Shown: piece after piece, positions 1 to 64,000 of the stretch
How positions within the stretch are numbered: the stretch's first letter is position 1
Layout of the letters: each line of letters begins with the position of its first letter
The notes under the pieces: model-generated
What the model was told of the DNA's origin: nothing
The model's input: only the letters and a program-made list of their open reading frames with translations
Databases searched by the model: none
Assembly: GCA_963676565.1 (NCBI GenBank)
Contig: OY781089.1
Span: 64,001-128,000, forward strand
DNA from: Halarcobacter sp.
GTDB taxonomy: Bacteria; Campylobacterota; Campylobacteria; Campylobacterales; Arcobacteraceae
Reading direction: 5' to 3'
DNA: 64,000 bases
Made by a program: the position numbers and the translations under genes

Positions 1-537
1 GAGGTAAGAAACCTTGCAAGTAGAAGTGCGGAAGCAGCAAAAGAGATTAAAAATTTAGTTGAAAATGCTACAACAAAAGCAAATGAAGGTAAAACAATTG
101 CTGATAATATGATTAAAGGATATTCTGATTTAAATAGTAAAGTTAGTGAAACAATTGAACTAATTGCAGATGTTGATTCTGCTTCTAAAGAGCAAGAAAC
201 AGGTATTGTTCAGATTAATGATGCTATTAACTCTTTAGATAAACAAACTCAAGAAAATGCAATGATTGCAAGTGAAACAAATGATATTGCAACTCAAACA
301 AATCAAATTGCAGAAATTATTCTAACTAGTGCAGATGAAAAAGAGTTTGAAGGTAAAACTTCTGTAAAAGCAAGGGATATAAAAGTTAGTAAAGCCTCAA
401 CTTCAATATCTACTAAGCCATATGAAGCAACTGCTAAACCAAAAGCAGAGATTAAAAAAGTAGAACCTAAAGCTACAAATTCACAAAAAACAGTAACTGC
501 AAATAATACTAACGATGATGAGTGGGAAAGCTTTTAA
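1..537 (+). CDS. Methyl-accepting chemotaxis protein, C-terminal part (runs off the window start)
   Basis: Frame is open from base 1 (EVRNLASRSAEAAKEIK, MCP signalling hairpin), contains EQETGIVQINDAINSLDKQTQENA and ends in pentapeptide EWESF. Confidence 0.9.
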   Translation, partial: EVRNLASRSAEAAKEIKNLVENATTKANEGKTIADNMIKGYSDLNSKVSETIELIADVDSASKEQETGIVQINDAINSLDKQTQENAMIASETNDIATQTNQIAEIILTSADEKEFEGKTSVKARDIKVSKASTSISTKPYEATAKPKAEIKKVEPKATNSQKTVTANNTNDDEWESF

Positions 538-546
538 TATAAAAAA

Positions 547-569
547 AGGATAGTTTTAAAAACTATCCT
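547..569. terminator. Inverted repeat between convergent MCP and thioredoxin-like genes
   Basis: AGGATAGTTTT-A-AAAACTATCCT preceded by an A-tract. Confidence 0.5.
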
Positions 570-942
570 CATTATCTAAAACCTTAAGAATATTCTCTTT
601 TTTTTGATAACCTTGAAATTCATATAAAATAGTTAACTCCCCATCATTTTTTTCAATAACATAAGAAGTGGGAAAATATTTTATAGAAAAAGAATACTTT
701 TCTAAAAGCTTTTTGAAAATATCACTAGAATCATTCACATAAAACATATATAAATCATCTCTAATCACATCAATCTCTTCAAGTACTCTTTTTTGTTTAG
801 CACACCAAGGACAGTAATCGGTACTAAATATAAGAAAGGTGTTTTTATCTTCTTTAATTTCATCAAGGGTTTTTAACTCTTTAATTTCTGAAGAGACTAA
901 AAAGCTTGATAGTACAAAAATTAAAAAAACAATCTTTCCCAT
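556..942 (-). CDS. Exported thioredoxin-fold protein
   Basis: Signal peptide, CPWC motif, FPT cis-Pro loop; ATG at 942 follows AAAGGG RBS. Confidence 0.75.
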   Translation of the reverse strand: MGKIVFLIFVLSSFLVSSEIKELKTLDEIKEDKNTFLIFSTDYCPWCAKQKRVLEEIDVIRDDLYMFYVNDSSDIFKKLLEKYSFSIKYFPTSYVIEKNDGELTILYEFQGYQKKENILKVLDNEDSF

Positions 943-954
943 AATCAATCCCTT

Positions 955-1497
955 TTATTTTACCAGTTTTGAAATCTCTTTAAATACTGGATTTTTTGCA
1001 TTTACAGTTAACTCAAATAATAATGATTCATAAGTTGTTGGAATCACTCCTGCTTGAATCATTCTTTGTATTGCCATCTCTTTATCTTTTTCTTTTCTTG
1101 AGTTAACACAATCAGTTACAAGAACAGGTTGAAAACCCTCTTCTAATAAATCAAGGGCTGTTTGTAAAACACAAACATGAGTCTCAATACCAGCTAAAAT
1201 AACAATCTTTTTACCTGTGTCTTTTATAGCACAAAGTCCATCTTCATTTCCACAACAAGAAAAACTTGTCTTCTCAAAATGTGGATATTCATCTGTTAAC
1301 TCTTTTAAACTTGCAATTGTTTCACCAATACCTTTTTTATATTGTTCGTTTACAATCATAGGAATTTCATGTAATTGTAAACCTTTTACTAATGTTACTA
1401 AGTTTTTTTCTAACTCTTCATTGTTTTGTATATGAGGAAATAACCTTTCTTGCACATCAACTTGAACAAATACACAATCTTCTGCTTTAATTCTCAT
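955..1497 (-). CDS. Isochorismatase-family hydrolase
   Basis: VDVQERL, EKTSFSC, GIETHVCVLQT motifs. Confidence 0.85.
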   Translation of the reverse strand: MRIKAEDCVFVQVDVQERLFPHIQNNEELEKNLVTLVKGLQLHEIPMIVNEQYKKGIGETIASLKELTDEYPHFEKTSFSCCGNEDGLCAIKDTGKKIVILAGIETHVCVLQTALDLLEEGFQPVLVTDCVNSRKEKDKEMAIQRMIQAGVIPTTYESLLFELTVNAKNPVFKEISKLVK

Positions 1498-1583
1498 TAA
1501 CTACTCCTAAAAAATAGTCCCTATTTTTTAGGGACTTTGAATTTATTTTATATTAACAAAACTTCGTAACATTAAACTAGCAT

Positions 1584-2525
1584 TTAATCTTCAAATGCTA
1601 CTTTTTCAGCACGAGCTAATAACTCCTTAGCCCCTTGGTCAATAAATGTTTGAGCTAAATTTTTACCTAAATTTTCAAAGTTTTCAAGATCTGCAACTAT
1701 ATCTTCTTGGATATATTCACTACCATCTGGCATACCAACTATTGCTTTTACATCAATAGAGTTTTCATCTAAAATTGTTGCTTTTACTCCAATTGGAACT
1801 TGACAACCACCCTCTAATGTTCTTACAAAATCTCTTTCAATAGTTGATTCAATATGTGCATTTTTATCATGTAATACAGAAACAATATCAATAATCTCTT
1901 TATTATCTAAAGTTTCAATACCTAAAGTTGCTTGCCCCATAGATGGAATCATATCATCTGTTGAAATAGGTTTGAAATATTTTACCTCATCTTCTATTTG
2001 AAGTTTTTGTAATCCAGTTGCAGCAAGAATAATTGCATCATACTCACCAGCTTTTAATTTTGCAATTCTAGTGTTGATGTTTCCTCTTAAATCTTTTAAA
2101 ACAATATCTGGTCTTAAAAGTTTTAATTCTAATCTTCTTCTTAAACTTGTTGTTCCAACAACTGCACCATTTGGTAAATCATGAAGACCTTCATATTTTT
2201 CACTTAAAAAAGCATCCCTTGGATCAAATCTTTTTGTAACTGCAGCTAATGCAAATCCCTCTTCAAAATTAACAGGAACATCTTTTAAACTATGTACAGC
2301 TATATGAGCTTCTTTTGAAGCAAGTGCAATCTCAAGCTCTTTTGTAAATAATCCCTTACCTCCAATTTTTGCTAAAGGTACATCTAAAATCTTATCAGCT
2401 TTTGTAGAAAATGTTTTTAACTCAATCTCCATATCTGGGTAATGTTTATTTAATTCAGCTTTTATATATTCACTTTGCCATAGTGCTAATTTGCTTTTCC
2501 TTGTTGCAATTATCAATTTTTCCAT
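1584..2525 (-). CDS. hemC: Porphobilinogen deaminase
   Basis: ATRKSKLALWQ, GKGLFTKE, AVHSLKD, GTTSLRR, LEGGCQVP. Confidence 0.97.
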   Translation of the reverse strand: MEKLIIATRKSKLALWQSEYIKAELNKHYPDMEIELKTFSTKADKILDVPLAKIGGKGLFTKELEIALASKEAHIAVHSLKDVPVNFEEGFALAAVTKRFDPRDAFLSEKYEGLHDLPNGAVVGTTSLRRRLELKLLRPDIVLKDLRGNINTRIAKLKAGEYDAIILAATGLQKLQIEDEVKYFKPISTDDMIPSMGQATLGIETLDNKEIIDIVSVLHDKNAHIESTIERDFVRTLEGGCQVPIGVKATILDENSIDVKAIVGMPDGSEYIQEDIVADLENFENLGKNLAQTFIDQGAKELLARAEKVAFED

Positions 2526-2526
2526 T

Positions 2527-3363
2527 CTAATTTCCTAACATTTCATATTTTAATTTTGATTTATCTTGCTCACCATTAACAAAAATAGTTGGTGTTCCTT
2601 GAACCATCACATTATCTCCTTTAGAGATATCAGCTGATAATTCATCTCCAATTTTTTCATTTTTGATATCGTTTATTGTGTATGAAGTATTAAACTCTTT
2701 ATTGAACCCATCAATAACTTTTTGAGCATTTGTCTCTTTTGAATCAAAATATTTATCCCAATCTGCTTCATATACTTTTAATTCAATATCAGTCATCCCA
2801 TCATTTTTTGCGACTACCATAAGAGCTGATAAAGGGGCAGATGCTGGATGAATTCTTAATAATGGGAAATGATAATAATACAATGCAATACTATCTTTAT
2901 GTTTTTTTACATAATTTATTACATCAGGTAAATAATCCATACAAAAAGGGCATAAAGGGTCTGAAAATACAACTAGCTTATCTTTTGCTTTAGGATTTCC
3001 TGCAATTAATTTTTTTTCATCATAATAATCTTTAGTTAATGTTGGATTCATCAAATCTTTTAATGCCATACCTGTTTTTATATCAAAAAGTTCAGGGGCA
3101 ATAATCTCACCATTTGAAAAAACAACATCTTTTGCTTTTATCTCTTTTCCTGCCATTTTTGCATCTAAATCAATGATATATCCATACCAACCTTTTTGTG
3201 GCATCTCTTTTTTAGTATTTATTTTTACACTATTAATCTCTACTCTTTTATTTTTTGAAAATCTTTCTTTCTCAAATTTAAGTACATTATCATCAACAGT
3301 ATCATTTGCTAATAAACTTCCAAACATTAGTGCTGTTGCACCAATAACTGATATTAATTTCAT
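2527..3363 (-). CDS. Periplasmic Dsb-family (DsbA/DsbG-like) thiol:disulfide oxidoreductase
   Basis: Signal peptide, FSDPLCPFC, HFPL, GTPTIFVNG. Confidence 0.8.
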   Translation of the reverse strand: MKLISVIGATALMFGSLLANDTVDDNVLKFEKERFSKNKRVEINSVKINTKKEMPQKGWYGYIIDLDAKMAGKEIKAKDVVFSNGEIIAPELFDIKTGMALKDLMNPTLTKDYYDEKKLIAGNPKAKDKLVVFSDPLCPFCMDYLPDVINYVKKHKDSIALYYYHFPLLRIHPASAPLSALMVVAKNDGMTDIELKVYEADWDKYFDSKETNAQKVIDGFNKEFNTSYTINDIKNEKIGDELSADISKGDNVMVQGTPTIFVNGEQDKSKLKYEMLGN

Positions 3364-3427
3364 TTATGTCCTTTCATAGTCTTTTCATATCTTAAACCAA
3401 GAATTATATTCTTAACAAACTTAAGAG

Positions 3428-5476
3428 TTAAGTTTTAGTCTTAACAGTGATTTTCTTAATATGAAACAACTCTTTTGTTGTATTTAATTGACTAGAATTT
3501 AGTATATCATTTAACTGTAATTCTTTTTGAGAAGGGCTAGGATTTGCTGTTTTTTGCATATCTGCAACACAACCAGAACCAACTTCTATGTCTTCAATCA
3601 TTGAGCCTGAATCAGTATTTGTTTCTTCCAAAGTATCAGGCTTTTCATTACTTTGGAAGTTATCCTTTTTTGAAACGGGTTCCTCTTTAATAAATTCTAT
3701 TTCAATATTCTCACCAAAAATATCATATATAAAAAGTTTTAATATTCCATAATGTTTTAGTAAAAACTTTCTTTCATCACCTTGTGCATAAGAACTAATT
3801 TCAAGTTTATTATTTGAAAAGTTTTTATAAACAAAATTTTTCTCAAAGGCTTCACCTAACTCATCATCTCTCTCATAAACCTTTGCAATCAATTGTTTAT
3901 ATGCCTTTGTATTTTCATCAACTACTTCATCCCTAGCTTGAGGAATTGGTTCATAAATTGGTTCTTCTACAATTGAGTCTTCATTAATCTCTTGAATTGT
4001 TTCACTAGATATTTCTTGAACTGTTTCATTAGGTATTTCATCAGATATCTTTTGAATTGGTTCTTCAATCACCTCATTTTGTTTTTCTTCTATAGGTGCT
4101 GTGAAGCCTTCATCAAAAGGGTTTGGAAAAGGATTAGTATTTTGTTCAACAACTTCAATTGGTTGAACAGTAGGTATTGCATTTATACTATCTGTTGAAA
4201 TTGTTGTTTCATTTTCGATTTCTACAATCTCTTCAATTTCATTTTCTTCTATTTCTGCTGGAGTTTCTTCATTTAAGGCTTTTTTATTTTCCATAAATGT
4301 TTCATCAACTTTTACTACCACATCATCATAGGCATGGTTAATATCATTATGTGCATGTTCTACAACTTTTTCTTTAGAGATTACATCTTTAATTACAGGT
4401 TTAACCTCAATATCTTGAACTTGATTTATAATCTCATCAATAGTTTTTAAATTTGTTGCTTCAACCATTTTTGATAAAGTTAAAATCAAAACAAATCCAC
4501 CATCTGAATTTATTGCTAATAGATGTTTTGCATCACTTAGTATTCTAAAGAATCTATCAAATAAAAGAATATTAAATTTTGCATCTTTTTCAAGCATTTT
4601 TTGTTTTAAATATATTGTCATCTCATCACAAACTTGTGATATCTCATAGTTTTCTAATTCTTGTACTAATTTAGTGAAATCTTGTTTTCTTAATATAGTG
4701 TCAAAAAGTTCATCCATAAGTTTGGGTTCAATAAGTCCCAACATATCAACAACAGCAGTTGTTGTAATCTTACCCTTTGAAAAGATTATTGCTTGGTCTA
4801 ATAAAGTTAAGGTATCCCTTAAACTTCCTTGTCCTGTTCTTGATAATATCTCTAAAGCATCAGTTTCAAAATCAATATTTTCTTCATTTAAAATATGTGA
4901 TAAATGATGCATAACATCAGAGTTTGCAATTTTATTAAATCTAAAATGTTGAGTTCTACTTAAAATAGTTGCTGGAAGTTTAAGTGGATCTGTTGTTGCA
5001 AGTATAAACTTTACAAACCCTGGAGGTTCTTCTAAAGTTTTAAGTAAGGCATTAAATGCTTGAGTTGTAAGCATATGAACCTCATCGATTATAAAGACTT
5101 TAAATCGGGCACTACTTGGTTTATATTTCGTATGTTCAATTAAATCTTTAATATCATCAATACCCCTATTTGATGCGGCATCCATCTCTATAATATCAAG
5201 GTGTTTGTTTGTATTTGCACTTTGACAATTTTCACACACTTCACAAGGTCTTGATGTAGGTCCATTTGAACACAATAGTGCCTTTGCCATAATTCTAGCA
5301 GTAGAGGTTTTACCACTTCCCCTTAGTCCACTAAAAAGATAGGCATGGGATAATCTACTTGAATCTAAAGCTAAAGACAAAGTTTGAGAGATTGTTGTTT
5401 GTCCAACTAAGTCTTCAAATCTTTTTGGTCTATATTTTAATGCTAACACCCTATTCTCTACAATTTTTTCATCCAT
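3428..5476 (-). CDS. dnaX: DNA polymerase III subunit gamma/tau
   Basis: ALKYRP, GLRGSGKT Walker A, Cys zinc module, IIDEVHML, SRT; long acidic linker. Confidence 0.96.
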   Translation of the reverse strand: MDEKIVENRVLALKYRPKRFEDLVGQTTISQTLSLALDSSRLSHAYLFSGLRGSGKTSTARIMAKALLCSNGPTSRPCEVCENCQSANTNKHLDIIEMDAASNRGIDDIKDLIEHTKYKPSSARFKVFIIDEVHMLTTQAFNALLKTLEEPPGFVKFILATTDPLKLPATILSRTQHFRFNKIANSDVMHHLSHILNEENIDFETDALEILSRTGQGSLRDTLTLLDQAIIFSKGKITTTAVVDMLGLIEPKLMDELFDTILRKQDFTKLVQELENYEISQVCDEMTIYLKQKMLEKDAKFNILLFDRFFRILSDAKHLLAINSDGGFVLILTLSKMVEATNLKTIDEIINQVQDIEVKPVIKDVISKEKVVEHAHNDINHAYDDVVVKVDETFMENKKALNEETPAEIEENEIEEIVEIENETTISTDSINAIPTVQPIEVVEQNTNPFPNPFDEGFTAPIEEKQNEVIEEPIQKISDEIPNETVQEISSETIQEINEDSIVEEPIYEPIPQARDEVVDENTKAYKQLIAKVYERDDELGEAFEKNFVYKNFSNNKLEISSYAQGDERKFLLKHYGILKLFIYDIFGENIEIEFIKEEPVSKKDNFQSNEKPDTLEETNTDSGSMIEDIEVGSGCVADMQKTANPSPSQKELQLNDILNSSQLNTTKELFHIKKITVKTKT
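3625..3685 (-). other. Candidate -1 programmed ribosomal frameshift cassette in dnaX
   Basis: mRNA sense: GAGG, 10 nt, in-frame A-AAA-AAG (3671-3665), 5 nt, perfect 11-bp stem CTTCCAAAGTA/TACTTTGGAAG; -1 frame reads GGA TAA. Confidence 0.6.
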
Positions 5477-6266
5477 TAATATCCCTTACTTTTATCTTTC
5501 CACCAATTGTATATTTATCTAATATTAAATTAACCATATTTAAATTTATATCTTTTGTATAATAAAGTTTGATATCTAAATCCCCTTTATTAATATGTCC
5601 CTTTTTAGAGCTTAAATCTTCAAGCCTTTTTGCTATTGCAAAACCAGTCTCGATTAAATTAATATCTTTACCCATATAATCTTTTATAATATCTGCAACT
5701 AATGGGTAGTGAGTACAACCTAAAACAATTGTATCAACACCATTTTTTTTCATAGGCTCTAACCAGTTTTTTAACATTTCATGTGTTTTACTATCTTCAA
5801 TCATTCCATTTTCAATTTTCTCAACTAAACCTGGACATGCTTGTTCAAATAATCTTATCTCTTTTAAAATAGCTAAATCATTAAGCAAACTTTGGTATTT
5901 TTGCCCCTTTAATGTAGCACTTGTCGCTAGAACTCCTACACTATTACTTCTTGTAATATTAATTGCAGGTTTGATACCAGGTTCAGTTCCAATAACTATT
6001 AAATCTTTAAACTTCATTCTAAGTTCTTTTACAGCAGCTGATGTAGCTGTATTACATGCAATAATTAAAGCTTCAATGTTATGATTTTTTATCAAATATT
6101 TAGTAATAGATAAAGAGTGTTTTAAAATCTCTTCTTTACTCTTTTCTCCATAGGGAGCATATTCAGTATCAGCTATATAAAAAATTTCAGCCCCTTTAAA
6201 TAGCTTTGAAATCTCTTTTACAACTGTTAAACCACCAAGACCTGAATCAAAAATCCCAACTTTCAA
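5469..6266 (-). CDS. murI: Glutamate racemase
   Basis: FDSGLGG, IACNTA, LGCTHYP; TTG start. Confidence 0.96.
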   Translation of the reverse strand: MKVGIFDSGLGGLTVVKEISKLFKGAEIFYIADTEYAPYGEKSKEEILKHSLSITKYLIKNHNIEALIIACNTATSAAVKELRMKFKDLIVIGTEPGIKPAINITRSNSVGVLATSATLKGQKYQSLLNDLAILKEIRLFEQACPGLVEKIENGMIEDSKTHEMLKNWLEPMKKNGVDTIVLGCTHYPLVADIIKDYMGKDINLIETGFAIAKRLEDLSSKKGHINKGDLDIKLYYTKDINLNMVNLILDKYTIGGKIKVRDING

Positions 6267-6272
6267 TAAATA

Positions 6273-6411
6273 CCTTTAAAAGTTCCTACTTTTAAAGGAA
6301 CCATATATTTATGACTACTTTTTAGCAAGATTTATAAAAAACTTTAAAAGTAGCAAAATCCTAAAGAGTACAACTAATTGTACTTAAAATAAATTAATGA
6401 GGATTATATCA
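6273..6411 (-). promoter_or_regulatory. murI promoter (TG-A-TATAAT) and structured ~130-nt 5' leader
   Basis: -10 at 6408-6403; 11-bp hairpin over the RBS (6273-6298); competing 12-bp helix with 6342-6353. Confidence 0.45.
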
Positions 6412-6465
6412 AAAAAGTTATAACTAATTTGTTAAAATAAAATATATAAATTGCTAAGGAGCTTT

Positions 6466-7128
6466 ATGTTTTTTCATTTCCATCCATATAAACCTTTTTT
6501 AAATAAAGATACAAAAACTATAATAATGGGAACCCTACCACCACCTAGATTTTGTATAGAAGAATATATAAAAGAGGATGTACTTTTTTGTTATGGTTCA
6601 AAGGATAATCTTCTGTGGAAAGTTCTTAATAAAATCTATAATCTAAATTTACTTTTTGATAATTCACAAGAAGCAATAGAACAAAGAAAATCATTTTTAG
6701 TAAAAAATAAAATTGGTATTTGTGATATAGTAGAATCTTGCCAAAGGGGAAAAATTGATGCAAGTGATATTGGTATGAAAGATATTAAATTAAGAGATAT
6801 ACTCTATTATTTGGACAAATATAACAAGATTTCAACTATTATCTTTACTGGTGGGCTTTGTAAAAATTCACCTGAATATTTTTTAAGAAAAATTCTAAAA
6901 GAGCAAAATATTATGTTTGAAAATATCTCAAATGAAATTCCTAAAACCCACCAATTTTTATTTAACAAAAGAATAATAAAAACCATAAGTCTAAGTTCTC
7001 CATCTAATGCTGCAAATAGAAGTATCGGTGCAAATAAAAATTTTAAAAAAAATAAAAAACTTAATAAAAACTATACCACCTTTGATTTTAGGGTATCTCA
7101 ATATAAAGATGTATTTAAACTAGTATAA
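6466..7128 (+). CDS. Uracil-DNA glycosylase superfamily protein
   Basis: HPY, GTLPP, FCYGSKDNLLW, SPSNAAN motifs; AAGGAG RBS favours ATG at 6466. Confidence 0.75.
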   Translation: MFFHFHPYKPFLNKDTKTIIMGTLPPPRFCIEEYIKEDVLFCYGSKDNLLWKVLNKIYNLNLLFDNSQEAIEQRKSFLVKNKIGICDIVESCQRGKIDASDIGMKDIKLRDILYYLDKYNKISTIIFTGGLCKNSPEYFLRKILKEQNIMFENISNEIPKTHQFLFNKRIIKTISLSSPSNAANRSIGANKNFKKNKKLNKNYTTFDFRVSQYKDVFKLV

Positions 7129-7212
7129 AAATTTAAATTTTATTTAAGTATAACTTTAAATTTATTTTATTATAATTTTGAATGATTATTCATTTACATT
7201 TAGGAGAGAGAA

Positions 7213-7308
7213 ATGTTTATACAAGAAACACTATTATTCGTGGTATTTGGATTAGCCGCTTTTACTGCAGCTTCGTGGTTTATAACTTTTTTTGTGAAAG
7301 AAAATTGA
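7213..7308 (+). CDS. Unannotated 31-aa single-pass membrane peptide (MFIQETLLFVVFGLAAFTAASWFITFFVKEN)
   Basis: TATAAT at 7171-7176, AGGAG RBS at 7202-7206, one hydrophobic helix, downstream hairpin. Confidence 0.65.
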   Translation: MFIQETLLFVVFGLAAFTAASWFITFFVKEN

Positions 7309-7314
7309 TTTTTA

Positions 7315-7345
7315 AGAGCCATTTGAAAAGATTCAAAATGGCTCT
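7315..7345. terminator. Hairpin between the convergent small ORF and metQ
   Basis: AGAGCCATTT...AAATGGCTCT 10-bp arms. Confidence 0.6.
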
Positions 7346-7350
7346 ATAAT

Positions 7351-8172
7351 TTAAAATGCTTCTACAATAGCACCATTATATTTTTCAAGGATGAATTTTT
7401 TAATCTCATCTGAGTTTAATACTTCATCTAATGCTTTGATATATTCCTTATTTTCATTACCAGCTTTTACTGCAACAATATTTGCATATGGAGAATCTTT
7501 TGATTCAATAACTAAGGCATCTTTTAAGGGATTTAAATTAGCAGCTAATGCATAATTTGTATTGATAATTGCTGCGTCAATTTCATCGATAACTCTTGGT
7601 AATTGAGGAGCATCTAATTCTTCAATTTTTAAATTCTTCGGATTTTCTATAATATCAAGTGCAGTTTTAAATTCTACATCTTTGAATTTTAATAAACCTT
7701 GTTTAACTAAGATATCTAATGCTCTACTTCCATTTGTTGGGTCATTTGGAACAGCAATTGTTGCACCATCTTTTAATTCACTAATATTTTTGATTTTCTT
7801 TGAATATAATCCCATTGGTTCTAAATGAACATTTACTGTTTTTACTATATTTGTATTTTTGTTTTTATTAAACTCTTCTAAATATGGTAAATGTTGGAAA
7901 AAGTTAGCATCTAATTCACCCTCATCAACAGCAATATTTGGAGTAACATAATCTGTAAACTCAACAATCTCTAAATCATAACCTTTCTGCTTTAATAAAG
8001 GTTTTGCAGCTTCTAAAATTTCTGCGTGAGGAACTGGTGTAGCTCCAACTTTAATTACAGTTTTTTTCTCTTCAACTTTAACATTTTCTTTTTTCTCTTC
8101 ACTGCCTGTACAAGCAGTTAAACCTAAAGCAACTGCCCCTGCAATTGCAAACTTTAAAATATTTTTTATCAT
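7351..8172 (-). CDS. metQ: Methionine ABC transporter lipoprotein (MetQ/NlpA)
   Basis: Lipobox LTAC, GATPVPH, DANFFQH, VPNDPTNGSRAL. Confidence 0.92.
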   Translation of the reverse strand: MIKNILKFAIAGAVALGLTACTGSEEKKENVKVEEKKTVIKVGATPVPHAEILEAAKPLLKQKGYDLEIVEFTDYVTPNIAVDEGELDANFFQHLPYLEEFNKNKNTNIVKTVNVHLEPMGLYSKKIKNISELKDGATIAVPNDPTNGSRALDILVKQGLLKFKDVEFKTALDIIENPKNLKIEELDAPQLPRVIDEIDAAIINTNYALAANLNPLKDALVIESKDSPYANIVAVKAGNENKEYIKALDEVLNSDEIKKFILEKYNGAIVEAF

Positions 8173-8181
8173 GTATATCCT

Positions 8182-8820
8182 TTATTTTTTAGTTTTTTTA
8201 TAAATATAATCGCCAGCACTTTGACATACTTGCACTAAGGCAATTAGTATTAGTACTGTATAAATCATAGTTTCAGTTTGAAATCTGTAATACCCATATT
8301 TAATGGCTACATCTCCTAAACCTCCACCACCAACAGCTCCTGCCATAGCAGAAAATCCAACAACAGTAATTAGTGTTAATGTAATTGCAGAAATAATACT
8401 TGGTAATGCTTCTACAAGCATTACTTTGAAGATTATTTGAAAATCACTTGCTCCAAATGATTTTGCAGCTTCTATTACCCCTTGGTCTACTTCTTTAAAA
8501 GCACTTTCAATAAGTCTTGCAATAAAAGGAGCAGCTCCTATTGTAAGAGGGATAATTGCAGCTGTTGTACCAATACTTTTTCCTATTAAAAATTTTGTTA
8601 GGGGAAATAACACAATCATCAATATAATAAAAGGAAATGATCTTAAAGTATTAATTACAACATCAAGCACTGAATAGATTTTTAGATTCTCTTTTAAACC
8701 ATCTTTCGAAGTTAGTATTAAAATAATTGCAAAGAAAAAACCAATAACTACTGCAAAAAATGTTGAAACAAACGACATATAAACCGTTTCACCTAGTGCA
8801 GGTAATAATATATCAACCAT
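8182..8820 (-). CDS. metI: Methionine ABC transporter permease
   Basis: RSFPFIIL, EAA loop, GGGGLG; ATG at 8820 overlaps metN stop (TAATG). Confidence 0.92.
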   Translation of the reverse strand: MVDILLPALGETVYMSFVSTFFAVVIGFFFAIILILTSKDGLKENLKIYSVLDVVINTLRSFPFIILMIVLFPLTKFLIGKSIGTTAAIIPLTIGAAPFIARLIESAFKEVDQGVIEAAKSFGASDFQIIFKVMLVEALPSIISAITLTLITVVGFSAMAGAVGGGGLGDVAIKYGYYRFQTETMIYTVLILIALVQVCQSAGDYIYKKTKK

Positions 8821-9776
8821 TATAATACCTCCCAAACAATATCATGTTCTTTTATATAATCAGTAACTTTTCGTCTATCTTCTTCTTTTATGTTTATAAC
8901 CATATTTCCAACAATATGAGTATTAATCTCTTCTAATTTACCCCAAACAATATTGAAGTCCATATTTAATTCTCTTGCCATTTTAGTAATAAAAGATTGA
9001 TATGCATTATCTTTAGGGAAATATAATTTTATATTTACACCTTCATTTGGTACAACCTCAATCTCCCCTAAAAACTCTTTCATCTTTTCATCTGGTTTTA
9101 AAAATAACTCTTCAGTATCATCAAAACCAATAATATTTCCATGATCAAGCAATAATGCTTTTTGTGCAATTTGCTTAACAACTTCCATCTCATGGGTTAC
9201 TATTACTATGGTGATATTTAGTTTTTCATTAATCTCTTTTAATAGATTTAATATCGATGTAGTAGTATTTGGATCAAGTGCAGAAGTAGCCTCATCAGAA
9301 AGTAGAATCTCAGGATCCAAAGTTAATGCTCTTGCTATAGCAACACGCTGTTTTTGTCCTCCACTTAACTCTTTTGGATAAGAATCAAGTTTATTTTCAA
9401 GTCCAACTAATGCTAAAAGTTCTTTTACTTTTTTATCAATCTCACTTTTTGTATATCCCCAAAGTTGCATTGGAAGTGCAACATTTTCAAATACAGTTTT
9501 TCTTTGGATTAATGAAAAATGTTGGAAAATCATCCCAATATTTTTTCTAAAGCTTCTAAGTTCTTCTTTTTTTAGAGTTTTTATCTCTTTATTATTAACT
9601 TTTAATGAACCCTCACTATAATCTTCAAGACCATTAATACATCTAAGAAGTGTAGATTTACCTGCACCACTATGCCCTACAATAGAGAATACTTCACCCC
9701 TTTTTATATCAATTGAAATATTATTTAAAACTTTTGTTTTTCCATAATATTTATTTAAATTTTTAATATTAATCAT
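8820..9776 (-). CDS. metN: Methionine ABC transporter ATPase
   Basis: [26 protein letters not shown]-terminal NIL-like domain. Confidence 0.92.
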
Positions 9777-9939
9777 AATAGATCCTTATAAGGTCGGAAT
9801 ATTATAGAAAAAATAATAAGTTTTAAATTAAAAAGACAATTTATATGTAACTTTTTAAGAATTATGATGATTATTTATTGGAGAGGTAGCAAAACTTATA
9901 AAAAGTTTTGCTACTAAATTTAATATGTATTTATTTAGA

Positions 9940-11286
9940 CTACTCGTTCATTGAGGCAAAGAACTCTTCATTGTTTTTAGTCTTTTGCATTTTTGAATAT
10001 AAGAATTTAAGTGCTTCAACTTCATCCATTTGTGAAATAGCATTTCTTAAAATCCATGTTTTTTGTAAAATATCTGGAGAAAGTAATAACTCTTCTTTTC
10101 TAGTACCTGATTTGATAATATCTAATGCAGGGTAAACTCTTCTATTAGCTGCGTTTCTACTTAATACAACTTCAGAGTTACCAGTACCTTTAAACTCTTC
10201 AAAAATAACTTCATCCATTTTTGAACCAGTTTCAATAAGTGCAGTTGAGATAATAGTTAAAGAACCACCCTCTTCAATATTTCTAGCGGCACCAAAAAAT
10301 CTTTTTGGTTTATGTAATGCATTTGCATCAACCCCACCCGAAAGAACTTTACCAGAACTTGGAGTTACAGTATTATAAGCTCTTGCTAATCTTGTAATTG
10401 AATCTAGTAATATAACCACATCTTTTTTCATCTCAACAAGTCTTTTTGCTTTTTCAATAACAATCTCGGCAACTCTCACATGGTTGTGAGCAGGAAGGTC
10501 AAAAGTAGAAGAGTAAACTTCACCTTTTACACTTCTTTGCATGTCAGTTACCTCTTCAGGTCTTTCATCAATTAATAAAACCATTAGATGTGTATCAGGA
10601 TGATTTCTACTTATACCGTGAGCTAAGTCTTTTAAAAGTTCTGTTTTACCAGTTTTAGGAGGTGCAACAATAAGTCCCCTTTGACCTTTACCCATAGGTG
10701 CAAAAAGATCAAGCATTCTTCCTGTCATTCTATTTTGATCATACTCAAATGTAAATCTTTCAGTAGAATATAATGGTGTTAAGTTATCAAATAGTGGTCT
10801 ATTTTTTGATTCATTTATAGGTAAGTAATTAATTGCTTCAATTTTTAATAATGCATTGTACTTTTCACTATCTTTATTTGGAGGTCTAACTTGTCCTGTT
10901 ACAATATCTCCTGTTCTTAATGCAAACTTTCTAATTTGTGTTGCAGAAACATAAGAATCATTTGAAGTATCTGAGAAGTTTCCATCAATTGCTCTTAAGA
11001 AACCAAATCCACCCTCTTTAATTTCTAAAATTCCAGTAAATAAAATAAATCCACCAGCATCTATTTGATGTTGTAGAATGCTAAACATTAAATCTTGTCT
11101 TTTTAATTCTTGTGGGTTTTCTACATCTAGTTCTTTTGCGATTTTAAGAAGATCATTTAAAGGTAATTCTCTTAGTTGTTCAATTTTGTAACCTTCAACA
11201 GGAACATGAGTTCTTGCTTTTCTAGAGTTCCCGTTTGAGTGCGAGCCTCTTGCTTTAGTTTTAGTTTGAGTTTTTGACTCTTCCAT
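9940..11286 (-). CDS. rho: Transcription termination factor Rho
   Basis: [42 protein letters not shown]. Confidence 0.98.
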
Positions 11287-11416
11287 GAGTTTATTTTGCC
11301 TTTTTTTGATTTACATATTAAGTTATGTGTTTTGTAGTTATATCTAGTATATTTCTTTAAGTCTTGTAATTTTAGTGTTTATTTAGAAAAAAGTCAATTA
11401 ATTAACTTGTGTTGAG

Positions 11417-11445
11417 AAAAAAAGCGCCATAAAAGCGCTTTTTTT
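11417..11445 (-). terminator. Intrinsic terminator of ahpC copy 1
   Basis: A7-GCGC-loop-GCGC-T7. Confidence 0.7.
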
Positions 11446-11457
11446 AAGGAAAAGATA

Positions 11458-12054
11458 TTATAAGTTACCTTCGTTTTTACCTAAGTACTCAGCTACACCT
11501 TCAGTAGATGGTTTCATACCTTCGTCACCTTTATTCCACCCAGCAGGACAAACTTCACCATGCTCATTAGTAAAAATCATTGTATCTACCATTCTAATCA
11601 TTTCATCAATGTTTCTACCTAATGGTAAGTCGTTAATTACAGCGTGTCTTACAGTACCATCTTTGTCAATTAAGAATGAACCTCTTAATGCAACAGAATC
11701 ACCAAATAGTACATCATAATCTCTTGAAATTTGTTTTGAAAGGTCAGCAACTAGAGGGAATTTAACTCTACCAATACCACCATTTTCAACTGGAGTTTCT
11801 CTCCATGCAAAGTGAGAGAATTGTGAATCTACAGAACAACCAATAACTTGGATTCCTCTTGAAGTAAACTCTTCAATTCTTTTTGAGAATGCAATAATTT
11901 CTGATGGACAAACGAAAGTAAAGTCTAGTGGATAGAAAAATAATACCGCACCTTTTTCACCAATATTGTCATATAAATTAAAATCTTCAACGATTTGACC
12001 ATCAGCAAGTACAGCTGTTGCTGTAAAATCTGGAGCTTTTTTTGTAACTAACAT
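11458..12054 (-). CDS. ahpC: 2-Cys peroxiredoxin AhpC, copy 1
   Basis: DFTFVCPSE, GEVCPAGW; divergent from a ferredoxin as in Campylobacter. Confidence 0.95.
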   Translation of the reverse strand: MLVTKKAPDFTATAVLADGQIVEDFNLYDNIGEKGAVLFFYPLDFTFVCPSEIIAFSKRIEEFTSRGIQVIGCSVDSQFSHFAWRETPVENGGIGRVKFPLVADLSKQISRDYDVLFGDSVALRGSFLIDKDGTVRHAVINDLPLGRNIDEMIRMVDTMIFTNEHGEVCPAGWNKGDEGMKPSTEGVAEYLGKNEGNL

Positions 12055-12233
12055 GTAATTTCCTTTATTATAAATTGTTTTGTGAGTGAAAGTATAGTAT
12101 AATTTTTTTAAATAACATTATGTATAAAATATAAATTTATAAATTTAAGATAGGTTTTATTTTTGGAAAATTTTTATCCCTTAATAGAATATAGTTCAAA
12201 ATTTTTCTTGATAACTGTAATTACTTTCATTAT

Positions 12234-12285
12234 CTAGAATTACCTAATTCTAGGGAATTATAAACCAAACTTATAACTATTCTCA
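12234..12285. promoter_or_regulatory. Palindrome and Fur/PerR-like box in the ahpC-fdxA intergenic region
   Basis: CTAGAATTA-CC-TAATTCTAG (12234-12253); TTATAAC-T-ATTCTCA (12271-12285) resembles a 7-1-7 Fur-family box. Confidence 0.4.
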
Positions 12286-12344
12286 TTTAAAGTTAAATTT
12301 ATTTTTTGTGTGATAAAGTTGAATAAATTTTTCAAGGAGTTATA

Positions 12345-12614
12345 ATGGCAGTAAAAATTACTGATATTTGTATTAACTGTGATGCTTGTTTAGATGAGTG
12401 TCCAACAGAATCAATTGTTGATAACGATGAGAATCCTACAGGTGAAGATATTTATTATGTAAACCCAGAAACTTGTACAGAGTGTATCGGTGATCATGAC
12501 GAGCCAGCATGTGCAGAAGCATGTCCTACTGAAGGATGCATTGTTTGGGATGCTAGAGAAGGTGATAATATAAGAGAAGGAATGACTGCTGGTGAGCCAG
12601 TTGTAGAAGACTAA
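12345..12614 (+). CDS. fdxA: 2[4Fe-4S] ferredoxin
   Basis: CINCDACLDECP and CTECIG...CAEACP. Confidence 0.9.
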   Translation: MAVKITDICINCDACLDECPTESIVDNDENPTGEDIYYVNPETCTECIGDHDEPACAEACPTEGCIVWDAREGDNIREGMTAGEPVVED

Positions 12615-12642
12615 TCTTAATATCATTTTAATTAATTTTAAT

Positions 12643-12679
12643 AAAAAGGTAAGTAATTTTTCAAATTGCTTGCCTTTTT
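12643..12679 (+). terminator. Intrinsic terminator after fdxA
   Basis: AAAAAGGTAAGTAATT...AATTGCTTGCCTTTTT followed by T-tract. Confidence 0.65.
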
Positions 12680-12733
12680 TTATTTTTTTAGGTATAATCC
12701 GCGGCTTAAAAAATAAAAGAGGAATGAATACCT

Positions 12734-13147
12734 ATGGAACAAACACTTTCAATCATTAAACCTGATGCAGTGGCAAAGAACGTTGTTGGTAAAATCTTAG
12801 ATAGATTTGAATCTGCTGGATTAAGAATTGCAGCTACAAAAAAAGTTCAATTAAGTAAAGCTGATGCGGAAGCATTTTATGCAGTACATGCAGAAAGACC
12901 TTTTTTTGGTGAATTAGTAGACTTCATGATTTCTGGACCAGTTGTAGTTTCAGTACTTGAAGGTGAAAATGCAATGACTAAAAACAGAGAACTAATGGGT
13001 GCAACTAATCCAAAAGAAGCAGCAGCTGGTACAATTAGAGCAGATTTCGCTGATTCTATTGATGCTAATGCAGTACATGGTTCTGATTCATTAGAAAACG
13101 CAGCAATTGAAATTAAATTTTTCTTCTCAGATAGAGAGATTTGCTAG
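12734..13147 (+). CDS. ndk: Nucleoside diphosphate kinase
   Basis: [22 protein letters not shown]. Confidence 0.97.
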
Positions 13148-13156
13148 TATTTTCAT

Positions 13157-13540
13157 ATGAAAATAGAATTTAGAAAGGTACCTTTTACTCCAAAAGAGTT
13201 TGAAACTGAACTTAATTCAGTTAAAATTGAAGGTACTTTTTGTAAAATATCGCCATCTTTAGTCAAAATTGACAGTAAACTTACAGGGAACACCACTGTA
13301 AATTGCATTAGATGCGGTGAAGAAGATACTATTACATTAAATGAAAATTTAAATTTTTTACTTAGTGATGGTATCTATAAGTCTGATTCACATAATGATG
13401 AAGACTTAGATATAATAGAAATAGATGGTAATATTATTGATTTTAATGAAATTATTGAAAGCGAAGTATCATCTATATACACAGATTATCATATTTGTTC
13501 AAATTGTACAGATAGTGATTTAATCGAAAAAGAATATTAA
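13157..13540 (+). CDS. YceD/DUF177-family protein
   Basis: CIRC and CSNC; position directly before rpmF. Confidence 0.75.
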   Translation: MKIEFRKVPFTPKEFETELNSVKIEGTFCKISPSLVKIDSKLTGNTTVNCIRCGEEDTITLNENLNFLLSDGIYKSDSHNDEDLDIIEIDGNIIDFNEIIESEVSSIYTDYHICSNCTDSDLIEKEY

Positions 13541-13553
13541 ATAAGGAGAAAAC

Positions 13554-13706
13554 ATGGCAGTACCTAAGAGAAGAGTATCACATACTAGAGCAGCTAAAAG
13601 AAGAACTCACTATAAAATTACTTTAAAAAGACCAGTAAAAGATAGTGATGGAACTTGGAAAATGCCTCACATGGTTAACCCAAATACTGGTGAATATAAA
13701 GCATAA
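13554..13706 (+). CDS. rpmF: 50S ribosomal protein L32 (50 aa, cysteine-free; not in ORF track)
   Basis: [19 protein letters not shown]...; AAGGAG RBS; stop overlaps plsX ATG. Confidence 0.96.
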
Positions 13707-14704
13707 TGCTAAGAATAGCAATTGATGCGATGGGTGGGGATTTCGGTCCTCAACCTATTATGGAGGGTCTTATTTCAGCTCTTCGGCACAATACTGCATT
13801 TACTGCAATAGCAGTAGGTGATGAAAATGAAATTAAACCTCTAATCCCAGCATACTTAATTGATAGAATCGAAATACTACATACAACTGATGTAATTAGT
13901 ATGACTGATTCAGCTACTGAAGCACTTAAAAGAAAAGAATCTACTATATATAAAGCAATAGACTTAGTAAAAGAAGGAAAAGCAGATGCTGTTGTTTCTG
14001 CAGGACACTCTGGAGCTTCTATGTCTTTAGCGACACTAAGAATTGGTAGAATCAAAGGTGTAAGTAGACCAGCAATTGCAACATTGATGCCAACAAGTGA
14101 AAATCAAAATACTTTGGTTTTAGATGTTGGAGCAAATGTTGATTGTGATGCTAAAAATTTATTTGAATTTGCAATTATGGGACAAGTTTATGCACAAGAT
14201 GTATTACAACTTGATGAACCTTTAGTTGGATTATTAAGTAATGGTGAAGAGGAAAGTAAAGGTAATGAAATTACAAAAGAAGCATTTGCAATGCTTTCAA
14301 AAATTCCTAATTTTGCGGGGAATGTTGAAGGAAGTGATGTATTTAAGGGTACAGTAGATGTTGTTGTTTGTGATGGATTTATTGGTAATATTTTACTAAA
14401 AACTGCAGAAGGTGTTGCAGATACAATTGGTAAAATTATAAAAAAAGATTTAAAAAGATCTCTTATCTCTATTGCAGGTGCAGTGTTGATGAGAAAAGTA
14501 TTCAAAAATCTAAAAGTAAGAGTTGATTACGCAGAATATGGTGGAGCTCCACTATTAGGAGTTAAAGCACCAGTAATTATTGCCCATGGTAAATCAAATA
14601 ATAAAGCAATTCAAAATGCAATTTATCAAGCAATTAATGCTGCTAGCTCAAACTTAGACTCTGATATTGAAGAAAGATTAGAACTATACGCAATTGAAAA
14701 ATAG
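13706..14704 (+). CDS. plsX: Phosphate acyltransferase
   Basis: [29 protein letters not shown]. Confidence 0.96.
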
Positions 14705-14732
14705 CGTATTAGTTTTTTAAGGAAATTTTATA

Positions 14733-15731
14733 ATGGCATATGCAGCATTTAGATCAATAGGGGCTTATGTTCCTTCTAAAGTTATGACCAACGTTGACTT
14801 TGAGAAAATCATTGAAACTAGTGATGAATGGATTACAAAAAGAACTGGTATAAAAGAAAGAAGATATGCAGAAGAGAATGAAAACCCTTCTGATATGGGT
14901 GCAAAAGCAGCTACTCAAGCTATTGAGAGAGCTGGAATTGCTAAAGAAGATATTGATTTAGTAATCTGTGCTACAGTTACTCCTGATTATTTATGTATGC
15001 CTTCAACAGCATGCTTAATTGCTTCAAAAATAGGACTTCCTCCTACTCAAGCCTTTGATATAAGTGCGGCTTGTACAGGTTTTGTTTATGCAACTTCTAT
15101 TGCAAAAGCTTTTATTGAATCAGGAATGAAGAAAAATGTACTTATTGTAGGTGCTGAGAAATATACTTCTATTTTAGATTTTACAGACAGAACAACTTGT
15201 TTTATCTTTGGTGATGGAGCTGGTGCGGCAATTATATCTGCAACTGACGAAAAAGCCGAAGCAATCATTGATGTAAACTGTTCAAGTGATGGAAACTACG
15301 ATGATTTAATCAAAACTCCAGGTGGAGGAAGTAAGAATCCTTGTTCTCAAGAAGTAGTTGATTCGAAAATGGCTTGTATTCAAATGAAAGGGAATGAAAC
15401 TTTCAAACTAGCTGTTAAAACTTTAACATCTGATGTTGAAGATATGTTAAAAAAACACAATATTCAAAGTGAAGATATTAATCACTTTATTCCTCATCAA
15501 GCTAACTATAGAATTATTTCTGCAGTTGGAAAAGCATTAGGTTTTAATGAAGATCAAACTGTTATCACTGTACATAAATACGGTAATACATCAGCTGCAT
15601 CTATCCCTATGGCTATGAATTATGCTTATGAACAAGGTAAAATAAAAGCTGGAGATAAAATTTTATTTGATGCCTTTGGTGGTGGACTTACTTGGGGTTC
15701 TGCACTTTTCCCATTTTCTCCAAAAAAGTAA
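14733..15731 (+). CDS. fabH: Beta-ketoacyl-ACP synthase III
   Basis: AACTGF, PHQANYRI, GNTSAAS catalytic triad motifs. Confidence 0.97.
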   Translation: MAYAAFRSIGAYVPSKVMTNVDFEKIIETSDEWITKRTGIKERRYAEENENPSDMGAKAATQAIERAGIAKEDIDLVICATVTPDYLCMPSTACLIASKIGLPPTQAFDISAACTGFVYATSIAKAFIESGMKKNVLIVGAEKYTSILDFTDRTTCFIFGDGAGAAIISATDEKAEAIIDVNCSSDGNYDDLIKTPGGGSKNPCSQEVVDSKMACIQMKGNETFKLAVKTLTSDVEDMLKKHNIQSEDINHFIPHQANYRIISAVGKALGFNEDQTVITVHKYGNTSAASIPMAMNYAYEQGKIKAGDKILFDAFGGGLTWGSALFPFSPKK

Positions 15732-15761
15732 TTAGTTAAAGAGGTTTAAACCTCTTTGCAC

Positions 15762-16082
15762 CTATAAATACTGAACTAATCCCATATAAAATATCGTACC
15801 AAAAAATATAGAAATCAAATAGTTTTTAACACTTAAGTGTAAAACTAAAGTAAAAATTATTCCACTAATCTCTTTTAAACCATATGGATATAAAGCGAAA
15901 TCAACATCTTTTAAAGTATAAAAAATCAATATTGTCATAATAGTAGGTGGGAAAAAATTTTCAATAAAAACTAAAGGTTTTGGTAATTCATTTTTCCTAA
16001 AAAATAAAAAAGGGAAAACTCTAGTAAATAAATTAACTAAAGACATAACCAAAATAGCTAAAAATAACTCTAAATTACCCAT
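15762..16082 (-). CDS. azlD: AzlD-family branched-chain amino acid exporter subunit
   Basis: TRVFPFL motif; hydrophobic; coupled to azlC. Confidence 0.8.
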   Translation of the reverse strand: MGNLELFLAILVMSLVNLFTRVFPFLFFRKNELPKPLVFIENFFPPTIMTILIFYTLKDVDFALYPYGLKEISGIIFTLVLHLSVKNYLISIFFGTIFYMGLVQYL

Positions 16083-16764
16083 TATCTTCTAATTTCCTTC
16101 TAAAAGTAAATAATAAAACCAAGGACAAGAATATAGATACAATAAGCATCTTATCAGAAGGTATAGTAAGTAAAGCAATAATAGAGACAAAAGAACCTAT
16201 CAAAAAAGGAATTGGATTTTTTAAACTTTTATATTGTTCAACACATAAAACTACAAATAATGCAGTTAAAGAAAACTCTAATCCTGCTGTATTAAATTCT
16301 ATATTAGAGCCTACAATTGCTCCTAAAGTAGAACCTACAAACCAATAGCTTTGATTAAAGGCTGTAAGGAAAAAGTAATACCAATGTTTTTTTAAATTAT
16401 CATCATCTTTTAAAGTTGTAAGAAGTGCATAGGTTTCATCTGTAAGTCCAAAAATCAAATAGGGTTTTAATTTACCACTTTTTTTAAATCTTTTTAATAA
16501 AGATAATCCATAAAAAGATTGTCTTAAATTTACAAACCACGAAGCAATAGCTATATCAACTAAACCAGCTTTTACATTAAAAAAGTTTATGGCAACAAAC
16601 TGTAAAGCTCCAGCATAAATAAAAAGGCTCATAATTGGAGCTAAATACCAACTATAATTAAAGGAAACTAATAATAATCCAAAGGCAAAACCTAAAATCC
16701 CATACCCCATCATCACAGGAATAGAAACTTTAAAAGCAGCCTTAATCTCTCTTTCGTATCTCAT
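16075..16764 (-). CDS. azlC: AzlC-family branched-chain amino acid exporter
   Basis: YAGALQF, NLRQSFYG, LTDETYA. Confidence 0.88.
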   Translation of the reverse strand: MRYEREIKAAFKVSIPVMMGYGILGFAFGLLLVSFNYSWYLAPIMSLFIYAGALQFVAINFFNVKAGLVDIAIASWFVNLRQSFYGLSLLKRFKKSGKLKPYLIFGLTDETYALLTTLKDDDNLKKHWYYFFLTAFNQSYWFVGSTLGAIVGSNIEFNTAGLEFSLTALFVVLCVEQYKSLKNPIPFLIGSFVSIIALLTIPSDKMLIVSIFLSLVLLFTFRRKLEDNG

Positions 16765-16779
16765 TTAAATTAAAAACTT

Positions 16780-17217
16780 TTATTTCATTAATTTTTTATT
16801 GTTTGGATTGTTTTTAAATATATTATATGATTTCTCTTTTGTATCTTTATTAAATTTATCAACTGTTGCAACAGAGTTAACAAAAAGTATTGACTCCCCA
16901 ACAACTATTTGAAATACTGCATAATATGGTATTTTTACAGTTGAACCAAAATTTTCACTTCCAAAGCCTGCTTCAAAAGTTAAAAAAGTATTTTCTAAAT
17001 TAATTGTTGAATAAGTGTAATTAGATAGAACAAATAAAGAAAATTTTGATAGTTGCTGATATGTGTTACTTGGTAATTCTGGATTGAATTTTACGGCATC
17101 TAAGTTTGCTGTTATTGCAAATTCTTGATTTTGATTTAATAAAAATTGTATAGTCTCTTTAACTTGTGAACTTACTAAATCTTTATATTCACTGTTTTCA
17201 ATAATCTTATTTATCAT
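16780..17217 (-). CDS. Hypothetical protein
   Basis: Open frame with AGGA RBS before ATG 17217; no motif I can name. Confidence 0.6.
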   Translation of the reverse strand: MINKIIENSEYKDLVSSQVKETIQFLLNQNQEFAITANLDAVKFNPELPSNTYQQLSKFSLFVLSNYTYSTINLENTFLTFEAGFGSENFGSTVKIPYYAVFQIVVGESILFVNSVATVDKFNKDTKEKSYNIFKNNPNNKKLMK

Positions 17218-17257
17218 TTTTAATCCTAAGTTCATTTTCGCTTAGTTATTATAACGT

Positions 17258-17911
17258 ATGAAACAATTACTTTTACTTATTTTTCTATCATCAATATATT
17301 TACATTCAAAAAGTATTACTTTAAATGAAAATGATTTAAAAACAATTGACAACTCAAAAGATTCAAAAGCTATTAAAATAAGACTTGTAAAGTATGTAAA
17401 ACTAAAACAAAAGGTAAGGCCTTTTACAAATACTCTAAAAAAACTATCCCATATAAACTCATTTTATAATAAGATACTTCCTGTTAATGACTCAACAAAA
17501 TACAATGTTGATGATCACTGGGCAACACCAAAAGAGTTTTTAATACAAGGTCGTGGTGATTGTGAAGATTATGCAATTGCTAAATATTTCACTCTATTAG
17601 AAGTTGGTATTCCTAAAGAGAAACTATATTTTGCCATTGTAAAAGTCAAGGGTGAAACAAACTATCATATGGTTTTATTATATTTTGAAAACAAAAACTC
17701 TATGCCACTGGTTTTAGATAATCTAAGTTTTAAAGTTGTTCCTTTTGATATTAGAAAAAGACTTGAACCCAAGGTTATTTTTAATGAATTTGGAAGTTTT
17801 ACATTAAAAAATAAAAAGATATATAAAAAAGTAAGAATCAATTGGGGTAAAAATAAAGATGACAATAAATGGGAAAAACTATTAAATAGAGTTTATTCAA
17901 AAAATGAATAA
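17258..17911 (+). CDS. Periplasmic transglutaminase-like cysteine peptidase (LapG/BTLCP family)
   Basis: DHWATPKEF, GDCEDYAIAKY, HMVL, LDN. Confidence 0.85.
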   Translation: MKQLLLLIFLSSIYLHSKSITLNENDLKTIDNSKDSKAIKIRLVKYVKLKQKVRPFTNTLKKLSHINSFYNKILPVNDSTKYNVDDHWATPKEFLIQGRGDCEDYAIAKYFTLLEVGIPKEKLYFAIVKVKGETNYHMVLLYFENKNSMPLVLDNLSFKVVPFDIRKRLEPKVIFNEFGSFTLKNKKIYKKVRINWGKNKDDNKWEKLLNRVYSKNE

Positions 17912-18456
17912 TCCTCTAAAATATCAAAACCTATCATAGCATTCATCAAAGCTATTTTTTTTGCATTTTTTAACATATCAATATCAATATCAGTTTCAAT
18001 TATGTCTTTACTTTCAAGTAATCTATTCCTTGTCGTCCCTTCCAATAAAGGTTTTTTTGCAGTTAGCCAATTATCCCCATCAAATAAAGCAATATTTGCA
18101 ATAGAAGTATCAGTTAAAAGGTTGTTTTTAAAAATCATTATCTCATCTGCTAATTCTTTTTTTAAGAATAGTTCATCAATACAGCTTCTATCTAAAAACT
18201 TTTTTGAATATTCTATTTCATCATCAAATATAAGTTTAAAACTTTTAATTTCTCTTTTTTTATATTCAAAAAATTCTACATTGATAACTTCGTTTTCATC
18301 ATAAATAAGTTTACATCTTAAAAGTTTATTTGATAATGGATAGATATAATCTTGTAGATTTAAATTTAGTCCAACAGTTTTAGCAACACGATTTTCATGG
18401 AAAGGAAGATTAAAAATCTCATAATCTTCACATTTAATAGTTTCAAAATATTTCAT
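17893..18456 (-). CDS. pabC: Class IV aminotransferase-like, probable 4-amino-4-deoxychorismate lyase
   Basis: FETIK, TDTSIAN, LLEGTTR, NAMI motifs. Confidence 0.75.
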   Translation of the reverse strand: MKYFETIKCEDYEIFNLPFHENRVAKTVGLNLNLQDYIYPLSNKLLRCKLIYDENEVINVEFFEYKKREIKSFKLIFDDEIEYSKKFLDRSCIDELFLKKELADEIMIFKNNLLTDTSIANIALFDGDNWLTAKKPLLEGTTRNRLLESKDIIETDIDIDMLKNAKKIALMNAMIGFDILEDYSFFE

Positions 18457-18487
18457 AAAAGTATGATATCAAATTTTTTATTTTAAA

Positions 18488-18520
18488 AATACCTTGTGAG
18501 GAGATTCCTCACAAGGTATT
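18488..18520 (-). terminator. Intrinsic terminator of the fructose PTS operon
   Basis: Perfect 15-bp stem AATACCTTGTGAGGA-GAT-TCCTCACAAGGTATT at the fruA stop, T-tract on minus strand. Confidence 0.8.
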
Positions 18521-19913
18521 AATTAGCAGTGATTGGTTTTTTAAGAATCATTAACATAATAGCAGTAACTACTGCACCTGCTGCAATTGATAATCCATAC
18601 ATTGCTAAATTTGTAACTGCATTTGGGATTGCAAGTACAAAAATACCCCCATGTGGAGCTGCTAATTTACATCCAAATGCCATACTCATAGCACCAGCAA
18701 CTGCAGAACCAGCCATAAGTGATGGAATAACTCTTAATGGATCTTTTACTGCAAAAGGAATAGCACCTTCTGTAATAAAGCAAATACCTAAAACACCTGC
18801 TGCTTTTCCAGCTTGTAATTCTGATTTTTCAAATCTATTTTTTGCAATCATAGTTGCAATAAAAATACCAAGTGGAGGAGTCATACCAGCTGCCATAGCA
18901 GCAGCAATTGGTCCTGTAACACCACTGGCAAGTAATCCAACTGAAACGGTATAGGCAGCTTTATTAACTGGTCCACCCATATCAAAGGCCATCATAAGAC
19001 CAATTATAAGCCCAACTAATACAGCATTTGAACCACTCATACTTTCTAGGAAATGTTTTAATGAATCATTGATATATCCAACTGGCCCACCAACAATATA
19101 AATCATAACTAAACCAACAACTAAAGTTGCAAGTAATGGCACTACTAATACAGGCATTAGTCCTTCAAAATTTTCAGGTAATTTAATATTTTCAACAATC
19201 CATTTTGACACATACCCTGCTAAAAAACCTGCAACAATACCACCTAAGAAACCAGCAGCTATATTAGAAGCTAACATACCACCAATAAGTCCAGGGGCAA
19301 GTCCAGGTCTATCTGCAATAGAAAAGGCAATATATCCAGAAAGAACTGCAACCATAATATGGAATGCTGCACCACCACCAATATCCATTAAGGCTGCTGC
19401 TAAAGTTCCTTTTTCTTTAAAAGCTTCAATACCAAAAACAAATGATAATGCAATTAAAAGTCCTCCTGCAACAACCACTGGAAGCATATATGATACACCA
19501 GTTAAAAGGTGCTTATATGCACCTGTTGTTTGAGATTTTCTTTCACTTTTAATCTCTTTTACTTGCTCTTTTAATGCCGATGAATCTACGCCACTATTTG
19601 AGTGAACTAATGTTGAAGCCAATGCACTACTAATTACTTCATTAGTATTTTTTATTGCTTCACCTGTTGAAGTCTCAAAATATTTTTTACCTTCAAATCT
19701 TGTCATTTCAACATGAGTATCTGCTGCAATTAATACAACATCTGCATTTGAAATTTCCTCTTCTGTTAGTGCATTTTTTGCCCCAACTGAACCTTGAGTT
19801 TCTACTTTTATTTCATGTCCATTGTCAGCTGCAATCTTCTCTAATGCGGAAGCCGCCATAAATGTGTGTGCTATACCTGTAGGACAAGCTGTAATTGCTA
19901 CAATCTTTGCCAT
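18519..19913 (-). CDS. fruA: PTS fructose-family EIIBC
   Basis: EIIB ACPTGIAHT and VETQGS; EIIC HLLTGVSYMLP, FDMGGPVNKAA, ITEGAIPF, APHGG. Confidence 0.93.
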   Translation of the reverse strand: MAKIVAITACPTGIAHTFMAASALEKIAADNGHEIKVETQGSVGAKNALTEEEISNADVVLIAADTHVEMTRFEGKKYFETSTGEAIKNTNEVISSALASTLVHSNSGVDSSALKEQVKEIKSERKSQTTGAYKHLLTGVSYMLPVVVAGGLLIALSFVFGIEAFKEKGTLAAALMDIGGGAAFHIMVAVLSGYIAFSIADRPGLAPGLIGGMLASNIAAGFLGGIVAGFLAGYVSKWIVENIKLPENFEGLMPVLVVPLLATLVVGLVMIYIVGGPVGYINDSLKHFLESMSGSNAVLVGLIIGLMMAFDMGGPVNKAAYTVSVGLLASGVTGPIAAAMAAGMTPPLGIFIATMIAKNRFEKSELQAGKAAGVLGICFITEGAIPFAVKDPLRVIPSLMAGSAVAGAMSMAFGCKLAAPHGGIFVLAIPNAVTNLAMYGLSIAAGAVVTAIMLMILKKPITAN

Positions 19914-19936
19914 AATTTTCCCTTTATGTAAATTTT

Positions 19937-20881
19937 TTAGTCCAAACTAATTGGAACAACGTCTAGATCATTACTTAGTTTTTTCAACTCCTCCTTGGAT
20001 GATAGGTAGGCACCTATAGTTTTTAATGCATTTAATGAATAAGTTGATGCTAACTTAATACTCTCTTCTAAAGATAATTCATTTATTTTTGAATATACAA
20101 GTCCAGAAAGTAATGCATCCCCCGCTCCAACAGTTGTATTAACTTCAGCTTTTAATGTAACTGCATGAAAAGCCTCTTTTTCATTTACAATTAAAGAACC
20201 CTTTTCACCCATAGAAACACATACAGTTTCAATACCATCATTTATTAAATCTTTTGCTATAGGTAAAATCTCTTTTATCTCACATGAAATATTTTTTGAT
20301 AAAAGTTGTGAAAGTTCATGGTTATTTGGTTTTATTAAATTTGGTTTTGCTTTTATACCATTTATCAAAGCATCACCACTTGCGTCAAAGGCAACCTTTA
20401 TCCCTAATTCATGAGCTTTATTTATCCATTTTTCATAAATATTACTTTCAATTCCCTTTGGTAAACTTCCTGAAAAAACATACCAAGAAGCTTCTTTTTT
20501 TGAAAAAAGTATTTTCTCTAATTTATCTAAATTCTCATCATTTATTTCAAATCCAGCTTGGTTTACATCTGTAACTGTTTTATTTTTAGGGTCAACAATT
20601 TTTACATTTACTCTAGTTTGTGTATCTAAATATATAAATCTATTTTCTATATTTTGTTTTTTAAAAAACTCTTCAAAAATCTCACAGTTTTTTGAACCTA
20701 AAAAACCTGTTGCACCAACTTTTAAATTTGAACTTGCTAAATATGAAGCTACATTTACACCTTTTCCAGCAGCACTATTTTGAAGCTTTTCAACTCTATT
20801 TACACTATCTATTTTAAAATTGTTGATATTTACCGTTTGATCAATTGCAGGGTTTAAGGTAACTGTTAATACATCTAACAT
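19937..20881 (-). CDS. fruK: 1-phosphofructokinase (PfkB family)
   Basis: TVTLNPAID, GKGVNVA, SGSLP, IKPN, VGAGDA; lies between PTS genes. Confidence 0.92.
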   Translation of the reverse strand: MLDVLTVTLNPAIDQTVNINNFKIDSVNRVEKLQNSAAGKGVNVASYLASSNLKVGATGFLGSKNCEIFEEFFKKQNIENRFIYLDTQTRVNVKIVDPKNKTVTDVNQAGFEINDENLDKLEKILFSKKEASWYVFSGSLPKGIESNIYEKWINKAHELGIKVAFDASGDALINGIKAKPNLIKPNNHELSQLLSKNISCEIKEILPIAKDLINDGIETVCVSMGEKGSLIVNEKEAFHAVTLKAEVNTTVGAGDALLSGLVYSKINELSLEESIKLASTYSLNALKTIGAYLSSKEELKKLSNDLDVVPISLD

Positions 20882-20886
20882 AACAG

Positions 20887-23334
20887 TTACTTTTCTAGAA
20901 ATCTAACTTCATCAGAAGTTTGAAGATCTAATGCTTTTAATGCAAGTTCTTCACACTCTTTAAGTGAAGTTTTTCTAATTTCTGATTTTATATTTGCTAT
21001 GGAAGAAGCAGTTACAGATAACTCTTTTACTCCAAGACCTGTTAAGATTTTAGCTGCAAGTGGGTTTGCAGCTAAATTTCCACATACCCCTACCCATTTA
21101 TTCTCTTTTTTTGCAGCATCACAAGTCATCTTGATCATTTTTAAAACAGCAGGATGTAGGGCATCTGCTTTTTTTGCTAAACCTTGATGTCCCCTATCCA
21201 TTGATAATACATATTGAGTTAAATCATTTGTTCCTATTGAGAAGAAATCAGCTTCTTTTATAAAATGCTCAGCCATTAAAACTGCACTTGGCACTTCAAT
21301 CATCATACCAATATCAATTTTTGAAGCACCAACCTCAACTCTAACCTCTTCAGCTATTTTAGAAGCTTCTCTAAACTCTTCTAATAATCCTACCATTGGA
21401 AACATGATTTTTATTGGACCATATTTACTAGCTTGATATATAGCCCTTAATTGCTCTTTAAATAAATCTTTATATTCAAGACACAACCTAATTCCTCTAA
21501 TACCTAAAAATGGATTATCTTCCTTTGGCATATTTAAATAAGGAACAGCTTTATCTCCACCAATATCTAAAGTTCTTACAATTAATGGCAAACCATTTAG
21601 ATGTTGAACCATTTTCTTATAAGCTTGAAATTGTTCTGTTTCATTAGGAGCACTATCTCTTTCTAAAAATAAAAATTCTGTTCTTAGAAGTCCAACACCT
21701 TCAGCTCCATTATTAACTGCTTCTAAGGCTGCATCGGCATTGGCAATATTTGCAACAATTTCCATTCTATGTTTATCTTTTGTAATTGCAGGTTCAAATC
21801 TTTTGGCAAACTCTTTTTCTTTTTGAATCTCTTCTTGTTCTTTTATTTTTTTTGCTAAGTCTAAATCATTTTTTGTAGGATTTATAACTAAAATTCCTGA
21901 ATCCCCATCGGCAATTGCATTTTGTGAACTAATATTTAAAACACCCTCTCCTGCACCAGCAATTGATGGAATTCCCATAGATCTTGCTAAAATTGCTGTG
22001 TGTGAAGTACTTCCACCCTTTGCAGTTACTATTGCTAAAACCTTTTGTTTATCAAGTTTTGAAGTTTCAGATGGTGTCATATCTAAAGATATTAAAATTG
22101 AAGGTTCTTTTATATCAATTTTTGTAGATTTAATTGCATTTTCATCTAAATATCTTAAAACTCTTTTACCAATATCTTTAATATCATTTGCCCTTTGGGA
22201 TAACCTTAAATCATTTAATGAACTTAATGCTTTCATTTCATCTTTTATAATTTCCCACCATGTATATTCTGCACTTACACCTTCAACAATTGCATTTAAA
22301 GCTTTGTTTTGTAATTCTGGGTCTTTTATTAAACTTAGGTGAGCGATAAAAATATCCATTCTATTTTTATCAACTGTTTCATGCTTTTTATGTAACCATT
22401 GGTTTAAATCATATGCAGCTTTATCTAAAGCATTTCTTAGTTTTTTTCTCTCTTCATGGGGAGATTTACCCTCTTTTTTTATCTCTATTGTATCTTCATT
22501 TAAAACAATCACTGGGCCAAGTGCCATTCCAGGAGCTGCTGGAATCCCTTCTATTTTATCACCTTGATATTCCCTTTTAGCAATTTCAGTTTTAAGCTCT
22601 TCACTATTTTTTTCACCCATTCCACCATTTACTAAATTCACCAAAGCTTCTAAAGCTTCCTTCTCATCTTTACCTTTTGTTGAAATTATAAAAGTGCTTT
22701 TTCCTGTAATTCCAAGTTTTAAGATAGAAGCTACAGATTTTCCATTTGCTACTTTTTCATTAAACTCTATTTGAACTTCACAATTATATTTACTAGCTTC
22801 ATCAACAAATAAAGATGCAGGTCGTGCATGAAAACCAACTGCACCTGGAAATACCACTTCTTTTTTTGTATCAAAATGTTCTATTTTTTGATTATCTTCT
22901 TTTTTTTCATTTGTATTTAAAGTATTTAGTATAAGGTTAATATCTTTTGTAGTTGCTAGTTTTTTTGCTGCATCATCATCCATTAGAAGATTTGTAAGTT
23001 GTGATAATATTTCAATATGCTCATCACTTTTTGCTGCAATCCCTACAATTATATATGCTTTTTCATCATCTTTCCATACTACACCATCTGGAATTTGTAA
23101 AACAGCAATCCCTGTCTTTAATATAAGATTTCTATTTTCTTGAAGTCCATGGGGGATACAAATACCATTTCCTAAATATGTATTTGAGATCTCTTCTCTG
23201 CCAAAGATAGAGTCAATATAAGCAGTTTTTATATAACCACCATCAACAAGAAGTTTCCCAACCTCTTCTATCGCCTTCTTTTTCGAGTCAATATTAGATC
23301 CTAATTTGACCATATTTTTTTCTAGTTCTAGCAT
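20887..23334 (-). CDS. fruB: Multiphosphoryl transfer protein EIIA(Fru)-HPr-Enzyme I fusion
   Basis: EIIA STYLGNGICIPHG; HPr GFHARPA and GKS; EI TSHTAILAR, GLLRTEF, RTLDIGGDK, SIGTNDL, GVCG. Confidence 0.93.
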   Translation of the reverse strand: MLELEKNMVKLGSNIDSKKKAIEEVGKLLVDGGYIKTAYIDSIFGREEISNTYLGNGICIPHGLQENRNLILKTGIAVLQIPDGVVWKDDEKAYIIVGIAAKSDEHIEILSQLTNLLMDDDAAKKLATTKDINLILNTLNTNEKKEDNQKIEHFDTKKEVVFPGAVGFHARPASLFVDEASKYNCEVQIEFNEKVANGKSVASILKLGITGKSTFIISTKGKDEKEALEALVNLVNGGMGEKNSEELKTEIAKREYQGDKIEGIPAAPGMALGPVIVLNEDTIEIKKEGKSPHEERKKLRNALDKAAYDLNQWLHKKHETVDKNRMDIFIAHLSLIKDPELQNKALNAIVEGVSAEYTWWEIIKDEMKALSSLNDLRLSQRANDIKDIGKRVLRYLDENAIKSTKIDIKEPSILISLDMTPSETSKLDKQKVLAIVTAKGGSTSHTAILARSMGIPSIAGAGEGVLNISSQNAIADGDSGILVINPTKNDLDLAKKIKEQEEIQKEKEFAKRFEPAITKDKHRMEIVANIANADAALEAVNNGAEGVGLLRTEFLFLERDSAPNETEQFQAYKKMVQHLNGLPLIVRTLDIGGDKAVPYLNMPKEDNPFLGIRGIRLCLEYKDLFKEQLRAIYQASKYGPIKIMFPMVGLLEEFREASKIAEEVRVEVGASKIDIGMMIEVPSAVLMAEHFIKEADFFSIGTNDLTQYVLSMDRGHQGLAKKADALHPAVLKMIKMTCDAAKKENKWVGVCGNLAANPLAAKILTGLGVKELSVTASSIANIKSEIRKTSLKECEELALKALDLQTSDEVRFLEK

Positions 23335-23418
23335 TTCTTTTCCCTTATTTACTAAAAAACATTTTTAATTACATTTTCCTATATTCAAATTATGACAACA
23401 ATGAATTTAATAGAAACT

Positions 23419-23449
23419 TAAACAAACGTTTGAATTAAACAATTGTTTA
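23419..23449. promoter_or_regulatory. Tandem operator-like sites between divergent fruB and TetR promoters
   Basis: TAAACAAACGTTTG (23419-23432) and perfect palindrome TAAACAATTGTTTA (23436-23449); extended -10 boxes at 23394-23389 (-) and 23467-23472 (+). Confidence 0.65.
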
Positions 23450-23501
23450 TATAACCTTTTATTTGTTATAATCCCTTTGAATAAATTATAAAAGAGAAAA
23501 A

Positions 23502-24200
23502 TTGTTTGAAATTAAAGATAATCATTTAAAATTGTTCGAAGAATTTAATCTTGAAAATACAAGAGATAGACTTATTAAAAATGCAATGGAGATGTTTGCT
23601 GAGCAAGGTTATGATAAAACCTCTGTTAGGGAACTTGCCCGTAAATCTGATGCAAATATTGCTGCAATAAATTATCACTTTGGCGGGAAAGAAGGACTTT
23701 ATCAAGCTGTGCTTGAATACATAGTAGATTACATGGATTCTTGGGCAATGCCCCTTGTAAATGCCTATGATGATTTTTTAAAAGAACAAAATGGAACCTT
23801 TGAGATGAATAAAACTATCAATTGGATTGAAGAGTTTATTGATACTTTTATAACAAGAGCTTTTGAGTCATACGAATCAAATATCCTACTTCATAAAATT
23901 ATTGTTAGAGAACAATTAAAACCAAGTCTTGGTTTTAACAAAATATATAGCATGGCCTCTTTGAAACTAGCTGAACATATTATTAGTGATTTATTAAGTA
24001 AAATCTCTGATGCAAATGAGGATAAGATTATCATCTATACAAACTCTATTATAGGTCTTATGCATAGATTTGTTTCTGCAAATAGTTCTGTTAGAGCAGA
24101 ATTAAATGTTAAAGATTTTACTAAATCTCAAAAACAAGATATTAAAGAGCTTATTATCTATCAAGTAAAAAATACCCTCTTACAATTTTTAAAAGGGTAA
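23502..24200 (+). CDS. TetR-family regulator (CecR/YbiH-like)
   Basis: FAEQGYDKTSVRELA...NIAAINYHFGGKEGLY HTH; REQLKPS. Confidence 0.88.
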   Translation: MFEIKDNHLKLFEEFNLENTRDRLIKNAMEMFAEQGYDKTSVRELARKSDANIAAINYHFGGKEGLYQAVLEYIVDYMDSWAMPLVNAYDDFLKEQNGTFEMNKTINWIEEFIDTFITRAFESYESNILLHKIIVREQLKPSLGFNKIYSMASLKLAEHIISDLLSKISDANEDKIIIYTNSIIGLMHRFVSANSSVRAELNVKDFTKSQKQDIKELIIYQVKNTLLQFLKG

Positions 24201-25142
24201 ATATATTTTATCAACTAACTCTTCAAACTCGCTAGTGGCATCTGAGTCACAAGTTATTCCACCACCACTTTTATAGAAAAACTCTCCATCTTTATTTTTT
24301 TCAATAAATCGAATCATAACTGCACTATTTAAGGTTTTATTTTCATACACACCAAAAACTCCAGTATAAAAATCTCTTTCATAGTTTTCACATTTTTTTA
24401 AAATCTCAACTGTTTTTTTCTTTGGACAACCAGTAATAGAACCAGCAGGTAGAATTGAAGTTAGAATATCCCCTATTCTCTCATTCCAATCTTCTTCAAG
24501 ATGTCCTGAGATTTTTGAACTTACTTGTAGAAGTTTTTTCTCCCCAGCATTAATCTTATCAATATATCTAAATTTATCAACCCTGATTTTTTTGGCAACT
24601 ATTCCTAGGTCATTTCTTAATAAATCAACAACCATAGTATGTTCAGCCATCTCTTTTTTATCACCTAAAATCATAGCTTCTGCATTTGGAATTTTTGAGT
24701 CAATTGTTCCTTTCATAGGATATGTATATATTTTATTTTTCTTAATTTCTATAAATTTTTCTGGAGAAAAACACACAAAATCATCAAAAAATTTTAATTT
24801 GAATTTTGCATTTGCTTTTTCATAAATCTCATCTAAGGATAGTTTTGGGTCTATTTTAGTTTTAGAAGTTAAGTTTAAGAGGTATGAATTCCCAAGTCTT
24901 ATATTCTCTTGTATAAAATCAAATCTTTTTTTATACTCCTCATAGGAGATTGGCTCTTTAATAATTCTATGTTTTTTTGAGATTTTAGAAGAGACTTTTT
25001 CATCTATACTATATTTTATATCAGAAGGAAGTTCTTTTAGAGGTTTTACAAAAAATTTTGATAGGTCATATGAGATACAAAAAAAGAATGGCTCATCTAA
25101 AGAGCCATACTTATTTAATATTTTTTTTAGTTCTTCGTTCAA
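24189..25142 (-). CDS. pabB: Aminodeoxychorismate synthase component I
   Basis: FSPEKF, PMKGT, KEMAEHTMVVDLLRNDL, PAGSITG, SGGGIT. Confidence 0.9.
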   Translation of the reverse strand: MNEELKKILNKYGSLDEPFFFCISYDLSKFFVKPLKELPSDIKYSIDEKVSSKISKKHRIIKEPISYEEYKKRFDFIQENIRLGNSYLLNLTSKTKIDPKLSLDEIYEKANAKFKLKFFDDFVCFSPEKFIEIKKNKIYTYPMKGTIDSKIPNAEAMILGDKKEMAEHTMVVDLLRNDLGIVAKKIRVDKFRYIDKINAGEKKLLQVSSKISGHLEEDWNERIGDILTSILPAGSITGCPKKKTVEILKKCENYERDFYTGVFGVYENKTLNSAVMIRFIEKNKDGEFFYKSGGGITCDSDATSEFEELVDKIYLPF

Positions 25143-25145
25143 ATC

Positions 25146-26033
25146 TTATTTTTTTTGATCTGCTATAAGTTTTTTTAAAATTGCCATTCTAACAGCAACT
25201 CCATTTGTAACTTGTTCTAAAACTTTGTTTCTTGGATCAATTAACATCTCATCAGAGATATCAACATTCCTATTTACTGGACCTGGGTGTAATAATAGAA
25301 TATCTCTATCACCAAAAGTCTCTTTTGTAATACAATAATCTTTTGCATATTCTTGTAAAGAAGCAAAATATATTTCATTATGTCTTTCAAGCTGAGTTCT
25401 TAAACTCATTACAACATCAACTTCATCAATAACTTCTGAAATATGATCATATTGCTTAAATTCTCCTGTGTCATCTTTAAAGCAATCAGGGGCAACAAAA
25501 CAAACATCTATTCCAAATCTAGGAAGAAGTCTTTTATTTGAACCTGCAACTCTTGAAGTTCTTACATCACCAACAATTGCAATTTTTTTACCTTCTGTTT
25601 TACCATCAAAATGTTCCATAATAGTAAAAAGATCTAATAAAGCTTGAGTAGGATGGGCATTATTACCATCTCCAGCATTTATAATAGGACAATCTACATA
25701 ATCAACTAAACTTGCAGGTAAGCCACTTTCAGAGTGTCTAATAATAATTGCATCAGGTTTTGTGGCATTAATATTTGCAACTGTATCAAAAGTAGTTTCA
25801 CCTTTATTAATTGAAGACGTAGCTAGATCAAGTGCAATTATTTCTGCTCCTAACCTTTTTGCTGCTGTTTCAAATGCACTTCTCGTTCTTGTTGAATTTT
25901 CAAAAAACAAAACAACAATTATCTTACCTTTTAGAATCTCTCTTGATTCCATATCCAAAAATTCTCTAGCATCATCATAAAGTTCAAGTATTTCTTCTTT
26001 TGTAAAGTCACTAGTTGATATTAAATGCTGCAT
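25146..26033 (-). CDS. pyrB: Aspartate carbamoyltransferase catalytic subunit
   Basis: FFENSTRT, INAGDG, HPTQALLD, HPGP. Confidence 0.97.
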   Translation of the reverse strand: MQHLISTSDFTKEEILELYDDAREFLDMESREILKGKIIVVLFFENSTRTRSAFETAAKRLGAEIIALDLATSSINKGETTFDTVANINATKPDAIIIRHSESGLPASLVDYVDCPIINAGDGNNAHPTQALLDLFTIMEHFDGKTEGKKIAIVGDVRTSRVAGSNKRLLPRFGIDVCFVAPDCFKDDTGEFKQYDHISEVIDEVDVVMSLRTQLERHNEIYFASLQEYAKDYCITKETFGDRDILLLHPGPVNRNVDISDEMLIDPRNKVLEQVTNGVAVRMAILKKLIADQKK

Positions 26034-26201
26034 TTTCCACCTTTAATTTTGATTTTGATTTTAGCTAAAAGCAGATTAATAAATATTTACATTCTCAAAT
26101 ATTTTCATGTTTGTTTATATCTTAATAAAAGAACTTGAAAATGTTAATTTTCTGTTTAAATAAATTAGATATAATTTCATCCAATAAAACAAGGAAAACT
26201 T

Positions 26202-27386
26202 ATGTTAGAACAATTAGATAAACAATACGTATTAAATACTTATCCAAGAAATTACATAAACTTTAAAAAAGGTATTAATGCAACACTATATGATGAAAAC
26301 AATAAAGACTATATAGATTTCACTTCTGGTATTGGTGTTGTATCTGTTGGTCATGGAAATAAAGAGCTTGCTGATGCAATTTATGAACAAGTTAAAAACA
26401 TCACACATATTTCCAATTTATATGCAATAGAACCACAAGCAAAGCTTGGTGAAAAGATTGCCAAACTGTCAAATATGGATGTTGCTACATTTTTTGCAAA
26501 CTCAGGAGCTGAGGCAAATGAAGGTGCTATTAAATTAGCAAGAAAATATGGTGAGACTAAATTTGATAAAAAGAAATATAAAGTTATAACTTTAGAACAC
26601 TCTTTTCATGGAAGAACAATCACAACTGTAAAGGCAACAGGACAAAGCTCTTTTCATAATCCTAGTTTTGCCCCTTACCCAGAAGGTTTTTCTTTTAATA
26701 GTGCCATTGAAGATATTTATAATTCAATTGATGATGAAACAGTTGCAGTTATGATTGAACTTGTTCAAGGTGAAGGTGGAGTACAACCATTTGATAAAAA
26801 AGAGATTCAAGAATTAGCAAAATTTTTAAAAGAGCAAAATATACTTTTAATAATTGATGAAGTTCAAACAGGGATATATAGAACTGGAGAATTTCTAGCA
26901 ACTAACCTTTATGAAATTGAACCAGATATTATAACCCTAGCGAAAGGTTTAGGTGGTGGTGTTCCAATTGGAGCAGTGGTAACAAAACATAAAGATATCT
27001 TTGTTCCAGGCGATCATGGTTCTACATTTGGAGGAAACTATCTATCAACTGCAAGTGCAAATAAAGTTTTAGATATTTTAGATGAGTATAAAAACTCAGG
27101 TGCTTTAGATGAAGCTATAATCTATTTTGGTAATAAACTATCAGAAATATATAAAAAATATCCAAATATATTCACTTCTGAAGTTGGTTTAGGATTAATG
27201 AGAGGATTAAGAGCAAAAGATAGTGAAACTCTTCAAAAAGTTATAAAAAACTGTTTCGAAGAAGGTGTTCTTGTTTTAAAAGCAGGTAAAAATACTATGA
27301 GACTTTTACCTCCATTAACAATCACAAAAGATGAGATTAACATAGGATTTGAAAGGCTAGATAATGCACTCTCAAAAATTAAATAG
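26202..27386 (+). CDS. argD: Acetylornithine aminotransferase
   Basis: NSGAEANE, FHGRT, DEVQTG, LAKGLGGG, HGSTFGGN. Confidence 0.9.
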   Translation: MLEQLDKQYVLNTYPRNYINFKKGINATLYDENNKDYIDFTSGIGVVSVGHGNKELADAIYEQVKNITHISNLYAIEPQAKLGEKIAKLSNMDVATFFANSGAEANEGAIKLARKYGETKFDKKKYKVITLEHSFHGRTITTVKATGQSSFHNPSFAPYPEGFSFNSAIEDIYNSIDDETVAVMIELVQGEGGVQPFDKKEIQELAKFLKEQNILLIIDEVQTGIYRTGEFLATNLYEIEPDIITLAKGLGGGVPIGAVVTKHKDIFVPGDHGSTFGGNYLSTASANKVLDILDEYKNSGALDEAIIYFGNKLSEIYKKYPNIFTSEVGLGLMRGLRAKDSETLQKVIKNCFEEGVLVLKAGKNTMRLLPPLTITKDEINIGFERLDNALSKIK

Positions 27387-28551
27387 TCTATTTTTAGTAT
27401 CTTTTTTAACATTTTCTTTAGGCTTAAATGCCCAAGATAAATTAGATGAAAATATACTTTCAAAAGATAGACTTAATCTTTTTGAATACAATAGTAAAAA
27501 AAATGAAGAAAATAGTTCTAAGTTAAAAAAAGATTGGGTTAATCCTATAACCCTATCTTTTGCAAAAAGTTATACAGATACAAATAATACTACAACTAGT
27601 TCTATTAGTATAAATCAACCTATATTTAAAAGTGGGGGAATCTATTCAGCTATTAAATATGCAAATGCAACTTATGAGTATAATAATTTTGATATAGAAC
27701 TTCAGAAAAAAGAGTTAATTAAAACAGCAACTACTTTACTTTTTAATTTAAATATTATTGATTTAAATATTAAAAAAAATGAATTACTACTAAAAAATAA
27801 AGAGATTGAAGTTCAAAGAAAAAAAGAACAAGTAATGAACGGCTTTTTAGATACTTCTTCTTTAGACAATGCAATTATTGATGCGAATTCTATTAAAAAC
27901 AACCTTGCAGATTTATATTATCAAAAAGAGGAGTTAAACTATAACTTTTCAAATATTGCAAGTGGTGATTATAAAAGCTTTGAACTTCCTGTATTATCAT
28001 TAAACGATGAAAATACTTATTTAAAAAACAATTTAGAATTAGCAAAAGCAAAAGCAGATATTGAACAAAATGATAATTTTGTAGATATGACTATATCAAA
28101 ATATTTGCCTCAAGTAAATGCAAATTTTAACCATAAACAAAACCATGAAAAAGATAATGGCTTTCCAACAAATGAAAATGTAAATAGCTATGGTTTTTCA
28201 GTTTCTATTCCTTTAGATATTAGAACTTTTAATGATATTGAAACCCAAAGAATCAATTATTTAAGTTCTAAATTAAACCTAAAGAATCAAGAATTAGAAG
28301 AGAAAAACTTTTATAGAACTAAACTTTCTAAAATAAAAATGTATGATAATAAAAAAGAGATTGCAAAAAGTGATTATGAACTTTATAGTTCTTTATTAGA
28401 AGTTATTATTGAAGAAAGAGATGCACAATTAAAAACACAAAGTGATGTTGATATTCTAAAAAATTCACAAGAGATTAGATCAATTGAATTAAATATTTTA
28501 GAACTTCAAAAACAAATAGAACTTCTTGAACTATACGCTAAAATGAGCTAA
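27364..28551 (+). CDS. TolC-like outer membrane efflux protein
   Basis: Signal peptide, QPIFKSG, KYLP, two helical/beta repeats. Confidence 0.7.
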   Translation: MHSQKLNSLFLVSFLTFSLGLNAQDKLDENILSKDRLNLFEYNSKKNEENSSKLKKDWVNPITLSFAKSYTDTNNTTTSSISINQPIFKSGGIYSAIKYANATYEYNNFDIELQKKELIKTATTLLFNLNIIDLNIKKNELLLKNKEIEVQRKKEQVMNGFLDTSSLDNAIIDANSIKNNLADLYYQKEELNYNFSNIASGDYKSFELPVLSLNDENTYLKNNLELAKAKADIEQNDNFVDMTISKYLPQVNANFNHKQNHEKDNGFPTNENVNSYGFSVSIPLDIRTFNDIETQRINYLSSKLNLKNQELEEKNFYRTKLSKIKMYDNKKEIAKSDYELYSSLLEVIIEERDAQLKTQSDVDILKNSQEIRSIELNILELQKQIELLELYAKMS

Positions 28552-28564
28552 AGATAAGAAGTTA

Positions 28565-30025
28565 TTACTTCTTATCTTTTGGTAACTCTAAATAATATTC
28601 TAACTCTGATGGAGTTAAAATCTTAATAGTATTTGTACTTCCTGGAACACCTACTGGATATCCAAAGGTAGCAATATATGTTGCAGTTTTATCTAAATAA
28701 CCTTTTTCATCTAAAACTTTTAACATTTTTTGTATCATTTTTGAAGCACCCGCTTCTTTAATTTTAGCAATTGGTTCAACACCCCATAATCCACACATAG
28801 GATTTAATACTCTTCTTTGGTGTGTGAACATATAGATATTTGTTTTAGGTCTATATCTTGAGATTTTTCTACCTGATAAACCAGAACTTGTTAATGCAAT
28901 AATACCTTTAGCACCAATATCATCAGCTAACTTTGTAGCTGTTCCTTGAATAACATCAAAACTATCATGATAAGATAATTTATTGTGTTTATCATATGGA
29001 TAAATCTCTTCAGTTTTAGCAATAATATTTGCCATTGTCTTTACTGTATTAATTGGATCAATACCAACTGCACTCTCTTCTGAAAGCATAACAGCATCTG
29101 TTCCATCAAGTACTGCATTTGCTACATCTGAGATTTCTGCTCTTGTAGCTCTTTCGTTGTGAGTCATCGATAAAAGCATTTGTGTTGCTGTAATTACAGG
29201 GATACAAGCTTCATTTGCCTTTTTAATAAGTGTTTTTTGAATTGTTGGTACTTCATAATAAGGAACTTCAATTCCTAAATCTCCCCTTGCAACCATAAGT
29301 CCATCAGAAGCCTCAATAATCTCATCAATATTTTCAACTGCGTCAAACTTCTCAATTTTTGCAATTAATTTACCTTGATAATTTCCAAGAAGCTTTCTTG
29401 CTGTTAACATATCGTTTTTATTTTGTACGAAAGAGATTGCGAAGTAATCAACTTTGTTTTTAACACCCCATGCAATATCCTCTTCATCTTTTCTTGTAAT
29501 TACATTGATATCAATTACTGTATTTGGGAAGTTAATACCTTTTTTTGATGTTAAAGTACCATGATTCTCAACAGTAGCAACAACTTTTTCACCAGTTTCA
29601 ATAACTCTTGCTCTAATAGTTCCATCATATAAATATATATATTCATCAACTTTTACTTTGTCCAATAGTTCTGGATAGTTTGTTGAAACAACATATTTTT
29701 TATCTGATTCTTTATACCCTATAATCTCTTCTTTTAAAAATGTGATTTCATCACCTTGAAAAAGTTCAAACTTTTCTTTTAACTCACCTATTCTTACTTT
29801 TGGTCCAGAAATATCTTGTAAAACTGCAATTGTAACATCAAGTTTATTCATTACAGTTCTAATATTTTTTAAAGTTTCTTCATGATATTCATGCGAACCG
29901 TGAGAAAAGTTCAGTCTAAACATATTTGCACCAGCTTTAACTAATCCTTCAATCACTTCTACACTATTACTTGCAGGTCCAAGTGTTGCCAATATCTTAG
30001 TTTTTTTATAGCCTGTTTTATACAC
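28565..30025 (-). CDS. pyk: Pyruvate kinase
   Basis: TKILATLGPAS, RLNFSHG, MVARGDLG, ATQML, TRAE. Confidence 0.97.
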   Translation of the reverse strand: MYKTGYKKTKILATLGPASNSVEVIEGLVKAGANMFRLNFSHGSHEYHEETLKNIRTVMNKLDVTIAVLQDISGPKVRIGELKEKFELFQGDEITFLKEEIIGYKESDKKYVVSTNYPELLDKVKVDEYIYLYDGTIRARVIETGEKVVATVENHGTLTSKKGINFPNTVIDINVITRKDEEDIAWGVKNKVDYFAISFVQNKNDMLTARKLLGNYQGKLIAKIEKFDAVENIDEIIEASDGLMVARGDLGIEVPYYEVPTIQKTLIKKANEACIPVITATQMLLSMTHNERATRAEISDVANAVLDGTDAVMLSEESAVGIDPINTVKTMANIIAKTEEIYPYDKHNKLSYHDSFDVIQGTATKLADDIGAKGIIALTSSGLSGRKISRYRPKTNIYMFTHQRRVLNPMCGLWGVEPIAKIKEAGASKMIQKMLKVLDEKGYLDKTATYIATFGYPVGVPGSTNTIKILTPSELEYYLELPKDKK

Positions 30026-30207
30026 TTTTGGCTCCTTTTATATTTTGTAAACCATATTGTACCATAATTAAACTAGTATATTAGTTACATATATCAATTA
30101 GTTAACTAAGTTTAATTACATATCAATTACATCTAATTAAATTTCTTCACTTTTATTTCACAATATGATTGTTATAATAATCTTATACAAAAAAAAGGAT
30201 TAATACC

Positions 30208-30945
30208 ATGAAAAAGTTATCATTTTTTAAACAAATCACCTCAATTTCTGTTGTTGTAGCAGTTTTATCAGGATGTGCAGCAACACAAAGTACAAATACA
30301 TCATCAAATAATACTTCAATGAATAAAACTCAATCTGGAGCACTAATTGGTGGTATTTTAGGAGCTGTTATTGGTGCTTCTACATCAGGAGGTGGAGCAA
30401 AAAGAGCCGTTATTGGTGGTGCAATTGGTGCTGCAGTTGGTGGTGGAATTGGTTACTCTATGGACCAACAAGCAAAAGAAGTTGCACAAGAGCTAAATAC
30501 TAATGTTAACAATAATCCTAATGCTGCATTAGACCCAAATTCAGATTTAATTGTTTCAAATACCGACAAATACGTAAAAATAATGTTAAGAGATAGTATG
30601 GTTTTTCAAACAAACTCTGCTGTACCAACTGCAACTGCAGCAAGAAAAATCTCTAAAATTTCTGATGTATTAAGAAACTATCCAAATACAATTGTACAAG
30701 TTGTGGGCTTTACAGATAATAGAGGTTCATATGAATATAACCAGAAACTATCAAATCAAAGAGCAGCAAATGTAGGTAATACAATCTATAATAGTGGTAT
30801 ACAAAATCAAATCTTTTCAAAAGGTTGTTCTTACAATAAACCAATCGCACCAAATAATTCAACTGAAAACATGGGTTTAAATAGAAGAGTAGAAATTTAC
30901 CTTTATGCAAACCAACAATCAATCATTGATGCTTGTGTAGAATAA
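30208..30945 (+). CDS. OmpA-family lipoprotein with glycine zipper (YiaD-like)
   Basis: Lipobox LSGC, Gly-zipper, GFTDNRG, NQKLSNQRA, NRRVEI. Confidence 0.88.
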   Translation: MKKLSFFKQITSISVVVAVLSGCAATQSTNTSSNNTSMNKTQSGALIGGILGAVIGASTSGGGAKRAVIGGAIGAAVGGGIGYSMDQQAKEVAQELNTNVNNNPNAALDPNSDLIVSNTDKYVKIMLRDSMVFQTNSAVPTATAARKISKISDVLRNYPNTIVQVVGFTDNRGSYEYNQKLSNQRAANVGNTIYNSGIQNQIFSKGCSYNKPIAPNNSTENMGLNRRVEIYLYANQQSIIDACVE

Positions 30946-30957
30946 TTCTAAATAAAA

Positions 30958-30983
30958 AGTAAAAGGGAGAATTCCCTTTTGCT
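30958..30983 (+). terminator. Intrinsic terminator after OmpA gene
   Basis: AGTAAAAGGGA-GAAT-TCCCTTTTGCT. Confidence 0.6.
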
Positions 30984-31110
30984 TTAGTTTAAAACACCAT
31001 TCTTCACAAAGGAAAAAAATTATCCTTTACTAAAATTTATTAAGATTAGTTTAAATTTAAATATGTACAATTACACATCTTAAAAGAAAAAAATTATTAA
31101 AGGATATATA

Positions 31111-31707
31111 ATGTTAGTAACAAAAAAAGCTCCAGATTTTACAGCAACAGCTGTAATGGCAGATGGTCAAATCAAAGAAGATTTTAATTTATACAATAAT
31201 ATTGGTGAGAAAGGTGCAGTTTTATTTTTCTGGCCTTTAGATTTTACTTTTGTTTGTCCATCAGAAATTATCGCATTCTCAAAAAGAGTTGCTGATTTTG
31301 AAGAAAGAGGAATTCAAGTAATTGGTTGTTCAATTGACTCAGAATTTTCTCACTTTGCATGGAGAGAAACTGCTGTTGAAAATGGTGGAATTGGAAGAGT
31401 TAAGTTTCCAATGGTTGCAGATATCACAAAACAAATTTCAAGAGATTATGATGTATTATTTGGAGAATCTGTAGCACTTAGAGGATCATTCTTAATTGAT
31501 AAAGATGGTACAGTAAGACATGCAGTTGTAAATGACTTACCATTAGGTAGAAATATTGATGAGATGATTAGAATGGTTGATACTATGTTATTTACTAATG
31601 AACATGGTGAAGTTTGTCCTGCAGGATGGAGTAAAGGTGATGAAGGTATGAAAGCATCTACAGAAGGTGTTGCTGAATACTTAGGTAAAAATGAAAATAA
31701 ACTATAA
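31111..31707 (+). CDS. ahpC: 2-Cys peroxiredoxin AhpC, copy 2
   Basis: Same length and catalytic motifs as copy 1; 22 differences in 198 aa by manual count. Confidence 0.93.
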   Translation: MLVTKKAPDFTATAVMADGQIKEDFNLYNNIGEKGAVLFFWPLDFTFVCPSEIIAFSKRVADFEERGIQVIGCSIDSEFSHFAWRETAVENGGIGRVKFPMVADITKQISRDYDVLFGESVALRGSFLIDKDGTVRHAVVNDLPLGRNIDEMIRMVDTMLFTNEHGEVCPAGWSKGDEGMKASTEGVAEYLGKNENKL

Positions 31708-31719
31708 TATTTTTTAAAC

Positions 31720-31744
31720 AAAAGTGCCTTTTGGGGCACTTTTT
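31720..31744 (+). terminator. Intrinsic terminator of ahpC copy 2
   Basis: AAAAGTGCC...GGCACTTTTT. Confidence 0.7.
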
Positions 31745-31758
31745 GCTAAACTAAATTT

Positions 31759-32769
31759 ATGAAAAATCAAAAATTTAGTGAATACTTCAACTCTTGGCTA
31801 TATGGCAAAGATGGATATTATGCAAACTACAAACAAATAGGTAAAAAAGGTGATTTCTATACATCTGTATCAAGTTCTTCTTTTTTTGGTGGTAGCATTG
31901 CAAAAAGAATAGTTGATAAAATCAATTCTAATGAGCTTCCAAACAATACAACAATTTTAGAAATTGGCGCACACCATGGATATTTATTAGCTGATATAAT
32001 TCAATTTATCTATACTTTAAAACCTGAACTTTTAAATACCCTTACCTTTGCAATAGTTGAAAGGTTCAATTCTTTAAAACAAAAACAACAAGAGTACTTA
32101 AAACAATCCTTTGGTGAAGCTATAAACTTAGTTCACTATGATGATATTAGTAAAGTTAAACTTCCCCATGCCTTTTTAATTGCAAATGAGATATTTGATG
32201 CCTTTCCTTGTGAACTTGTTTTCACAAAAGATGATGAACTTCAATTAGGACATGTGCAAAATCACAAAATAGATTTTAAAAAATGTGAAGATAAAAATAT
32301 AATTGAACATTGTAAAAAATATAGAATTACAAAAGGTGAAATAGCTATTGGATATAAAGAATTTGCTAATGCAATATGTACTAATATAAAAAAATTTGAA
32401 TTTGTAACTTTTGATTATGGTGACAACTATCCTAGAAATGACTTTTCAACTAGAATATATTCTAAACATAAAGTGTTTCCAATATTTGAAGAAAATTTAG
32501 ATTTAGATACATTATATGCAAATTCAGATATTACCTATGATGTAGATTTTAAGTACTTAGAAGACTGTTTTAAAGAGTTTGATATAAAATCAGTTGATTA
32601 CAAAACTCAAATGGCAACATTAATAGATTTTGGTATTATAGATTTACTGGAAATATTAAAAGAAAATAGTAACGAAAATACTTATTTAAGAGAATCTGCT
32701 AAAGTAAAAACTTTACTTGAACCAACTGGTATGGGTGACAGATTCAAAGCTTTAATAGTAAAAAAATAG
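31759..32769 (+). CDS. SAM-dependent methyltransferase, MidA/NDUFAF7-like
   Basis: GYY, GDFYTS, LEIGAHHG, ANEIFDAFP, DYG, DITYDVDF, MGDRFK. Confidence 0.85.
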   Translation: MKNQKFSEYFNSWLYGKDGYYANYKQIGKKGDFYTSVSSSSFFGGSIAKRIVDKINSNELPNNTTILEIGAHHGYLLADIIQFIYTLKPELLNTLTFAIVERFNSLKQKQQEYLKQSFGEAINLVHYDDISKVKLPHAFLIANEIFDAFPCELVFTKDDELQLGHVQNHKIDFKKCEDKNIIEHCKKYRITKGEIAIGYKEFANAICTNIKKFEFVTFDYGDNYPRNDFSTRIYSKHKVFPIFEENLDLDTLYANSDITYDVDFKYLEDCFKEFDIKSVDYKTQMATLIDFGIIDLLEILKENSNENTYLRESAKVKTLLEPTGMGDRFKALIVKK

Positions 32770-32776
32770 AAAGTTT

Positions 32777-33154
32777 TTAACTTTCTATTTTCTTTAACTC
32801 TTCATACTCTTCATCTGTAAAAATTCTAGACCTTGTTAAAAATTGATATCCTTCATCAATCTCAAGTGAAAAAGAGTTACCAAAGGCACCTTTTTCCTCT
32901 TTCACATCAACAATTATTTGAGAGTGTCTAAAATATTCAAACTGTTCATGATCAATAAAAAACTCTACACCACAAATTTCACCAAGTTTTACATTTCTAC
33001 TTGGTACATAAAAGTCAGCTTTTTCATAACACATTGGAGATGTTCCATCACAACAACCACCACTTTGATTAAATACTAATTCCCCATTTTTTTCAATTAA
33101 CATCTCAATAACTTTTTGTGCTTCAGGTGTAGCTATTACTCTTCTAATATCCAT
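32777..33154 (-). CDS. DUF779-family protein (aldehyde dehydrogenase associated)
   Basis: QSGGCCDGTSPMC, FSLE, RSRIF; directly downstream of the ALDH. Confidence 0.88.
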   Translation of the reverse strand: MDIRRVIATPEAQKVIEMLIEKNGELVFNQSGGCCDGTSPMCYEKADFYVPSRNVKLGEICGVEFFIDHEQFEYFRHSQIIVDVKEEKGAFGNSFSLEIDEGYQFLTRSRIFTDEEYEELKKIES

Positions 33155-33257
33155 AACTAATCCTTTGTAATTTTATAATTGCGGGAATTTGTAGAAAATC
33201 CCTTTAAATACAATTTTAGTTAATTTTATTTAAAGAGACTTGAGGTTAGAAAATTAA

Positions 33258-33304
33258 GGCCAGGGAGGCTGAGGAAAGTAAAAAATGGAGGGGCCTCCCT
33301 GGCC
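33258..33304 (-). terminator. GC-rich 12-bp stem with 23-nt C/U-rich loop after aldehyde dehydrogenase (terminator, stabiliser or sRNA)
   Basis: GGCCAGGGAGGC / GCCTCCCTGGCC; minus-strand tail TTAATTTT. Confidence 0.6.
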
Positions 33305-33326
33305 CGCTTTTAAGTTTTAATATCTA

Positions 33327-34820
33327 TTAAAAGAATCCTAAAGCATTTTTGCTGTAAGAAGTTAAGATATTTTTAGTATGTCTATAAGAGTTTAACATCA
33401 TCATGTGAGTTTCTCTACCGATACCAGATTTTTTGTATCCACCAAATGATGCATGTGATGGGTACATGTGGTAACAGTTAACCCAAACTCTACCAGCTTC
33501 AATTCCTCTAGAGAATTTATGTAATTGGTGCGCATCTCTTGACCATACACCTGAACCTAATCCGTAGATAGTATCATTTGCAATCTCTAATGCTTCATCT
33601 TCATCTTTAAATGTAGTTACTGCTAATACAGGTCCAAAAATCTCTTCTTGGAAGATTCTCATTTTATTGTGACCTTTGAAGATTGTTGGTTGAATATAGA
33701 ATCCATTTGGATTTACTTCAGACTCATAAGCATCTCCACCAATTAGACACTCAGCACCCTCTTCTTTACCAATTTTGATATATTCCATAATTTTTTCTTT
33801 TTGGTTAGAAGAACATTGAGCACCCATCATACACTCAGGATCTAATGGATTACCTAATTTAATAGCTGCAACTCTTTCAAGTACTCTTTCCATAAATGGC
33901 TCATAAATTGACTCTTGGATTAATGCTCTTGAAGGACAAGTACAAACCTCACCTGAGTTAAATGCGAATAATACAAGACCTTCAATTGCTTTATCGAAGA
34001 ACTCATCATCAGCATCCATAATTGACTCTAAGAAAATATTTGGAGATTTACCACCAAGTTCTAAAGTAGAAGGGATAATATTCTCAGTTGCATATTGCAT
34101 AATTAATTGACCAGTTGTAGTCTCACCTGTAAATCCTACTTTTTTAACATCTGGGTGAGTTGATAAGAATTTACCAATTTTTCCACCTGAACCATTAATA
34201 ATATTAACTGTACCAGCTGGTAATACTTCTTGAATAGCTTCCATCATTAATAAAATAGACATTGGAGTTGCACTCGCTGGTTTCATAACAACACAGTTAC
34301 CTGCTGCTAATGCAGGAGCTAATTTCCATGCAGCCATTAATAATGGGAAGTTCCATGGAATAATTTGAGCAACAACACCATATGGCTCATAAACCTCTTG
34401 AGAAATAGTATTTTCATCTAAATCAGCAACTGTACCAGCTTCTGATCTAATAACTGATGCAAAATATCTAAAATGATCAACAACTAAAGGAACGTCTGCT
34501 GCTAAAGTTTCTCTTACAGCTTTTCCGTTATCTAGTGTTTCTGCAACTGCTAAACTTTCTAATTTTGCTTCAATTGCATCAGCAACTTTATTTAACATAG
34601 TAGATCTTTCTACTACTGAAGTGTGTTTGTAAGATTCAAAAGCAGTTTTTGCAGCTTGAATTGCTAATTCAACATCTTCTTCATTTGATCTTGGAATTCT
34701 AGTTAATACTTCACCATCAACTGGAGAAATATTATCAAAATACTCACCACTTTTTGGAGCTACCCACTCTCCACCAATAAAGTTCTCATATTGAGGTTTA
34801 AATTCTGGTTTACTATACAT
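33327..34820 (-). CDS. aldB: NAD-dependent acetaldehyde dehydrogenase (AldB/ExaC type)
   Basis: IIPWNFP, FTGET, LELGGKSP, GEVCTC, EEIFGP; ATG at 34820 follows AAAGGA RBS, so the ORF track start is too early. Confidence 0.92.
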   Translation of the reverse strand: MYSKPEFKPQYENFIGGEWVAPKSGEYFDNISPVDGEVLTRIPRSNEEDVELAIQAAKTAFESYKHTSVVERSTMLNKVADAIEAKLESLAVAETLDNGKAVRETLAADVPLVVDHFRYFASVIRSEAGTVADLDENTISQEVYEPYGVVAQIIPWNFPLLMAAWKLAPALAAGNCVVMKPASATPMSILLMMEAIQEVLPAGTVNIINGSGGKIGKFLSTHPDVKKVGFTGETTTGQLIMQYATENIIPSTLELGGKSPNIFLESIMDADDEFFDKAIEGLVLFAFNSGEVCTCPSRALIQESIYEPFMERVLERVAAIKLGNPLDPECMMGAQCSSNQKEKIMEYIKIGKEEGAECLIGGDAYESEVNPNGFYIQPTIFKGHNKMRIFQEEIFGPVLAVTTFKDEDEALEIANDTIYGLGSGVWSRDAHQLHKFSRGIEAGRVWVNCYHMYPSHASFGGYKKSGIGRETHMMMLNSYRHTKNILTSYSKNALGFF

Positions 34821-34898
34821 ATCTTTTCCTTTATTTTTTAATTGAAAATAAATACTCAAAAGGTATCTATTTTTTGAATATTGAAATCTTACACGAGA

Positions 34899-34940
34899 AT
34901 TATAGCCTGAATTTAGCGATTGCGTAGCATTAACGTAGCA
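34899..34940 (-). promoter_or_regulatory. aldB promoter with four GCTA repeats at 11-bp period
   Basis: TAGC on + at 34903, 34914, 34925, 34936; TATAAT on - at 34904-34899. Confidence 0.65.
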
Positions 34941-35031
34941 ATTAGAAAAAAATGGTAACAATACCATGAAATAGGGCTTTTATCAATTGAAATTTTGTTA
35001 AAAAATTAAAAAATTATGCTACACTTTTTTT

Positions 35032-36924
35032 ATGAAAACATATAACTACACATTTTTCAATAACAACTTAACTGATTTAATTGATTATAGTATATTTAAA
35101 GATAAAGAAAATGTTCTAATTCAAATATTTTCTGGTCATGATTCAAGCACATTGGAGTTAATTACAAAAACAGTAATGGATAATATTCCACAGGCAGTAT
35201 GTTTAGGGACAACTACCGATGGAGAGATATGTGAATCAAAAATCTCTACACTTAAAACAATTATATCAATTTCAATTTTTGATAATACATATTTAAAAGC
35301 TTATTATATGAAAGGGGATGACGCATTTAATATAGGATATGAGATTGCACAAAAAGTTATCACCGATAATACAAAGTTAATAATCACTTTTACCGATGGA
35401 ACTGGGACAAATGCTGAAGAGTATTTGAAAGGTATAGAAAAATATGATAATTCTATAATGGTATGTGGTGGTATGGCAGGAGATAATGGAGTATTTAAAC
35501 AAACCTTTATCTCTTTAGGAAAGCAAATCTATCCTAAAGGGTATATAGCAGTTTCACTTAACTCAGATATATTAAAAGTAACAAACGCGAGAAAGTTTGA
35601 TTGGGTTCCAATAGGTTTAGAGCATACAATAGATGAAGTTGATGGAAATAGAATTTATAAAATCTCGGGGATGAGTCCTTCTGAGTTTTATAAAAAATAT
35701 TTAGGTGAGAGTGTTGCGCAAACAGAGTTTCCTTTAATAGTTGAAAGAAATGGGATACCAACAGCAAGAGCAGTACTTGAACAGCACAGAGATGGAAGTT
35801 TAAGTTGTGGAGGAAATTTAAGAAAAGGTGATATAGTTAGACTTGGTTTTGGGGATGCAGAATCTATAATGAATAATCCACTTAGTGCTTTAGATACAAG
35901 TTTTGATCATCCAATTGAAACTTTTTTCTTATATTCTTGTATGGCAAGAAGAAGGTATTTAAGAGAATTAATAAAACTTGAAACACAACCTTTTGCAGTT
36001 ATTGCTCCAACTTCTGGATTTTTTACTTATGCAGAGTTTTTCCATAGAGATGGTCATAATGAATTATTAAATCAAACATTAACAGTAGTAGCATTAAGTG
36101 AACATGATAAAAAAGTTAATGCATTGGAAATTTATCCAGAGAAGAAAACAAAATCAAAAAAAGATGCTGCCTTTGCAAGAACTTTAAGATCTCTTACTCA
36201 CTTAGTACAAAAAAGTACAGATGATTATCAAGACCAATCAAAAAGTTTAAAGGAATCAGAACTTTATGCACAAAACCTGCTAACGTCACAAAAACAATTT
36301 TTAAAACATGCAGTTCATGAAACAAATACACCACTTTCAATAATAATGGCAAACATTGAATTATATGAAATGGAAAATGGTAAAAATCAATACTTATCAA
36401 ATATTGAAGTAGCTATGAAAAATCTTTTTTCTATATATGATGATTTAAGTTATTTAGTAAAAAAAGATCAAATAGATTACCCTGAACATAAAATTGATTT
36501 TAAAGATTTTGTTAGAAGTAGAGTTGAGTTTTTTAACCAAGTTGCAACTAAAGTAAAATCAAAATTTGTTTTTAAAGCACCAAAAGAACCTATGGTTTTA
36601 CATTTTAATGAATCTAAACTACAAAGAATAATTGATAACAATCTTACAAATGCCATAAAATACACTTATGAAAATGAAGATATTTATGTAACATTAAAAA
36701 AAGAAGGAACTCACTTTAAACTTATGGTTTCAAGCCATTCAAAAAAAATCCAAGATCCAGACAAAATCTTTAAAGAATATTATAGAGAAGAGAAATCAAA
36801 AGATGGATTTGGATTGGGATTAAATTTAGTAAAAAGAATTTGTGATGAAGAGGGTGTTGAAATATATTTAGAATCTAACGAATATTTCACATCATTTGTT
36901 TATCTATTTAAAGGGGAAAGATGA
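35032..36924 (+). CDS. Soluble FIST-domain sensor histidine kinase
   Basis: GTTTDGEI, GGMAGD, YSCMARR, GFFTYAEF, NQT (FIST); HETNTPL H-box, NAIKY, GFGLGL; no obvious TM. Confidence 0.88.
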   Translation: MKTYNYTFFNNNLTDLIDYSIFKDKENVLIQIFSGHDSSTLELITKTVMDNIPQAVCLGTTTDGEICESKISTLKTIISISIFDNTYLKAYYMKGDDAFNIGYEIAQKVITDNTKLIITFTDGTGTNAEEYLKGIEKYDNSIMVCGGMAGDNGVFKQTFISLGKQIYPKGYIAVSLNSDILKVTNARKFDWVPIGLEHTIDEVDGNRIYKISGMSPSEFYKKYLGESVAQTEFPLIVERNGIPTARAVLEQHRDGSLSCGGNLRKGDIVRLGFGDAESIMNNPLSALDTSFDHPIETFFLYSCMARRRYLRELIKLETQPFAVIAPTSGFFTYAEFFHRDGHNELLNQTLTVVALSEHDKKVNALEIYPEKKTKSKKDAAFARTLRSLTHLVQKSTDDYQDQSKSLKESELYAQNLLTSQKQFLKHAVHETNTPLSIIMANIELYEMENGKNQYLSNIEVAMKNLFSIYDDLSYLVKKDQIDYPEHKIDFKDFVRSRVEFFNQVATKVKSKFVFKAPKEPMVLHFNESKLQRIIDNNLTNAIKYTYENEDIYVTLKKEGTHFKLMVSSHSKKIQDPDKIFKEYYREEKSKDGFGLGLNLVKRICDEEGVEIYLESNEYFTSFVYLFKGER

Positions 36925-37583
36925 AAATTTTATTATTAGAAGATGATATTATGCTAAATGAGGCAATAACTCAATATCTTAGAACAGTAGGTCACTCTGT
37001 TCAATCTGTAAAAGATGGAGATGAGTGTCTAAAAAAATTAGATGAAGAAAAATTTGACCTTCTTGTTTTTGATATTAATGTTCCAAGTATTGATGGCCTT
37101 ACTATTTTAGAAGATTTACATAAAAAGAAAAGAATGGTACCAACTATTTTTATTTCTGCACTTATAGATATTGAAGATATCTCAAGGGCCTTTGATATTG
37201 GATGTCATGATTATTTAAAAAAACCATTTCACTTAAAAGAATTAAATCTTAGAATTGAAAAAATTCTAAAAACAAGAACTGCACCAATGAACCATAAAAG
37301 ATTATCAAAATCATACAGTTTTGATAGTGAAAGTATGACATTATATTTTAACAACGAACCACACATCTTACCCAAAAGACAACTTCAAATTATAGAACTA
37401 CTTACAAATAATAGAAGTTTAGTTTGTAACTATGATATGTTTAGGGATTACGTTTGGAATGACGACTTTATTGATAATGCAACAATTAGAGCAGAGGTAA
37501 ATAGAGTTAAAAAAGTTTTAAAAGAGGATTTTATTGTAAATGTTAGAGGTATTGGTTATATGGTTGAAAGACCTAGTTCTTAA
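36921..37583 (+). CDS. OmpR-family response regulator
   Basis: LLEDD, FDINVP, KKPF receiver; VRGIGY winged-helix tail. Confidence 0.92.
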   Translation: MKILLLEDDIMLNEAITQYLRTVGHSVQSVKDGDECLKKLDEEKFDLLVFDINVPSIDGLTILEDLHKKKRMVPTIFISALIDIEDISRAFDIGCHDYLKKPFHLKELNLRIEKILKTRTAPMNHKRLSKSYSFDSESMTLYFNNEPHILPKRQLQIIELLTNNRSLVCNYDMFRDYVWNDDFIDNATIRAEVNRVKKVLKEDFIVNVRGIGYMVERPSS

Positions 37584-37592
37584 GTAATATAC

Positions 37593-38723
37593 TTAAGAAC
37601 AACAGGTTTGTTTTTCAATAAATTTTAAAGAGTTTTGTTTATTTCTATAAATAGGTTGACTATCACTTTTATTTGCATTCTCAACTATTTTTTTAACAAC
37701 TCCATGATAAGCTGATTTATCACAAACTGGATCTGCTTCATGCATATCTTGTGTTAATGCATATGCTTGGCATCTGCATCCACCAAAATCTTTCTCTTTT
37801 TCAGGACAAGATCTGCATGTTGGATTCATCCATTCATCACCTCTAAAAAAATTAAAAGCTTTTGATTCATACCAAATCTCTTTTACAGAAGACTCCTTTA
37901 CATTTGGAAAATCTATTGGTAAAGTATTTGCAGTATTACATGGAAGAGCTATTCCATCTGGATTAATTGTTAAAAAAGTTGTTCCCCATCCATTCATACA
38001 TGCCTTTGGTCTATTTTCATAATAATCAGGTACTACAAAAAATACTTTCATATCTTTTCTTTTTTCCCTATAAAAATTTGTTACTTCCATAGCCTTGTCA
38101 AGTTGTTCTTTACTTGGTAAAAGAGCATCAACATTTTCTAATGCCCACCCATAGTATTGAATATTTGCAATCTCTAAATAGTTTGCTCCAAGCTCATCAC
38201 AAAACTCAATTATCTCACCAACTTGCTCAATATTTTGTCTTGTGATACAAGTATTTATAATAAGTTGCATACCAAGTTCTTTTACCTCTTTTGCAAAGGC
38301 AATTTTATCTTTCATTGCTGATTTATTGTTTGTAATTAAAGTCATAGTATTTTCATCATGAGACTGAATACCTAATTGAACAGTTTTAAGTCCAGCTTCT
38401 TTTAACTTTTTTAAAACTCCCTTTTCACCACCTACACCAGAAGTGATTAAGTTTGTATAAAATTTTAAATCATTTGCATATCTTACTACATCAACAATAT
38501 CTTTATTTAGTAAAGGTTCACCACCTGAAATTCCTAATTGAACAGCCCCTAAAGCTCTAGTTTCATCTAAAACTTTAAACCAATCTTCTTTACTCATACC
38601 ATCTTTTGTATTTGCAAAATCTAATTGATTATAACAATAAGTACACTCTAAAGGGCATTTGTGAGTTAACTCTAAAAGTACCCACAAAGGTGGTTTAATC
38701 CCCGACTTTTCATTAGTTGACAT
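37593..38723 (-). CDS. pqqE: PqqA peptide cyclase, radical SAM/SPASM
   Basis: PLWVLLELTHKCPLECTYC, QYYGWA, CMNGWG, CRSC...DFGGCRCQA, DPVC. Confidence 0.96.
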   Translation of the reverse strand: MSTNEKSGIKPPLWVLLELTHKCPLECTYCYNQLDFANTKDGMSKEDWFKVLDETRALGAVQLGISGGEPLLNKDIVDVVRYANDLKFYTNLITSGVGGEKGVLKKLKEAGLKTVQLGIQSHDENTMTLITNNKSAMKDKIAFAKEVKELGMQLIINTCITRQNIEQVGEIIEFCDELGANYLEIANIQYYGWALENVDALLPSKEQLDKAMEVTNFYREKRKDMKVFFVVPDYYENRPKACMNGWGTTFLTINPDGIALPCNTANTLPIDFPNVKESSVKEIWYESKAFNFFRGDEWMNPTCRSCPEKEKDFGGCRCQAYALTQDMHEADPVCDKSAYHGVVKKIVENANKSDSQPIYRNKQNSLKFIEKQTCCS

Positions 38724-38982
38724 AATTTACCCACTTTCTATCAAAGGCTTCATCAAAAAATGCTTCCACATCTTTTTCTAATCCTGACATCTCAAACTTT
38801 TTTTCCAATGTTGAAACTATTTCATTAAAATTCTTAGTTCCATCACATTGGTTCATTATTTCACCAGCACTTTGATTTAGTTGAACCATACCTTCTGGGT
38901 ATAATAAAACAAAACAATCTTGTGCTTGCTCAAATTGTAATTGAAAGTGTTCATTCACTACAATTAATTTTTCTTTGTTCAT
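38713..38982 (-). CDS. pqqD: PqqA-binding chaperone
   Basis: [27 protein letters not shown]...CDG. Confidence 0.93.
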
Positions 38983-39709
38983 TTTCATAACCTTCAATAT
39001 TGAAATACGGTGGTCTTTTTAATTCGTATGCCAAATATAAAGCATCACACATAGTCCAAAGTATATCAAGTTTAAACTGTAAAATTTCAAAAGCTTTATT
39101 TTGAAGTTCAACTGTATTAAACTCTTCTAAAGTGATTGAAAGTCCATGTTGAACATCCCTTCTTGCTTCACTCAATCTTTTTTGGAAATATCTCAAACCT
39201 TTTGCTTCAATCCAAGGATAATTATCTGGCCATGTACTTAATCTTTGTTGGTGAATTTGAGGTGCAAACATCTCAGTTAAAGATGACATTGCAGCTTCTT
39301 TCCAAGGTCTTTGTTTTGCAAAGTTAATATAAGCATCTACTGCAAATTTAACTGATGGTAAAACATATTTATGAGAAATTAAATCCTCTTTATTTAATCC
39401 AACAGCTTCACCTAATTCAAGCCAAGCTTCAATTCCACCACCAACACTATCATGGTCAATAATTCTATCAATCCATTTTCTTCTATCTTCTAAAGGTGGG
39501 TTATTTGACATAATTGCTGCATCTTTAATTGGAATTGCTGTTTGATAATAAAATCTATTTGCTACCCAGCCTTGGATTTCCTCTTTTGTACAATCCCCTT
39601 GATACATTCTAATATGAAATGGATGGTGAATGTGATACATATCACCCATACCTCTTAACTTTGCTTCAAACTCTTCTTTACTTAGTAATTCACTCATTTT
39701 TTTTGTCAT
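38951..39709 (-). CDS. pqqC: Pyrroloquinoline-quinone synthase
   Basis: [39 protein letters not shown]. Confidence 0.96.
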
Positions 39710-39772
39710 TCTTCTTCTCCTTATTTAATGTCAAATTTTTTATTTTTTTATAAAAAGAAATAAATATATTCT

Positions 39773-40690
39773 TTATATATCTATTCTCATCCCATCATAA
39801 GAAACTTCAATCCCATGGGAAATAAGTTCTTTATATTCAGGATTTTCTTCATCTAAGATTGGATTTGTATTGTTAATATGAATTAATATTTTTCGTGGTT
39901 TTTCTAAAGTATCTAAAATTTTAATAAGCCCTTCTTCTCCACTTAAAGGGATATGCCCCATATCAGTGCCTAATTTAGTAGAAAACTTACCTTTTATCAT
40001 CTCATCATTTGTCCAAAGGGTTCCTTCTATTAAAAGAACATCTGCATTTCGCATCTCTTCAAAAACATGATCTTCCATAACCCCAAGACCAGGAAGATAA
40101 AACAATCTTTTTCCTGTATTTTTATTTACAACTGTAATTCCAATATTATCACCCTTTCTTGGATGATCTCTATGTGGTGAATATGGTGGTGCATTTGAAA
40201 TAAGTGCATGGGCATAAAACTCATATGAAGGCATCACTGGTATTTCAAATTTTGTAGTAGAATCTGGCAAGATTTCATGCCAAACAGTTCCTCCACCATC
40301 CCAATGTTGTAACATTTTCATAGTAGGAAATGATGAATTCAATTCTTCATTTACCTCTTTTGTACAATAAATTTGGTGAGGACAACCTTCCCTTAACATA
40401 AGTAAACCAGTTGTATGGTCTATTTGAGCATCGTTAAATACGATTGCTTTAATTTTAGTTTCTCTTTTTTTTGTTGGATGTAAAAAAGGTGAATTATGAA
40501 TTTGCTCTAAAATATCTGGGCTAGTATTAAGTAAAACCCAGTTCTCACCATCTTCACTAATAGTAATTGAACTTTGAGTTCTTTTTTTTATACTTTTTTT
40601 GCCTTCTCTGTAACCTTTACAATTGTCACAGTTACAATTAAATTGTGGTAAGCCACCACCTGCACCTGAACCTAGAACTTGAATCCTCAC
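39773..40690 (-). CDS. pqqB: PQQ biosynthesis protein PqqB
   Basis: LGSGAGGGLPQFNCNC, RTQSS, QIDHTTGLL, MGH, IHINNTNP; GTG at 40690 after AAAGGA. Confidence 0.95.
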   Translation of the reverse strand: MRIQVLGSGAGGGLPQFNCNCDNCKGYREGKKSIKKRTQSSITISEDGENWVLLNTSPDILEQIHNSPFLHPTKKRETKIKAIVFNDAQIDHTTGLLMLREGCPHQIYCTKEVNEELNSSFPTMKMLQHWDGGGTVWHEILPDSTTKFEIPVMPSYEFYAHALISNAPPYSPHRDHPRKGDNIGITVVNKNTGKRLFYLPGLGVMEDHVFEEMRNADVLLIEGTLWTNDEMIKGKFSTKLGTDMGHIPLSGEEGLIKILDTLEKPRKILIHINNTNPILDEENPEYKELISHGIEVSYDGMRIDI

Positions 40691-40751
40691 AATATATCCT
40701 TTCATTTTTCCTCAAAGAAAAAAATTCCCACATTTTTTTGTTTGAAGAAAA

Positions 40752-40773
40752 GACTAGAGCAAAAGCTCTAGTC
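40752..40773 (-). terminator. Hairpin between pqqA and pqqB
   Basis: GACTAGAGC-N4-GCTCTAGTC followed on minus strand by TTTTCTT. Confidence 0.75.
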
Positions 40774-40785
40774 AAGTTTAAAAAA

Positions 40786-40860
40786 TTACTTTGTACAAAT
40801 GTACATAGTAACTTCAAAACCAAATCTGTTATCTACGAATGTAGGTGTTTCCCATTTCAT
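40786..40860 (-). CDS. pqqA: PQQ precursor peptide, 24 aa (MKWETPTFVDNRFGFEVTMYICTK; not in ORF track)
   Basis: W-x-x-P...R-F-G-F-E-V-T-M-Y with ExxxY core; AAGGAGGT RBS; directly upstream of pqqB. Confidence 0.95.
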   Translation of the reverse strand: MKWETPTFVDNRFGFEVTMYICTK

Positions 40861-40896
40861 TTTAGTTACCTCCTTTTTTGATTTTCAGATTAACTA

Positions 40897-42678
40897 TTAT
40901 TTTTTAAATAATTTAAATACGTGAACAGTTCCACCTTGGTTTATATTCTTAATAAGTTTTGCAACTTCACCACCCCATAAAGGAACAGCTCCACCCCAAC
41001 CTGAAACGATTGCGATATATTGCTCACCATTTTGCTCCCAAGTAATAGGAGAAGAAACAATTCCAGAACCAGCATTGTATTTAAATAAAATCTCACCAGT
41101 TTCATCATCAAATGCTAAGAATTTACCTTCAGGAGTTCCTGTAAATACAAGTCCACCAGCAGTAGTTAAAACTCCACCCCATAGTGGTGCAGGGTTTTTA
41201 TATTCCCATTTAATTTTTCCTGTCATTGGCTCAATTGCTTTAAGTGAACCAATGTGATCTTCAAAGATTGGTTTAATTGTAAATCCAGCACCTAAGTAAG
41301 CAGCACCTTTTTTATAATGAATTGGTTGATTCCAAATATCCATTCCCCACTCATTTGAAGGAACATAGAATAATTCAGTCTTTTTAGAATAAGCCATTGG
41401 CATCCAGTTTTTACCACCTAAGAATGAAGGAACAGAGAATACTGATTTACCTTTTGAAGCATCACCAGGATTTCCAGGTCTTCCATCTGCTGTTAACATT
41501 GGTCTACCATTTTTATCAATTCCAGTTGCCCAAGTAATATTTGAAACAAATGGATTAGCAGTAACGAATTTACCATTAGTTCTATCTAATACATAGAAGA
41601 AACCATTTCTATCTGCAGTTGCAGCATATTTCTTACCATCTTTATTAAATGAAACTAACTCATTAACACCATCGAAATCCCATCCATCATGTGGAGTAGT
41701 TTGATAATGCCAAACAATTTTTCCTGTATCAGGATTAATTGCTAATCTTGAAGAAGAGTATAAGTTGTCTCCTGGTCTATTATGTGAGTTCCATGGTGCA
41801 GGGTTTCCTGTTCCAAAGAATAATAAATCAGTCTCAGAGTCATATGTACCACCAAGCCAAGTTGCAGCTCCACCAGTTTTCCATAAATCTCCAGGCCATG
41901 TTTTACCAGCTTCGCCACCAGTAATTCCATTTTCTTTTCCATTTAAGTAACCCATGTGACCTTCAACAGTTGGTCTAGTCCAAATTAGTTTACCAGTTTT
42001 AGCATCATAAGCTTCAACTTTACCAACAATACCAAACTCACCACCAGCTACACCAGTGATAATCATATCTTTAACAACTAATGGAGCAGCAGTAATAGAG
42101 TAACCATCTTTATATTCCGCTACTTTTTTCTTCCATACTGTTTTTCCAGTTTTTCTGTTTAATGCCACTAATTTAGCATCTAGTGTTCCAAAAACTACTA
42201 AATCACCATAAATTGCAGCACCTCTGTTGATTACATCACAACATGGTAAGATTCCACTTGGAAGTCTTGCATCATATTGCCATAACTCTTCACCAGTTGC
42301 TAAATCAATTGCATACATTCTAGAATAAGATGCAGTTACATACATAACACCATCTTTTACTAATGGTTGAGATTCTTGACCTCTTTGTTTTTCACCACCA
42401 AATGAGAAATTCCATACAGAAACTAAATCTTTAACAGTCTCTTTATTCACCTGAGTCAGTGGTGAAAATCTTTGACCATTTTGTCCATGTCCATATGTTA
42501 AAACATCCCCAGTTGTTTTATCATCATTTAAAATCTCATCATATGTTACAGATGTATATGATGGCTTTGTAACCGCTGATTTACTATCAGACATTGCAGT
42601 GTTGCTAGTCGCACATCCACTAATTAATGCAGAAAGCGTAACAGCTACTGCACTAGTTAGTAAAAAACTCTTTTTCAT
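40897..42678 (-). CDS. pedH: PQQ-dependent alcohol dehydrogenase, lanthanide-type (PedH/ExaF-like), predicted lipoprotein
   Basis: Vicinal C146-C147 (PCCDVINRG), E214 (GGEFG), N292 (GNP), D334-F-D336 ([11 protein letters not shown]), [12 protein letters not shown]; lipobox ISGC22. Confidence 0.9.
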
Positions 42679-42723
42679 GCTATCTCCTTTTATAATTGTC
42701 AGACTGAAAATTGTCTTAAGAGA

Positions 42724-42755
42724 AGTATATATGAGAAAAGTAGCAACAGTTTAGC
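42724..42755 (-). promoter_or_regulatory. pedH promoter with GCTA box
   Basis: GCTA-AACTGTT-GCTA-CTTTTCTCATA-TATACT on minus strand. Confidence 0.75.
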
Positions 42756-43533
42756 TATTGTTAACTTTTTTTGATTTAAACCCTAAAAATGCCATAATTA
42801 AAGTTATAATAAGAGATATTACTAGTACTAGAAGTGCCTGTGTATCGACCTTTAGGTATAGTGAGAACCTAATAGATTCTACAATATAAGTAAAAGGATT
42901 ATATGAAGAAATTTCATATAAAAGTATAGACGAATCTTTAATTTTCCAAAGTGGGTATAAAGCGGAACTTAAAAAGAACATTGGGAAGATAACAAAGTTC
43001 ATTACAGTTGCAAAATTTTCTAATTGTTTTATAACAGAAGAGATAAAAAGTGCAAAGGCATTAAGAATTATAGATGAAATTATAATTATAGGAATAGTTA
43101 CCACTATTGCCAAATATGAAATATCTACCCCATACAATTTAGCAATAAGTAAAAAAGTGATTGCTTGAATTGTTGATACTATTGAAGTTGCAAACATTTT
43201 ACAAAATAGTAAGAAATTTCTATTTATATAAGAAGATAAAAGTATTTTCATACTACCCATCTCCCTATCAAATATCATTGTTAAACTACTTTGCATACCA
43301 TTAAAAAGTAATACCATCCCAACAAGTCCTGGAACAATATAGGTTTCATAGGTGATATAAGTTTCATATGGAGGAGTAATAGCAAGTCCTAAAGCAGTTT
43401 TAAAACCAACTGAAAAGATAAATAGCCAAAGTAAAGGTCTAACAAGAGCTGAAAAAAATCTACTTTTTTGTTTAACGAATCTAATTAATTCTTTGTAGAT
43501 AATACCTTTCATACAATTAAAATATATATTCAT
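42751..43533 (-). CDS. ABC-2 type permease of the PQQ-ADH-associated transporter (PedC-like)
   Basis: SALVRPLLWLF, PPYETYITYETYIVPGL, LFNGMQSSL, DREMGSM, SSALYPLW. Confidence 0.85.
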   Translation of the reverse strand: MNIYFNCMKGIIYKELIRFVKQKSRFFSALVRPLLWLFIFSVGFKTALGLAITPPYETYITYETYIVPGLVGMVLLFNGMQSSLTMIFDREMGSMKILLSSYINRNFLLFCKMFATSIVSTIQAITFLLIAKLYGVDISYLAIVVTIPIIIISSIILNAFALFISSVIKQLENFATVMNFVIFPMFFLSSALYPLWKIKDSSILLYEISSYNPFTYIVESIRFSLYLKVDTQALLVLVISLIITLIMAFLGFKSKKVNNS

Positions 43534-43535
43534 GG

Positions 43536-44258
43536 CTATTTTACAATTTGATTGAAAGTATCAACCAAATTCTCCTTTTCATATTTTTCCATAATAGCAC
43601 TCACAATACCCGTTTCTACTATTTTACCATCTTTAATAAATGAAATTTCATCATCTTCATTTACCTCATCGAAAAGATGAGTAATCCAAAGAACACTTAG
43701 GTTTTCCCTTTTTACTAAATCTCTAACATAATCTAAGATATCAAATCTACTTTTTAAATCAAGTCCAACAGTAGGTTCATCAAGTAAAAGTAGTTTTGGT
43801 TTATTAATTAGAGCCCTTAAAATTTCAACTCTTCTTCTATGTCCTCCATTTAGTTTTCTAGCTGTAGTATCTAAATGTGGTTTTAATTCAAGTCTTTCAA
43901 TCTCATTTTCAATTGATTTTATTGTTTGTACAAAACCTAAGCCCTTTAATGAACCATAATAATAAAGATTTTGTCTAACAGTTAAATCTAAATCTAAAGT
44001 TGGTTCTTGAAAAACAATACCAATATTTTTTAAAGCTTCACTATAGTTTTTTATGGAGTGATTATTTATATTGATTTCACCAACTTCAAGTTTAAGAAGT
44101 CTTGTAATAAGTGAAAAAATAGTTGATTTTCCAGCTCCATTTAGTCCCAATAAAACTGAAAACTCACCTTTTTTTATATTAAAAGAAACCTTATCTAATA
44201 CCTGTTTCTTTCCATAGGAAAAATCTACCTCTTTTAATTCTAATATTTTTTCACTCAT
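43536..44258 (-). CDS. ABC ATPase of the PQQ-ADH-associated transporter (PedB-like)
   Basis: GLNGAGKST, TLDLDLTV, LNGGHRRRVEI, LDEPTVGLD. Confidence 0.85.
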   Translation of the reverse strand: MSEKILELKEVDFSYGKKQVLDKVSFNIKKGEFSVLLGLNGAGKSTIFSLITRLLKLEVGEININNHSIKNYSEALKNIGIVFQEPTLDLDLTVRQNLYYYGSLKGLGFVQTIKSIENEIERLELKPHLDTTARKLNGGHRRRVEILRALINKPKLLLLDEPTVGLDLKSRFDILDYVRDLVKRENLSVLWITHLFDEVNEDDEISFIKDGKIVETGIVSAIMEKYEKENLVDTFNQIVK

Positions 44259-44270
44259 TTTACAACTTTA

Positions 44271-45242
44271 CTATTTACTAGGAATTACTGCTAATCCCCA
44301 AGGATATCTTCCTACTTTTATTGTTTTTTCTACTTTTAAAGAATCAACATCTATTACAGATACATCACCACTTACACCATTTGTAGTATAAAGTTTTTTC
44401 TCATTCTGGGCAAAAGCTAATTGCCAAACTCTTTTTCCAACTAATAAATACTTTATAACTTTATATGTTTTTGCATCAATTACAGCAACATGGTTAGCTG
44501 GTCCTAAAGCTACAAAGGCATATTTTCCATCGCTTGTTAGTTTAATACCAACTGGCTGAATTAAATCTTTAAAAATCCCAGGAATTTTAAAACCTAATTT
44601 TGCAACACTCTCTTTTGTTTTAGTGTCAACTACCACAACAGTCCCACCAATCTCACTTGATGCCCAAACTTTATCACCATTTTTTGAAAATTCTATATGT
44701 CTTGGTCTTGCATCCACTAAAGTATTATGAACAATCTCTTTTGTTTTTGTATCAATCCAATGTAAAAAGTTAGAAGTTTCTGATGTATTAATAGCCATAC
44801 TTCCATCAGGACTTACAGCCATCCCCTCAGGTTCTAAACCAACTTCAATTTGAGATACTACAGTTCTATTTGGAATATCTACAACAGTTACAATTCCATC
44901 ATTCTCATTTGATATATAAAGCTCTTTCCCATCTGGATGTAATGCAAACTGCTCTGGGTCCTCACCTGATGGTAAATTATATAAGATTTCCCCTGTTTTA
45001 GTATCCATAGCTTGAACTGTATCATCATCACTTGCACAAATATATAATTTTTTATAATCACTTGTAAGCAGTATTCCTCTAGGTCTTTGCCCTACTTCAT
45101 ATGTTTTTATAACTTTATTTGTATCTGAATCAATAACACTAATAGTATTGTCTTTCTCATTTGATACAAATATTGTATCTGCACTTAAGATTGATGCAGC
45201 CAATACTGATAAAATAGATGTAAAAATTAATTTCTTCATCAC
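44271..45242 (-). CDS. Periplasmic YVTN beta-propeller protein of PQQ catabolism clusters (PedA2-like)
   Basis: VSNEKDNT, GQRPRGI, ASDDD, SGEDPE, SSEIGG, ALGPANHVAV, GRYPWG. Confidence 0.85.
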   Translation of the reverse strand: MMKKLIFTSILSVLAASILSADTIFVSNEKDNTISVIDSDTNKVIKTYEVGQRPRGILLTSDYKKLYICASDDDTVQAMDTKTGEILYNLPSGEDPEQFALHPDGKELYISNENDGIVTVVDIPNRTVVSQIEVGLEPEGMAVSPDGSMAINTSETSNFLHWIDTKTKEIVHNTLVDARPRHIEFSKNGDKVWASSEIGGTVVVVDTKTKESVAKLGFKIPGIFKDLIQPVGIKLTSDGKYAFVALGPANHVAVIDAKTYKVIKYLLVGKRVWQLAFAQNEKKLYTTNGVSGDVSVIDVDSLKVEKTIKVGRYPWGLAVIPSK

Positions 45243-45263
45243 TAATTCCCTTTTAATAAAAAT

Positions 45264-45683
45264 TTATTCAACAATAAAAGTTGCTCTTTCTCTATCACTT
45301 TTAGCTGATGGTAAACCTAAAGTAAAAGTTCCTGGTTTAATAGGTATAAAAGTCATTTCAATTTCACCTTCATCATCAAACTCAAACCCATCTAAACCTA
45401 GTGGTCTTACTTCAATACCGTTAATAGATATTTGATTTACCCAAATATTTCTAAAAAAAGCTGCACCTACTATAGGTATTTCTCTAGAACCATCACTTTT
45501 TAAAACAAGTTCGTAATATTTACCCGATTCTAATTTATATGGTTCACTTGCAAGTGGTTGACCCACACTAATAGTAATAGGATTTAATTTAGTTTTAGAG
45601 TGTAATAAACCCTTCAAATTTTTAGCCGTTGCAAATTCTCCTGTTAAAAGTAGCATAGCTATTAATAATACAATTTTCTTCAT
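45264..45683 (-). CDS. Exported small beta-sandwich protein (possibly cupredoxin-like), function unknown
   Basis: Signal peptide; FFRNIW...IEVRPLG...EFDDEG...FIPIKPG; no Cys. Confidence 0.6.
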   Translation of the reverse strand: MKKIVLLIAMLLLTGEFATAKNLKGLLHSKTKLNPITISVGQPLASEPYKLESGKYYELVLKSDGSREIPIVGAAFFRNIWVNQISINGIEVRPLGLDGFEFDDEGEIEMTFIPIKPGTFTLGLPSAKSDRERATFIVE

Positions 45684-45711
45684 GCATAATCCTTTTTGTA
45701 ATTTATCTTTA

Positions 45712-45798
45712 ATTGTAATGAAGCTTTATAGCTATAATATAGCGTATTGATTTTTGTTATCATATTGCTAGACTGAGGCTATACATTTTATATATACT
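45712..45798. promoter_or_regulatory. Back-to-back promoters, each with a GCTA box
   Basis: Minus: GCTA-TATTATA-GCTA-TAAAGCTTCAT-TACAAT (45743-45712); plus: GCTA-GACTGAG-GCTA-TACATTTTATA-TATACT (45767-45798). Confidence 0.75.
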
Positions 45799-45825
45799 TT
45801 TACAAAATATATTTTAAGGATAGAA

Positions 45826-46977
45826 ATGAAACGATTATTTAGTCTATTTTTAATGTTAGGGTTTATAAATGCCTTTGCACTAGAAGTAAATATTTTATAT
45901 CTAGAACAAAAAATAAAAAAGCCTCCAGTACTTTCAAATATAATTGAAGACCCAGAAGATTTAGGATTAAAGGGGGCTCAAAAAGCTATAATAGACTCAA
46001 ATAAAAGTGCTAGATTTTTAAATCAAAAATACAATCTAATTGAAAAAATCTCTTATGATAAAGCTCAATTAAAAAAAGATTTTGAAGAATTTATAAATGC
46101 AGGTAACTCATATGTGGTATTAAATGTAGAAGATGATTTTTTAAAAGTGTTACTAAATGACCCACTTTCAAAAAAAGCTTTAATGGTAAATGCATCTAGT
46201 CCAACTACAAGTTTAAGACAAAACTACTGTTTACCAAACTTACTTCATACAGCTCCTTCAAATGCCATGCTTTATGATGGCTTAGTTCAATTTTTAGTAA
46301 AAAGAGATTTTAAAGATATCTTTTTAATAAGTGGAGAAAATCCAAAAGATAAAGAGATACTAAAAGATATAAAAAGGTCAGTAAAAAAATTTAATGCAAA
46401 AATTATAAAAGAAAAAGTTTGGGATAATAATTCAGATATTAGAAGAAAAGCAAATGCAGAATTTCCTGTATTTACACAAGCTAGTGATTATGATTTAATT
46501 ATGTTAGCTGACCATTATGGAGATTTTGGGGAGTTTATGTATTTTAATACTTGGCTTCCTAGACCAATAGCCGGAACTCAGGGATTAACTCCAACAGCTT
46601 GGCATAAAGTTATTGAAGCTTGGGGAGCAGCTCAAATGCAAAGTAGATTTGAAAAGTTTGCAAAAAGATGGATGCAATCAAAGGATTACACAAACTGGAC
46701 AGCAGTTAGATCTATCATTGGTGCAATCACAAAAACAAATTCTGCTGATTTAAAAACAAACCTTGATTTTATTCACTCTGATAAGTTTGATTTAGCAGCA
46801 TATATGGGAAGAAAATTATCATTTAGAGATTATAATGGACAGCTTAGAATGCCAATTTCACTTGTTCAACCTAGGGCACTTATTTCAGTTTCTCCACAAG
46901 TTGGCTTTTTACATCCTAAAACTGATTTAGATACTTTGGGTATTGCACCCTTTGAGATGAAGTGTAAAAATGATTAA
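45826..46977 (+). CDS. ABC substrate-binding protein of PQQ-ADH systems (PedA1-like)
   Basis: Signal peptide; NLLHTAPS, PRPIAGTQGL, EAWGAAQMQSRF, GQLRMP, SPQVGFLHP..DLDTLG...C. Confidence 0.82.
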   Translation: MKRLFSLFLMLGFINAFALEVNILYLEQKIKKPPVLSNIIEDPEDLGLKGAQKAIIDSNKSARFLNQKYNLIEKISYDKAQLKKDFEEFINAGNSYVVLNVEDDFLKVLLNDPLSKKALMVNASSPTTSLRQNYCLPNLLHTAPSNAMLYDGLVQFLVKRDFKDIFLISGENPKDKEILKDIKRSVKKFNAKIIKEKVWDNNSDIRRKANAEFPVFTQASDYDLIMLADHYGDFGEFMYFNTWLPRPIAGTQGLTPTAWHKVIEAWGAAQMQSRFEKFAKRWMQSKDYTNWTAVRSIIGAITKTNSADLKTNLDFIHSDKFDLAAYMGRKLSFRDYNGQLRMPISLVQPRALISVSPQVGFLHPKTDLDTLGIAPFEMKCKND

Positions 46978-47425
46978 ATCTTTTCTTGCACTTTTAGTTC
47001 TTAGCCTAAGTATAAATGCCTATGAGGTAACAGATAAAGATAATTACTTTACTGTAAAAATTCAAGATGAAAAATTTCATGAACTATATGTGAATTTAAA
47101 AGATGAAATAAATTTTAATTCATATGTTATAGTTCATGAATTAAATTTAGCAAAGTCTACTAAGGCTGTTGCTGATGCTCTAGAGGAAAAAGTTGTTGTA
47201 AAAAATGGAATAAATTTATTGATTTGTAAAACCTCATTTACCCTTAAAATGCATCAAGAAAATATTCACAATATGACTTTTTGTCCAATGGTTATCTCTA
47301 TATACGAAGATGAAACCTCAAACTATATATCTTTTAGGAAATATCACCCTCTAAATAACAATGATAAAATAGCACTTACTATAAATAAAAGACTAAAAAC
47401 ATTAATTTTAAACTCCCTTGATTAA
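46970..47425 (+). CDS. Exported DUF302-like protein
   Basis: Signal peptide; LICK and FCPMVISIYE. Confidence 0.6.
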   Translation: MIKSFLALLVLSLSINAYEVTDKDNYFTVKIQDEKFHELYVNLKDEINFNSYVIVHELNLAKSTKAVADALEEKVVVKNGINLLICKTSFTLKMHQENIHNMTFCPMVISIYEDETSNYISFRKYHPLNNNDKIALTINKRLKTLILNSLD

Positions 47426-47509
47426 AAACTTTCACCTTAATTAAAATTTTTTTTAAATTGCTATTTAAATATATAATAATATAATGATATTATCTATAGG
47501 GAGAGAATT

Positions 47510-49636
47510 ATGAAAAATAATATAATAATACTATTGATAATTATTTGTTTCTCGATATTTTTTTTTCTAACTTTAGATATAAATAAAAATGAATTAATAA
47601 ATACAGAAAAAAAAGATGATAACTCCAAGATTGAATTAAAACTTGCCCATAATCTACCAAAAAATAGTGCTTTACATGAAGCATCTGTTTTATATGCAAA
47701 AAAAATAGCTGAACTTACAAAAAATAGAGTGGAAATTAAAATATTCCCTGAACAAAAATTAGGAAATGACTATCAAATGATAGAGCTGGCAAGTCAAGGA
47801 AAAATTGATATTATAATAACTCCTACTGCAAAAATGAGTGTATCAGTTCCCTCAATGCAATATGCAGACTTACCATTTTTATTTCCAACAAGAGAGGATG
47901 CCTATGAACTTTTAGATGGAGAAGTTGGGAAAATGATTCTAAAAGATTTAGATAAAATTGATCTTTTAGGTATTGGTTTTTGGGAGAATGGCTTTAAACA
48001 TTTTACTGCGAACTCTAAATTAACTAGTCCGACAGATTTCAAAGGCAAAAAGATTAGAGTTATGAAAAGTAGAATAATAATGGAGCAATTTAAAGCTTTA
48101 GGGGCACAAGCTATACCTATTGATTTTCATTCTACTAAAAAAGCTTTAGAAGATAAAGTTGTTGATGGACAGGAAAACCCTTTAGTTGCAATTGTAAATA
48201 TGCAATTTCATAAAGTTCAATCAAATTTAACTATAAGCGAACATGCATATTTACCATATTTATTTTCCATGAGTAAAAAAAGCTTACGAAAACTTCCTGT
48301 AGAGATTCAAGATATTTTAACTAATAATTTAGATGAGATTACAAAATGGGAAAGAAAAGAAACCCAAATAAGAGAAAAAGAGTTCCTAGAAACAATAAAA
48401 AATGAAGGTGTAAAAATACACTATTTAACAAAAGAAGAGAAAGAAGCCTTTAGAGAAAAAACTAAATATATTGTAAAAATGTATGAAAGAGTGATTGGTT
48501 CAAATATAATTTCTAAAACTGAAGAGATATTAAATAAAAAATATGCAAATAAAGATAATATATATTTTGGTTTAGATGTAAATCTTTCAATTGGAAATAA
48601 AGACTCAGGCTTATCTTTAAAAAGAGGCGTTGAATTGGCAATTGAAGAGATTAATTCAAATGGTGGATTATTAGGTAAAAAAATCAACCTTCTTACAAAA
48701 GATAATGAAGCTATTACAACTAAGGCTTTGAAAAATTTTAAAGAGTTCTCAAAAAATGACAATGTAAAAGTTGTAATAGGTGGGAAAAGAAGTTCTATAA
48801 TTTCAAAAGAACTAGAAGATATCCAAAAAAGTAAAAAACCTTATTTTTCACCTTGGGCATCTGCAGATAAAATTGTTAATAATGGTTATGAAGAAAACTA
48901 TATTTTTAGAGTTTCTACAAATAATAAATTTATTATAAATAGACTTTTAAAAGAGTCTTTAAAAGATGATAAAAAGCCCTTAATCGTTGTCGAAAACTCT
49001 ATTTGGGGAAGAGGAGCCCTAGAACTTATAAAACAAGACAATAAAGAGTTAGAATCTATTATTATAAACCAAGGTCAAACTAATTTTGATAATTTAATAT
49101 CTAAAATAAAACAACATAAAACAAAATCAATCTTAATGGTTTTAAATACTTTAGAAGCATCAAATATCTTAAAGACTTTGTATGAAAACCAAATAAAGAT
49201 ATCAATATCTTCACATTGGGGTATTTTAGGTGGAAAGTTTTATGAACAAAATAAAGAATACCTAAGTAATATCGATTTGAAATTTATTCAATCTTTTAGC
49301 TTTATAAAAAATAAATCAAAGAAAGCAGAAGAGTTTGCTTTAAGATATATCAAAAAATATGGTGAGAAATCTACTTATGATATAGTTTCTCCTTCCTCTG
49401 TTGCTCAAGCATATGATTCTACTATGATAATTGCACAAGCAATAAAAGATGCCAACTCCTTTGAGGGAGAAAAAATAAAAAATGCCCTAGAAAATTTAAA
49501 AGAATATAATGGTTTGATAAAAAAATATATAAAACCATTTAGTAAAACTGACCACGAAGCTTTAGAGAAAAAAGACTTTTTCTTTGCAAAATATGATCAA
49601 AAAGGAAGAGTTATTCCAATTGGTGAAATAAAGTAA
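47510..49636 (+). CDS. Membrane-anchored fusion of TRAP DctP-type and LivJ-type solute-binding domains
   Basis: N-terminal TM; DLPFLF, WENGFK, KIRVM, DGQENP (DctP); GVELAIEEINSNGGLLGK, AQAYD (periplasmic binding protein type 1). Confidence 0.82.
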   Translation: MKNNIIILLIIICFSIFFFLTLDINKNELINTEKKDDNSKIELKLAHNLPKNSALHEASVLYAKKIAELTKNRVEIKIFPEQKLGNDYQMIELASQGKIDIIITPTAKMSVSVPSMQYADLPFLFPTREDAYELLDGEVGKMILKDLDKIDLLGIGFWENGFKHFTANSKLTSPTDFKGKKIRVMKSRIIMEQFKALGAQAIPIDFHSTKKALEDKVVDGQENPLVAIVNMQFHKVQSNLTISEHAYLPYLFSMSKKSLRKLPVEIQDILTNNLDEITKWERKETQIREKEFLETIKNEGVKIHYLTKEEKEAFREKTKYIVKMYERVIGSNIISKTEEILNKKYANKDNIYFGLDVNLSIGNKDSGLSLKRGVELAIEEINSNGGLLGKKINLLTKDNEAITTKALKNFKEFSKNDNVKVVIGGKRSSIISKELEDIQKSKKPYFSPWASADKIVNNGYEENYIFRVSTNNKFIINRLLKESLKDDKKPLIVVENSIWGRGALELIKQDNKELESIIINQGQTNFDNLISKIKQHKTKSILMVLNTLEASNILKTLYENQIKISISSHWGILGGKFYEQNKEYLSNIDLKFIQSFSFIKNKSKKAEEFALRYIKKYGEKSTYDIVSPSSVAQAYDSTMIIAQAIKDANSFEGEKIKNALENLKEYNGLIKKYIKPFSKTDHEALEKKDFFFAKYDQKGRVIPIGEIK

Positions 49637-51357
49637 TGAAACCTAAACCAATTAAAAATAGTATAAAAAATAAAATCATAATTCAATTTACCCTCATATT
49701 ATCTGTTTTTTTGTTACTAATTTCATTTTCAATTGGTTATTTATTTATTAAAAACACAGAATCCCATGCACAAGATTTATTAAAAAATAGAGCCTTATTA
49801 ATAGAAGAAAAAATACAAGAAAGACTTTATTACCTAATTGAGCAAACATCACTTCTTTCAAAAAACTCACTTATGGTTAATTCTTTAATTGATGATGATA
49901 ATAAAGAGGAATACCTTTTACCACTAGCTTCAAATTTTATGGAAGATAAAAATGTAAAAGACCTAAATATCATAGATTTTGATGGTGAGATAATTTTTAA
50001 AACTGCTAAAAATGTACCTAAATATAGTAAATCAATATATATTAGAAATGCACTAGCACTAGGACAAACAACATATTATTTAGAGAAAAATGAAAACAAA
50101 TTTATTGTTGTTTCACCTGTTAAATATTATGAAACAACCCAAGGGGCTTTAATAGCTACTTTTAATCTTGAAAAAATCTTACGAAAATATATAGTTAATT
50201 CAAATGATGAATATATTGAGATACTAAATACTAAAAATGATAAACTTTTATACACAAATAACCACGATGAAAATAAAAAGTACTATTCTTATAGTTTAAA
50301 AAATCAAAACTTATCACTTTTTGATGAATTAAATATTACATTAAATATTGGAAAACTAGAATCTGCATATCTATTTCCCATACAAGATGCTGTAAAAAAA
50401 GTACTTATTATGAGTTTTATTCTAATCTTGATTGGAACCTTACTCTCATATTTATTAGCTGAATCAATCACTAAACCTATTATAGAATTATATAAAAAGA
50501 TAAACAATAATGAGTTTCATGAAAGATATAAGCCTTTAGGCACAAATGATGAATTAGAAGTATTATCATTTGCATTCCATGAAAAAGTAAAACAATTAAA
50601 TCAATTTAAAAATGAAGAGTTAGAGAAACAAAAACTTTTACTAGAACAGTCAAAAATGGCCTCATTAGGTGAGATGATTGGAAATATTGCCCATCAATGG
50701 AGACAACCTTTATCTGTTATATCAACTGCTTCAAGTGGTTTAAAAATGAAACAAGAATATGGGATTTTAGAAGAACATGAGATGTATTCTGTTCTTGATT
50801 CTATTAATGAAAACACCCAATACTTATCAAAAACAATTGATGACTTTAGAAATTTTATTATTGGGAAAAGAGAAAAGAAACAATTTAACTTAAGTAAACA
50901 AATTGATAGTTTTTTATCTTTAATGATGGGAAGTATAAAAACACATGAAATCAATATAGTACGTAAAGAACAAACAGATATAGAGATTAATGGATACCCA
51001 AATGAATTAACCCAATGTTTAATGAATATAATTAATAACTCAAAAGATGCCTTTGAAGAAAAGGGAATAAAAGAAAAATATATTTTTATAAAAACATATA
51101 CTAAAAATTCTTCAATTTTTATAGAAATTAAAGACAATGCAGAAGGTATTGATGAAGATATTATCCTAAAAATATTTGAACCTTATTTTACAACAAAACA
51201 TAAATCCAGAGGTACAGGATTAGGACTTAGTATGACATATAGATTGATTACTGAAGGGATGAAGGGTAATATAAAAGTAAGAAACACAACTTTTAATTAT
51301 GAAAAGAAAACCTATAAAGGGGCAGAATTTATTATTACTTTACCCCCTGTAGATTAG
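49636..51357 (+). CDS. Membrane sensor histidine kinase (periplasmic domain, HAMP)
   Basis: Two TMs, ITKPI HAMP, GEMIGNIAHQWRQP, NSKDA, PYFTTK, GTGLGL; no adjacent regulator. Confidence 0.9.
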   Translation: MKPKPIKNSIKNKIIIQFTLILSVFLLLISFSIGYLFIKNTESHAQDLLKNRALLIEEKIQERLYYLIEQTSLLSKNSLMVNSLIDDDNKEEYLLPLASNFMEDKNVKDLNIIDFDGEIIFKTAKNVPKYSKSIYIRNALALGQTTYYLEKNENKFIVVSPVKYYETTQGALIATFNLEKILRKYIVNSNDEYIEILNTKNDKLLYTNNHDENKKYYSYSLKNQNLSLFDELNITLNIGKLESAYLFPIQDAVKKVLIMSFILILIGTLLSYLLAESITKPIIELYKKINNNEFHERYKPLGTNDELEVLSFAFHEKVKQLNQFKNEELEKQKLLLEQSKMASLGEMIGNIAHQWRQPLSVISTASSGLKMKQEYGILEEHEMYSVLDSINENTQYLSKTIDDFRNFIIGKREKKQFNLSKQIDSFLSLMMGSIKTHEINIVRKEQTDIEINGYPNELTQCLMNIINNSKDAFEEKGIKEKYIFIKTYTKNSSIFIEIKDNAEGIDEDIILKIFEPYFTTKHKSRGTGLGLSMTYRLITEGMKGNIKVRNTTFNYEKKTYKGAEFIITLPPVD

Positions 51358-51752
51358 TATTTCCCAAACTCTTTGTAAGTTTTATCTTCAAAAATTATAA
51401 ATACTGTTTTAGGGTTTTTATCGTTTTCATAAGCTGGAAGAGATAATCCAATTGCATTTTTAGGTTTTTCCTTCAAAAAGTCTTTTATAGCACGTGAGGG
51501 AACATTCCCTTCAAAAACATAATCTCCCATTAGTGAAGTATTACAAGATTGAATATCATAAGGAATTCCTATTTGTCTTTTTAAATTTTTTACATTCATA
51601 ACTGTAACAACATCAACCTCTTTTGCTACTTTTTCCATCTCTATAAACCAAGATTTAGGGCAAGTGCTTGTTGGTGGTTGAAAAACTTGTAGTTTAGATT
51701 CACTGGCAAAAAGTGAAATTGCCAACAAACAAAAAGCTAAAATTTTCATCAT
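51354..51752 (-). CDS. Exported DUF411/CopG-like protein with altered metal ligands
   Basis: PTSTCPKSW, GIP...QSCNT, YVFEGNVP, GLSLP follow the DUF411 pattern. Confidence 0.6.
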   Translation of the reverse strand: MMKILAFCLLAISLFASESKLQVFQPPTSTCPKSWFIEMEKVAKEVDVVTVMNVKNLKRQIGIPYDIQSCNTSLMGDYVFEGNVPSRAIKDFLKEKPKNAIGLSLPAYENDKNPKTVFIIFEDKTYKEFGKY

Positions 51753-52447
51753 AATTCTCCTTTTAAAATATTTGGATATTTTTCCAATAGATTATTTTTT
51801 ATTTGATCAATATTTTTAATATCAAAACTTTGATTATTAGGGTTATTAAACTCTAAAACTATTTTTGCAGGTTTACTAGAAAGAAATAAAATTCTATTGG
51901 AAAATAAAATTGCTTCACTAATATCATGAGTTACTAAAACAACAATTGGATTAAACTTATTACATAGTTTTAAAAACTCTTTTTTTAATTCTTGGGAAGT
52001 TGGAAAATCCAAAGATATAAAAGGTTCATCTAAAAAAATTACCTCTGGTTGGTTTATAAAAGCTCTAGCTAGTGCAACTCTTCTTTTCATACCACCAGAT
52101 AAAGCCTTTGGAAACTTATCTAAAACATCTTCTAATGCAACTAATTTTAAAATATCATTTATCTCATCTAAATCTTTAGATCTTGAAACTAATAAAAGAT
52201 TTTCTTTGATACTAAGCCAAGGTAATAATCTATCATCTTGAAACATAAATGATATATTTTTATAAGGCATTGAAATATCACCTTTGTAATCAGTTTCTAA
52301 ATTTGCCAATAAATTTAAAAAAGTGCTTTTACCACAACCACTAGGACCAACAATTGAAATGAACTCTTGTTCTTTAATTTTAAATTCAATATCTTCTAAT
52401 ACCTTTATTTCATTAAAACTTTTGTTTTGAATATTTATATTTATCAT
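51749..52447 (-). CDS. NitT/TauT-type ABC ATPase
   Basis: GPSGCGKST, FQDDRLLPW, LSGGMKRR, LDEPF, VTHD. Confidence 0.88.
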   Translation of the reverse strand: MININIQNKSFNEIKVLEDIEFKIKEQEFISIVGPSGCGKSTFLNLLANLETDYKGDISMPYKNISFMFQDDRLLPWLSIKENLLLVSRSKDLDEINDILKLVALEDVLDKFPKALSGGMKRRVALARAFINQPEVIFLDEPFISLDFPTSQELKKEFLKLCNKFNPIVVLVTHDISEAILFSNRILFLSSKPAKIVLEFNNPNNQSFDIKNIDQIKNNLLEKYPNILKGEL

Positions 52448-52448
52448 T

Positions 52449-53183
52449 TTATTTCCATTCCAACATCTTATTTTCTAAAGGTTTTAAAATAGCCATCTCT
52501 ATAAACATAACAATAAAAATAAAAGCTAAAGAATAAGCTAATATAGAAGTTATATCAAAAAATTGGAAAAACATTGAGATTTTAAATCCTATACCATCAC
52601 TTCTCCCAAGTAATTCAACAACTAAAACTATTTTCCAAATTAAAGACAAAGATAATCTAGCAGAAGCCATCATATATGGATAAATTTGAGGTAAAAAAAC
52701 TTTGAAAAACACTTGTTTTTTTGGAACCTTATAAACTTTTGCTAAATCCATATATTTTGACTCAATTGCCCTAGTCCCTTCCCTTATATTAACAACTACT
52801 ATTGGAACTTTATTTATAATTACAGCTAGAAGTGCTGCAAAATCAGTTAATCCAAACCAAATATAACAAATAACAATTACTACTAAAGCTGGAATATTTA
52901 AACCTAAAACTAATAAAAAATCAAAGATATCATCTATTTTTTTTGATATTCCCATTATAATTCCAAAAAATATTCCAATTATCATAGTGATAAAAAATGT
53001 TATTACAACCCTAAATAGTGTAATCTTTAAATCATCTAATAATTCCCCATCTACTAAATGTTCAAATAGTTTTATACCTATATCAACAGATGAAGGGAAA
53101 ACTTGAGATGCAAGGACTATTGAAGAGGCTTGCCATATGATAATAAAAGCACAAATTGATAATAATCTAGTTTGTAACAACAC
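52449..53183 (-). CDS. NitT/TauT-type ABC permease
   Basis: NIPALV, WFG, NKVP, WKIVLVVELLG. Confidence 0.85.
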   Translation of the reverse strand: MLLQTRLLSICAFIIIWQASSIVLASQVFPSSVDIGIKLFEHLVDGELLDDLKITLFRVVITFFITMIIGIFFGIIMGISKKIDDIFDFLLVLGLNIPALVVIVICYIWFGLTDFAALLAVIINKVPIVVVNIREGTRAIESKYMDLAKVYKVPKKQVFFKVFLPQIYPYMMASARLSLSLIWKIVLVVELLGRSDGIGFKISMFFQFFDITSILAYSLAFIFIVMFIEMAILKPLENKMLEWK

Positions 53184-53201
53184 TTTTTCCTAATTTTTAT
53201 T

Positions 53202-54161
53202 TTACTGATTAGTTTCCCAAAAAGTTGCAGGGTCTAACTCTTTGCTATTTTTAACTAATTTTTTTCCACCTTGTTTTTGTAATACTTTAAATATTTTTTT
53301 TGAATCTTCGATGTTTTTTTCATCAAATTTAAGTATCACTCCATTTTTATAGCCCTCTTTTAATGAGTTAAATGTTACTTCATCTTTTACTTTCATCAGT
53401 GGTTTTATTCTATCCCATTCTTTATCATCTTCTAACAAGATTTTTTTAGCACTTTTACTTGCATTTATAAATGAATCATATAATCTTGGATCCATGAGAG
53501 CTAAATCTCTTCTAAATGTCCAACCAATTAAAGGTATATCTTCATTAATTCCAAAACTTTTAAAAACCTCTTTAATTTCAATAATAGGTCTTGCTCCTTT
53601 TGCCTTTGCTTTTGCATTAAAATGCCAAAAGTTCAGCGCTCCATCTAAAGAACCATCAAGTACTTTTTTAAGTAATATGGGAGGAGCAGCAAAGGTTGGA
53701 TTAATAATATCTTTAAAATCTTTGCCATATTTTAATTTACTATATGCCCTTAAGATAAGCCAAGTTTTATCAACAGGTCCTCCTGCAACTCCAATATTTT
53801 TCCCTTCTAAATCTAATAAAGTTTTAGCATTACTGTTTTTTCCAAGGTATAAAGTCCCCGTTGCCTTAGAATAAGGGTAAAGTGTATAATCTCCCCCATT
53901 TGCCCTTTGAGTATTTACCCAAACCCAATCAGTAACTATAATATCAACACTTCCAGATTGAAGGGCTATTGATGTAGCATTTTTTGAAGCTAGTTTAACA
54001 ACTTCAAGTTCAAAACCATTTTTAATATCAAGTTTATTATGTTTTAAAACATCTAATTCCCAATTAACTGTTCCAAATGCTAAAACACCTACTTTTAATT
54101 TTTCCAAAGCATATAAATTTGTAAACAAAAAACAAATTGTTAAAAATATGATTTTAAACAT
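53202..54161 (-). CDS. NitT/TauT-type ABC substrate-binding protein
   Basis: Signal peptide; FGTVNWEL, DWVWV, GVAGGPVDKTW, NFWHF. Confidence 0.82.
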   Translation of the reverse strand: MFKIIFLTICFLFTNLYALEKLKVGVLAFGTVNWELDVLKHNKLDIKNGFELEVVKLASKNATSIALQSGSVDIIVTDWVWVNTQRANGGDYTLYPYSKATGTLYLGKNSNAKTLLDLEGKNIGVAGGPVDKTWLILRAYSKLKYGKDFKDIINPTFAAPPILLKKVLDGSLDGALNFWHFNAKAKAKGARPIIEIKEVFKSFGINEDIPLIGWTFRRDLALMDPRLYDSFINASKSAKKILLEDDKEWDRIKPLMKVKDEVTFNSLKEGYKNGVILKFDEKNIEDSKKIFKVLQKQGGKKLVKNSKELDPATFWETNQ

Positions 54162-54187
54162 CTATCTACCTTTTAATTATTTTTTAT

Positions 54188-54272
54188 ATTGTATATCAAT
54201 TAAGTAGCATCAATTTAGCATAATAAAAGATTTTTTAATTGCTATAATCAAGCTATAAAAACACTTTATAAT
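54188..54272. promoter_or_regulatory. Back-to-back promoters, each with a GCTA box
   Basis: Minus: GCTA-AATTGAT-GCTA-CTTAATTGATA-TACAAT (54219-54188); plus: GCTA-TAATCAA-GCTA-TAAAAACACTT-TATAAT (54241-54272). Confidence 0.75.
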
Positions 54273-54305
54273 TCCAACATGCAAAAATTTCGCAAAAGGA
54301 TATAC

Positions 54306-54725
54306 ATGAATAAAATCGAAAAATTAACACTTGCAGTTTTGTTTTCTGCAATAACTGCATTTGGGCATGGAAGTGTTACACCACAAAAAGTTGACACAAC
54401 AGGTTTAGAACAATTAGGTGATACTTGGGTATCAGAAAATCCATATAGTACTGATAATGCAAGAGCTGTAGAGATTGGAAGATCTGGATATAGTGAAAAC
54501 TGTGCAAGATGTCATGGACTTGATGTTATCTCTGGTGGTATTGCTCCTGATTTAAGAGAGTTAGATAAGTTTGAAGATGAATACTTCTTAGGAAAAGTAT
54601 TAAGTGGAGTTACAAGAAATGGTAATGTTTATATGCCATCATTTGCTGAAGTTTTAAGTCAAGAAGCAATTTGGGCAATTAGAACATATATCATGGATAG
54701 AAGAGCAAAAGACGGTATAGAGTAA
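54306..54725 (+). CDS. pedF: Cytochrome c550 (PedF/ExaB type)
   Basis: HGSVTPQ.VDT, ENPY, CARCHG, SGGIAPDLR, YMP, SQEAIWAIR; AAGGA RBS favours ATG at 54306. Confidence 0.9.
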   Translation: MNKIEKLTLAVLFSAITAFGHGSVTPQKVDTTGLEQLGDTWVSENPYSTDNARAVEIGRSGYSENCARCHGLDVISGGIAPDLRELDKFEDEYFLGKVLSGVTRNGNVYMPSFAEVLSQEAIWAIRTYIMDRRAKDGIE

Positions 54726-54729
54726 TATT

Positions 54730-55599
54730 ATGAAAATTCTTAGATTATTAGTTTTATTTGCACTTTTGATAGTTTTTGCAAAAGCAAGAAGCATTGAAGA
54801 GATTCAAGAAAGTGGTTATATAACAATAGCTGTTTACGAAGATTTTCCACCTTACTCATTTACAGAAAACAATGAGTTAAAAGGGATTGATGTAGATTTA
54901 GGAAAACTACTTGCAAAATCTCTAAAAGTAAAAGCTAAATGGCAATTAACAGGCTCTGATGAAACTTTAGCTGATGATCTAAGAATTAATATTTGGAAGG
55001 GTAATCTAATTCATAAAAACTATGCAGACGTAATGTTTAGAGTTCCATACGATTATGATTATTTAAGATTAAGAGATAAACAAACAGGTGAACTTCAAAC
55101 AGATATGGTTTCTATTAAAGGGCCATATCATAGTGAAAAATGGGTTATAGCAACACACAAGGATAAAATTCCAAAGATTAATACTTTAGGAATTTTTGCT
55201 TACCATACTATAGGTGTAGAGTTAGATACCCTTCCAGATAATCATTTAACAGGATTTGCAAGAGGTTTAATTAATAAAAATGTTAAACACTATTTCCACT
55301 TTAAAGATGCAATAAAAGATTTTAAAGAGGGAAAAATTGATGCAATTGCTGGATTAAAATCCCAATTAGAGTATCTATTAGATTTTAATAACAATAAAGA
55401 TAAGTTTTATATGACTAGTAAAATTCCACAAATAAAATCACACTGGGATATTGCCACAGCAGTTCACACTAGTTATAGACCATTAAGTTATCATATTGAT
55501 GGCTTAATATCTGAAAATTACGAGAATGGTAATATTAAAAAAATATTTGAAAAATATGGAGTCAATTACTTACCTCCAATAGCAAGAACACAACAATAA
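54730..55599 (+). CDS. Family-3 periplasmic binding protein (PedG-like)
   Basis: VYEDFPPYS, GIDVDL, DDLR, ADVMFRVPYD; directly after cytochrome c550. Confidence 0.78.
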   Translation: MKILRLLVLFALLIVFAKARSIEEIQESGYITIAVYEDFPPYSFTENNELKGIDVDLGKLLAKSLKVKAKWQLTGSDETLADDLRINIWKGNLIHKNYADVMFRVPYDYDYLRLRDKQTGELQTDMVSIKGPYHSEKWVIATHKDKIPKINTLGIFAYHTIGVELDTLPDNHLTGFARGLINKNVKHYFHFKDAIKDFKEGKIDAIAGLKSQLEYLLDFNNNKDKFYMTSKIPQIKSHWDIATAVHTSYRPLSYHIDGLISENYENGNIKKIFEKYGVNYLPPIARTQQ

Positions 55600-55613
55600 A
55601 ATAAGGAGTTGTC

Positions 55614-56357
55614 ATGAAAAGTATACTCATTTTCGCTACATTAATTCTAACAATGTTAAACCTAGAAGCAAAGAATCCTATAGTATCTCCCACTTTTGAT
55701 GATATTATCAAAATTACTATTGGCGAAGATGAGTATACCTTTGATGACAAAAATGTCCAAGTAAAGGTACCCTCTTTTGCTGATAACCCTGTTCAAGTTC
55801 CCATTTTTGTAGATGCCTCAAAAATTAAGAATCCTAAAAAAATGATTCTTTTTGCTGATTTGAATCCTATTCCAGTTATTTTAACTATGACACCAAAAGA
55901 TTTTCTACCAGTTATCTCAACAAATATAAAAGTTGCCCAAGAAACTCCTTTAAGAGCTTTAGTTTTAGATGAAAATAATCTATGGCATGTTGGAAGCGCA
56001 AACATCAATAGTAATGGTGGAGGTTGCGATGTAACAAGTTTAGCAGCTGCGAATGGAAATGTTGCAGAAAATATAGGGAAAAGTAAAGGGAAAATATTTG
56101 ATAAAAAAGATCAAAAAAGAGTTAAATTCTCAATATTTCATCCTATGGAAACTGGCTTAGTTTTTGGGGCTAGCTCATTTTTTATAAATAAAATAGAAAT
56201 TAAAGATGAGAATAACAAGTTATTAACTGTTTTAGATACAAGCGCAGCAATTAGTGAAAATCCAAGAATTACTTTAGAAACAAAAAAAGAGTTTAAAGAA
56301 TTAAATATCAACTTTTTGGATACTGATGCAAATAATTTTGAGTTAAATATAAAATGA
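55614..56357 (+). CDS. Quinoprotein-associated fused SoxY/SoxZ-like carrier
   Basis: P.FA.NP.QVP, DLNPIP, TPLRA, GGGC, HPMETG, ISENP. Confidence 0.8.
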   Translation: MKSILIFATLILTMLNLEAKNPIVSPTFDDIIKITIGEDEYTFDDKNVQVKVPSFADNPVQVPIFVDASKIKNPKKMILFADLNPIPVILTMTPKDFLPVISTNIKVAQETPLRALVLDENNLWHVGSANINSNGGGCDVTSLAAANGNVAENIGKSKGKIFDKKDQKRVKFSIFHPMETGLVFGASSFFINKIEIKDENNKLLTVLDTSAAISENPRITLETKKEFKELNINFLDTDANNFELNIK

Positions 56358-57259
56358 AAATTTTATTTTTAGCAATAATATTTTTTAATTCACTTTTTGC
56401 CTTTGAATATAAGCTAAAGCCAGAAAAGCTAGATGAAAATAGCTACTATTTTTATGGAAAAGAGGAGTATTTTTCAAAGGAAAATGGTGGAGATATTGCA
56501 AACACTGCTTTTATAATCACTAAAAATTCTGTTATAGTAATAGATACAGGAACAACAGTTGATTATGCAAATGCTATGAAAAAAGAGATTTCAAAGCTTA
56601 CTAAAAATCCTATAAATTTTGTAATAAATACACACCACCATCCTGATCATTTTTTAGGAAATAAAGCCTTTAAAGATGCTAAAATTTATGCAACAGAGCA
56701 TACAATTGAAGATATAAAATTAAATGGTGAAAAATATGTTTCAAATATGGTAAACCTAATAGGTGAAGCTGCTTATTCAACTAGAGCTAAAGTTCCAAAT
56801 AAATTACTTACAACAAAAAAACTAGTCTTAGATGGGTATGAATTAGATATTTTATACTTAGATGGTCATACAAAAAGTGATATAGCTATACTAGATAATA
56901 AAACAAAAATACTCTATGCTTCTGATTTAGTTTTTAACCACAGAGCCCTAGCAACACCCCATGCAAATTTAAAAAAGTGGATTTTGGCATTAAAAGAATT
57001 AAAAAAACTTGATTTTAAAACTTTAGTTCCAGGGCATGGAAAAGTGACTTTCTCAAAAAATGTTATTGATAAAGATATCAGATACTTAAAGTTTTTGGAT
57101 AAAACATTGAAAGAAGCTATAGAAAATGGACTTGATACCTTTGAAATTTTGGAACAAGAAATTCCAGAGGATATTAAAAATTATTCTATGTTTGAAGAAG
57201 AGTATGAAAGAAGTATTATAAATCTATACAAAAAGTATGAACTGCAACTCTCTTATTAA
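56354..57259 (+). CDS. Exported MBL-fold zinc metallohydrolase (SoxH-related, quinoprotein-associated)
   Basis: NGGDIAN, IDTG, THHHPDHFLGN, GHT, SDL, VPGHG. Confidence 0.82.
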   Translation: MKILFLAIIFFNSLFAFEYKLKPEKLDENSYYFYGKEEYFSKENGGDIANTAFIITKNSVIVIDTGTTVDYANAMKKEISKLTKNPINFVINTHHHPDHFLGNKAFKDAKIYATEHTIEDIKLNGEKYVSNMVNLIGEAAYSTRAKVPNKLLTTKKLVLDGYELDILYLDGHTKSDIAILDNKTKILYASDLVFNHRALATPHANLKKWILALKELKKLDFKTLVPGHGKVTFSKNVIDKDIRYLKFLDKTLKEAIENGLDTFEILEQEIPEDIKNYSMFEEEYERSIINLYKKYELQLSY

Positions 57260-57290
57260 AAGATAAATAGCATAAAAAGCTATTTATCTT
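57260..57290. terminator. Bidirectional hairpin closing the PQQ region
   Basis: AAGATAAATAGC-N7-GCTATTTATCTT between convergent genes. Confidence 0.6.
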
Positions 57291-58699
57291 ATTCCTTTTA
57301 TATATTCAACTAGTAATCTAACACTAGCTCCTGTTCCACCAAAGCTATTATATCCCCAAACTTTTTCTCTGTAAGCAGCCCCTGCTATATCTAAATGAAG
57401 CCATTTGTTTTTATTCTCTTTTTTTATAAATTTATCTAAAAATAAAGAAGCAGTTATTGAACTACCTGCCCTTGAACCAGGCGAGTTTACCACATCCGCA
57501 ATATTTGATTTTAACATTGGGGGAAGGTATCTATTAAATGGTAAAAATCCAACTAGCTCACCACTTTTGTTTGAAGCTTTTTTTATTTGTTTTTTCATCT
57601 TTTCACTATGTCCCATAACACCAGTTGTATATTCACCTAGTGCAACAATACAAGCTCCTGTTAAAGTAGCAACATCAAAAATTGAATCAATATCTTTTAT
57701 TTCATCTTGGGCATAACATAAACAATCAGCTAAAACTAGTCTACCCTCTGCATCAGTATTAGTAACCTCAATAGTAACACCATTTTTAGCTTTTAATACA
57801 TCATCAGGTTTATAAGCATCTCCACCAATCATATTTTCAACTGCACCAATAATACCATGAACTTCAACATCAAGTTTTAATTTAGCAACTGCATCTAAAA
57901 TACCTAGAACTGCACTTCCTCCACTTTTGTCACATTTCATTGAGACCATATCTTGTTTTAAACTTAGTCCCCCTGCATCATAAGTAAGACCTTTACCTAC
58001 AATAACAACTTTTGCTTTTGCCTTTTTAGGCTTATAAGTTAAATGAACTAACTGACTTTCATGTCTAGATGCACGTCCTACTGCAAGCATTGCATTCATA
58101 CCATTGTTAAGTAAATATTCTTCACCAAAAATCTTGCACTCAAGATTATTCTTTAAAGCTAACTCTTTTGCTTTTTTTGAAAAACTTTTTGGATAAAAAT
58201 CTTCTGGTGTAGTATTTACAATAGTTCTTACCATATTTACACTATTGCATATTGTTTTAATTTCTTCAAAATCTTTGTTTAATTCTTCAAAAGTTTTTTT
58301 AGAACCTTTTACATCAATAAAAATATTTATTTTTGATTCTTTCTTTTTACTCTTGTAATCTTCAAAAGTATAAGACCCAAGGATTAATCCTTCAGTTAAC
58401 TCTTTAATATTTAGTTCTTTTTCACTTACTAAATTAATTAAAATATTCTCATATTTTGTTTTTTGTAAAACTCTTATTGCATTGGAAAAAGCAATTTTTA
58501 AATCCTCTTTTTTTAAACTTGTCGCACCAATATAAAGTTTATTTTCAAAAAAACACTCTTGAGATTCTTTTCCTTCAAAACCAATTTTTTTTAATTTTTT
58601 TGATATTTTTTTATCAATTTTCTTTAGATTTTGTAAAACAACAAGTTCTAAATCATTATTAAAATTTTTTTTATTTGAATTAAATAATTTTATTTCCAT
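57284..58699 (-). CDS. pepA: M17 leucyl aminopeptidase
   Basis: VGKGLTYDAGG, MKCD, NTDAEGRL, ATLTGA, HLDIAG; second ATG fits the RBS spacing. Confidence 0.93.
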   Translation of the reverse strand: MEIKLFNSNKKNFNNDLELVVLQNLKKIDKKISKKLKKIGFEGKESQECFFENKLYIGATSLKKEDLKIAFSNAIRVLQKTKYENILINLVSEKELNIKELTEGLILGSYTFEDYKSKKKESKINIFIDVKGSKKTFEELNKDFEEIKTICNSVNMVRTIVNTTPEDFYPKSFSKKAKELALKNNLECKIFGEEYLLNNGMNAMLAVGRASRHESQLVHLTYKPKKAKAKVVIVGKGLTYDAGGLSLKQDMVSMKCDKSGGSAVLGILDAVAKLKLDVEVHGIIGAVENMIGGDAYKPDDVLKAKNGVTIEVTNTDAEGRLVLADCLCYAQDEIKDIDSIFDVATLTGACIVALGEYTTGVMGHSEKMKKQIKKASNKSGELVGFLPFNRYLPPMLKSNIADVVNSPGSRAGSSITASLFLDKFIKKENKNKWLHLDIAGAAYREKVWGYNSFGGTGASVRLLVEYIKGIR

Positions 58700-58778
58700 T
58701 TCCATCCCTTTACTTAAGAGAATAAGGATATCAAAATTGTTATTTTTTTTAGTTAAAGAATAAAATTAATTTAAAACT

Positions 58779-60419
58779 TTATTGTATAGGTATTATTATT
58801 GTAAACAAGGCACCAACAAATTTTTCACCTTCGTATTCATATTCAATATTTTTTGCTGATATATAACCTTTTAGTTGTTTTACAATAATTTGATGAGTCA
58901 TATATAAACCTATTCCTGTTCCTTGTGATTGATGTTTAGTAGTAAAATAAGGATCAAATATTTTTTCAATATTAGAAGAAGAGATTCCTCCACCATTATC
59001 CTTTATACTCAAAATTACATTAGAATCATCCTTTTTTATAGATACAAATATTAATCTTTTCCCCTCATTTTCTTTTAATACATCAAGGGCATTATTATAA
59101 ATATTTATCAAAGCTTGTATTAGTAAATTTTTATTCCCAAGAATAAATAGCTCTTTTTCAATATCATAATGAACTTGAACAAAATTGATTTTAAAAGAGT
59201 CTTTTGTTAAATCATTTACTTTATTTATTGCATCATTTATTTCAAACTCAGATACCTCAGACATATCTTCACTAAAAAATCCTCTAAAATCTTCAATTGT
59301 TTTTGATAAGAATTGTGTTTGAGAATTAATCTTTTCAAGTGTTTCTATAGTCTCTTCCTTTGACATATTCATTTCCATCTCTAGTTGAACTTTTAATCCT
59401 GTTGAAGCAGTTGAAATTGCAGACAAAGGTTGTCTCCATTGGTGAGCAATATTACCAATCATCTCACCAATAGCAGAAGTTCTTGCTTGCTGTAAAATCA
59501 TTTTTTCCTGTTGTTTTAATACAGAAACATCTGAAAAAATACCAATGTAATTAATAGCTGTACCATCATTGTTTTTAATAGTATTTATACTTAAGTATTC
59601 TTCATATAATTCACCATTTTTCTTTTTGTTTGTTATCTCACCATGCCATGAGCCAGTATTTTTTAATTCTTTCCACATCTGTTTATAAAAATCAGTATCT
59701 TTTGTATTTGATTTTAAAATAGAAGGATTTTTGCCAACAACCTCTTCATAGTTATAACCTGTAGTCTCACAAAAAGAGTTATTTACATCAATAATCTCAT
59801 TATTTGAGTTAGTAATCATAATACCTTCATTAGTATTTTCATAAACAGCTAAAGCCTGCTGCATCTTAAATTCAGTCTCTTTTCTAAGTGTAATGTCAGT
59901 ATGTGTACCTATAAGTCTATTAGGTTTTCCATTTTCATTTTTTTGAACAACAATACCTCTATCATGAACCCATTTATAAGAACCATCTTTACATTTCACA
60001 CGATGTTCATTGGAATAAATATCTGTTTCACCATTCATATGAGAACTTATATCTTCATAAACTTTCTCTAAATCATCTGGATGAACTCTTTTTTTCCACT
60101 CTTCAAGTGAGCCTTTAATCTCATCTTCTTTAAATCCAAACATCTCTTTCCATGCCTTGGAAAAATAAACTTCATTTGTATCAACATTCCAATCCCAAAG
60201 TCCATCACCTCTTCCATCAACAGCAAATTTCCATCTGAATTCACTCTCTTCAAGTTGTTTTTTTTGTTTATTTAATTGGGCTGTTCTTTTTTTTAATTCA
60301 CTTTCTAACTCTTCATTATAGTGTTCTAGAATTGCATTATTTCTAATAACTAGTTTTTCATACCTAAAAGCTAGATATGCAAATAAAAATGAAACTAGAG
60401 TAATAAGAAAATATACCAT
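58779..60419 (-). CDS. PAS-PAS histidine kinase (probable 3' part of a split CHASE kinase)
   Basis: Single N-terminal TM, GLWDW...HPDD PAS, second PAS, AHQWRQP, GTGIGL. Confidence 0.85.
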   Translation of the reverse strand: MVYFLITLVSFLFAYLAFRYEKLVIRNNAILEHYNEELESELKKRTAQLNKQKKQLEESEFRWKFAVDGRGDGLWDWNVDTNEVYFSKAWKEMFGFKEDEIKGSLEEWKKRVHPDDLEKVYEDISSHMNGETDIYSNEHRVKCKDGSYKWVHDRGIVVQKNENGKPNRLIGTHTDITLRKETEFKMQQALAVYENTNEGIMITNSNNEIIDVNNSFCETTGYNYEEVVGKNPSILKSNTKDTDFYKQMWKELKNTGSWHGEITNKKKNGELYEEYLSINTIKNNDGTAINYIGIFSDVSVLKQQEKMILQQARTSAIGEMIGNIAHQWRQPLSAISTASTGLKVQLEMEMNMSKEETIETLEKINSQTQFLSKTIEDFRGFFSEDMSEVSEFEINDAINKVNDLTKDSFKINFVQVHYDIEKELFILGNKNLLIQALINIYNNALDVLKENEGKRLIFVSIKKDDSNVILSIKDNGGGISSSNIEKIFDPYFTTKHQSQGTGIGLYMTHQIIVKQLKGYISAKNIEYEYEGEKFVGALFTIIIPIQ

Positions 60420-60420
60420 G

Positions 60421-61170
60421 TCAAAAACTTCTTATTTTTTTTTCTAAGAGAAAAACCCATTTTCCATTAGGTACATCAATATCAAACTCTAAAGGATCTT
60501 TTCCTGTAAAATTATCACTTTTACTAAATATCGGTCTTTTCTTAACATCTGGATTAAAGCCTTCAAGCTTATACTCAAAGCCATTATCTTTAATCTTTTT
60601 TTCTAATGATTTCATAATATTCTCAACATATATAATTACAATAGAAAATCCCCAAAATTTTTCTTTATTATTAATCTCTTTAAAAACTGGTTTTCTAGCA
60701 ATTAGTGCATATTTATCATTTTGTATTAATTTAATTGGTCCTACAAAGGTTATATCTCTATTCTTAATAGCTAAAAGTGCTCCATCATCTCTTCTTTTAT
60801 CTTTTAAAAGATCATGACCCATAGCTATTTTATGCTCTTCATAGGGGTAAATATTTGTTACAATACCATCTTTTGCTAACTGCAAACATGCAATTGAATC
60901 TTTCCCTTTTATTATTTCAAATGCCCATTTATCAAAATCTTTAGTATTGTAATTATTTTGTTTAAGTAAAAGTACTTGTGAGTCTATTGCTGTTACACCT
61001 TGAGATATCTTTGCTTGAATTTCATTTACAACACTTAACATCAATAAATTTGCTTTGTTAGATATCTCTTTATCCTCTTTTTCTTTATAAAACATATAAA
61101 AACTAAGTAGGGTAAAAAACACAACAAAAAAAGTTATAATAAAAGTTACTATTGGCTTATTAATTTTCAT
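60421..61170 (-). pseudogene. TM-CHASE sensor domain, probable 5' part of a frameshifted kinase
   Basis: LQLAKDGIV..IYP, GHDLL, GPIKLIQ, RKPVF, FWGF, VPNGKW; stops 1 nt before the next ATG and lacks its second TM. Confidence 0.6.
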
Positions 61171-61256
61171 TTCTAAAACTCATTATCTGCTTAAATTAAC
61201 ATCATATTAACATGATTATATAATTATTTTAGATAAAAGCCCTTGATTATTTCTGA

Positions 61257-61607
61257 TTATTTAAAATTAAATAATTTTTTTAATTCATTTTTATATGAAG
61301 ATGAAATGTAATAATTGATTTGAAGCCCTTCCCTTTTTGAAATAAAAATACCAGCGTCTTTTAATTTTCTTAAGTGTTGAGAAACAGGAGATTGTTTCAT
61401 GTTTATCATATCACTTATATCACATACACAAAGTTTTTCATGTTTTAAAAGAAGATAAACAATTTTTAATCTAACTTCACTTCCTAAAAGGGAAAATATC
61501 TTTGCTTCTTTTATAAAAAACTCATCTAAAGCGGATAACTCTTTTCTTTCTTTTTCAATTAATTCTTCATTAATCTCGTATCTTAAACAGGTAGTATCGT
61601 TTTTCAA
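61257..61607 (-). CDS. ArsR/SmtB-family metalloregulator
   Basis: RLKI, LCVCDI, SQHLRKLK, REG..I.YY; N-terminal Cys. Confidence 0.9.
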   Translation of the reverse strand: MKNDTTCLRYEINEELIEKERKELSALDEFFIKEAKIFSLLGSEVRLKIVYLLLKHEKLCVCDISDMINMKQSPVSQHLRKLKDAGIFISKREGLQINYYISSSYKNELKKLFNFK

Positions 61608-61622
61608 AATATTCCTTATGTT

Positions 61623-62795
61623 TTATTTATTTTGACTAAAATTAACCTTTTTTGTCAAGTTTTGTTTAGCAAGATTTGGATTAAGTGGATTTATATTGTT
61701 ATCTTGATTAACTTTAAAACTTGGTGTCTTATCTGTATTACTTTTATCAGCTGATTTTTTATTTATTCTTTCTTTAAATAGATGATAAATAATTAATGCA
61801 ATCATAATAAATGATGAAATCCAATTTACTATAGATATGTGTTCATGATCAGTCACAAGAGTTAAAATACTTAATTCTTTAAAAAATGTATCATAGATAA
61901 ATCCAAAAAATAAAGCTAAAACTGCAATAACTAATAAATAAACTATTAAAGCCCCTCGTCCTAACATCTTATAAACTACACTCATTGTTACCATACTTGT
62001 AGCAGGACCAGCAGTTAAAAATATAAATACAGCACCAGGTGACATACCCTGCATCATAAATGCAGCTGCAAAAGGCAAAGAAGCAGTGGCACAAGTATAT
62101 AAAGGCATTGCAAAAAGCATAATTACTATGTAAGTTAAAAATTGGTTCTCAAATAGCATTTGTGTATACTCTTTTGGAACAACAGATATAAAAAGAGCCC
62201 CTAATATAAGTCCTATAATAAGAGCTTTTGCCATATCTTTAAATAACGTAATATAAGCATATTTAAACACTGCATTAAATGAAAACTTTTTTGATTCTTT
62301 ATTTGAACTACAACAACTAGAAGATGATGAGAAACAAGATGTTTCTAAATTATCTTGCACAAATTTTTTTTCTTCTTTTTTTTCTTTAAAAATAAAATTT
62401 TGAACTAAACCTACACTAATTGCTATTATTACTGAAGAGACAACTCTAAAAGCAGTAAAGACAAAACCAAATAATGAATAGGTAGCCAAAATAGAATCAA
62501 CACCTGTAATTGGAGTTGAGATTAAAAAACTTTGAACTGCTCCTTTACTAGCACCCTCTTTTTTAAGACCTTGGGCTATTGGTATAACAGAACAAGAACA
62601 AACTGGCAAAGGAATGCCAAATAAAGTAGCTTTTATAACTGACCCCGTAGAATCTTCCCCTAAATGTTTACTAACAAAATCATCTGAAATAAATTGTTTT
62701 AACACACCTGCTGCAAATAAACCAACAATTATATATATTGACATTGCATTTAACAAATTTAAAAAGTTTTGAAAAAAGTTTAATATAATTTCCAT
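61623..62795 (-). CDS. ArsP/DUF318-type (SO_0444-like) metal efflux permease
   Basis: PLPVCSCSVIP, FLISTP.TGVDS, Ser/Cys linker, PLYTCATAS, AGPAT; GGAG RBS favours ATG at 62795. Confidence 0.82.
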   Translation of the reverse strand: MEIILNFFQNFLNLLNAMSIYIIVGLFAAGVLKQFISDDFVSKHLGEDSTGSVIKATLFGIPLPVCSCSVIPIAQGLKKEGASKGAVQSFLISTPITGVDSILATYSLFGFVFTAFRVVSSVIIAISVGLVQNFIFKEKKEEKKFVQDNLETSCFSSSSSCCSSNKESKKFSFNAVFKYAYITLFKDMAKALIIGLILGALFISVVPKEYTQMLFENQFLTYIVIMLFAMPLYTCATASLPFAAAFMMQGMSPGAVFIFLTAGPATSMVTMSVVYKMLGRGALIVYLLVIAVLALFFGFIYDTFFKELSILTLVTDHEHISIVNWISSFIMIALIIYHLFKERINKKSADKSNTDKTPSFKVNQDNNINPLNPNLAKQNLTKKVNFSQNK

Positions 62796-62807
62796 CATCA
62801 ACTCCAA

Positions 62808-62835
62808 TAGTATATTAGAATATACTAATATACTA
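62808..62835. promoter_or_regulatory. Probable ArsR operator
   Basis: TAGTATATTAG-AATATA-CTAATATACTA inverted repeat directly upstream of the permease RBS. Confidence 0.7.
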
Positions 62836-62924
62836 CAATTAGCTTAATTAAAAATAAGTTATTCACTCTTTTAAAATAAATTTGACTTAATTTAGATAAA
62901 ATCTAAAAAAACTAAAGGTAAGGA

Positions 62925-63125
62925 ATGAATTTAATAGTTAATGGTGAAGAAAAACAGTTCGAAGAAAATTCAACACTTCAAACAATAATAACAAATCTAA
63001 AAATAGAAGACAAAGTTATGGCAGCAGCCGTGAACATGGAAATAGTTAAAAAAGATGAATGGAATACTTATATAGTTAAAGAGGATGATAAACTAGAGTT
63101 ATTACAGTTTGTTGGTGGCGGTTGA
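62925..63125 (+). CDS. thiS: Sulfur carrier protein ThiS
   Basis: VNG, AVNMEIV, C-terminal FVGGG. Confidence 0.88.
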   Translation: MNLIVNGEEKQFEENSTLQTIITNLKIEDKVMAAAVNMEIVKKDEWNTYIVKEDDKLELLQFVGGG

Positions 63126-63153
63126 TTAAATAAATTTAAAGTAGGGAGAGAAG

Positions 63154-64000
63154 ATGATTGCTGATATAAATTCAGTTTGTACTTATTGTGGTGTAGGCTG
63201 TGACATTACAGGTCAAGTACAAGATAATAAAATATTAAAAATTTATGCACAAAATGATGGATATGTTAGTCAAGGAAAACTATGTATTAAAGGTGCGAAG
63301 GGTTTTGATTTCGTTCATAGTGAACAAAGGATAAGAAACACAAGGGTTAAAAAATCTTTTATTGAAAAAAACCTTGAAGAATTACCAAGGGAGTTAAAAG
63401 CAAGGGCTAAAACCTTAAAGGAATTTGATGATGAGTACTTTGAAACTCCCTATGAGTTTACAACTTCACTTGCCGCTTGGAAACTTAGTGAAATAAAAGA
63501 AAAATATGGAAGACATAGTTTTTGTGGAATGGGAGGGGCTAGAACTTCATGTGAAAGCTCTTATATGTTCCAAAAGTTTGTAAGAGAAGGTATGGACTCA
63601 CCGCATATTGATTGTTGTGCAAGAGTTTGTCATAGTCCAAGTTTAAAAGGGATGAAACCCCTTATTGGTGAAGGGGCTGCTACAAATCCGTTTGATGATA
63701 TTTATAAAACAGAAAATATAATTATTATGGGCTCAAATACAACTGAAGCCCATCCAATTGTTTCAAATAGAATTATTAAAGCGTCTAAAGCGAAAACAGC
63801 TGACGTTACAGTTATTGATGTAAGAAATATTCAAATTGGAAAATATGGTAAAGAATTAGTAATTCCTTATGAAGCAAATCTACTAGTATTAAATATGATG
63901 GCCTATGTAATTTTATCTGAAAAACTATATAACAATGAATTTATTGATTCAAGATGTGAAGGTTTTGAAGAGTATAAAGAATCTATTTTAAATGACCCAT
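63154..64000 (+). CDS. Mo/W-bisPGD formate dehydrogenase alpha-like subunit, N-terminal part (runs off the window end; not in ORF track)
   Basis: CTYCGVGC...LCIKG Fe-S motif, IDCCARVCHSPS active-site segment, GSNTTEAHP; GGGAG RBS. Confidence 0.85.
   Translation, partial: MIADINSVCTYCGVGCDITGQVQDNKILKIYAQNDGYVSQGKLCIKGAKGFDFVHSEQRIRNTRVKKSFIEKNLEELPRELKARAKTLKEFDDEYFETPYEFTTSLAAWKLSEIKEKYGRHSFCGMGGARTSCESSYMFQKFVREGMDSPHIDCCARVCHSPSLKGMKPLIGEGAATNPFDDIYKTENIIIMGSNTTEAHPIVSNRIIKASKAKTADVTVIDVRNIQIGKYGKELVIPYEANLLVLNMMAYVILSEKLYNNEFIDSRCEGFEEYKESILNDP

Follow-up and report, generated by a model that had tools for sequence, protein, structure and literature searches.

A compact PQQ alcohol dehydrogenase gene cluster of probable lanthanide type in a Halarcobacter genome, and its proposed link to a resident FIST/OmpR regulator pair

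The closest described systems to the locus analyzed here are the ped cluster of Pseudomonas putida KT2440, the lut genes of Methylorubrum extorquens AM1 and the exaABC genes of Pseudomonas aeruginosa. According to the accessible part of PMC6839425, PedA1A2BC is required in P. putida at nanomolar La, and deletion of the four genes lifts the La requirement about 100-fold. In M. extorquens, growth with La depends on the homologous genes lutE and lutF, and normal Ln-dependent growth needs a leucyl aminopeptidase, as given in the available portion of PMC7391723. An extra Asp two residues past the catalytic Asp, at a place occupied by Ser in the Ca-type ExaA, is described as lanthanide-binding in the abstract of 10.1101/2020.02.25.964783. 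Lys K142 and Thr T41 are PQQ-contacting residues of the binding protein PqqT (PMC11331073), and LanD is a three-helix bundle (PMC11551332).

The window, by which we mean the whole stretch of 64,000 nucleotides from a Halarcobacter sp. genome that was analyzed, carries the genes listed in Table 1 in one compact 26-kb stretch. We consider it likely that they constitute a complete periplasmic ped/exa-type alcohol-to-acid system with a Lut-type lanthanide uptake set, derived from Pseudomonadota and placed in a FIST/OmpR regulon.

Table 1. Features of the cluster and its promoter repeats (positions within the window)
Feature	Position	Strand	Description
DUF779 protein	32777..33154	-	PF05610; downstream partner of aldehyde dehydrogenase
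exaC	33327..34820	-	ExaC-type NAD aldehyde dehydrogenase (aldehyde to acid); NF050026; Aldedh E 1e-157
Four tandem 11-bp units	34896..34939	-	upstream of exaC, in exaC/FIST-kinase divergent region; exact dimer 34900-34917
FIST-domain histidine kinase	35032..36924	+	FIST_N, FIST_C, HisKA, HATPase_c
OmpR/PhoB-family response regulator	36921..37583	+	Response_reg and Trans_reg_C
pqqE	37593-38723	-	over NCBIfam equivalog cut-off
pqqD	38713-38997	-	over NCBIfam equivalog cut-off
pqqC	38951-39709	-	over NCBIfam equivalog cut-off
pqqB	39773-40705	-	over NCBIfam equivalog cut-off
pqqA	40786-40860	-	24-codon ORF, PQQ precursor peptide with E-x3-Y
pedH	40897..42678	-	lanthanide-type PQQ alcohol dehydrogenase (by sequence); lipoprotein signal peptide LISGC
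pedC	42751-43533	-	permease; TIGR03861
pedB	43536-44258	-	ATPase; TIGR03864, under cut-off
pedA2	44271-45242	-	YVTN propeller; TIGR03866
orf139	45264..45683	-	secreted 139-aa cupredoxin-fold protein, first operon gene, LutC-position family
Exact dimer	45726..45743	-	orf139/pedA1 divergent promoter region
pedA1 (lutA-type)	45826..46977	+	periplasmic binding protein; TIGR03863
DUF302-like protein	46970..47425	+	secreted, 151 aa; Pfam E 0.024, lead only
DctP + Peripla_BP_6 fusion	47510-49636	+	membrane-anchored; Pfam domains
dCache histidine kinase	49636-51357	+	Pfam domains
DUF411/CopG-like protein	51354..51752	-	diverged, secreted; DUF411 Pfam match
ABC ATPase, second ABC system	51749-52447	-	nitrate/sulfonate/taurine type (NCBIfam)
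Permease, second ABC system	52449-53183	-	nitrate/sulfonate/taurine type (NCBIfam)
PqqT-like binding protein	53202-54161	-	homology to PDB 9B1U (PqqT of M. extorquens)
2-mismatch dimer	54202-54219	-	pqqT-like/pedF divergent promoter region (54202..54258)
Exact dimer	54241-54258	+	pqqT-like/pedF divergent promoter region
pedF	54279-54725	+	cytochrome c550; CxxCH, TIGR04494
PedG/XoxJ-like binding protein	54730-55599	+	position and 24-40% tblastn identity
SoxYZ-like carrier	55614-56357	+	TIGR04557
Relay metallohydrolase	56354-57259	+	TIGR04558
pepA2	57284..58705	-	second M17 leucyl aminopeptidase; Peptidase_M17 E 3e-107

The Pfam scan covered every window ORF of 90 aa or more, 64 in all (31 plus 33), and the NCBIfam scan covered the 25 ORFs of the block, with bits compared to the curated cut-offs. 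Every gene that the original prediction had listed for 32777-57259 was found, mostly above those cut-offs. The PQQ synthesis proteins scored 467 bits versus 381 (PqqE), 107 versus 101 (PqqD), 332 versus 240 (PqqC) and 376 versus 245 (PqqB), and the pedH product scored 784 versus 480 for TIGR03075 (PQQ methanol/ethanol dehydrogenase). PedC (346 versus 241), the PedA2 propeller (504 versus 287), PedF (185 versus 122), the SoxYZ-like carrier (155 versus 140), the relay metallohydrolase (360 versus 300) and the DUF779 protein (125 versus 25, E 2e-36) likewise exceeded the thresholds of their families. PedA1 barely did so (416.5 versus 413.6 bits), and ExaC (837 versus 900 bits) and PedB (290 versus 302 bits) fell short of models that were nonetheless their top matches. 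The PedG-like protein, whose top match was TIGR03871, reached 26.8 bits against a cut-off of 212, and its label comes from its place after pedF and its identity to the same-place gene in Pseudomonadota loci.

The absences named in that prediction were borne out for the window. No GerE/LuxR domain, TonB receptor, integrase or transposase was detected by Pfam among the 64 window ORFs, and no tRNA was found in the window; the whole genome has one GerE match, at 1.90 Mb, and seven TonB-receptor matches, all beyond the window. Lanmodulin is a small protein with four EF hands; none is encoded in the window, and the genome's only EF-hand ORF, at 2.29 Mb, encodes a secreted protein of 127 aa with two EF-hand matches rather than four. 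The predicted extent of the block needed correction at one end, as its genes were all in place but the functional unit reaches past 57259 to 58705 (pepA2).

PedH is 70% identical to P. putida PedH (PDB 6ZCW; E 2.6e-268, residues 44-592). It keeps the vicinal CC, GGEFG and NPAPWN, and it has WDFDG like 6ZCW, whereas the Ca-type 1FLG has WDFSG at the aligned place; the extra Asp is associated with a lanthanide role. With the eight-bladed PQQ propeller and this Asp, the protein is by sequence of the PedH/ExaF type and would be expected to use a lanthanide. Its lipobox predicts a lipoprotein signal. The genome also encodes the cbb3 subunit FixO. RNA-library contigs from three studies, about 94 to 96% identical, cover pedH and pedF-pedG and hint at expression, although they come from relatives and the libraries may hold DNA.

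Adjoining pedH are genes for a binding protein, a YVTN propeller, an ATPase and an ABC-2 permease, the composition that defines PedA1A2BC/LutABEF. Candidate metal uptake had been put forward for the block; by family this set is the PedA1A2BC-like one, presumably working in the direction of uptake, while the second ABC system, going by the homology of its binding protein, fits a PqqT-type PQQ transporter better than a metal transporter. In the genus, pedA1, pedA2 and the LutC-like gene accompany the Ln-type and not the Ca-type enzyme. In G001 and G015, genus members whose enzyme is of the Ca type, pedB and pedC are kept and pedA1 and pedA2 are missing, so that a purely lanthanide-specific role of the permease and ATPase fits badly.

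Several small secreted proteins are encoded around this set. Foldseek assigns orf139 a cupredoxin fold (E 7e-6, TM 0.5-0.6), and its family has the invariant acidic motifs DGSxE and EFD-D-EG. We rejected a blue-copper cupredoxin, for which the ligands are His/Cys/His/Met, as the 33 aligned members have neither a Cys nor a conserved His. Of 35 metagenome loci 5 kb or longer, 28 have ped/lut genes alongside a member of the family, and in two genomes of Methylorubrum species other than that of AM1, it sits between the propeller and ATPase genes at the lutC position, in the order lutA-lutB-[orf139]-[143-aa ORF]-lutE-lutF. The gene for the 151-aa protein is kept 3' of pedA1 across Arcobacteraceae clusters; separately, this protein had an Atlas score of 0.89 with 191 shared features. 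In the CopG-like protein, CGCC, SCHT and EGHVP of PDB 6WIS are replaced by STCP, SCNT and EGNVP, and with the CxCC motif altered and both His residues replaced by Asn, assignment as a CopG copper protein was rejected. The same altered pattern is present in 15 of 15 cluster-linked copies, and another, canonical-scoring CopG copy is encoded elsewhere in the genome.

The pqqABCDE set is complete, with a stem-loop between pqqA and pqqB, and no pqqF/G-type M16 protease was detected by Pfam in the window. The housekeeping M17 copy of the genome lies at position 1634897. At least two M17 matches occur in 52 of the 57 Arcobacteraceae genomes positive for PQQ alcohol dehydrogenase (PQQ-ADH) versus 8 of the 127 negative ones, and because extra M17 copies go with PQQ-ADH in this way, pepA2 is assigned to the cluster. 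The PqqT-like protein aligns with PDB 9B1U over residues 20-314 versus 3-297 (E 4.6e-52). By the PqqT residue numbering (offset 27, counted by hand in this analysis), it keeps the equivalents of T41 (GTV on GTA) and K142 (DKT on DKN), and N143 is a Thr. The second ABC system is thus a candidate PQQ uptake or salvage transporter of the PqqT type.

At the other end of the unit, exaC most likely starts at Met50 (34820) rather than at 34967, where the ORF opens; Met50 is preceded by an AAAGGA ribosome-binding site, and the ExaC model starts at residue 52. The DUF779 gene is 3' of exaC in every relative having exaC. The FIST kinase has no hydrophobic segment and is described as cytoplasmic; full-length relatives with 50 to 59% identity occur in other families of the order. 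The response regulator gene always adjoins that of the FIST kinase. The kinase-regulator pair is found together with exaC-DUF779 in genomes of other Campylobacterales families that have no PQQ-ADH above cut-off, and the pair also occurs in at least seven genus genomes without the ped block. It is the only regulator gene unit constantly adjacent to the clusters. Of the two sensor pairs originally taken as native-style regulators, only this one held up; the DctP-fusion/dCache kinase pair is a strain-level insert, present in two of nine Ln-type clusters of the genus (this genome and G014) and missing from a relative with 97% PedH (G010).

The divergent promoter regions share an 11-bp unit, GCTAWAWT-N3, arranged in tandem. 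The sites of OmpR/PhoB-family regulators are usually built of direct repeats that follow one another every 11 bp, which makes the adjacent OmpR-type regulator a candidate binder. The exact dimer GCTAWAWTNNNGCTAWAW occurs three times in the 3.34-Mb genome, each time in a cluster promoter, against 0.54 expected, and 1 of 100 window shuffles reached three matches, although the motif was defined only after the promoters had been viewed. With up to one mismatch, the dimer is found in relatives upstream of exaC (20/20), pedA1 (16/16), pedF (15/16), the PqqT-like gene (13/14) and orf139 (7/8), and 62 of the 63 exact dimers in the genus loci, which total 612,520 bases, are no farther than 400 bp from a cluster gene. 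As the ped-block promoters share these repeats with the exaC promoter, we propose that the FIST/OmpR pair controls all of these genes as a single regulon, with the regulator as the putative binder of the repeat, in agreement with the idea that the acquired genes had been rewired to host regulators. A borrowed pathway thus seems tied into the host's own control circuit.

The PedH tree came from a quick search with SH-aLRT support only, covering the best 80 public loci and the genus loci and rooted on Ca-type paralogues; in it, all 17 Arcobacteraceae Ln-type PedH rows form a single clade (support of 100) nested in Pseudomonadota as sister to Alteromonadaceae plus Pseudomonadaceae (98). PQQ-ADH is present in 57 of 184 Arcobacteraceae genomes and 10 of 22 genera, has a patchy distribution in the genus (11/25) and was not found in 16 genomes drawn from as many further families of the order. 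Genus genomes carrying the block have it at one chromosomal site, by the same methyltransferase gene, and parsimony on a four-gene species tree gives four changes with "present" at the root. The GC content of 37593-57259 is 28.7% versus 28.4% for the genome, and its tetranucleotide distance is below that of 85.5% of genome windows; the block is fully ameliorated. The original prediction of an old acquisition, as AT-rich as its surroundings and free of mobility genes, agrees with these results. Some conflicts among gene trees suggest exchange inside the family rather than pure descent: G007 has a strongly diverged block, and in G004 the right half clusters with the G000 clade.

Under our preferred reading, lipid-anchored PedH would use PQQ and a light lanthanide to oxidize alcohols and would pass electrons through cytochrome c550 (PedF) to cbb3 oxidase, and ExaC would convert the aldehyde to the acid. 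PqqABCDE would supply PQQ, which the PqqT-type importer may take back up, with the lanthanide handled by PedA1, PedA2, PedB and PedC and the acidic LutC-family cupredoxin. The pqq-to-metallohydrolase block of about 20 kb would have passed from a Pseudomonadota cluster to an early Arcobacteraceae ancestor, been placed beside the resident exaC-DUF779 unit under the FIST kinase and OmpR-type regulator, ameliorated and then been lost repeatedly. The transfer could instead have run from Campylobacterota to Pseudomonadota, or the cluster could be a recent mobile island of this strain. Its wide occurrence in the family and its patchiness in the genus would speak for such readings, but both are highly improbable given a single branch nested amid alpha-, beta- and gammaproteobacterial rows, the lack of PQQ-ADH in the 16 genomes from other families, the genome-like composition, the fixed chromosomal site and a window without mobility genes or tRNA.

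The regulatory and transport parts of the reading have stronger competitors. The repeat might be bound by another factor or be a duplicated extended -10-like promoter element (GCTATAAT), with the FIST pair controlling only exaC or something else. Its unit does have TATAAT-like letters, and three kinase-regulator-exaC loci in two other families have no dimer within one mismatch, so that the motif is not tied to the FIST/OmpR pair everywhere. We nevertheless regard this as unlikely, since the dimer is restricted to these promoters in a 28% GC genome rich in -10 boxes, the 11-bp period is that of usual OmpR/PhoB sites, no other regulator gene is constantly adjacent, and in a further family two loci have exact or near-exact dimers directly upstream of the orthologous kinase gene. 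The PedA1A2BC-like set, in turn, could serve the quinoprotein system as an ABC-2 exporter or in its assembly, lanthanide reaching PedH without it. NCBIfam places PedC and PedB with exporters of the ABC-2/DrrAB type, their genes persist in the Ca-type clusters, and cytoplasmic import is not obviously needed for a periplasmic PedH, a point also made in the accessible part of PMC6839425. Against this stand the mutant phenotypes in P. putida and M. extorquens cited above and the association of pedA1, pedA2 and the LutC-like gene with the Ln-type enzyme, and an export or assembly role seems distinctly unlikely to us.

A more speculative joint reading, doubtful as a whole, is that the Arcobacteraceae have a minimal, self-contained Ln system without TonB receptor, lanthanophore or lanmodulin. 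In such a system the LutC-family cupredoxin, with the invariant carboxylates of EFD-D-EG/DGSxE, and the His-to-Asn CopG-like protein would handle periplasmic Ln, hard oxygen ligands having taken the place of soft copper ligands in both. PQQ maturation would be completed by the dedicated M17 peptidase, and the cytoplasmic FIST kinase, sensing the aldehyde or acid product, would turn the set on.

The cluster resembles that of P. putida KT2440 in its enzyme type, in the pedF-pedG-SoxYZ-hydrolase run (PP_2677 and PP_2678 being the SoxYZ-like and hydrolase genes there), in the four-gene ABC set and in the proximity of pqq genes and an aldehyde dehydrogenase gene (PedI there), as far as the available text of PMC12997753 describes them. 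In contrast to KT2440, the Arcobacter genome has no Ca-type PedE partner, and the cluster is without LuxR-type PedR1/PedR2, PedS sensors, the pentapeptide PedD, the rhodanese PP_2666 and a porin; instead, its 26 kb include the FIST kinase/OmpR regulator with 11-bp repeats, a lipoprotein PedH, the LutC-like cupredoxin, the PqqT-type ABC system, the diverged CopG-like protein and the dedicated M17 peptidase. With M. extorquens it shares lutA/B/E/F, equivalent to pedA1/A2/B/C, and the PqqT homolog, the lutC-position likeness of orf139 being drawn from Methylorubrum species other than AM1; unlike AM1 lut, it is without TonB receptor LutH, LanM, LanD and LutG, and its enzyme is the ethanol-type PedH/ExaF rather than XoxF. 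As in P. aeruginosa exaABC, a single pathway joins a PQQ ethanol dehydrogenase, cytochrome c550 and the aldehyde dehydrogenase ExaC, although ExaA is Ca-dependent; a Ca-type ExaA-like enzyme is encoded in other Arcobacteraceae (G001, G015 and one further genome) but not in this window. The system is a variant of the known ped/exa and Lut systems, in which the PqqT-like protein, orf139, pepA2 and the lipoprotein signal of PedH are newly noted.

The gene cluster around pedH is a real, complete system of a known kind, with a predicted function. The window covers bases 64001-128000 of a genome that consists of a single contig. All open reading frames (ORFs) of at least 90 amino acids in the window (n = 64) were compared with Pfam, and those of the block (n = 25) additionally with NCBIfam, where 11 families scored above the curated cutoffs; ExaC (837 versus 900), PedB (290 versus 302), and the PedG-like protein (26.8 versus 212) scored below theirs. 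These scans recovered every gene listed in the original prediction, and the absence of LuxR-type regulators, TonB receptors, and mobility genes that it had claimed holds within the window, as Pfam identified no GerE/LuxR domain, TonB receptor, integrase, or transposase among the 64 ORFs. The 24-residue pqqA product contains the E-x3-Y pair. The pedH product matches P. putida PedH (6ZCW) with an E value of 2.6e-268, its WDFDG motif aligns to WDFSG of the calcium enzyme ExaA (1FLG), and the vicinal Cys pair is retained. PedH is also predicted to bear a lipoprotein signal: 12 of 16 Arcobacteraceae PedH sequences of the lanthanide (Ln) type contain the motif L-I-S/T-G-C, which is absent from the three calcium (Ca)-type sequences and from the six readable outgroup N termini.

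Table. Features of the cluster and other sites mentioned in the text (window positions unless prefixed by a genome and contig; G000, this genome; G007, G181, and G187, comparison genomes)
Feature	Position	Strand	Remark
DUF779 gene, then ExaC-type aldehyde dehydrogenase gene		-	Left end
exaC start codon	34820	-	Met50, probable start
Inverted repeat in exaC/DUF779 gap	33155-33326		GGCCAGGGAGGC ... GCCTCCCTGGCC, perfect, 12 bp
FIST-domain histidine kinase and OmpR-type regulator genes		+	Right of exaC
orf139, pedA2, pedB, pedC, pedH, pqqA, pqqB, pqqC, pqqD, pqqE		-	Single long run
Stem-loop	40706-40785		GACTAGAGC ... GCTCTAGTC, directly 3' of pqqA, ahead of pqqB
orf139 (139 aa)	45264-45683	-	Lies in the long run
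pedA1, orf151, DctP/Peripla_BP_6 fusion, dCache kinase			Divergent from the orf139 run
orf151 (151 aa)	46970-47425	+	
ABC operon		-	DUF411 gene as last member
pedF, PedG-like, SoxYZ-like, metallohydrolase			Rightmost run of block
M17 aminopeptidase (pepA2)	57284-58705		Second copy in the genome
AhpC/TSA peroxiredoxin gene	11458-12054	-	Full length, 198 aa
AhpC/TSA peroxiredoxin gene	31111-31707	+	Full length, 198 aa
One-mismatch dimer	G000:C1:1478250		Just upstream of a chemotaxis gene
EF-hand protein gene	G000:C1:2293285-2293668	-	127 aa, secreted, two EF-hand matches
TonB-dependent receptor genes	G000:C1:2284654-2288395; G000:C1:2301787-2303880		On both sides of the EF-hand gene
Cluster-linked M17 copies with in-frame TAA	G007:C6:106588-108009; G187:C75; G181:C329		

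In a tree of 104 PQQ alcohol dehydrogenases (PQQ-ADHs), all 17 Arcobacteraceae Ln-type rows, two of which are one contig, formed one clade (SH-aLRT 100). Its sister group (98) comprised 23 rows from Alteromonadaceae and Pseudomonadaceae, with alpha- and betaproteobacterial groups branching outside, and the three Ca-type Arcobacteraceae sequences formed a separate clade beside Pseudomonas PedE. Within the genus, 11 of 25 genomes carry a PQQ-ADH; across the family the count is 57 of 184, spread over 10 of 22 genera (by identity band, 52 with the Ln type and 5 with the Ca type only). Sixteen genomes representing 16 further families of the order yielded no PQQ-ADH. The synteny comparison called for by the original prediction places the block at a constant site across the genus, flanked by the regulator gene and pepA2, with the same methyltransferase and pyruvate kinase genes a few genes away; in one genome (G021) the regulator directly adjoins pepA2 and the block is missing in between. 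A recent transfer of the block is rejected on the lack of a compositional signal, of mobility genes, and of any tRNA in the window: its GC content is 28.7% (28.4% for the genome) and its tetranucleotide distance is below that of 85.5% of genome windows, in line with the flank-like composition originally described. On a four-gene species proxy tree the block required four presence/absence changes with the root "present." Concatenated block trees mostly agreed with the species tree, recovering G002 with G018. The agreement fails for G007, with a very divergent block, and for the right half of the G004 block, which clusters with the clade of this genome; these placements argue that some exchange of the block within the family is likely. 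Purely vertical descent within the genus is rejected by the right half, which is incompatible with grouping G003 and G004 (p-AU 1e-5, for a group chosen post hoc).

Control of the block appears to have been taken over by regulators that the host already had. In at least seven genus genomes without the block, the kinase-regulator-exaC-DUF779 unit adjoins the methyltransferase gene, and a reading in which these regulators are specific to the block is rejected because the pair stays beside exaC there. Full-length relatives of the kinase (50 to 59% identity) occur in other Campylobacterales families, the pair again lies beside exaC-DUF779 in three loci of those families, and none of the five other-family genomes bearing kinase relatives has a PQQ-ADH above the cutoff, which argues that the pair, as judged by its distribution, is native to the order. 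Aligned promoter regions contain tandem units with a period of 11, in which GCTAWAWT is followed by three further bases. The exact dimer GCTAWAWTNNNGCTAWAW has three copies in the 3.34-Mb genome (0.54 expected), upstream of exaC, orf139, and pedF, a number of matches reached in 1 of 100 shuffles of the window; weaker matches face both pedA1 and the PqqT-like gene. In relatives, dimers with at most one mismatch lie upstream of exaC (20/20), pedA1 (16/16), pedF (15/16), the PqqT-like gene (13/14), orf139 (7/8), pedH (13/18), pedA2 (10/16), and pqqB (2/18). The genus loci (612,520 bases) contain 63 exact dimers, 62 of them no more than 400 bp from a cluster gene, and loci of genomes without exaC contain none. 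OmpR/PhoB-type regulators usually bind tandem direct repeats of such a period. Given this site architecture and the repeat distribution, we lean toward the reading that the entire gene set is one regulon of the adjacent pair, with the regulator predicted to bind the repeats at its promoters. The rewiring to host regulators originally proposed is consistent with a unit that exists without the block and with a dimer common to exaC and block promoters. Two points count against the regulon reading: the dimer is absent at three loci of two other families despite the kinase-regulator-exaC unit, and its pattern was defined after the promoter data had been inspected. Elsewhere in the genome there are 11 one-mismatch dimers, which, considered as extra regulon members, may be chance; of the two examined, one precedes a chemoreceptor gene and the other a pyridine-nucleotide oxidoreductase gene. 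The chemoreceptor is a methyl-accepting chemotaxis protein of 849 aa that contains a CZB domain, and the dimer ahead of its gene could represent a chemotaxis tie to the regulon or chance.

The "second ABC system," for which a candidate role in metal uptake had been put forward, is best read as a putative PQQ uptake or salvage transporter. Its binding protein is a whole-length homolog (E = 4.6e-52) of 9B1U, identified in PMC11331073 as the M. extorquens periplasmic PQQ-binding protein PqqT, and in the alignment it retains equivalents of T41 and the PQQ-clasping K142; this homology favors a three-gene PQQ system over a metal system. Homologous three-gene sets adjoin PedH in seven non-Arcobacter loci (Azospirillum, a Comamonadaceae bacterium, and Ensifer) and also flank several metagenomic lut/ped operons. 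Compared with 6WIS, the DUF411 protein has STCP for CGCC, SCNT for SCHT, and EGNVP for EGHVP, a pattern common to all 15 cluster-linked copies, and a canonically scoring copy lies elsewhere in the genome; by sequence the cluster protein is a diverged CopG.

By gene order, orf139 occupies the lutC position. It encodes a secreted protein that has 491 relatives and falls in no Pfam family, and sequence searches of PDB, Pfam, and NCBIfam returned nothing usable. An alignment of 33 members contains no Cys and no conserved His, with invariant acidic motifs DGSxE and EFD-D-EG. The predicted structure (pLDDT 84) is an all-beta cupredoxin fold with copper nitrite reductase and laccase domains as top Foldseek matches (E = 7e-6, TM 0.5 to 0.6), so a LanD homolog is excluded, LanD being a disulfide-stabilized three-helix bundle (PMC11551332). 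Of 35 metagenome loci no shorter than 5 kb, 28 have orf139 amid ped/lut genes, usually in the order pedA1-pedA2-orf139-pedB-pedC, and in two Methylorubrum genomes a relative follows a lutB-like gene and precedes a 143-aa ORF, then lutE-like and lutF-like genes. For a lutC mutant, PMC7391723 describes no more than a small growth defect. As for orf151, comparison with PDB gave chance-level matches only, and a possible relationship to DUF302 is a mere lead. In the genus comparison, this genome and G014 are the only ones with the DctP-fusion/dCache kinase pair.

The aminopeptidase gene pepA2, just right of the end of the original prediction, tracks the dehydrogenase: at least two M17 matches (matches rather than strict copy numbers, in nonindependent related genomes) were found in 52 of 57 family genomes with PQQ-ADH versus 8 of 127 without, and the extra copy lies 5 to 24 kb from the dehydrogenase gene in many genera. 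A leucyl aminopeptidase mutant of M. extorquens grew poorly with La, for which its authors propose protein or PQQ processing (PMC7391723). Three cluster-linked copies carry an in-frame TAA, possibly reflecting decay of pepA2 in some lineages. In two genomes of family genus g36 without a PQQ-ADH match (G179 and G180), five and three M17 matches, respectively, were found, partly in tandem.

RNA-library contigs from three studies, ~94 to 96% identical, cover pedH and pedF-pedG, although they derive from relatives and DNA carry-over is possible. Most of the block (pedC to pedA1, the sensor insert, and a large part of the PqqT operon) was covered thinly or not at all in the four RNA runs, which is uninformative either way. 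One salt-marsh run has a very deep word-depth bin over pqqA/pqqB, matched to no listed contig, which, with the stem-loop after pqqA, would fit an abundant short pqqA transcript. One metatranscriptome paper credits aldB transcripts partly to Arcobacter (PMC7284936).

Several further features were observed. The inverted repeat between exaC and the DUF779 gene is GC-rich amid 28% GC DNA and may be a terminator or attenuator parting the two genes. The two AhpC/TSA genes, 19 kb apart, score near-identically against Pfam and are likely, on this similarity, a recent duplicate. The secreted EF-hand protein is the sole EF-hand ORF of the genome; its number of EF hands is not that of a lanmodulin. Some family members (L047 from an uncultured Arcobacteraceae, G171, G172, G184, and G186) have both Ln- and Ca-type dehydrogenases, with the Ca-type gene between pedA2 and pedB in L047, possibly by analogy a PedE/PedH-like lanthanide-switch arrangement. 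The Ca-type clusters of G001 (L025/L026) and G015 (L029) occupy the same chromosomal site as the ped block and retain the pqq genes, pedF, pedC, pedB, orf151, SoxYZ-like, hydrolase, and pepA2 genes; pedA1, pedA2, orf139, the PedG-like gene, and the PqqT-type operon are missing.

Studies of lanthanide-dependent alcohol oxidation have dealt with Pseudomonadota and a small number of further groups, and Arcobacteraceae are common in coastal water, sediment, sewage, and animals. About 3 in 10 of the sampled Arcobacteraceae species carry a lanthanide-type/PQQ-ADH cluster, and a full-text literature search returned no paper tying Arcobacter or Campylobacterota to PQQ-ADH or lanthanide use. PedA1A2BC is described in PMC6839425, and the ped cluster is reviewed in PMC12997753. 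Nearly all of the proteins that have been associated with lanthanide use in model organisms are gathered here on one 26-kb piece of DNA, and this compactness, together with a simple predicted control circuit, makes the cluster a convenient system for studying the roles of the LutC-type, SoxYZ-like, hydrolase, and PqqT proteins, how a cell without a dedicated outer membrane receptor acquires lanthanides, and how a transferred pathway is wired into the regulators of its recipient. Compared with known systems, three aspects are novel: the phylum, the control circuit, and the compact set of accessory genes.

Follow-up and report, generated by a model that had tools for sequence, protein, structure and literature searches.

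Does a member of the Campylobacterota oxidise alcohols with a rare-earth enzyme? This question is raised by a gene at positions 40897–42678 (minus strand) of the window, by which we mean the whole 64,000-nucleotide stretch of DNA analysed here. The gene encodes a PQQ alcohol dehydrogenase with the Asp signature of lanthanide enzymes; methylotrophs and Pseudomonas are the bacteria in which such enzymes were characterised. Our analyses favour, at a probability of roughly 0.8, a PedH/ExaF-type alcohol dehydrogenase that requires a lanthanide rather than calcium, that forms a module with PQQ, an importer, PedF and an ExaC-like enzyme, and that was acquired once.

The gene is an open, real reading frame with an ATG start, and its product has 593 residues. 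The protein matches TIGR03075 (PQQ-dependent dehydrogenase, methanol/ethanol family) over residues 41–563 with 784.4 bits (cut-off 480, E 5e-236) and PF01011 with E 3.8e-71, and it is thereby a member of the eight-bladed-propeller PQQ methanol/ethanol dehydrogenase family. The residues named in the original prediction, C146, C147, E214, N292, D334, F335 and D336, are all found at their proposed sites, and the D334-F-D336 codons do lie at 41679–41671, within an 11-residue motif encoded at 41691–41659. The vicinal Cys pair over PQQ, C146–C147, corresponds in the alignment to the CC in both 6ZCW and 1FLG. E214, N292, D334 and D336 align with Glu199, Asn281, Asp323 and Asp325 of PedH 6ZCW, which are its metal ligands according to a review (PMC11845868). 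The extra Asp, located two residues past the catalytic Asp, is D336. The prediction had set this Asp against the WDFSG of the Ca-dependent ExaA, and the alignments agree: the stretch reads WDFDG here and in both PedH entries, 6ZCW and 6ZCV, whereas it reads WDFSG, with Ser in place of D336, in ExaA (1FLG) and in all 22 S-type relatives extracted. The Ca-type ExaA/PedE proteins have Ser or Thr at the D336 site and a longer form with insertions; the present protein has Asp, and its 593 residues compare with 620–632 in the S-type rows.

The expected closeness to PedH was evident in the scores as well as in the trees. The product scores 895 bits against P. putida PedH (6ZCW) as opposed to 675 against ExaA, and it is 65–75% identical to the known proteobacterial PedH proteins. 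At a single P. juntendi locus that encodes both types, the PedH-like protein shares 65.5% identity with it and the PedE-like protein 51.0%. Our careful tree contained 44 rows out of a thinned set of 80, which was left after clustering 146 distinct sequences at 90% identity. In this tree the Arcobacteraceae Asp clade, which includes the present protein, is monophyletic (100/100) and groups with six gammaproteobacterial Asp-type rows, the P. juntendi PedH-like protein among them (99/97), while the Ser (Ca) clade is separate (100/99). A quick tree of 80 rows agrees on the PedH-side placement apart from the Ca clade. The monophyly of all Asp-type rows obtained only 79/93 in the careful tree, and in another quick tree the Ca clade came out within the Asp-type rows. 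Judged by its sequence, the dehydrogenase is of the PedH/ExaF type.

The same data bear on whether the enzyme acts mainly on methanol, with a XoxF-like role in a cryptic methylotroph. M. extorquens ExaF can oxidise methanol and support growth on it, according to the review PMC11845868. However, the scores against the XoxF structures 4MAE, 6OC5 and 6DAM are only 357–361 bits, or about 360 against the 895 for PedH, so that the closest similarity is not to XoxF structures or clades. The protein belongs to the ethanol-type clade of the tree and stands well apart from the outgroup, which consists of M. rhodinum paralogues, and its neighbour is an ExaC-like acetaldehyde dehydrogenase, with no formaldehyde-oxidation module adjoining. 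A chiefly methanol-oxidising role is therefore very improbable. The XoxF/methylotrophy reading itself was rejected on the scores and the tree.

The Asp signature predicts lanthanide use but falls short of proving strict dependence, and it is from the sequence that we infer the rare-earth dependence of the dehydrogenase. Dissolved rare earths are scarce in seawater, and no outer-membrane lanthanide receptor, uptake system or chelator pathway was identified, short of a systematic search. Both points count for the alternative that calcium, or either metal, serves this PQQ ethanol dehydrogenase well enough, the Asp being a historical signature and alcohol oxidation being independent of rare earths. 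PedH also appears able to coordinate Ca when rare earths are absent, as the same review states (PMC11845868). On the other hand, purified P. putida PedH was active only with La, Ce, Pr, Nd and Sm, and weakly with Gd and Tb, and it was inactive under the Ca conditions used for PedE, as reported in PMC5487730. Moreover, W-D-[FY]-D-G is kept by all 51 typed Asp-type Arcobacteraceae sequences and WDFSG by the family's separate Ca-type clade, suggesting that the two states are maintained separately. The conservation of a Ped/Lut-type importer beside the gene also speaks against calcium, and we regard this alternative as unlikely.

The attribution to the Campylobacterota held: by kinship codes and Rho the organism falls in the Arcobacteraceae, with a Rho 92% identical to that of a Poseidonibacter MAG. 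The genome is a single contig of 3,340,668 bases, 99.97% complete with 1.12% contamination, and dnaX, rho, plsX, fabH and pyk flank the pedH-like gene inside the same window. If the locus were foreign, through contamination, chimeric assembly or very recent transfer, it would be uninformative on the Arcobacteraceae. Its nearest relatives outside the family are indeed gammaproteobacterial, and the overall GC content of the gene, 35.6%, exceeds the genome mean of 28.4%. Its GC3 is nevertheless host-like (15.7%, against 14.6–15.1% in rho, dnaX and pyk), and it lies on one complete contig among housekeeping genes. The 100/100 clade and the occurrence of a pedH-like gene in 10 of the 22 Arcobacteraceae genera, with conserved gene order, are further evidence against a foreign locus, which we consider scarcely credible. 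The contig is not chimeric, as judged from its completeness, GC3 and the synteny of the cluster across the 10 Arcobacteraceae loci compared; chimerism and contamination were rejected on these grounds together with the family-wide clade.

The absence of a Ca-type paralog, originally noted for the window, extends to the whole genome, which contains a single TIGR03075 match. With one PQQ alcohol dehydrogenase in a complete genome, a Ca-type backup is absent. Of the 184 Arcobacteraceae species genomes, 51 carry Asp-type genes and nine carry Ca-type genes, indicating that PQQ alcohol dehydrogenases are a common accessory trait of the family; neither type was found among 377 other Campylobacterota genomes. 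The present gene is accordingly not a singular oddity. pqqC is found in 57 of the 184 genomes, and all 57 also have a PQQ alcohol dehydrogenase match. The prediction knew of no characterised lanthanide or PQQ metabolism in the Campylobacterota; consistent with this, a literature search of limited coverage returned no paper tying Arcobacter to PQQ alcohol dehydrogenases or lanthanides. The bacterium, a marine one, carries a complete, host-adapted set of genes for such alcohol oxidation, which would extend known PedH-type chemistry to a phylum where it was apparently undescribed.

The genes for the cofactor lie directly downstream of the dehydrogenase gene, on the same minus strand. pqqA (40786–40860), read from the sequence since it is too short for open reading frame lists and profiles, encodes a 24-residue peptide, the PQQ precursor, in which EVTMY forms the E-x-x-x-Y pair that we take to be the PqqA signature. 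Directly after it, a consensus scan alone marks a terminator-like hairpin of nine pairs followed by a T run (40752–40773, minus strand). It is followed by pqqB (39773–40705; TIGR02108, 376.3 bits, cut-off 245), pqqC (38951–39709; TIGR02111, 332.4 bits, cut-off 240), pqqD (38713–38997; NF002535, 106.9 bits, cut-off 101) and the radical SAM/SPASM gene pqqE (37593–38723; TIGR02109, 467 bits, cut-off 381). The genome therefore encodes a PQQ supply, with pqqB–E over their cut-offs, as well as the cognate cytochrome c-550, PedF. Genes for PQQ synthesis, PedF, a Ped/Lut-type importer and an aldehyde dehydrogenase share the window, a fuller context than the original prediction described.

On the other side of the dehydrogenase gene, an importer cluster of the PedA1A2BC/Lut type adjoins it. 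The minus strand carries a pedC-like ABC permease gene (42751–43533; TIGR03861, 346.3 bits, cut-off 241), a pedB-like ABC ATPase gene (43536–44258; TIGR03864, 289.8 bits, slightly below the cut-off of 302), a pedA2-like YVTN beta-propeller gene (44271–45242; TIGR03866, 503.7 bits, cut-off 287) and, in the LutC position, a gene for an exported 139-residue protein with a cupredoxin-like fold (45264–45683). The plus strand carries a gene for a pedA1-like periplasmic substrate-binding protein (45826–46977; TIGR03863, 416.5 bits, cut-off 413.6) and one for an exported 151-residue protein (46970–47425) that synteny shows to be conserved beside pedA1 in the Arcobacteraceae and that has a weak DUF302 match (E 0.024). 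Binding protein, propeller, ATPase and permease are thus all present, the ATPase below its cut-off. The closest known counterparts of the importer cluster are the Lut cluster (lutA–F, M. extorquens) and PedA1A2BC. In the sequence of its genes, from binding protein and beta-propeller through the small exported protein to ATPase and permease, it is collinear with the M. rhodinum cluster, with identities of 38% for pedA1, 58% for pedA2 to the gene in the lutB position, 44% for the 139-residue protein, 45% for pedB and 52% for pedC. The lut names of the M. rhodinum genes were given by order only, from locus-tag numbers in PMC7391723. pedA1A2BC was required for growth of P. putida at nanomolar La (PMC6839425) and the lut ABC genes for La-dependent growth of M. 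extorquens (PMC7391723). By analogy, the present pedA1-A2-B-C/Lut-like ABC system is a candidate lanthanide transporter. Neither a TonB-dependent receptor gene (lutH) nor a lanmodulin gene was seen within the window.

The model of the 139-residue protein has a pLDDT of 83.7, and Foldseek aligns it with cupredoxin-like folds at TMq 0.49–0.58. Some database records call such proteins cupredoxin or copper-binding. We rejected a copper protein, since in an alignment of 32 sequences no His, Cys or Met is invariant or nearly so, which makes copper binding unlikely; there are no conserved Cu ligands, and the acidic motif EFDDEG is conserved.

The expected electron acceptor, cytochrome c-550, is encoded by pedF at 54279–54725 (plus strand; TIGR04494, 184.6 bits, cut-off 122). 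Its identity to the cytochromes whose genes adjoin pedH in Alteromonadaceae and Pseudomonas is 48–51%, and the genome holds no other strong match. There is no cytochrome c within the core cluster, PedF being the sole CxxCH reading frame of the window. Three plus-strand genes follow it: that of a periplasmic solute-binding protein in the PedG position (54730–55599), whose 26.8 bits against TIGR03871 (cut-off 212) do not place it in that family, that of a quinoprotein-dehydrogenase-associated SoxYZ-like carrier (55614–56357; TIGR04557, 154.8 bits, cut-off 140), and that of the quinoprotein relay system zinc metallohydrolase 1 (56354–57259; TIGR04558, 359.9 bits, cut-off 300). On the minus strand, an ExaC-like NAD aldehyde dehydrogenase gene lies at 33327–34967 (NF050026, 837.3 bits, below the cut-off of 900); the profile covers residues 52–546, so that translation probably begins downstream of the listed ATG. 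A DUF779 protein gene (32777–33154, minus strand; PF05610, E 2e-36) comes after it here and, by synteny, in related loci.

Regulation may involve a pair that synteny shows to be conserved beside the cluster, a sensor histidine kinase (35032–36924) and an OmpR-type response regulator (36921–37583), together spanning 35032–37583 on the plus strand, which we regard as the candidate regulator. A promoter scan of 37000–48000 gave 52 sites against 59.5 expected. As for carbon use, malate synthase G is present and AckA occurs in two copies, while isocitrate lyase had no match at E <= 1e-20 and AcsA none up to its cut-off. Whether ethanol can serve as sole carbon source is therefore uncertain, and it is safer to claim that it is used as an electron donor.

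The closest known counterpart is PedH of P. putida KT2440 (PP_2679; 6ZCW/6ZCV), a member of the same family and subclade with the same four metal ligands and Cys pair and a similar length, which aligns end to end. The P. putida system shares the accessory genes pedF, pedA1A2BC, the SoxYZ-like carrier, the relay hydrolase and the aldehyde dehydrogenase. The present system differs in several respects. Its host belongs to a different phylum, and it has no PedE partner, so that no metal switch is possible. pqqABCDE is directly downstream, and pedF and its partners lie at a distance of 11.6 kb instead of adjoining the gene. The regulator next to the cluster is of the OmpR type, unlike PedR2, which is LuxR-type. 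Finally, the N-terminus has a lipobox, LISGC, and a Ser/Thr/Asn-rich linker. The lipobox was called by a loose regular expression rather than a dedicated predictor, and this expression failed to match 26 of 27 gammaproteobacterial Asp-type sequences and all 31 alphaproteobacterial ones. The ExaF protein from Methylorubrum extorquens AM1 is likewise an Asp-type lanthanide ethanol dehydrogenase, and the Methylobacteriaceae orthologues are 68–70% identical; however, it falls in a separate alphaproteobacterial subclade and coexists with XoxF and MxaF. The Ca-dependent ExaA (P. aeruginosa, 1FLG) and PedE (P. putida) share the fold, family, PQQ chemistry and type of cytochrome c-550 partner, but they have Ser at the D336 site, several insertions, about 51% identity and a separate clade.

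The analyses show directly the sequence features, family memberships, gene neighbourhood, phylogeny and distribution, and from these we infer the metal specificity, substrates, lipid anchoring, electron path and direction of transfer. The dehydrogenase most likely requires a light lanthanide (La to Nd), not calcium. It would be exported to the periplasm, probably as a membrane-tethered lipoprotein in this lineage, and would there convert ethanol and other volatile alcohols to aldehydes with PQQ supplied by the adjacent pqqABCDE genes. Electrons would pass to cytochrome c-550 PedF and on to the respiratory chain, and the cytoplasmic ExaC-like dehydrogenase would oxidise the aldehyde to the acid. 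The metal would be handled by the adjacent pedA1-A2-(LutC-like)-B-C ABC system, the putative counterpart of the P. putida and M. extorquens importers. A single acquisition by an ancestor within the Arcobacteraceae, from a gammaproteobacterium-like donor, probably accounts for the whole module, which would later have taken on the composition of the host.

A wider reading, to which we give somewhat less than even odds, is that about a quarter of Arcobacteraceae species, the present one among them, perform strictly rare-earth-dependent alcohol oxidation, using a lipid-anchored PedH with no Ca backup in one module with its own PQQ synthesis and importer, and that the copper-less, acid-rich cupredoxin-fold protein may carry lanthanides in the periplasm. 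Alcohol oxidation would in that case be controlled by trace rare earths in a phylum with no described lanthanide or PQQ biology, and the natural mix of lanthanide-only genotypes, such as the present genome, with calcium-only and dual ones would be a ready-made comparative system for testing why one or both enzymes are kept. Further points of interest in the Arcobacteraceae are the probable lipoprotein variant of the enzyme and, within the importer cluster, an uncharacterised partner with a cupredoxin fold. In practical terms, alcohol use may fail in standard media only for want of a rare earth. Campylobacterota inhabit marine, sediment and oxic-sulfidic interface settings, and a PedH system, if working, would mark volatile alcohols as electron donors in such habitats. 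Such a system, if demonstrated in the Arcobacteraceae, would extend rare-earth biology to the Campylobacterota.

The PQQ alcohol dehydrogenase gene pedH (40897-42678, reverse strand) is genuine, intact and of the PedH type, and its Campylobacterota host also carries a complete module of supporting genes. Its open reading frame encodes 593 residues, and the protein reaches 784.4 bits with TIGR03075 (PQQ-dependent dehydrogenase, methanol/ethanol family; cut-off 480) and an E value of 3.8e-71 with the Pfam PQQ model; the feature is not due to chance. A scripted reading of the translated frame recovered every residue named in the original prediction, namely C146, C147, E214, N292, D334, F335 and D336, with the DFD codons at 41679-41671 inside an 11-residue segment encoded at 41691-41659. 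In a search of all PDB sequences, the best matches were 6ZCW (895 bits) and 6ZCV (891 bits), aligned over residues 44-592, followed by 1FLG, which is ExaA (675 bits), then by type II quinohaemoproteins, and finally by XoxF entries at 357-361 bits. 6ZCW is described as P. putida KT2440 PedH with Pr3+, liganded by Glu199, Asn281, Asp323 and Asp325 (PMC11845868). Across an alignment that includes two 2-residue gaps, these ligands fall exactly on E214, N292, D334 and D336. The same output bears out the statement that Ca-type ExaA reads WDFSG, since 1FLG has WDFSG where PedH and the window protein have WDFDG. The extra Asp, in place of the Ser/Thr of ExaA/PedE, is reported to coordinate the lanthanide (PMC11845868, PMC5487730). 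With Ca, under the conditions applied to PedE, purified PedH is reported to show no activity; La, Ce, Pr, Nd and Sm support it, and Gd and Tb do so weakly (PMC5487730). Lanthanide dependence of the window enzyme is a well-founded prediction by homology.

Two blocks of genes in the window together make up a complete periplasmic system of the ped type for alcohol oxidation. Downstream of pedH, and in its orientation, come pqqA (40860-40786, identified directly in the sequence) and pqqB, pqqC, pqqD and pqqE, all four above their curated profile cut-offs. Directly 3' of pqqA, between it and pqqB, is a 9-pair GC-containing hairpin followed by a T run (40752-40773, reverse strand). By analogy with other organisms, it may attenuate read-through and leave pqqA transcript in excess of pqqB-E. 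Upstream of pedH are pedC (346 bits, cut-off 241), pedB (289.8 bits, slightly below the cut-off of 302) and the YVTN propeller gene pedA2 (504 bits, cut-off 287), while the binding-protein gene pedA1 is divergently transcribed (416.5 bits, cut-off 413.6). Together these form the PedA1A2BC system, on which P. putida is reported to rely when it grows with PedH at nanomolar La (PMC6839425). Past pqqE come genes for a histidine kinase paired with an OmpR-type regulator, for an ExaC-like aldehyde dehydrogenase (at 837 bits, short of the 900 required) and for a DUF779 protein. The order pedA1 / pedA2-B-C-pedH-pqqB-E, regulator pair, aldehyde dehydrogenase-DUF779 is kept in all 10 Arcobacteraceae loci compared.

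No cytochrome gene lies in the core cluster. The sole strong genome match by tblastn to the pedH-adjacent cytochromes of Alteromonadaceae and Pseudomonas (48-51% identity) is pedF, at 54279-54725, which scores 184.6 bits with TIGR04494 (cut-off 122). Its block continues with a solute-binding protein, which at 26.8 bits falls short of the TIGR03871 cut-off of 212, then a quinoprotein-associated SoxYZ-like carrier (154.8 bits, cut-off 140), and also holds relay zinc metallohydrolase 1 (359.9 bits, cut-off 300). Between the two blocks, at 47510-51357 on the forward strand, a 708-residue exported fusion of a DctP-type TRAP solute-binding domain with a type-1 periplasmic binding domain is followed by a 573-residue histidine kinase, and this pair could be a candidate sensor of pathway substrates or products. 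The same interval carries, at 51354-54161 on the reverse strand, a DUF411 protein, an ABC ATPase, a permease and an SsuA-like binding protein (a weak match). DUF411 genes also occur near the ped cluster at four comparison loci (L002, L004, L022, L027), where each is preceded by an ATPase-like frame with 26-32% identity to pedB.

The importer cluster upstream of pedH further encodes an exported 139-residue protein (45264-45683, reverse strand), from a family of at least 491 members that has no Pfam domain and of which a few records are labelled cupredoxin or copper-binding. Its structural model (pLDDT 83.7) is similar, at TMq 0.49-0.58, to the cupredoxin domains found in multicopper oxidases and nitrite reductases. 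Conserved Cu ligands are lacking: in a 32-sequence alignment, no His, Cys or Met is invariant or nearly so, and the invariant acidic residues include E101, D103 and E105 of an EFDDEG motif. The Methylorubrum rhodinum homologue lies between pedA2-like and pedB-like genes, and by the locus-tag order in PMC7391723 it takes the place of lutC among the clustered lanthanide transport genes; the lutC mutant is reported there to have a small La-dependent growth defect. Hypothetically, the protein may handle metal in the periplasm.

The assignment to Campylobacterota, without chimerism of the contig, held. A single contig of 3,340,668 bases makes up the genome (completeness 99.97%, contamination 1.12%), and the Rho encoded in the window shares 92% identity with that of a Poseidonibacter MAG and 91% with that of Arcobacter sp. 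YIC-310, against 73-78% in other Campylobacterota and at most 64% in other phyla. GC3 of pedH (15.7%) is close to that of rho (15.1%), dnaX (14.6%) and pyk (14.6%) in a genome of 28.4% GC, and housekeeping genes flank the cluster within the window. Contamination, chimerism and very recent transfer were set aside on these grounds.

Phylogenetic placement was examined with sequences from 80 named loci, 52 Arcobacteraceae genome regions, and M. rhodinum and Pseudomonas juntendi paralogues. The 150 BLAST hits, with the M. rhodinum paralogues added, gave 146 distinct sequences, thinned at 90% identity to 80 rows. In the quick tree of these rows, the window protein lies within a monophyletic Arcobacteraceae Asp-type clade (WDFDG-like metal site; 25 rows, SH-aLRT 100), joined at 97 with gammaproteobacterial Asp-type proteins of Pseudomonadaceae and Alteromonadaceae, and the Ser-type (Ca, WDFSG) proteins form a clade apart. 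A careful IQ-TREE analysis of 44 of the 80 rows (UFBoot/SH-aLRT) recovered the Arcobacteraceae Asp clade at 100/100, its union with six gammaproteobacterial Asp-type rows at 99/97, the Ser clade at 100/99, and all Asp-type rows as one group at 79/93. Grouping with Ca-type clades, which would have contradicted the original prediction, was not seen for the enzyme in these trees. An interim quick tree put the Ser clade within an Asp grade, so the placement of the window protein is settled but the deep branching between Asp and Ser types is not.

The enzyme differs from PedH in its N-terminus, where ...ALISGC precedes a Ser/Thr/Asn-rich stretch; we infer from this a lipoprotein signal, and the protein would be lipid-anchored. 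A loose regular expression for the lipobox matched 27 of 48 distinct Asp-type sequences from Arcobacteraceae, 1 of 27 from Gammaproteobacteria and 0 of 31 from Alphaproteobacteria, and the other Arcobacteraceae copies carry an ordinary signal-peptidase site (...ALISAQA). The predicted lipoprotein form is specific to the lineage, and this genome has no calcium-dependent backup: the noted absence of a Ca-type paralogue from the window extends to the whole genome, which is without a Ser-type gene.

The genome encodes two acetate kinases and malate synthase G; no AcsA match reached the cut-off, and none to isocitrate lyase appeared at E <= 1e-20. From this gene content, we take it that alcohols would be used as respiratory electron donors, a safer reading than one in which ethanol serves as the sole source of carbon. 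The window also contains a fructose-type PTS set (18519-23334, reverse strand), comprising an 815-residue EIIA-HPr-EI fusion, a PfkB-family kinase and an EIIB-EIIC protein; PTS uptake of sugars is not known to be common in Campylobacterota.

The literature searched yielded no attribution of PQQ alcohol dehydrogenases or lanthanide use to Arcobacteraceae, and the tables of Huang et al. 2019 may list Epsilonproteobacteria. A review citing that study calls ExaF/PedH genes broadly distributed (PMC11845868), and an oil-exposure metatranscriptome ascribes PQQ dehydrogenases to Colwellia and names Arcobacter among taxa with aldB transcripts (PMC7284936).

TIGR03075 matches above cut-off occur in 55 of 184 Arcobacteraceae species genomes, from 10 of 22 genera, and none of 377 genomes sampled from 13 other Campylobacterota families had a match at E <= 1e-50. 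One further match, in G117 (E 1.8e-4), was weak and regarded as spurious. PQQ synthesis and dehydrogenase travel together: all 57 genomes of the 184 with pqqC also have a PQQ alcohol dehydrogenase match. Typing by metal site (W-D-[FY]-D-G or WDFSG) assigned the Asp-type to 51 genomes, 48 of them with full-length genes, this one included, and the others with one partial gene (G142), one fragment (G171) and one frameshifted copy (G167). The last (L228; G167:C15:400300-402600) is split into two frames of 359 and 261 residues, and represents a pseudogene unless the split comes from a sequencing error. Two genomes with short fragments (G023, G141) were untyped. With the copies in G142, G171 and G167 counted apart, 44 genomes, including this one, have a full-length Asp-type gene without a Ser-type gene. 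The Ser-type occurs in nine genomes: five have this type only (PedE-like genes at L125-L129), and four, included in both counts, carry both types in tandem in one cluster (L130-L133, in G170, G168, G155 and G156). A frame of 231-233 residues follows the Ca-type gene at L003, L131 and L132, and one of 230 residues at L130. In both the quick and careful trees, the Ser-type proteins of Arcobacteraceae make up a separate clade next to Pseudomonas PedE; together with the Asp-type clade, this indicates that the family acquired both enzyme types, and the nine Ca-type carriers, four of them with both genes, show that it holds lanthanide-only, calcium-only and dual genotypes.

Follow-up and report, generated by a model that had tools for sequence, protein, structure and literature searches.

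Gene organisation of the locus

The 64-kb window, by which we mean the whole stretch of DNA analysed, comes from a marine member of the Arcobacter family and carries a structural module of the ped/exa type, with a PQQ-ADH of the methanol/ethanol family, PedF, PedA1A2BC, a SoxYZ-like carrier, metallohydrolase 1 and pqqA-E (Table 1). Within this module, TIGR03075, TIGR04494, TIGR03863, TIGR03866, TIGR03861, TIGR04557 and TIGR04558 scored above their NCBIfam cut-offs, and TIGR03864 (289.8 vs 302.25) and ExaC (837 vs 900) remained slightly under theirs. The unk139-pedA2-pedB-pedC operon encodes a secreted 139-aa protein of no assigned family, a PQQ-associated beta-propeller (PedA2-like), an ABC ATPase (PedB-like) and an ABC-2 permease (PedC-like). 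The further genes of the PedA1-like operon encode a secreted 151-aa protein, also of no assigned family, a DctP/Peripla_BP_6 fusion and an orphan dCache histidine kinase; the latter two were not found in 10 other mapped clusters. The 319-aa binding protein of the second ABC operon shows a weak likeness to SsuA/NMT1. The pedF operon comprises cytochrome c550 PedF, an SBP_bac_3 protein (MoxJ-like), a quinoprotein-associated SoxYZ-like carrier and zinc metallohydrolase 1.

The aldDH gene, whose true start is the ATG at 34820 with an AAGGA ribosome-binding site, is followed by the gene of a DUF779 protein. On the opposite strand lies a two-component system, in which the kinase and regulator genes overlap by 4 bp. 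The translation of the kinase contains no evident membrane segment, and its Pfam matches include HisKA and HATPase_c and no receiver domain. The regulator is a canonical OmpR-family protein. It matches Response_reg with 88.3 bits (cut-off 30.2) and Trans_reg_C with 37.8 bits (cut-off 26.2), has the DD..D (LLVFDINVP) and K (LKKPF) motifs, and aligns over its full length to the solved structures of DrrD, BasR/PmrA and PrrA. Its recognition helix, TIRAEVNRVKK, is conserved in an alignment of 31 orthologues.

Table 1. Features of the aldDH and PQQ-ADH region, in window coordinates unless stated otherwise.
Feature	Position	Strand	Basis or remarks
DUF779 protein	32777-33154	-	DUF779 match
aldDH-DUF779 operon	32777..34820	-	
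ExaC-like acetaldehyde dehydrogenase (aldDH)	33327-34820	-	Pfam Aldedh; NCBIfam ExaC 837 bits, under the 900-bit cut-off
aldDH promoter	34886..34939	-	four GCTA units, 11-bp period: 34939, 34928, 34917, 34906
Soluble histidine kinase	35032..36924	+	Pfam: N-terminal FIST_N/FIST_C sensor, then HisKA and HATPase_c
OmpR/PhoB-family response regulator, candidate GCTA-box binder	36921..37583	+	receiver and winged-helix Trans_reg_C
PQQ-ADH and pqq operon	37593..42678	-	Pfam, NCBIfam
pqqBCDE	37593-40705	-	Pfam, NCBIfam
Terminator-like hairpin	40752-40773		between pqqA and pqqBCDE
pqqA	40785-40859	-	read directly from the sequence
PQQ-ADH	40897-42678	-	first gene of the PQQ-ADH/pqq operon
PQQ-ADH (pedH) promoter	42724..42755	-	GCTAAACTGTT-GCTA-N11-TATACT
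unk139-pedA2-pedB-pedC operon	42751..45683	-	NCBIfam TIGR03866, TIGR03864, TIGR03861
unk139-pedA2(YVTN)-pedB-pedC promoter	45712..45743	-	GCTATATTATA-GCTA-N11-TACAAT
PedA1-like binding-protein operon promoter	45767..45798	+	GCTAGACTGAG-GCTA-N11-TATACT; 32.4 bits
PedA1-like operon	45826..51357	+	PQQ_ABC_bind (PedA1-like) and three further genes
Second ABC operon	51354..54161	-	319-aa binding protein, permease, ATPase, DUF411 protein
Second ABC operon promoter	54188..54219	-	GCTAAATTGAT-GCTA-N11-TACAAT
pedF promoter	54241..54272	+	GCTATAATCAA-GCTA-N11-TATAAT
pedF operon	54279..57259	+	NCBIfam TIGR04494, TIGR04557, TIGR04558; Pfam
Seventh box, outside the window	genome 1888371-1888402	+	40 nt upstream of an NDH-2-like gene

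A tandem GCTA box at the promoters

An earlier note on this DNA had described a regulon of five promoters that share a GCTA-N7-GCTA box with identical spacing. All five boxes were recovered, at 42741-42755(-), 45729-45743(-), 45767-45781(+), 54205-54219(-) and 54241-54255(+), and in each case a TAnnnT hexamer does follow after 11 nt. Four of them stand back-to-back in pairs, with 23 bp between the 45743 and 45767 (PedA1) boxes and 21 bp between the 54219 and 54241 (pedF) boxes. The five promoters thus stand, but their count was too low, since at least six lie in the window and one lies elsewhere. The sixth, overlooked before, is the aldDH promoter, where three overlapping matches form four GCTA units at 34903-34939(-), followed by N11 and TAAGAT (34891-34886).

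Chance is excluded as an explanation for the clustering of GCTA repeats in the window. GCTA-N7-GCTA occurs 8 times in the window, versus 1.09 times on average after dinucleotide shuffling, and none of the 100 shuffles reached 8 matches. In the 3.34-Mb genome, GCTA-N7-GCTA-N11-TAnnnT has 11 matches, 6 of them inside 34886-54272 of the window, and the same pattern read backwards has none. Among intergenic GCTA pairs genome-wide, the N7 spacing was found 32 times and each other spacing from N3 to N15 only 0-10 times. The box also stood above background genome-wide when scored with a matrix trained on 80 sites, all from other genomes, which gave 8 matches above 20 bits in this genome versus 0 in 5 shuffled genomes. 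These 8 are the six window promoters, the site upstream of the NDH-2-like gene and one coding match; the aldDH promoter is the top match of the genome (40.7 bits).

The consensus of the box is GCTAWAYTCAG-GCTATA-N9-TAnAMT. Several positions that the search pattern left free are nevertheless conserved among 87 aligned sites (A6 in 84, T8 in 86, A10 in 76, T16 in 81, A17 in 79), whereas the columns flanking the box carry almost no information. The GCTA words are direct repeats on the same strand with an 11-bp period, and there are 2-6 units per promoter. The box overlaps the -35 region in a fixed phase with the -10 hexamer: of 92 tandem sites close to promoters, 82 have a TAnnnT hexamer at a downstream distance of exactly 11 nt. 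Reading of the window promoters revealed no TTGACA-like hexamer at 17 nt from the -10. The box promoters also have no TGn extended -10, the consensus being T-R directly before TA.

Conservation across relatives

Our counts across relatives come from related genomes and should be read as non-independent samples. Each of the 10 related PQQ-ADH clusters that we mapped carries the box upstream of the orthologous operons. It was found in 10/10 of these clusters at each of the unk139-pedA2, second ABC and pedF promoters, and in 9/10 as an exact pattern at the PedA1-like promoter. The 29 usable ADH upstream regions, from 10 genera and with ADH proteins down to 70% identity, contained the exact box in 24 cases and CCTA as first unit in 4 more; at the remaining locus, TAACCT replaces the -10 hexamer. 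The box is less regular at NDH-2 orthologues, only 13 of 30 of which have it.

The FIST-kinase/regulator pair lies divergent from a box-bearing aldDH. By exact pattern, this holds for 30 of the 31 genomes mapped, whose aldDH promoters each contain 1-4 exact tandem matches. In further public loci, the box accompanied the FIST pair and aldDH in 15/18, including one with a kinase only 39% identical. Genomes that keep the FIST pair and have no PQQ-ADH module near the regulator still have the box before aldDH in 19 of 20 cases, and in the twentieth it is degenerate (GCTA, GCTT, GCTC, GCTA) at the same 11-bp period. Our results show that aldehyde dehydrogenase is the ancestral target, which the PQQ-ADH module joined by gaining the same box. 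Conversely, in four genomes whose aldDH (79-88% identical) has no neighbouring kinase-regulator pair, the exact tandem was absent in 4/4. These four promoters keep GCTA-N11-(-10), and their upstream unit has decayed to GTTA, GTAA or GCAA; hence, the proximal GCTA may also serve another factor.

Of the 151 sampled genomes, most have an orthologue of the regulator. The median number of full-pattern matches per genome was 11 with ADH (n=43) versus 5 without ADH (n=108), and it was 1 in 14 genomes without a match to the regulator family. Across the mapped clusters, this OmpR-type regulator is the sole transcription factor that the module has conserved.

Proposed regulation by the adjacent two-component system

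The neighbouring regulator (36921-37583) most likely docks on the GCTA repeat. Probably, the repeats are the operator of the adjacent FIST-kinase/OmpR-type system, with the regulator activating the whole module. The earlier proposal of one OmpR/PhoB-type activator for the whole module is therefore strongly supported by the comparative evidence, with binding as a prediction. The analysis shows the motif, the rigidity of its geometry, its conservation and its linkage to the kinase-regulator pair; regulator binding, the signal and the transcription start points we infer.

According to the proposed mechanism, the soluble FIST kinase would sense a signal in the cytoplasm that is connected with the oxidation of alcohols or aldehydes; that its ligand is an aldehyde or alcohol is our guess. 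The kinase would phosphorylate the regulator, which would then bind head-to-tail on the tandem 11-bp units (GCTAWAYTCAG, then GCTATA). If transcription starts ~7 nt past the -10 hexamer, these units would span roughly -38 to -17. They would stand in for the -35 element, always 11 nt away from the -10, and we propose that the regulator thereby brings sigma-70 polymerase to the promoter as PhoB does at the pho box. The genes activated together would be aldDH-DUF779, PQQ-ADH with pqqA-E, and the PedA1, PedA2, PedB and PedC transporter genes; the second ABC system with the DUF411 protein, and the PedF/SoxYZ-like/metallohydrolase electron-relay operon; and, elsewhere in the genome, the NDH-2-like NADH dehydrogenase.

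Campylobacterota promoters often have no clear -35 element, and therefore the position of the box alone does not prove activation. An alternative, which we consider unlikely, is that the same regulator acts on the same boxes as a repressor, blocking constitutive promoters by binding from -38 to -17 until a signal relieves it. The boxes do overlap the region that polymerase must occupy, and the strong -10 hexamers (TATAAT, TATACT, TACAAT) might allow -35-independent initiation in an AT-rich Campylobacterota genome. However, such constitutive promoters would have to do without a -35-like hexamer at 16-18 nt and without a TGn extended -10, and the fixed phase with the -10 (82/92 sites) is typical of activators that contact sigma. 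Moreover, PceP, a regulator with the same architecture, is an activator (PMC7755780). We thus infer activation instead of repression by regulator 36921-37583.

A sister regulator and the specificity of the box

The genome encodes a sister regulator that is 52% identical, has a near-identical recognition helix and adjoins acetate genes. Several of the 32 intergenic GCTA tandem sites precede the acetate-permease and pta genes beside it, and the sister appears to use the same GCTA core. GCTA-N7-GCTA alone is thus too broad to define the regulon. Since the core seems to be shared, the bases that separate and follow the GCTA words would confer the specificity. Indeed, the spacer reads A6, T8, A10, G11 in the ped/ald sites, whereas it is T-rich at the acetate sites, and the ped/ald matrix found no match above 20 bits at the acetate locus.

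The shared core makes cross-binding or mis-assignment possible. Another OmpR-family regulator with a GCTA core, for instance the sister, might be the main binder, while the FIST system controls something else or only aldDH. This would agree with the near-identical helix, with the GCTA tandems before the acetate genes and with the partial box kept at the aldDH promoters of genomes without the FIST pair. Yet, it is quite improbable in view of the consistent difference between the two site classes and the lack of a strong ped/ald matrix match at the acetate locus. In addition, the box co-occurs with the FIST pair (30/31 mapped genomes by exact pattern and 15/18 further loci), and the exact aldDH tandem is absent in 4/4 genomes without it. 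That the repeat is a compositional or promoter-intrinsic element (the -35 of an alternative sigma factor, or DNA curvature), shared by chance or descent, is hardly credible: only the AT-rich context speaks for it, a generic sigma-70 scan of the region having given no more sites than shuffles (104 vs 114), against 2-6 units per promoter at a strict 11-bp period, GCTA words that do not fit a -35 (the -10 lies 11 nt past the second and ~20 nt past the first), an occurrence limited to aldDH, NDH-2 and a single functional module, and match counts that track the presence of the regulator family.

Comparison with known systems

The pho box of class II promoters consists of two direct-repeat units with an 11-bp period that replace the -35 close to the -10, and is bound by PhoB, a winged-helix protein activated by phosphorylation, with extra upstream units at some promoters. 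The box described here is similar in its paired 11-bp-period direct repeats in the place of the -35, with a short and constant distance to the -10, and in its extra units at some promoters. It differs in its word (GCTAWAY versus CTGTCAT), in signal and regulon, and in that ~8 nt separate the end of the second 7-bp word from the -10, versus ~10 nt in the pho box. Contact with sigma region 4 is a prediction here.

The nearest counterpart in the literature is the element of PceP (RR2) of Sulfurospirillum, an OmpR-family regulator that binds CTATA repeats 6 nt apart with an 11-bp period overlapping the -35, and activates a multi-operon organohalide-respiration regulon, as seen in gel-shift assays and dRNA-seq (PMC7755780). 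The earlier note could not name the box; it does resemble this mapped (C)CTATA element, although the match is approximate only. Both systems belong to the same phylum and join several operons into one regulon through an OmpR-family regulator. Their core words are similar ((C)CTATA/CTATW with a 6-nt gap), and they match in the 11-bp period and, at most PceP sites, in the overlap with the -35, as well as in a multi-unit site in a divergent intergenic region by the two-component operon (PMC7755780). In our 87 sites, the second unit is GCTATA, which contains CTATA, in 79-81, and the first unit is GCTAAA in 51 and GCTATA in 35. Hence, unlike in the PceP element, the first unit is mostly GCTAAA and not CTATW. 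The authors of that study assigned the middle unit of the PceP site to sigma and gave the site as CTATW-N17-CTATW (PMC7755780); in our box, two units stand side by side, with 11 nt between the second and the -10. The sensor there is a seven-helix membrane kinase and the regulon consists of dehalogenase and cobamide genes (PMC7755780), in contrast to our soluble FIST kinase and alcohol/aldehyde oxidation.

SulRS of Sulfurimonas is likewise a Campylobacterota OmpR-family two-component system that binds two direct repeats at promoters of a catabolic cluster adjoining its own genes (PMC12936845). It differs in its TTACA-type word, which is like that of E. coli OmpR, its thiosulfate-sensing membrane kinase and its sox regulon (PMC12936845).

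The Pseudomonas ped/exa systems share with our locus the structural module of PQQ-ADH, PedF, PedA1A2BC, ExaC-like aldDH and pqq genes, and a FIST/NosP-type sensor and kinase in or beside the cluster (PMC12997753). Their regulation runs through NosP(FIST)-PedS1/NahK/ErcS', AgmR/ErbR and PedS2-PedR2, a multi-layer cascade with LuxR-type regulators as outputs, in which a hybrid kinase is modulated by a separate FIST protein (PMC12997753). In our locus, by contrast, the FIST domain forms part of a classical kinase, which is paired with just one regulator, of the OmpR type and with a box of its own. Pseudomonas-type regulation, with LuxR/NarL outputs (AgmR/ErbR, PedR2, EraR) and hybrid kinases, was rejected for our locus, where the only conserved regulator of the module is OmpR-type, with no LuxR-type domain among its Pfam matches, and those of the kinase include no receiver domain. 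FIST thus lies by PQQ-ADH/aldDH in both settings, as separate NosP with NahK/ErcS'/PedS1 in Pseudomonas and within the kinase in our locus.

Implications

The regulon is well supported and conventional in kind, without a new regulatory principle. To our knowledge, few ligands of the FIST domain family have been established. Rather tentatively, and with more doubt than confidence, we suggest that the fused FIST (NosP-type) domain itself detects, in the cytoplasm, a signal derived from an alcohol or aldehyde, and that the recurrence of FIST beside PQQ-ADH/aldDH modules in two distant phyla reflects such sensing and not nitric oxide. If our proposal is true, this one-step system, from FIST kinase to OmpR regulator to a box at seven promoters, would be a clean reporter for the FIST ligand.

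Our results also point to a GCTA recognition code that is common to sister regulators of successive steps in C2 metabolism. In the same tentative reading as above, the sister system with its GCTA core would control acetate uptake and activation, and a paralogous relay would serve the ethanol-to-acetate pathway. PQQ-associated genes of obscure role would be brought into one experimentally tractable regulon, namely those for the two secreted small proteins, the DUF411 protein, the second ABC system, the SoxYZ-like carrier with the metallohydrolase, and the DUF779 protein. The box and its promoters would offer a first candidate operator and target list for the FIST-domain histidine kinase family, which is widespread in Arcobacteraceae.

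A shared repeat at six promoters

The earlier note had proposed a regulon of five promoters defined by the code GCTA-N7-GCTA-N11-(-10). Each of these five sites proved exact in coordinates and strand, with N11 followed by TATACT, TACAAT or TATAAT. The total was one short, because the promoter of the aldehyde dehydrogenase gene (aldDH) had been overlooked. The resulting six GCTA-N7-GCTA tandems (boxes), with an 11-bp period, precede exactly the six transcription units of the alcohol-oxidation module. In the 64-kb window the tandem matches 8 times, vs a mean of 1.09 and a maximum of 5 in 100 dinucleotide-preserving shuffles, so that 0/100 shuffles held at least 8 matches.

Positions of the boxes, genes and related sites (window coordinates unless marked as genome)
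Feature	Position	Strand	Details
aldDH promoter box	34903-34939	minus	three overlapping matches, i.e. four GCTA words at 11-bp period; then N11, TAAGAT; aldDH gene downstream
PQQ-ADH promoter box	42755-42724	minus	N11, TATACT
Box divergent from the PedA1-like unit	45743-45712	minus	N11, TACAAT
PedA1-like unit box	45767-45798	plus	N11, TATACT
Second ABC system box	54219-54188	minus	N11, TACAAT
pedF box	54241-54272	plus	N11, TATAAT
NDH-2-like gene box	genome 1888371-1888402 (L124, G000:C1:1886001-1892000)	plus	29.5 bits
ExaC-like aldDH and DUF779 protein gene	33327-34967 (aldDH ORF call)	minus	Pfam/NCBIfam
Soluble FIST_N/FIST_C-HisKA-HATPase kinase	35032-36924	plus	4-bp overlap with OmpR-family regulator gene; Pfam/NCBIfam
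OmpR-family regulator	36921-37583	plus
Methanol/ethanol-family PQQ-ADH	40897-42678	minus	followed by pqqA, hairpin, pqqBCDE
PedC-like, PedB-like and PedA2-like genes			secreted 139-aa protein (family unassigned) ahead of them
PedA1-like binding protein, secreted 151-aa protein (family unassigned), DctP/Peripla_BP_6 fusion, orphan dCache kinase			divergent
Second ABC system and DUF411 protein
PedF cytochrome c550, MoxJ-like binding protein, quinoprotein-associated SoxYZ-like carrier, zinc metallohydrolase 1			divergent
Sister regulator	genome 1348507-1349154 (L123, G000:C1:1333001-1351000)		52% identical to the regulator; helix TIRAEISRLKK

Our results show that the 11-bp GCTA code is real, yet extends beyond the alcohol-oxidation module. 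The Halarcobacter genome (3.34 Mb, 28.4% G+C, one contig) has 11 matches to the full pattern GCTA-N7-GCTA-N11-TAnnnT, six of them within window positions 34886-54272. When intergenic DNA was defined by a crude ORF mask, GCTA pairs were spaced by N7 in 32 cases vs 0–10 at each other spacing from N3 to N15, and GCTA-N11-(-10) occurred 29 times vs 6–20 at other spacings. Hence, the genome-wide search places the box above background, but the 32 intergenic N7 pairs do not fit a box exclusive to the module. Across 151 genomes, the median number of full patterns was 11 in genomes with the PQQ-ADH gene (n = 43), 5 in those without (n = 108) and 1 in 14 genomes without any match to the regulator family; a reversed-pattern control gave 0–3 matches per strand.

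The consensus of 87 distinct sites reads G-C-T-A-W-A-Y-T-C-A-G / G-C-T-A-T-A-a-a-n-n-T-n-n-T-R / T-A-n-A-M-T. Conservation appears selective and not a mere effect of relatedness, since positions left free in the search pattern were kept (A6 in 84/87, T8 in 86/87, A10 in 76/87, T16 in 81/87 and A17 in 79/87), while the columns flanking the motif on both sides are near background. TAnnnT lies exactly 11 nt downstream in 82 of the 92 promoter-proximal tandem sites. A matrix was trained on 80 sites from the other genomes, picked by the exact GCTA pattern, so that CCTA, GCTT and GCTC variants are under-counted. At a threshold of 20 bits it gave 8 matches in the Halarcobacter genome and 0 in five shuffled genomes. 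The matches comprise the six window promoters, one coding-region site (genome 699447) and the box at genome 1888371, which lies 40 nt before a gene for a 400-aa Pyr_redox_2, NDH-2-like flavoprotein. Of 30 orthologous loci, 13 have the box ahead of this gene, which points to a lineage-variable member of the regulon; it would fit there because aldDH makes NADH. In two relatives (G135 and G039), the NDH-2-like gene and the regulator share a contig, 0.5–4 kb apart.

Two further kinds of site lie outside the window. At genome 2756214, 2758173 and 2767536 (minus), GCTA-N7-GCTA is followed by CTTAAAAAGAACTT instead of a -10 hexamer at N11, and these three sites may belong to a further regulon employing the GCTA repeat. 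A separate conserved class, GCTAYTGTTWTGCTA-N11-TAYAAT, is found at genome 141266-141300 (minus) and in G040, G097, G099, G013 and G120. In several relatives it occurs close to the kinase-regulator neighbourhood, with no obvious ORF ahead, and it could be the promoter element of a small gene or RNA, or a site of another regulator.

Genes of the module

Judged by Pfam and NCBIfam assignments, the module is one of ped/exa-type periplasmic alcohol oxidation. The longest-ORF call for aldDH is 49 codons overlong and covers its own promoter. We place the start at ATG 34820, because the Aldedh domain of the overlong ORF starts only at residue 68, an AAGGA ribosome-binding site accompanies this ATG, and the protein starting there aligns end-to-end with the ExaC profile. 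Residues 333–337 of the PQQ-ADH read WDFDG, a D-x-D arrangement that we take to mark lanthanide-dependent XoxF/PedH-type as opposed to calcium-dependent enzymes.

The pqqA gene, with a 24-aa product (MKWETPTFVDNRFGFEVTMYICTK), separates the ADH gene from pqqB, and a terminator scan flagged a terminator-like hairpin after it (pqqA and hairpin, 40752-40859, minus). The GCTA box is absent upstream of the pqq genes themselves; hence, these would be expressed by read-through from the ADH promoter or from a promoter of their own. The DctP/Peripla_BP_6 double binding protein and the orphan dCache histidine kinase end the PedA1-like operon (47510-51357, plus). Both are missing from the 10 other mapped clusters, and they may provide a second, periplasmic input to the regulator.

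Conservation in relatives

Of 150 sampled family genomes, 42 had an orthologue of the PQQ-ADH, spread over 10 of 22 genera including the window's own; all counts across genomes given here come from related genomes, which are not statistically independent. Of 30 loci, 29 could be analysed upstream of the ADH gene (L021 is truncated). The exact full pattern lies 77–84 nt before the ATG in 24 of the 29, the first unit is CCTA in four, and locus L027 keeps the exact tandem but reads TAACCT where the -10 hexamer is expected. Clusters were mapped in 10 ADH genomes, covering six other genus codes and the same genus, with genes called by our own longest-ORF script, so that some start codons are imprecise. 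In all ten, the box stands ahead of the orthologous aldDH, YVTN/unk139, SBP319-ABC and pedF units. The PedA1-like unit has the exact box in 9/10 and the ADH gene in 8/10, with the CCTA variant in the other 2/10. Four relatives (G115, G130, G145 and G147; loci L031, L040, L047 and L050) also have in their cluster a porin-like outer-membrane gene (394–400 aa), missing from the window, that bears 1–6 GCTA units.

The same script was applied to 20 kb around the regulator orthologue in 20 genomes without detected PQQ-ADH. The FIST kinase and regulator are divergent from aldDH-DUF779 in 20/20, and the aldDH promoter has 1–4 exact tandem matches in 19/20. The exception, G048, has the words GCTA, GCTT, GCTC and GCTA with unchanged period, then N11-TAGAAT. 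Among 18 further public loci found via the kinase, the box was present in the divergent promoter of 15, one of them with a kinase merely 39% identical; the other three are a truncated locus and two box-less ones (a single MAG in duplicate). Because arrangement and box persist in ADH-less genomes, the predicted regulon has the kinase-regulator pair and aldDH as its conserved core, to which the PQQ-ADH module, where present, is added.

The candidate regulator and its sister

Among transcription factors, only the regulator encoded beside the FIST kinase is conserved together with the box. It falls within the OmpR family as defined, and its recognition helix, TIRAEVNRVKK, is kept among 31 orthologues. 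Of about 35 OmpR-family paralogues in the Halarcobacter genome, only one shares more than 38% identity with it. This paralogue, the sister regulator, adjoins an sCache_2 kinase, and its neighbours are two DUF485-SSF (ActP-like) pairs, DUF294 and exonuclease genes, acetate kinase (ackA) and phosphotransacetylase (pta). Several genes of this acetate locus are preceded by GCTA-N7-GCTA tandems with T-rich spacers, none of which exceeded 20 bits with the ped/ald matrix, and many relatives keep a T-rich-spacer site immediately after the sister regulator. From these sequences, the GCTA core seems common to two sister regulators for consecutive steps, which seem to be alcohol or aldehyde to acetate, followed by the uptake and activation of acetate. 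The two classes of site would be told apart by A6, T8, A10 and G11, plus the TA after the second GCTA.

Four genomes served as negative controls: their aldDH is 79–88% identical, their regulator matches are at paralogue level only, and no kinase-regulator pair adjoins aldDH. None of the four has the exact tandem at aldDH, and all four keep GTTA, GTAA or GCAA-N7-GCTA-N11-TAnnAT. As a caveat, another family member may read the proximal GCTA in these genomes.

Mode of action

A transcription start ~7 nt after the -10 hexamer would put the two proximal units at about -38 to -17. The window promoter sequences have no TTGACA-like hexamer at 16–18 nt. PhoB shows the same arrangement at pho boxes, with units over the -35 region and no TTGACA-like hexamer. 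A generic sigma-70 scan gave 104 promoter-like sites vs 114 expected, no excess over chance. We favour activation, in which the phosphorylated regulator would bind the tandem units head-to-tail, because of the box position, the missing -35 hexamer and the likeness in architecture to PhoB and to PceP of Sulfurospirillum. The main rival is repression, where a regulator bound at the same position would occlude the promoter. An alternative sigma-factor element was rejected because of the spacing and the varying unit number, and chance origin because of the window shuffles, the reversed-pattern control and the matrix search of shuffled genomes. A supposed likeness to the Campylobacter CprR site was set aside, as a literature search gave no paper with such a consensus.

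Public runs holding window DNA were DNA runs or of unstated kind. Two metatranscriptome runs yielded relatives' contigs only (90–99% alike); these lie in the ADH and pedF coding regions and stop short of the promoters. In two raw-read oligo-dT/polyA runs, 3 and 1 reads fitted in part.

The ADH leader (42697-42716, minus; compared across L002–L030) keeps an inverted repeat directly after the -10 hexamer: AGACAAA-N7-TTTGT in most genera, AGAC-N8-GTCT in the Halarcobacter genome and CAAC...GTTG in L026 and L028. These changes look compensatory, and a 5'-terminal mRNA hairpin or a second operator is possible. RNAalifold gave no consensus fold for the leader, and Rfam no match in window 32000-58000.

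Comparison with known systems

The kinase translation has no evident membrane segment, and its signal is therefore probably cytoplasmic. Its FIST domains are of the type found in NosP. In Pseudomonas, genes for a homologue of NosP and for the kinase that goes with it (PedS1/NahK/ErcS') lie within the ped cluster (PMC12997753). A FIST-type sensor alongside an alcohol-oxidation module in both organisms is suggestive. The Pseudomonas scheme, with its LuxR-type outputs and hybrid kinases, is not the one that the Halarcobacter system follows.

A closer likeness in architecture is offered by PceP, from the same phylum. As described in PMC7755780, PceP binds CTATA repeats with a 6-nt gap, overlapping the -35 box, and also a CCTATA site of three units that lies between divergent genes next to its own operon; gel-shift assays and dRNA-seq identified eight transcription units that it activates. 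The Halarcobacter boxes resemble these repeats in period and position. In its predicted working, the system is like a PhoB/PceP-type class II activator regulon.

In a search of open-access papers and bioRxiv, neither this regulon nor its box was described for Arcobacteraceae. The reconstruction introduces no new principle; it describes a well-conserved predicted regulon and gives an uncharacterised FIST kinase system its predicted targets.
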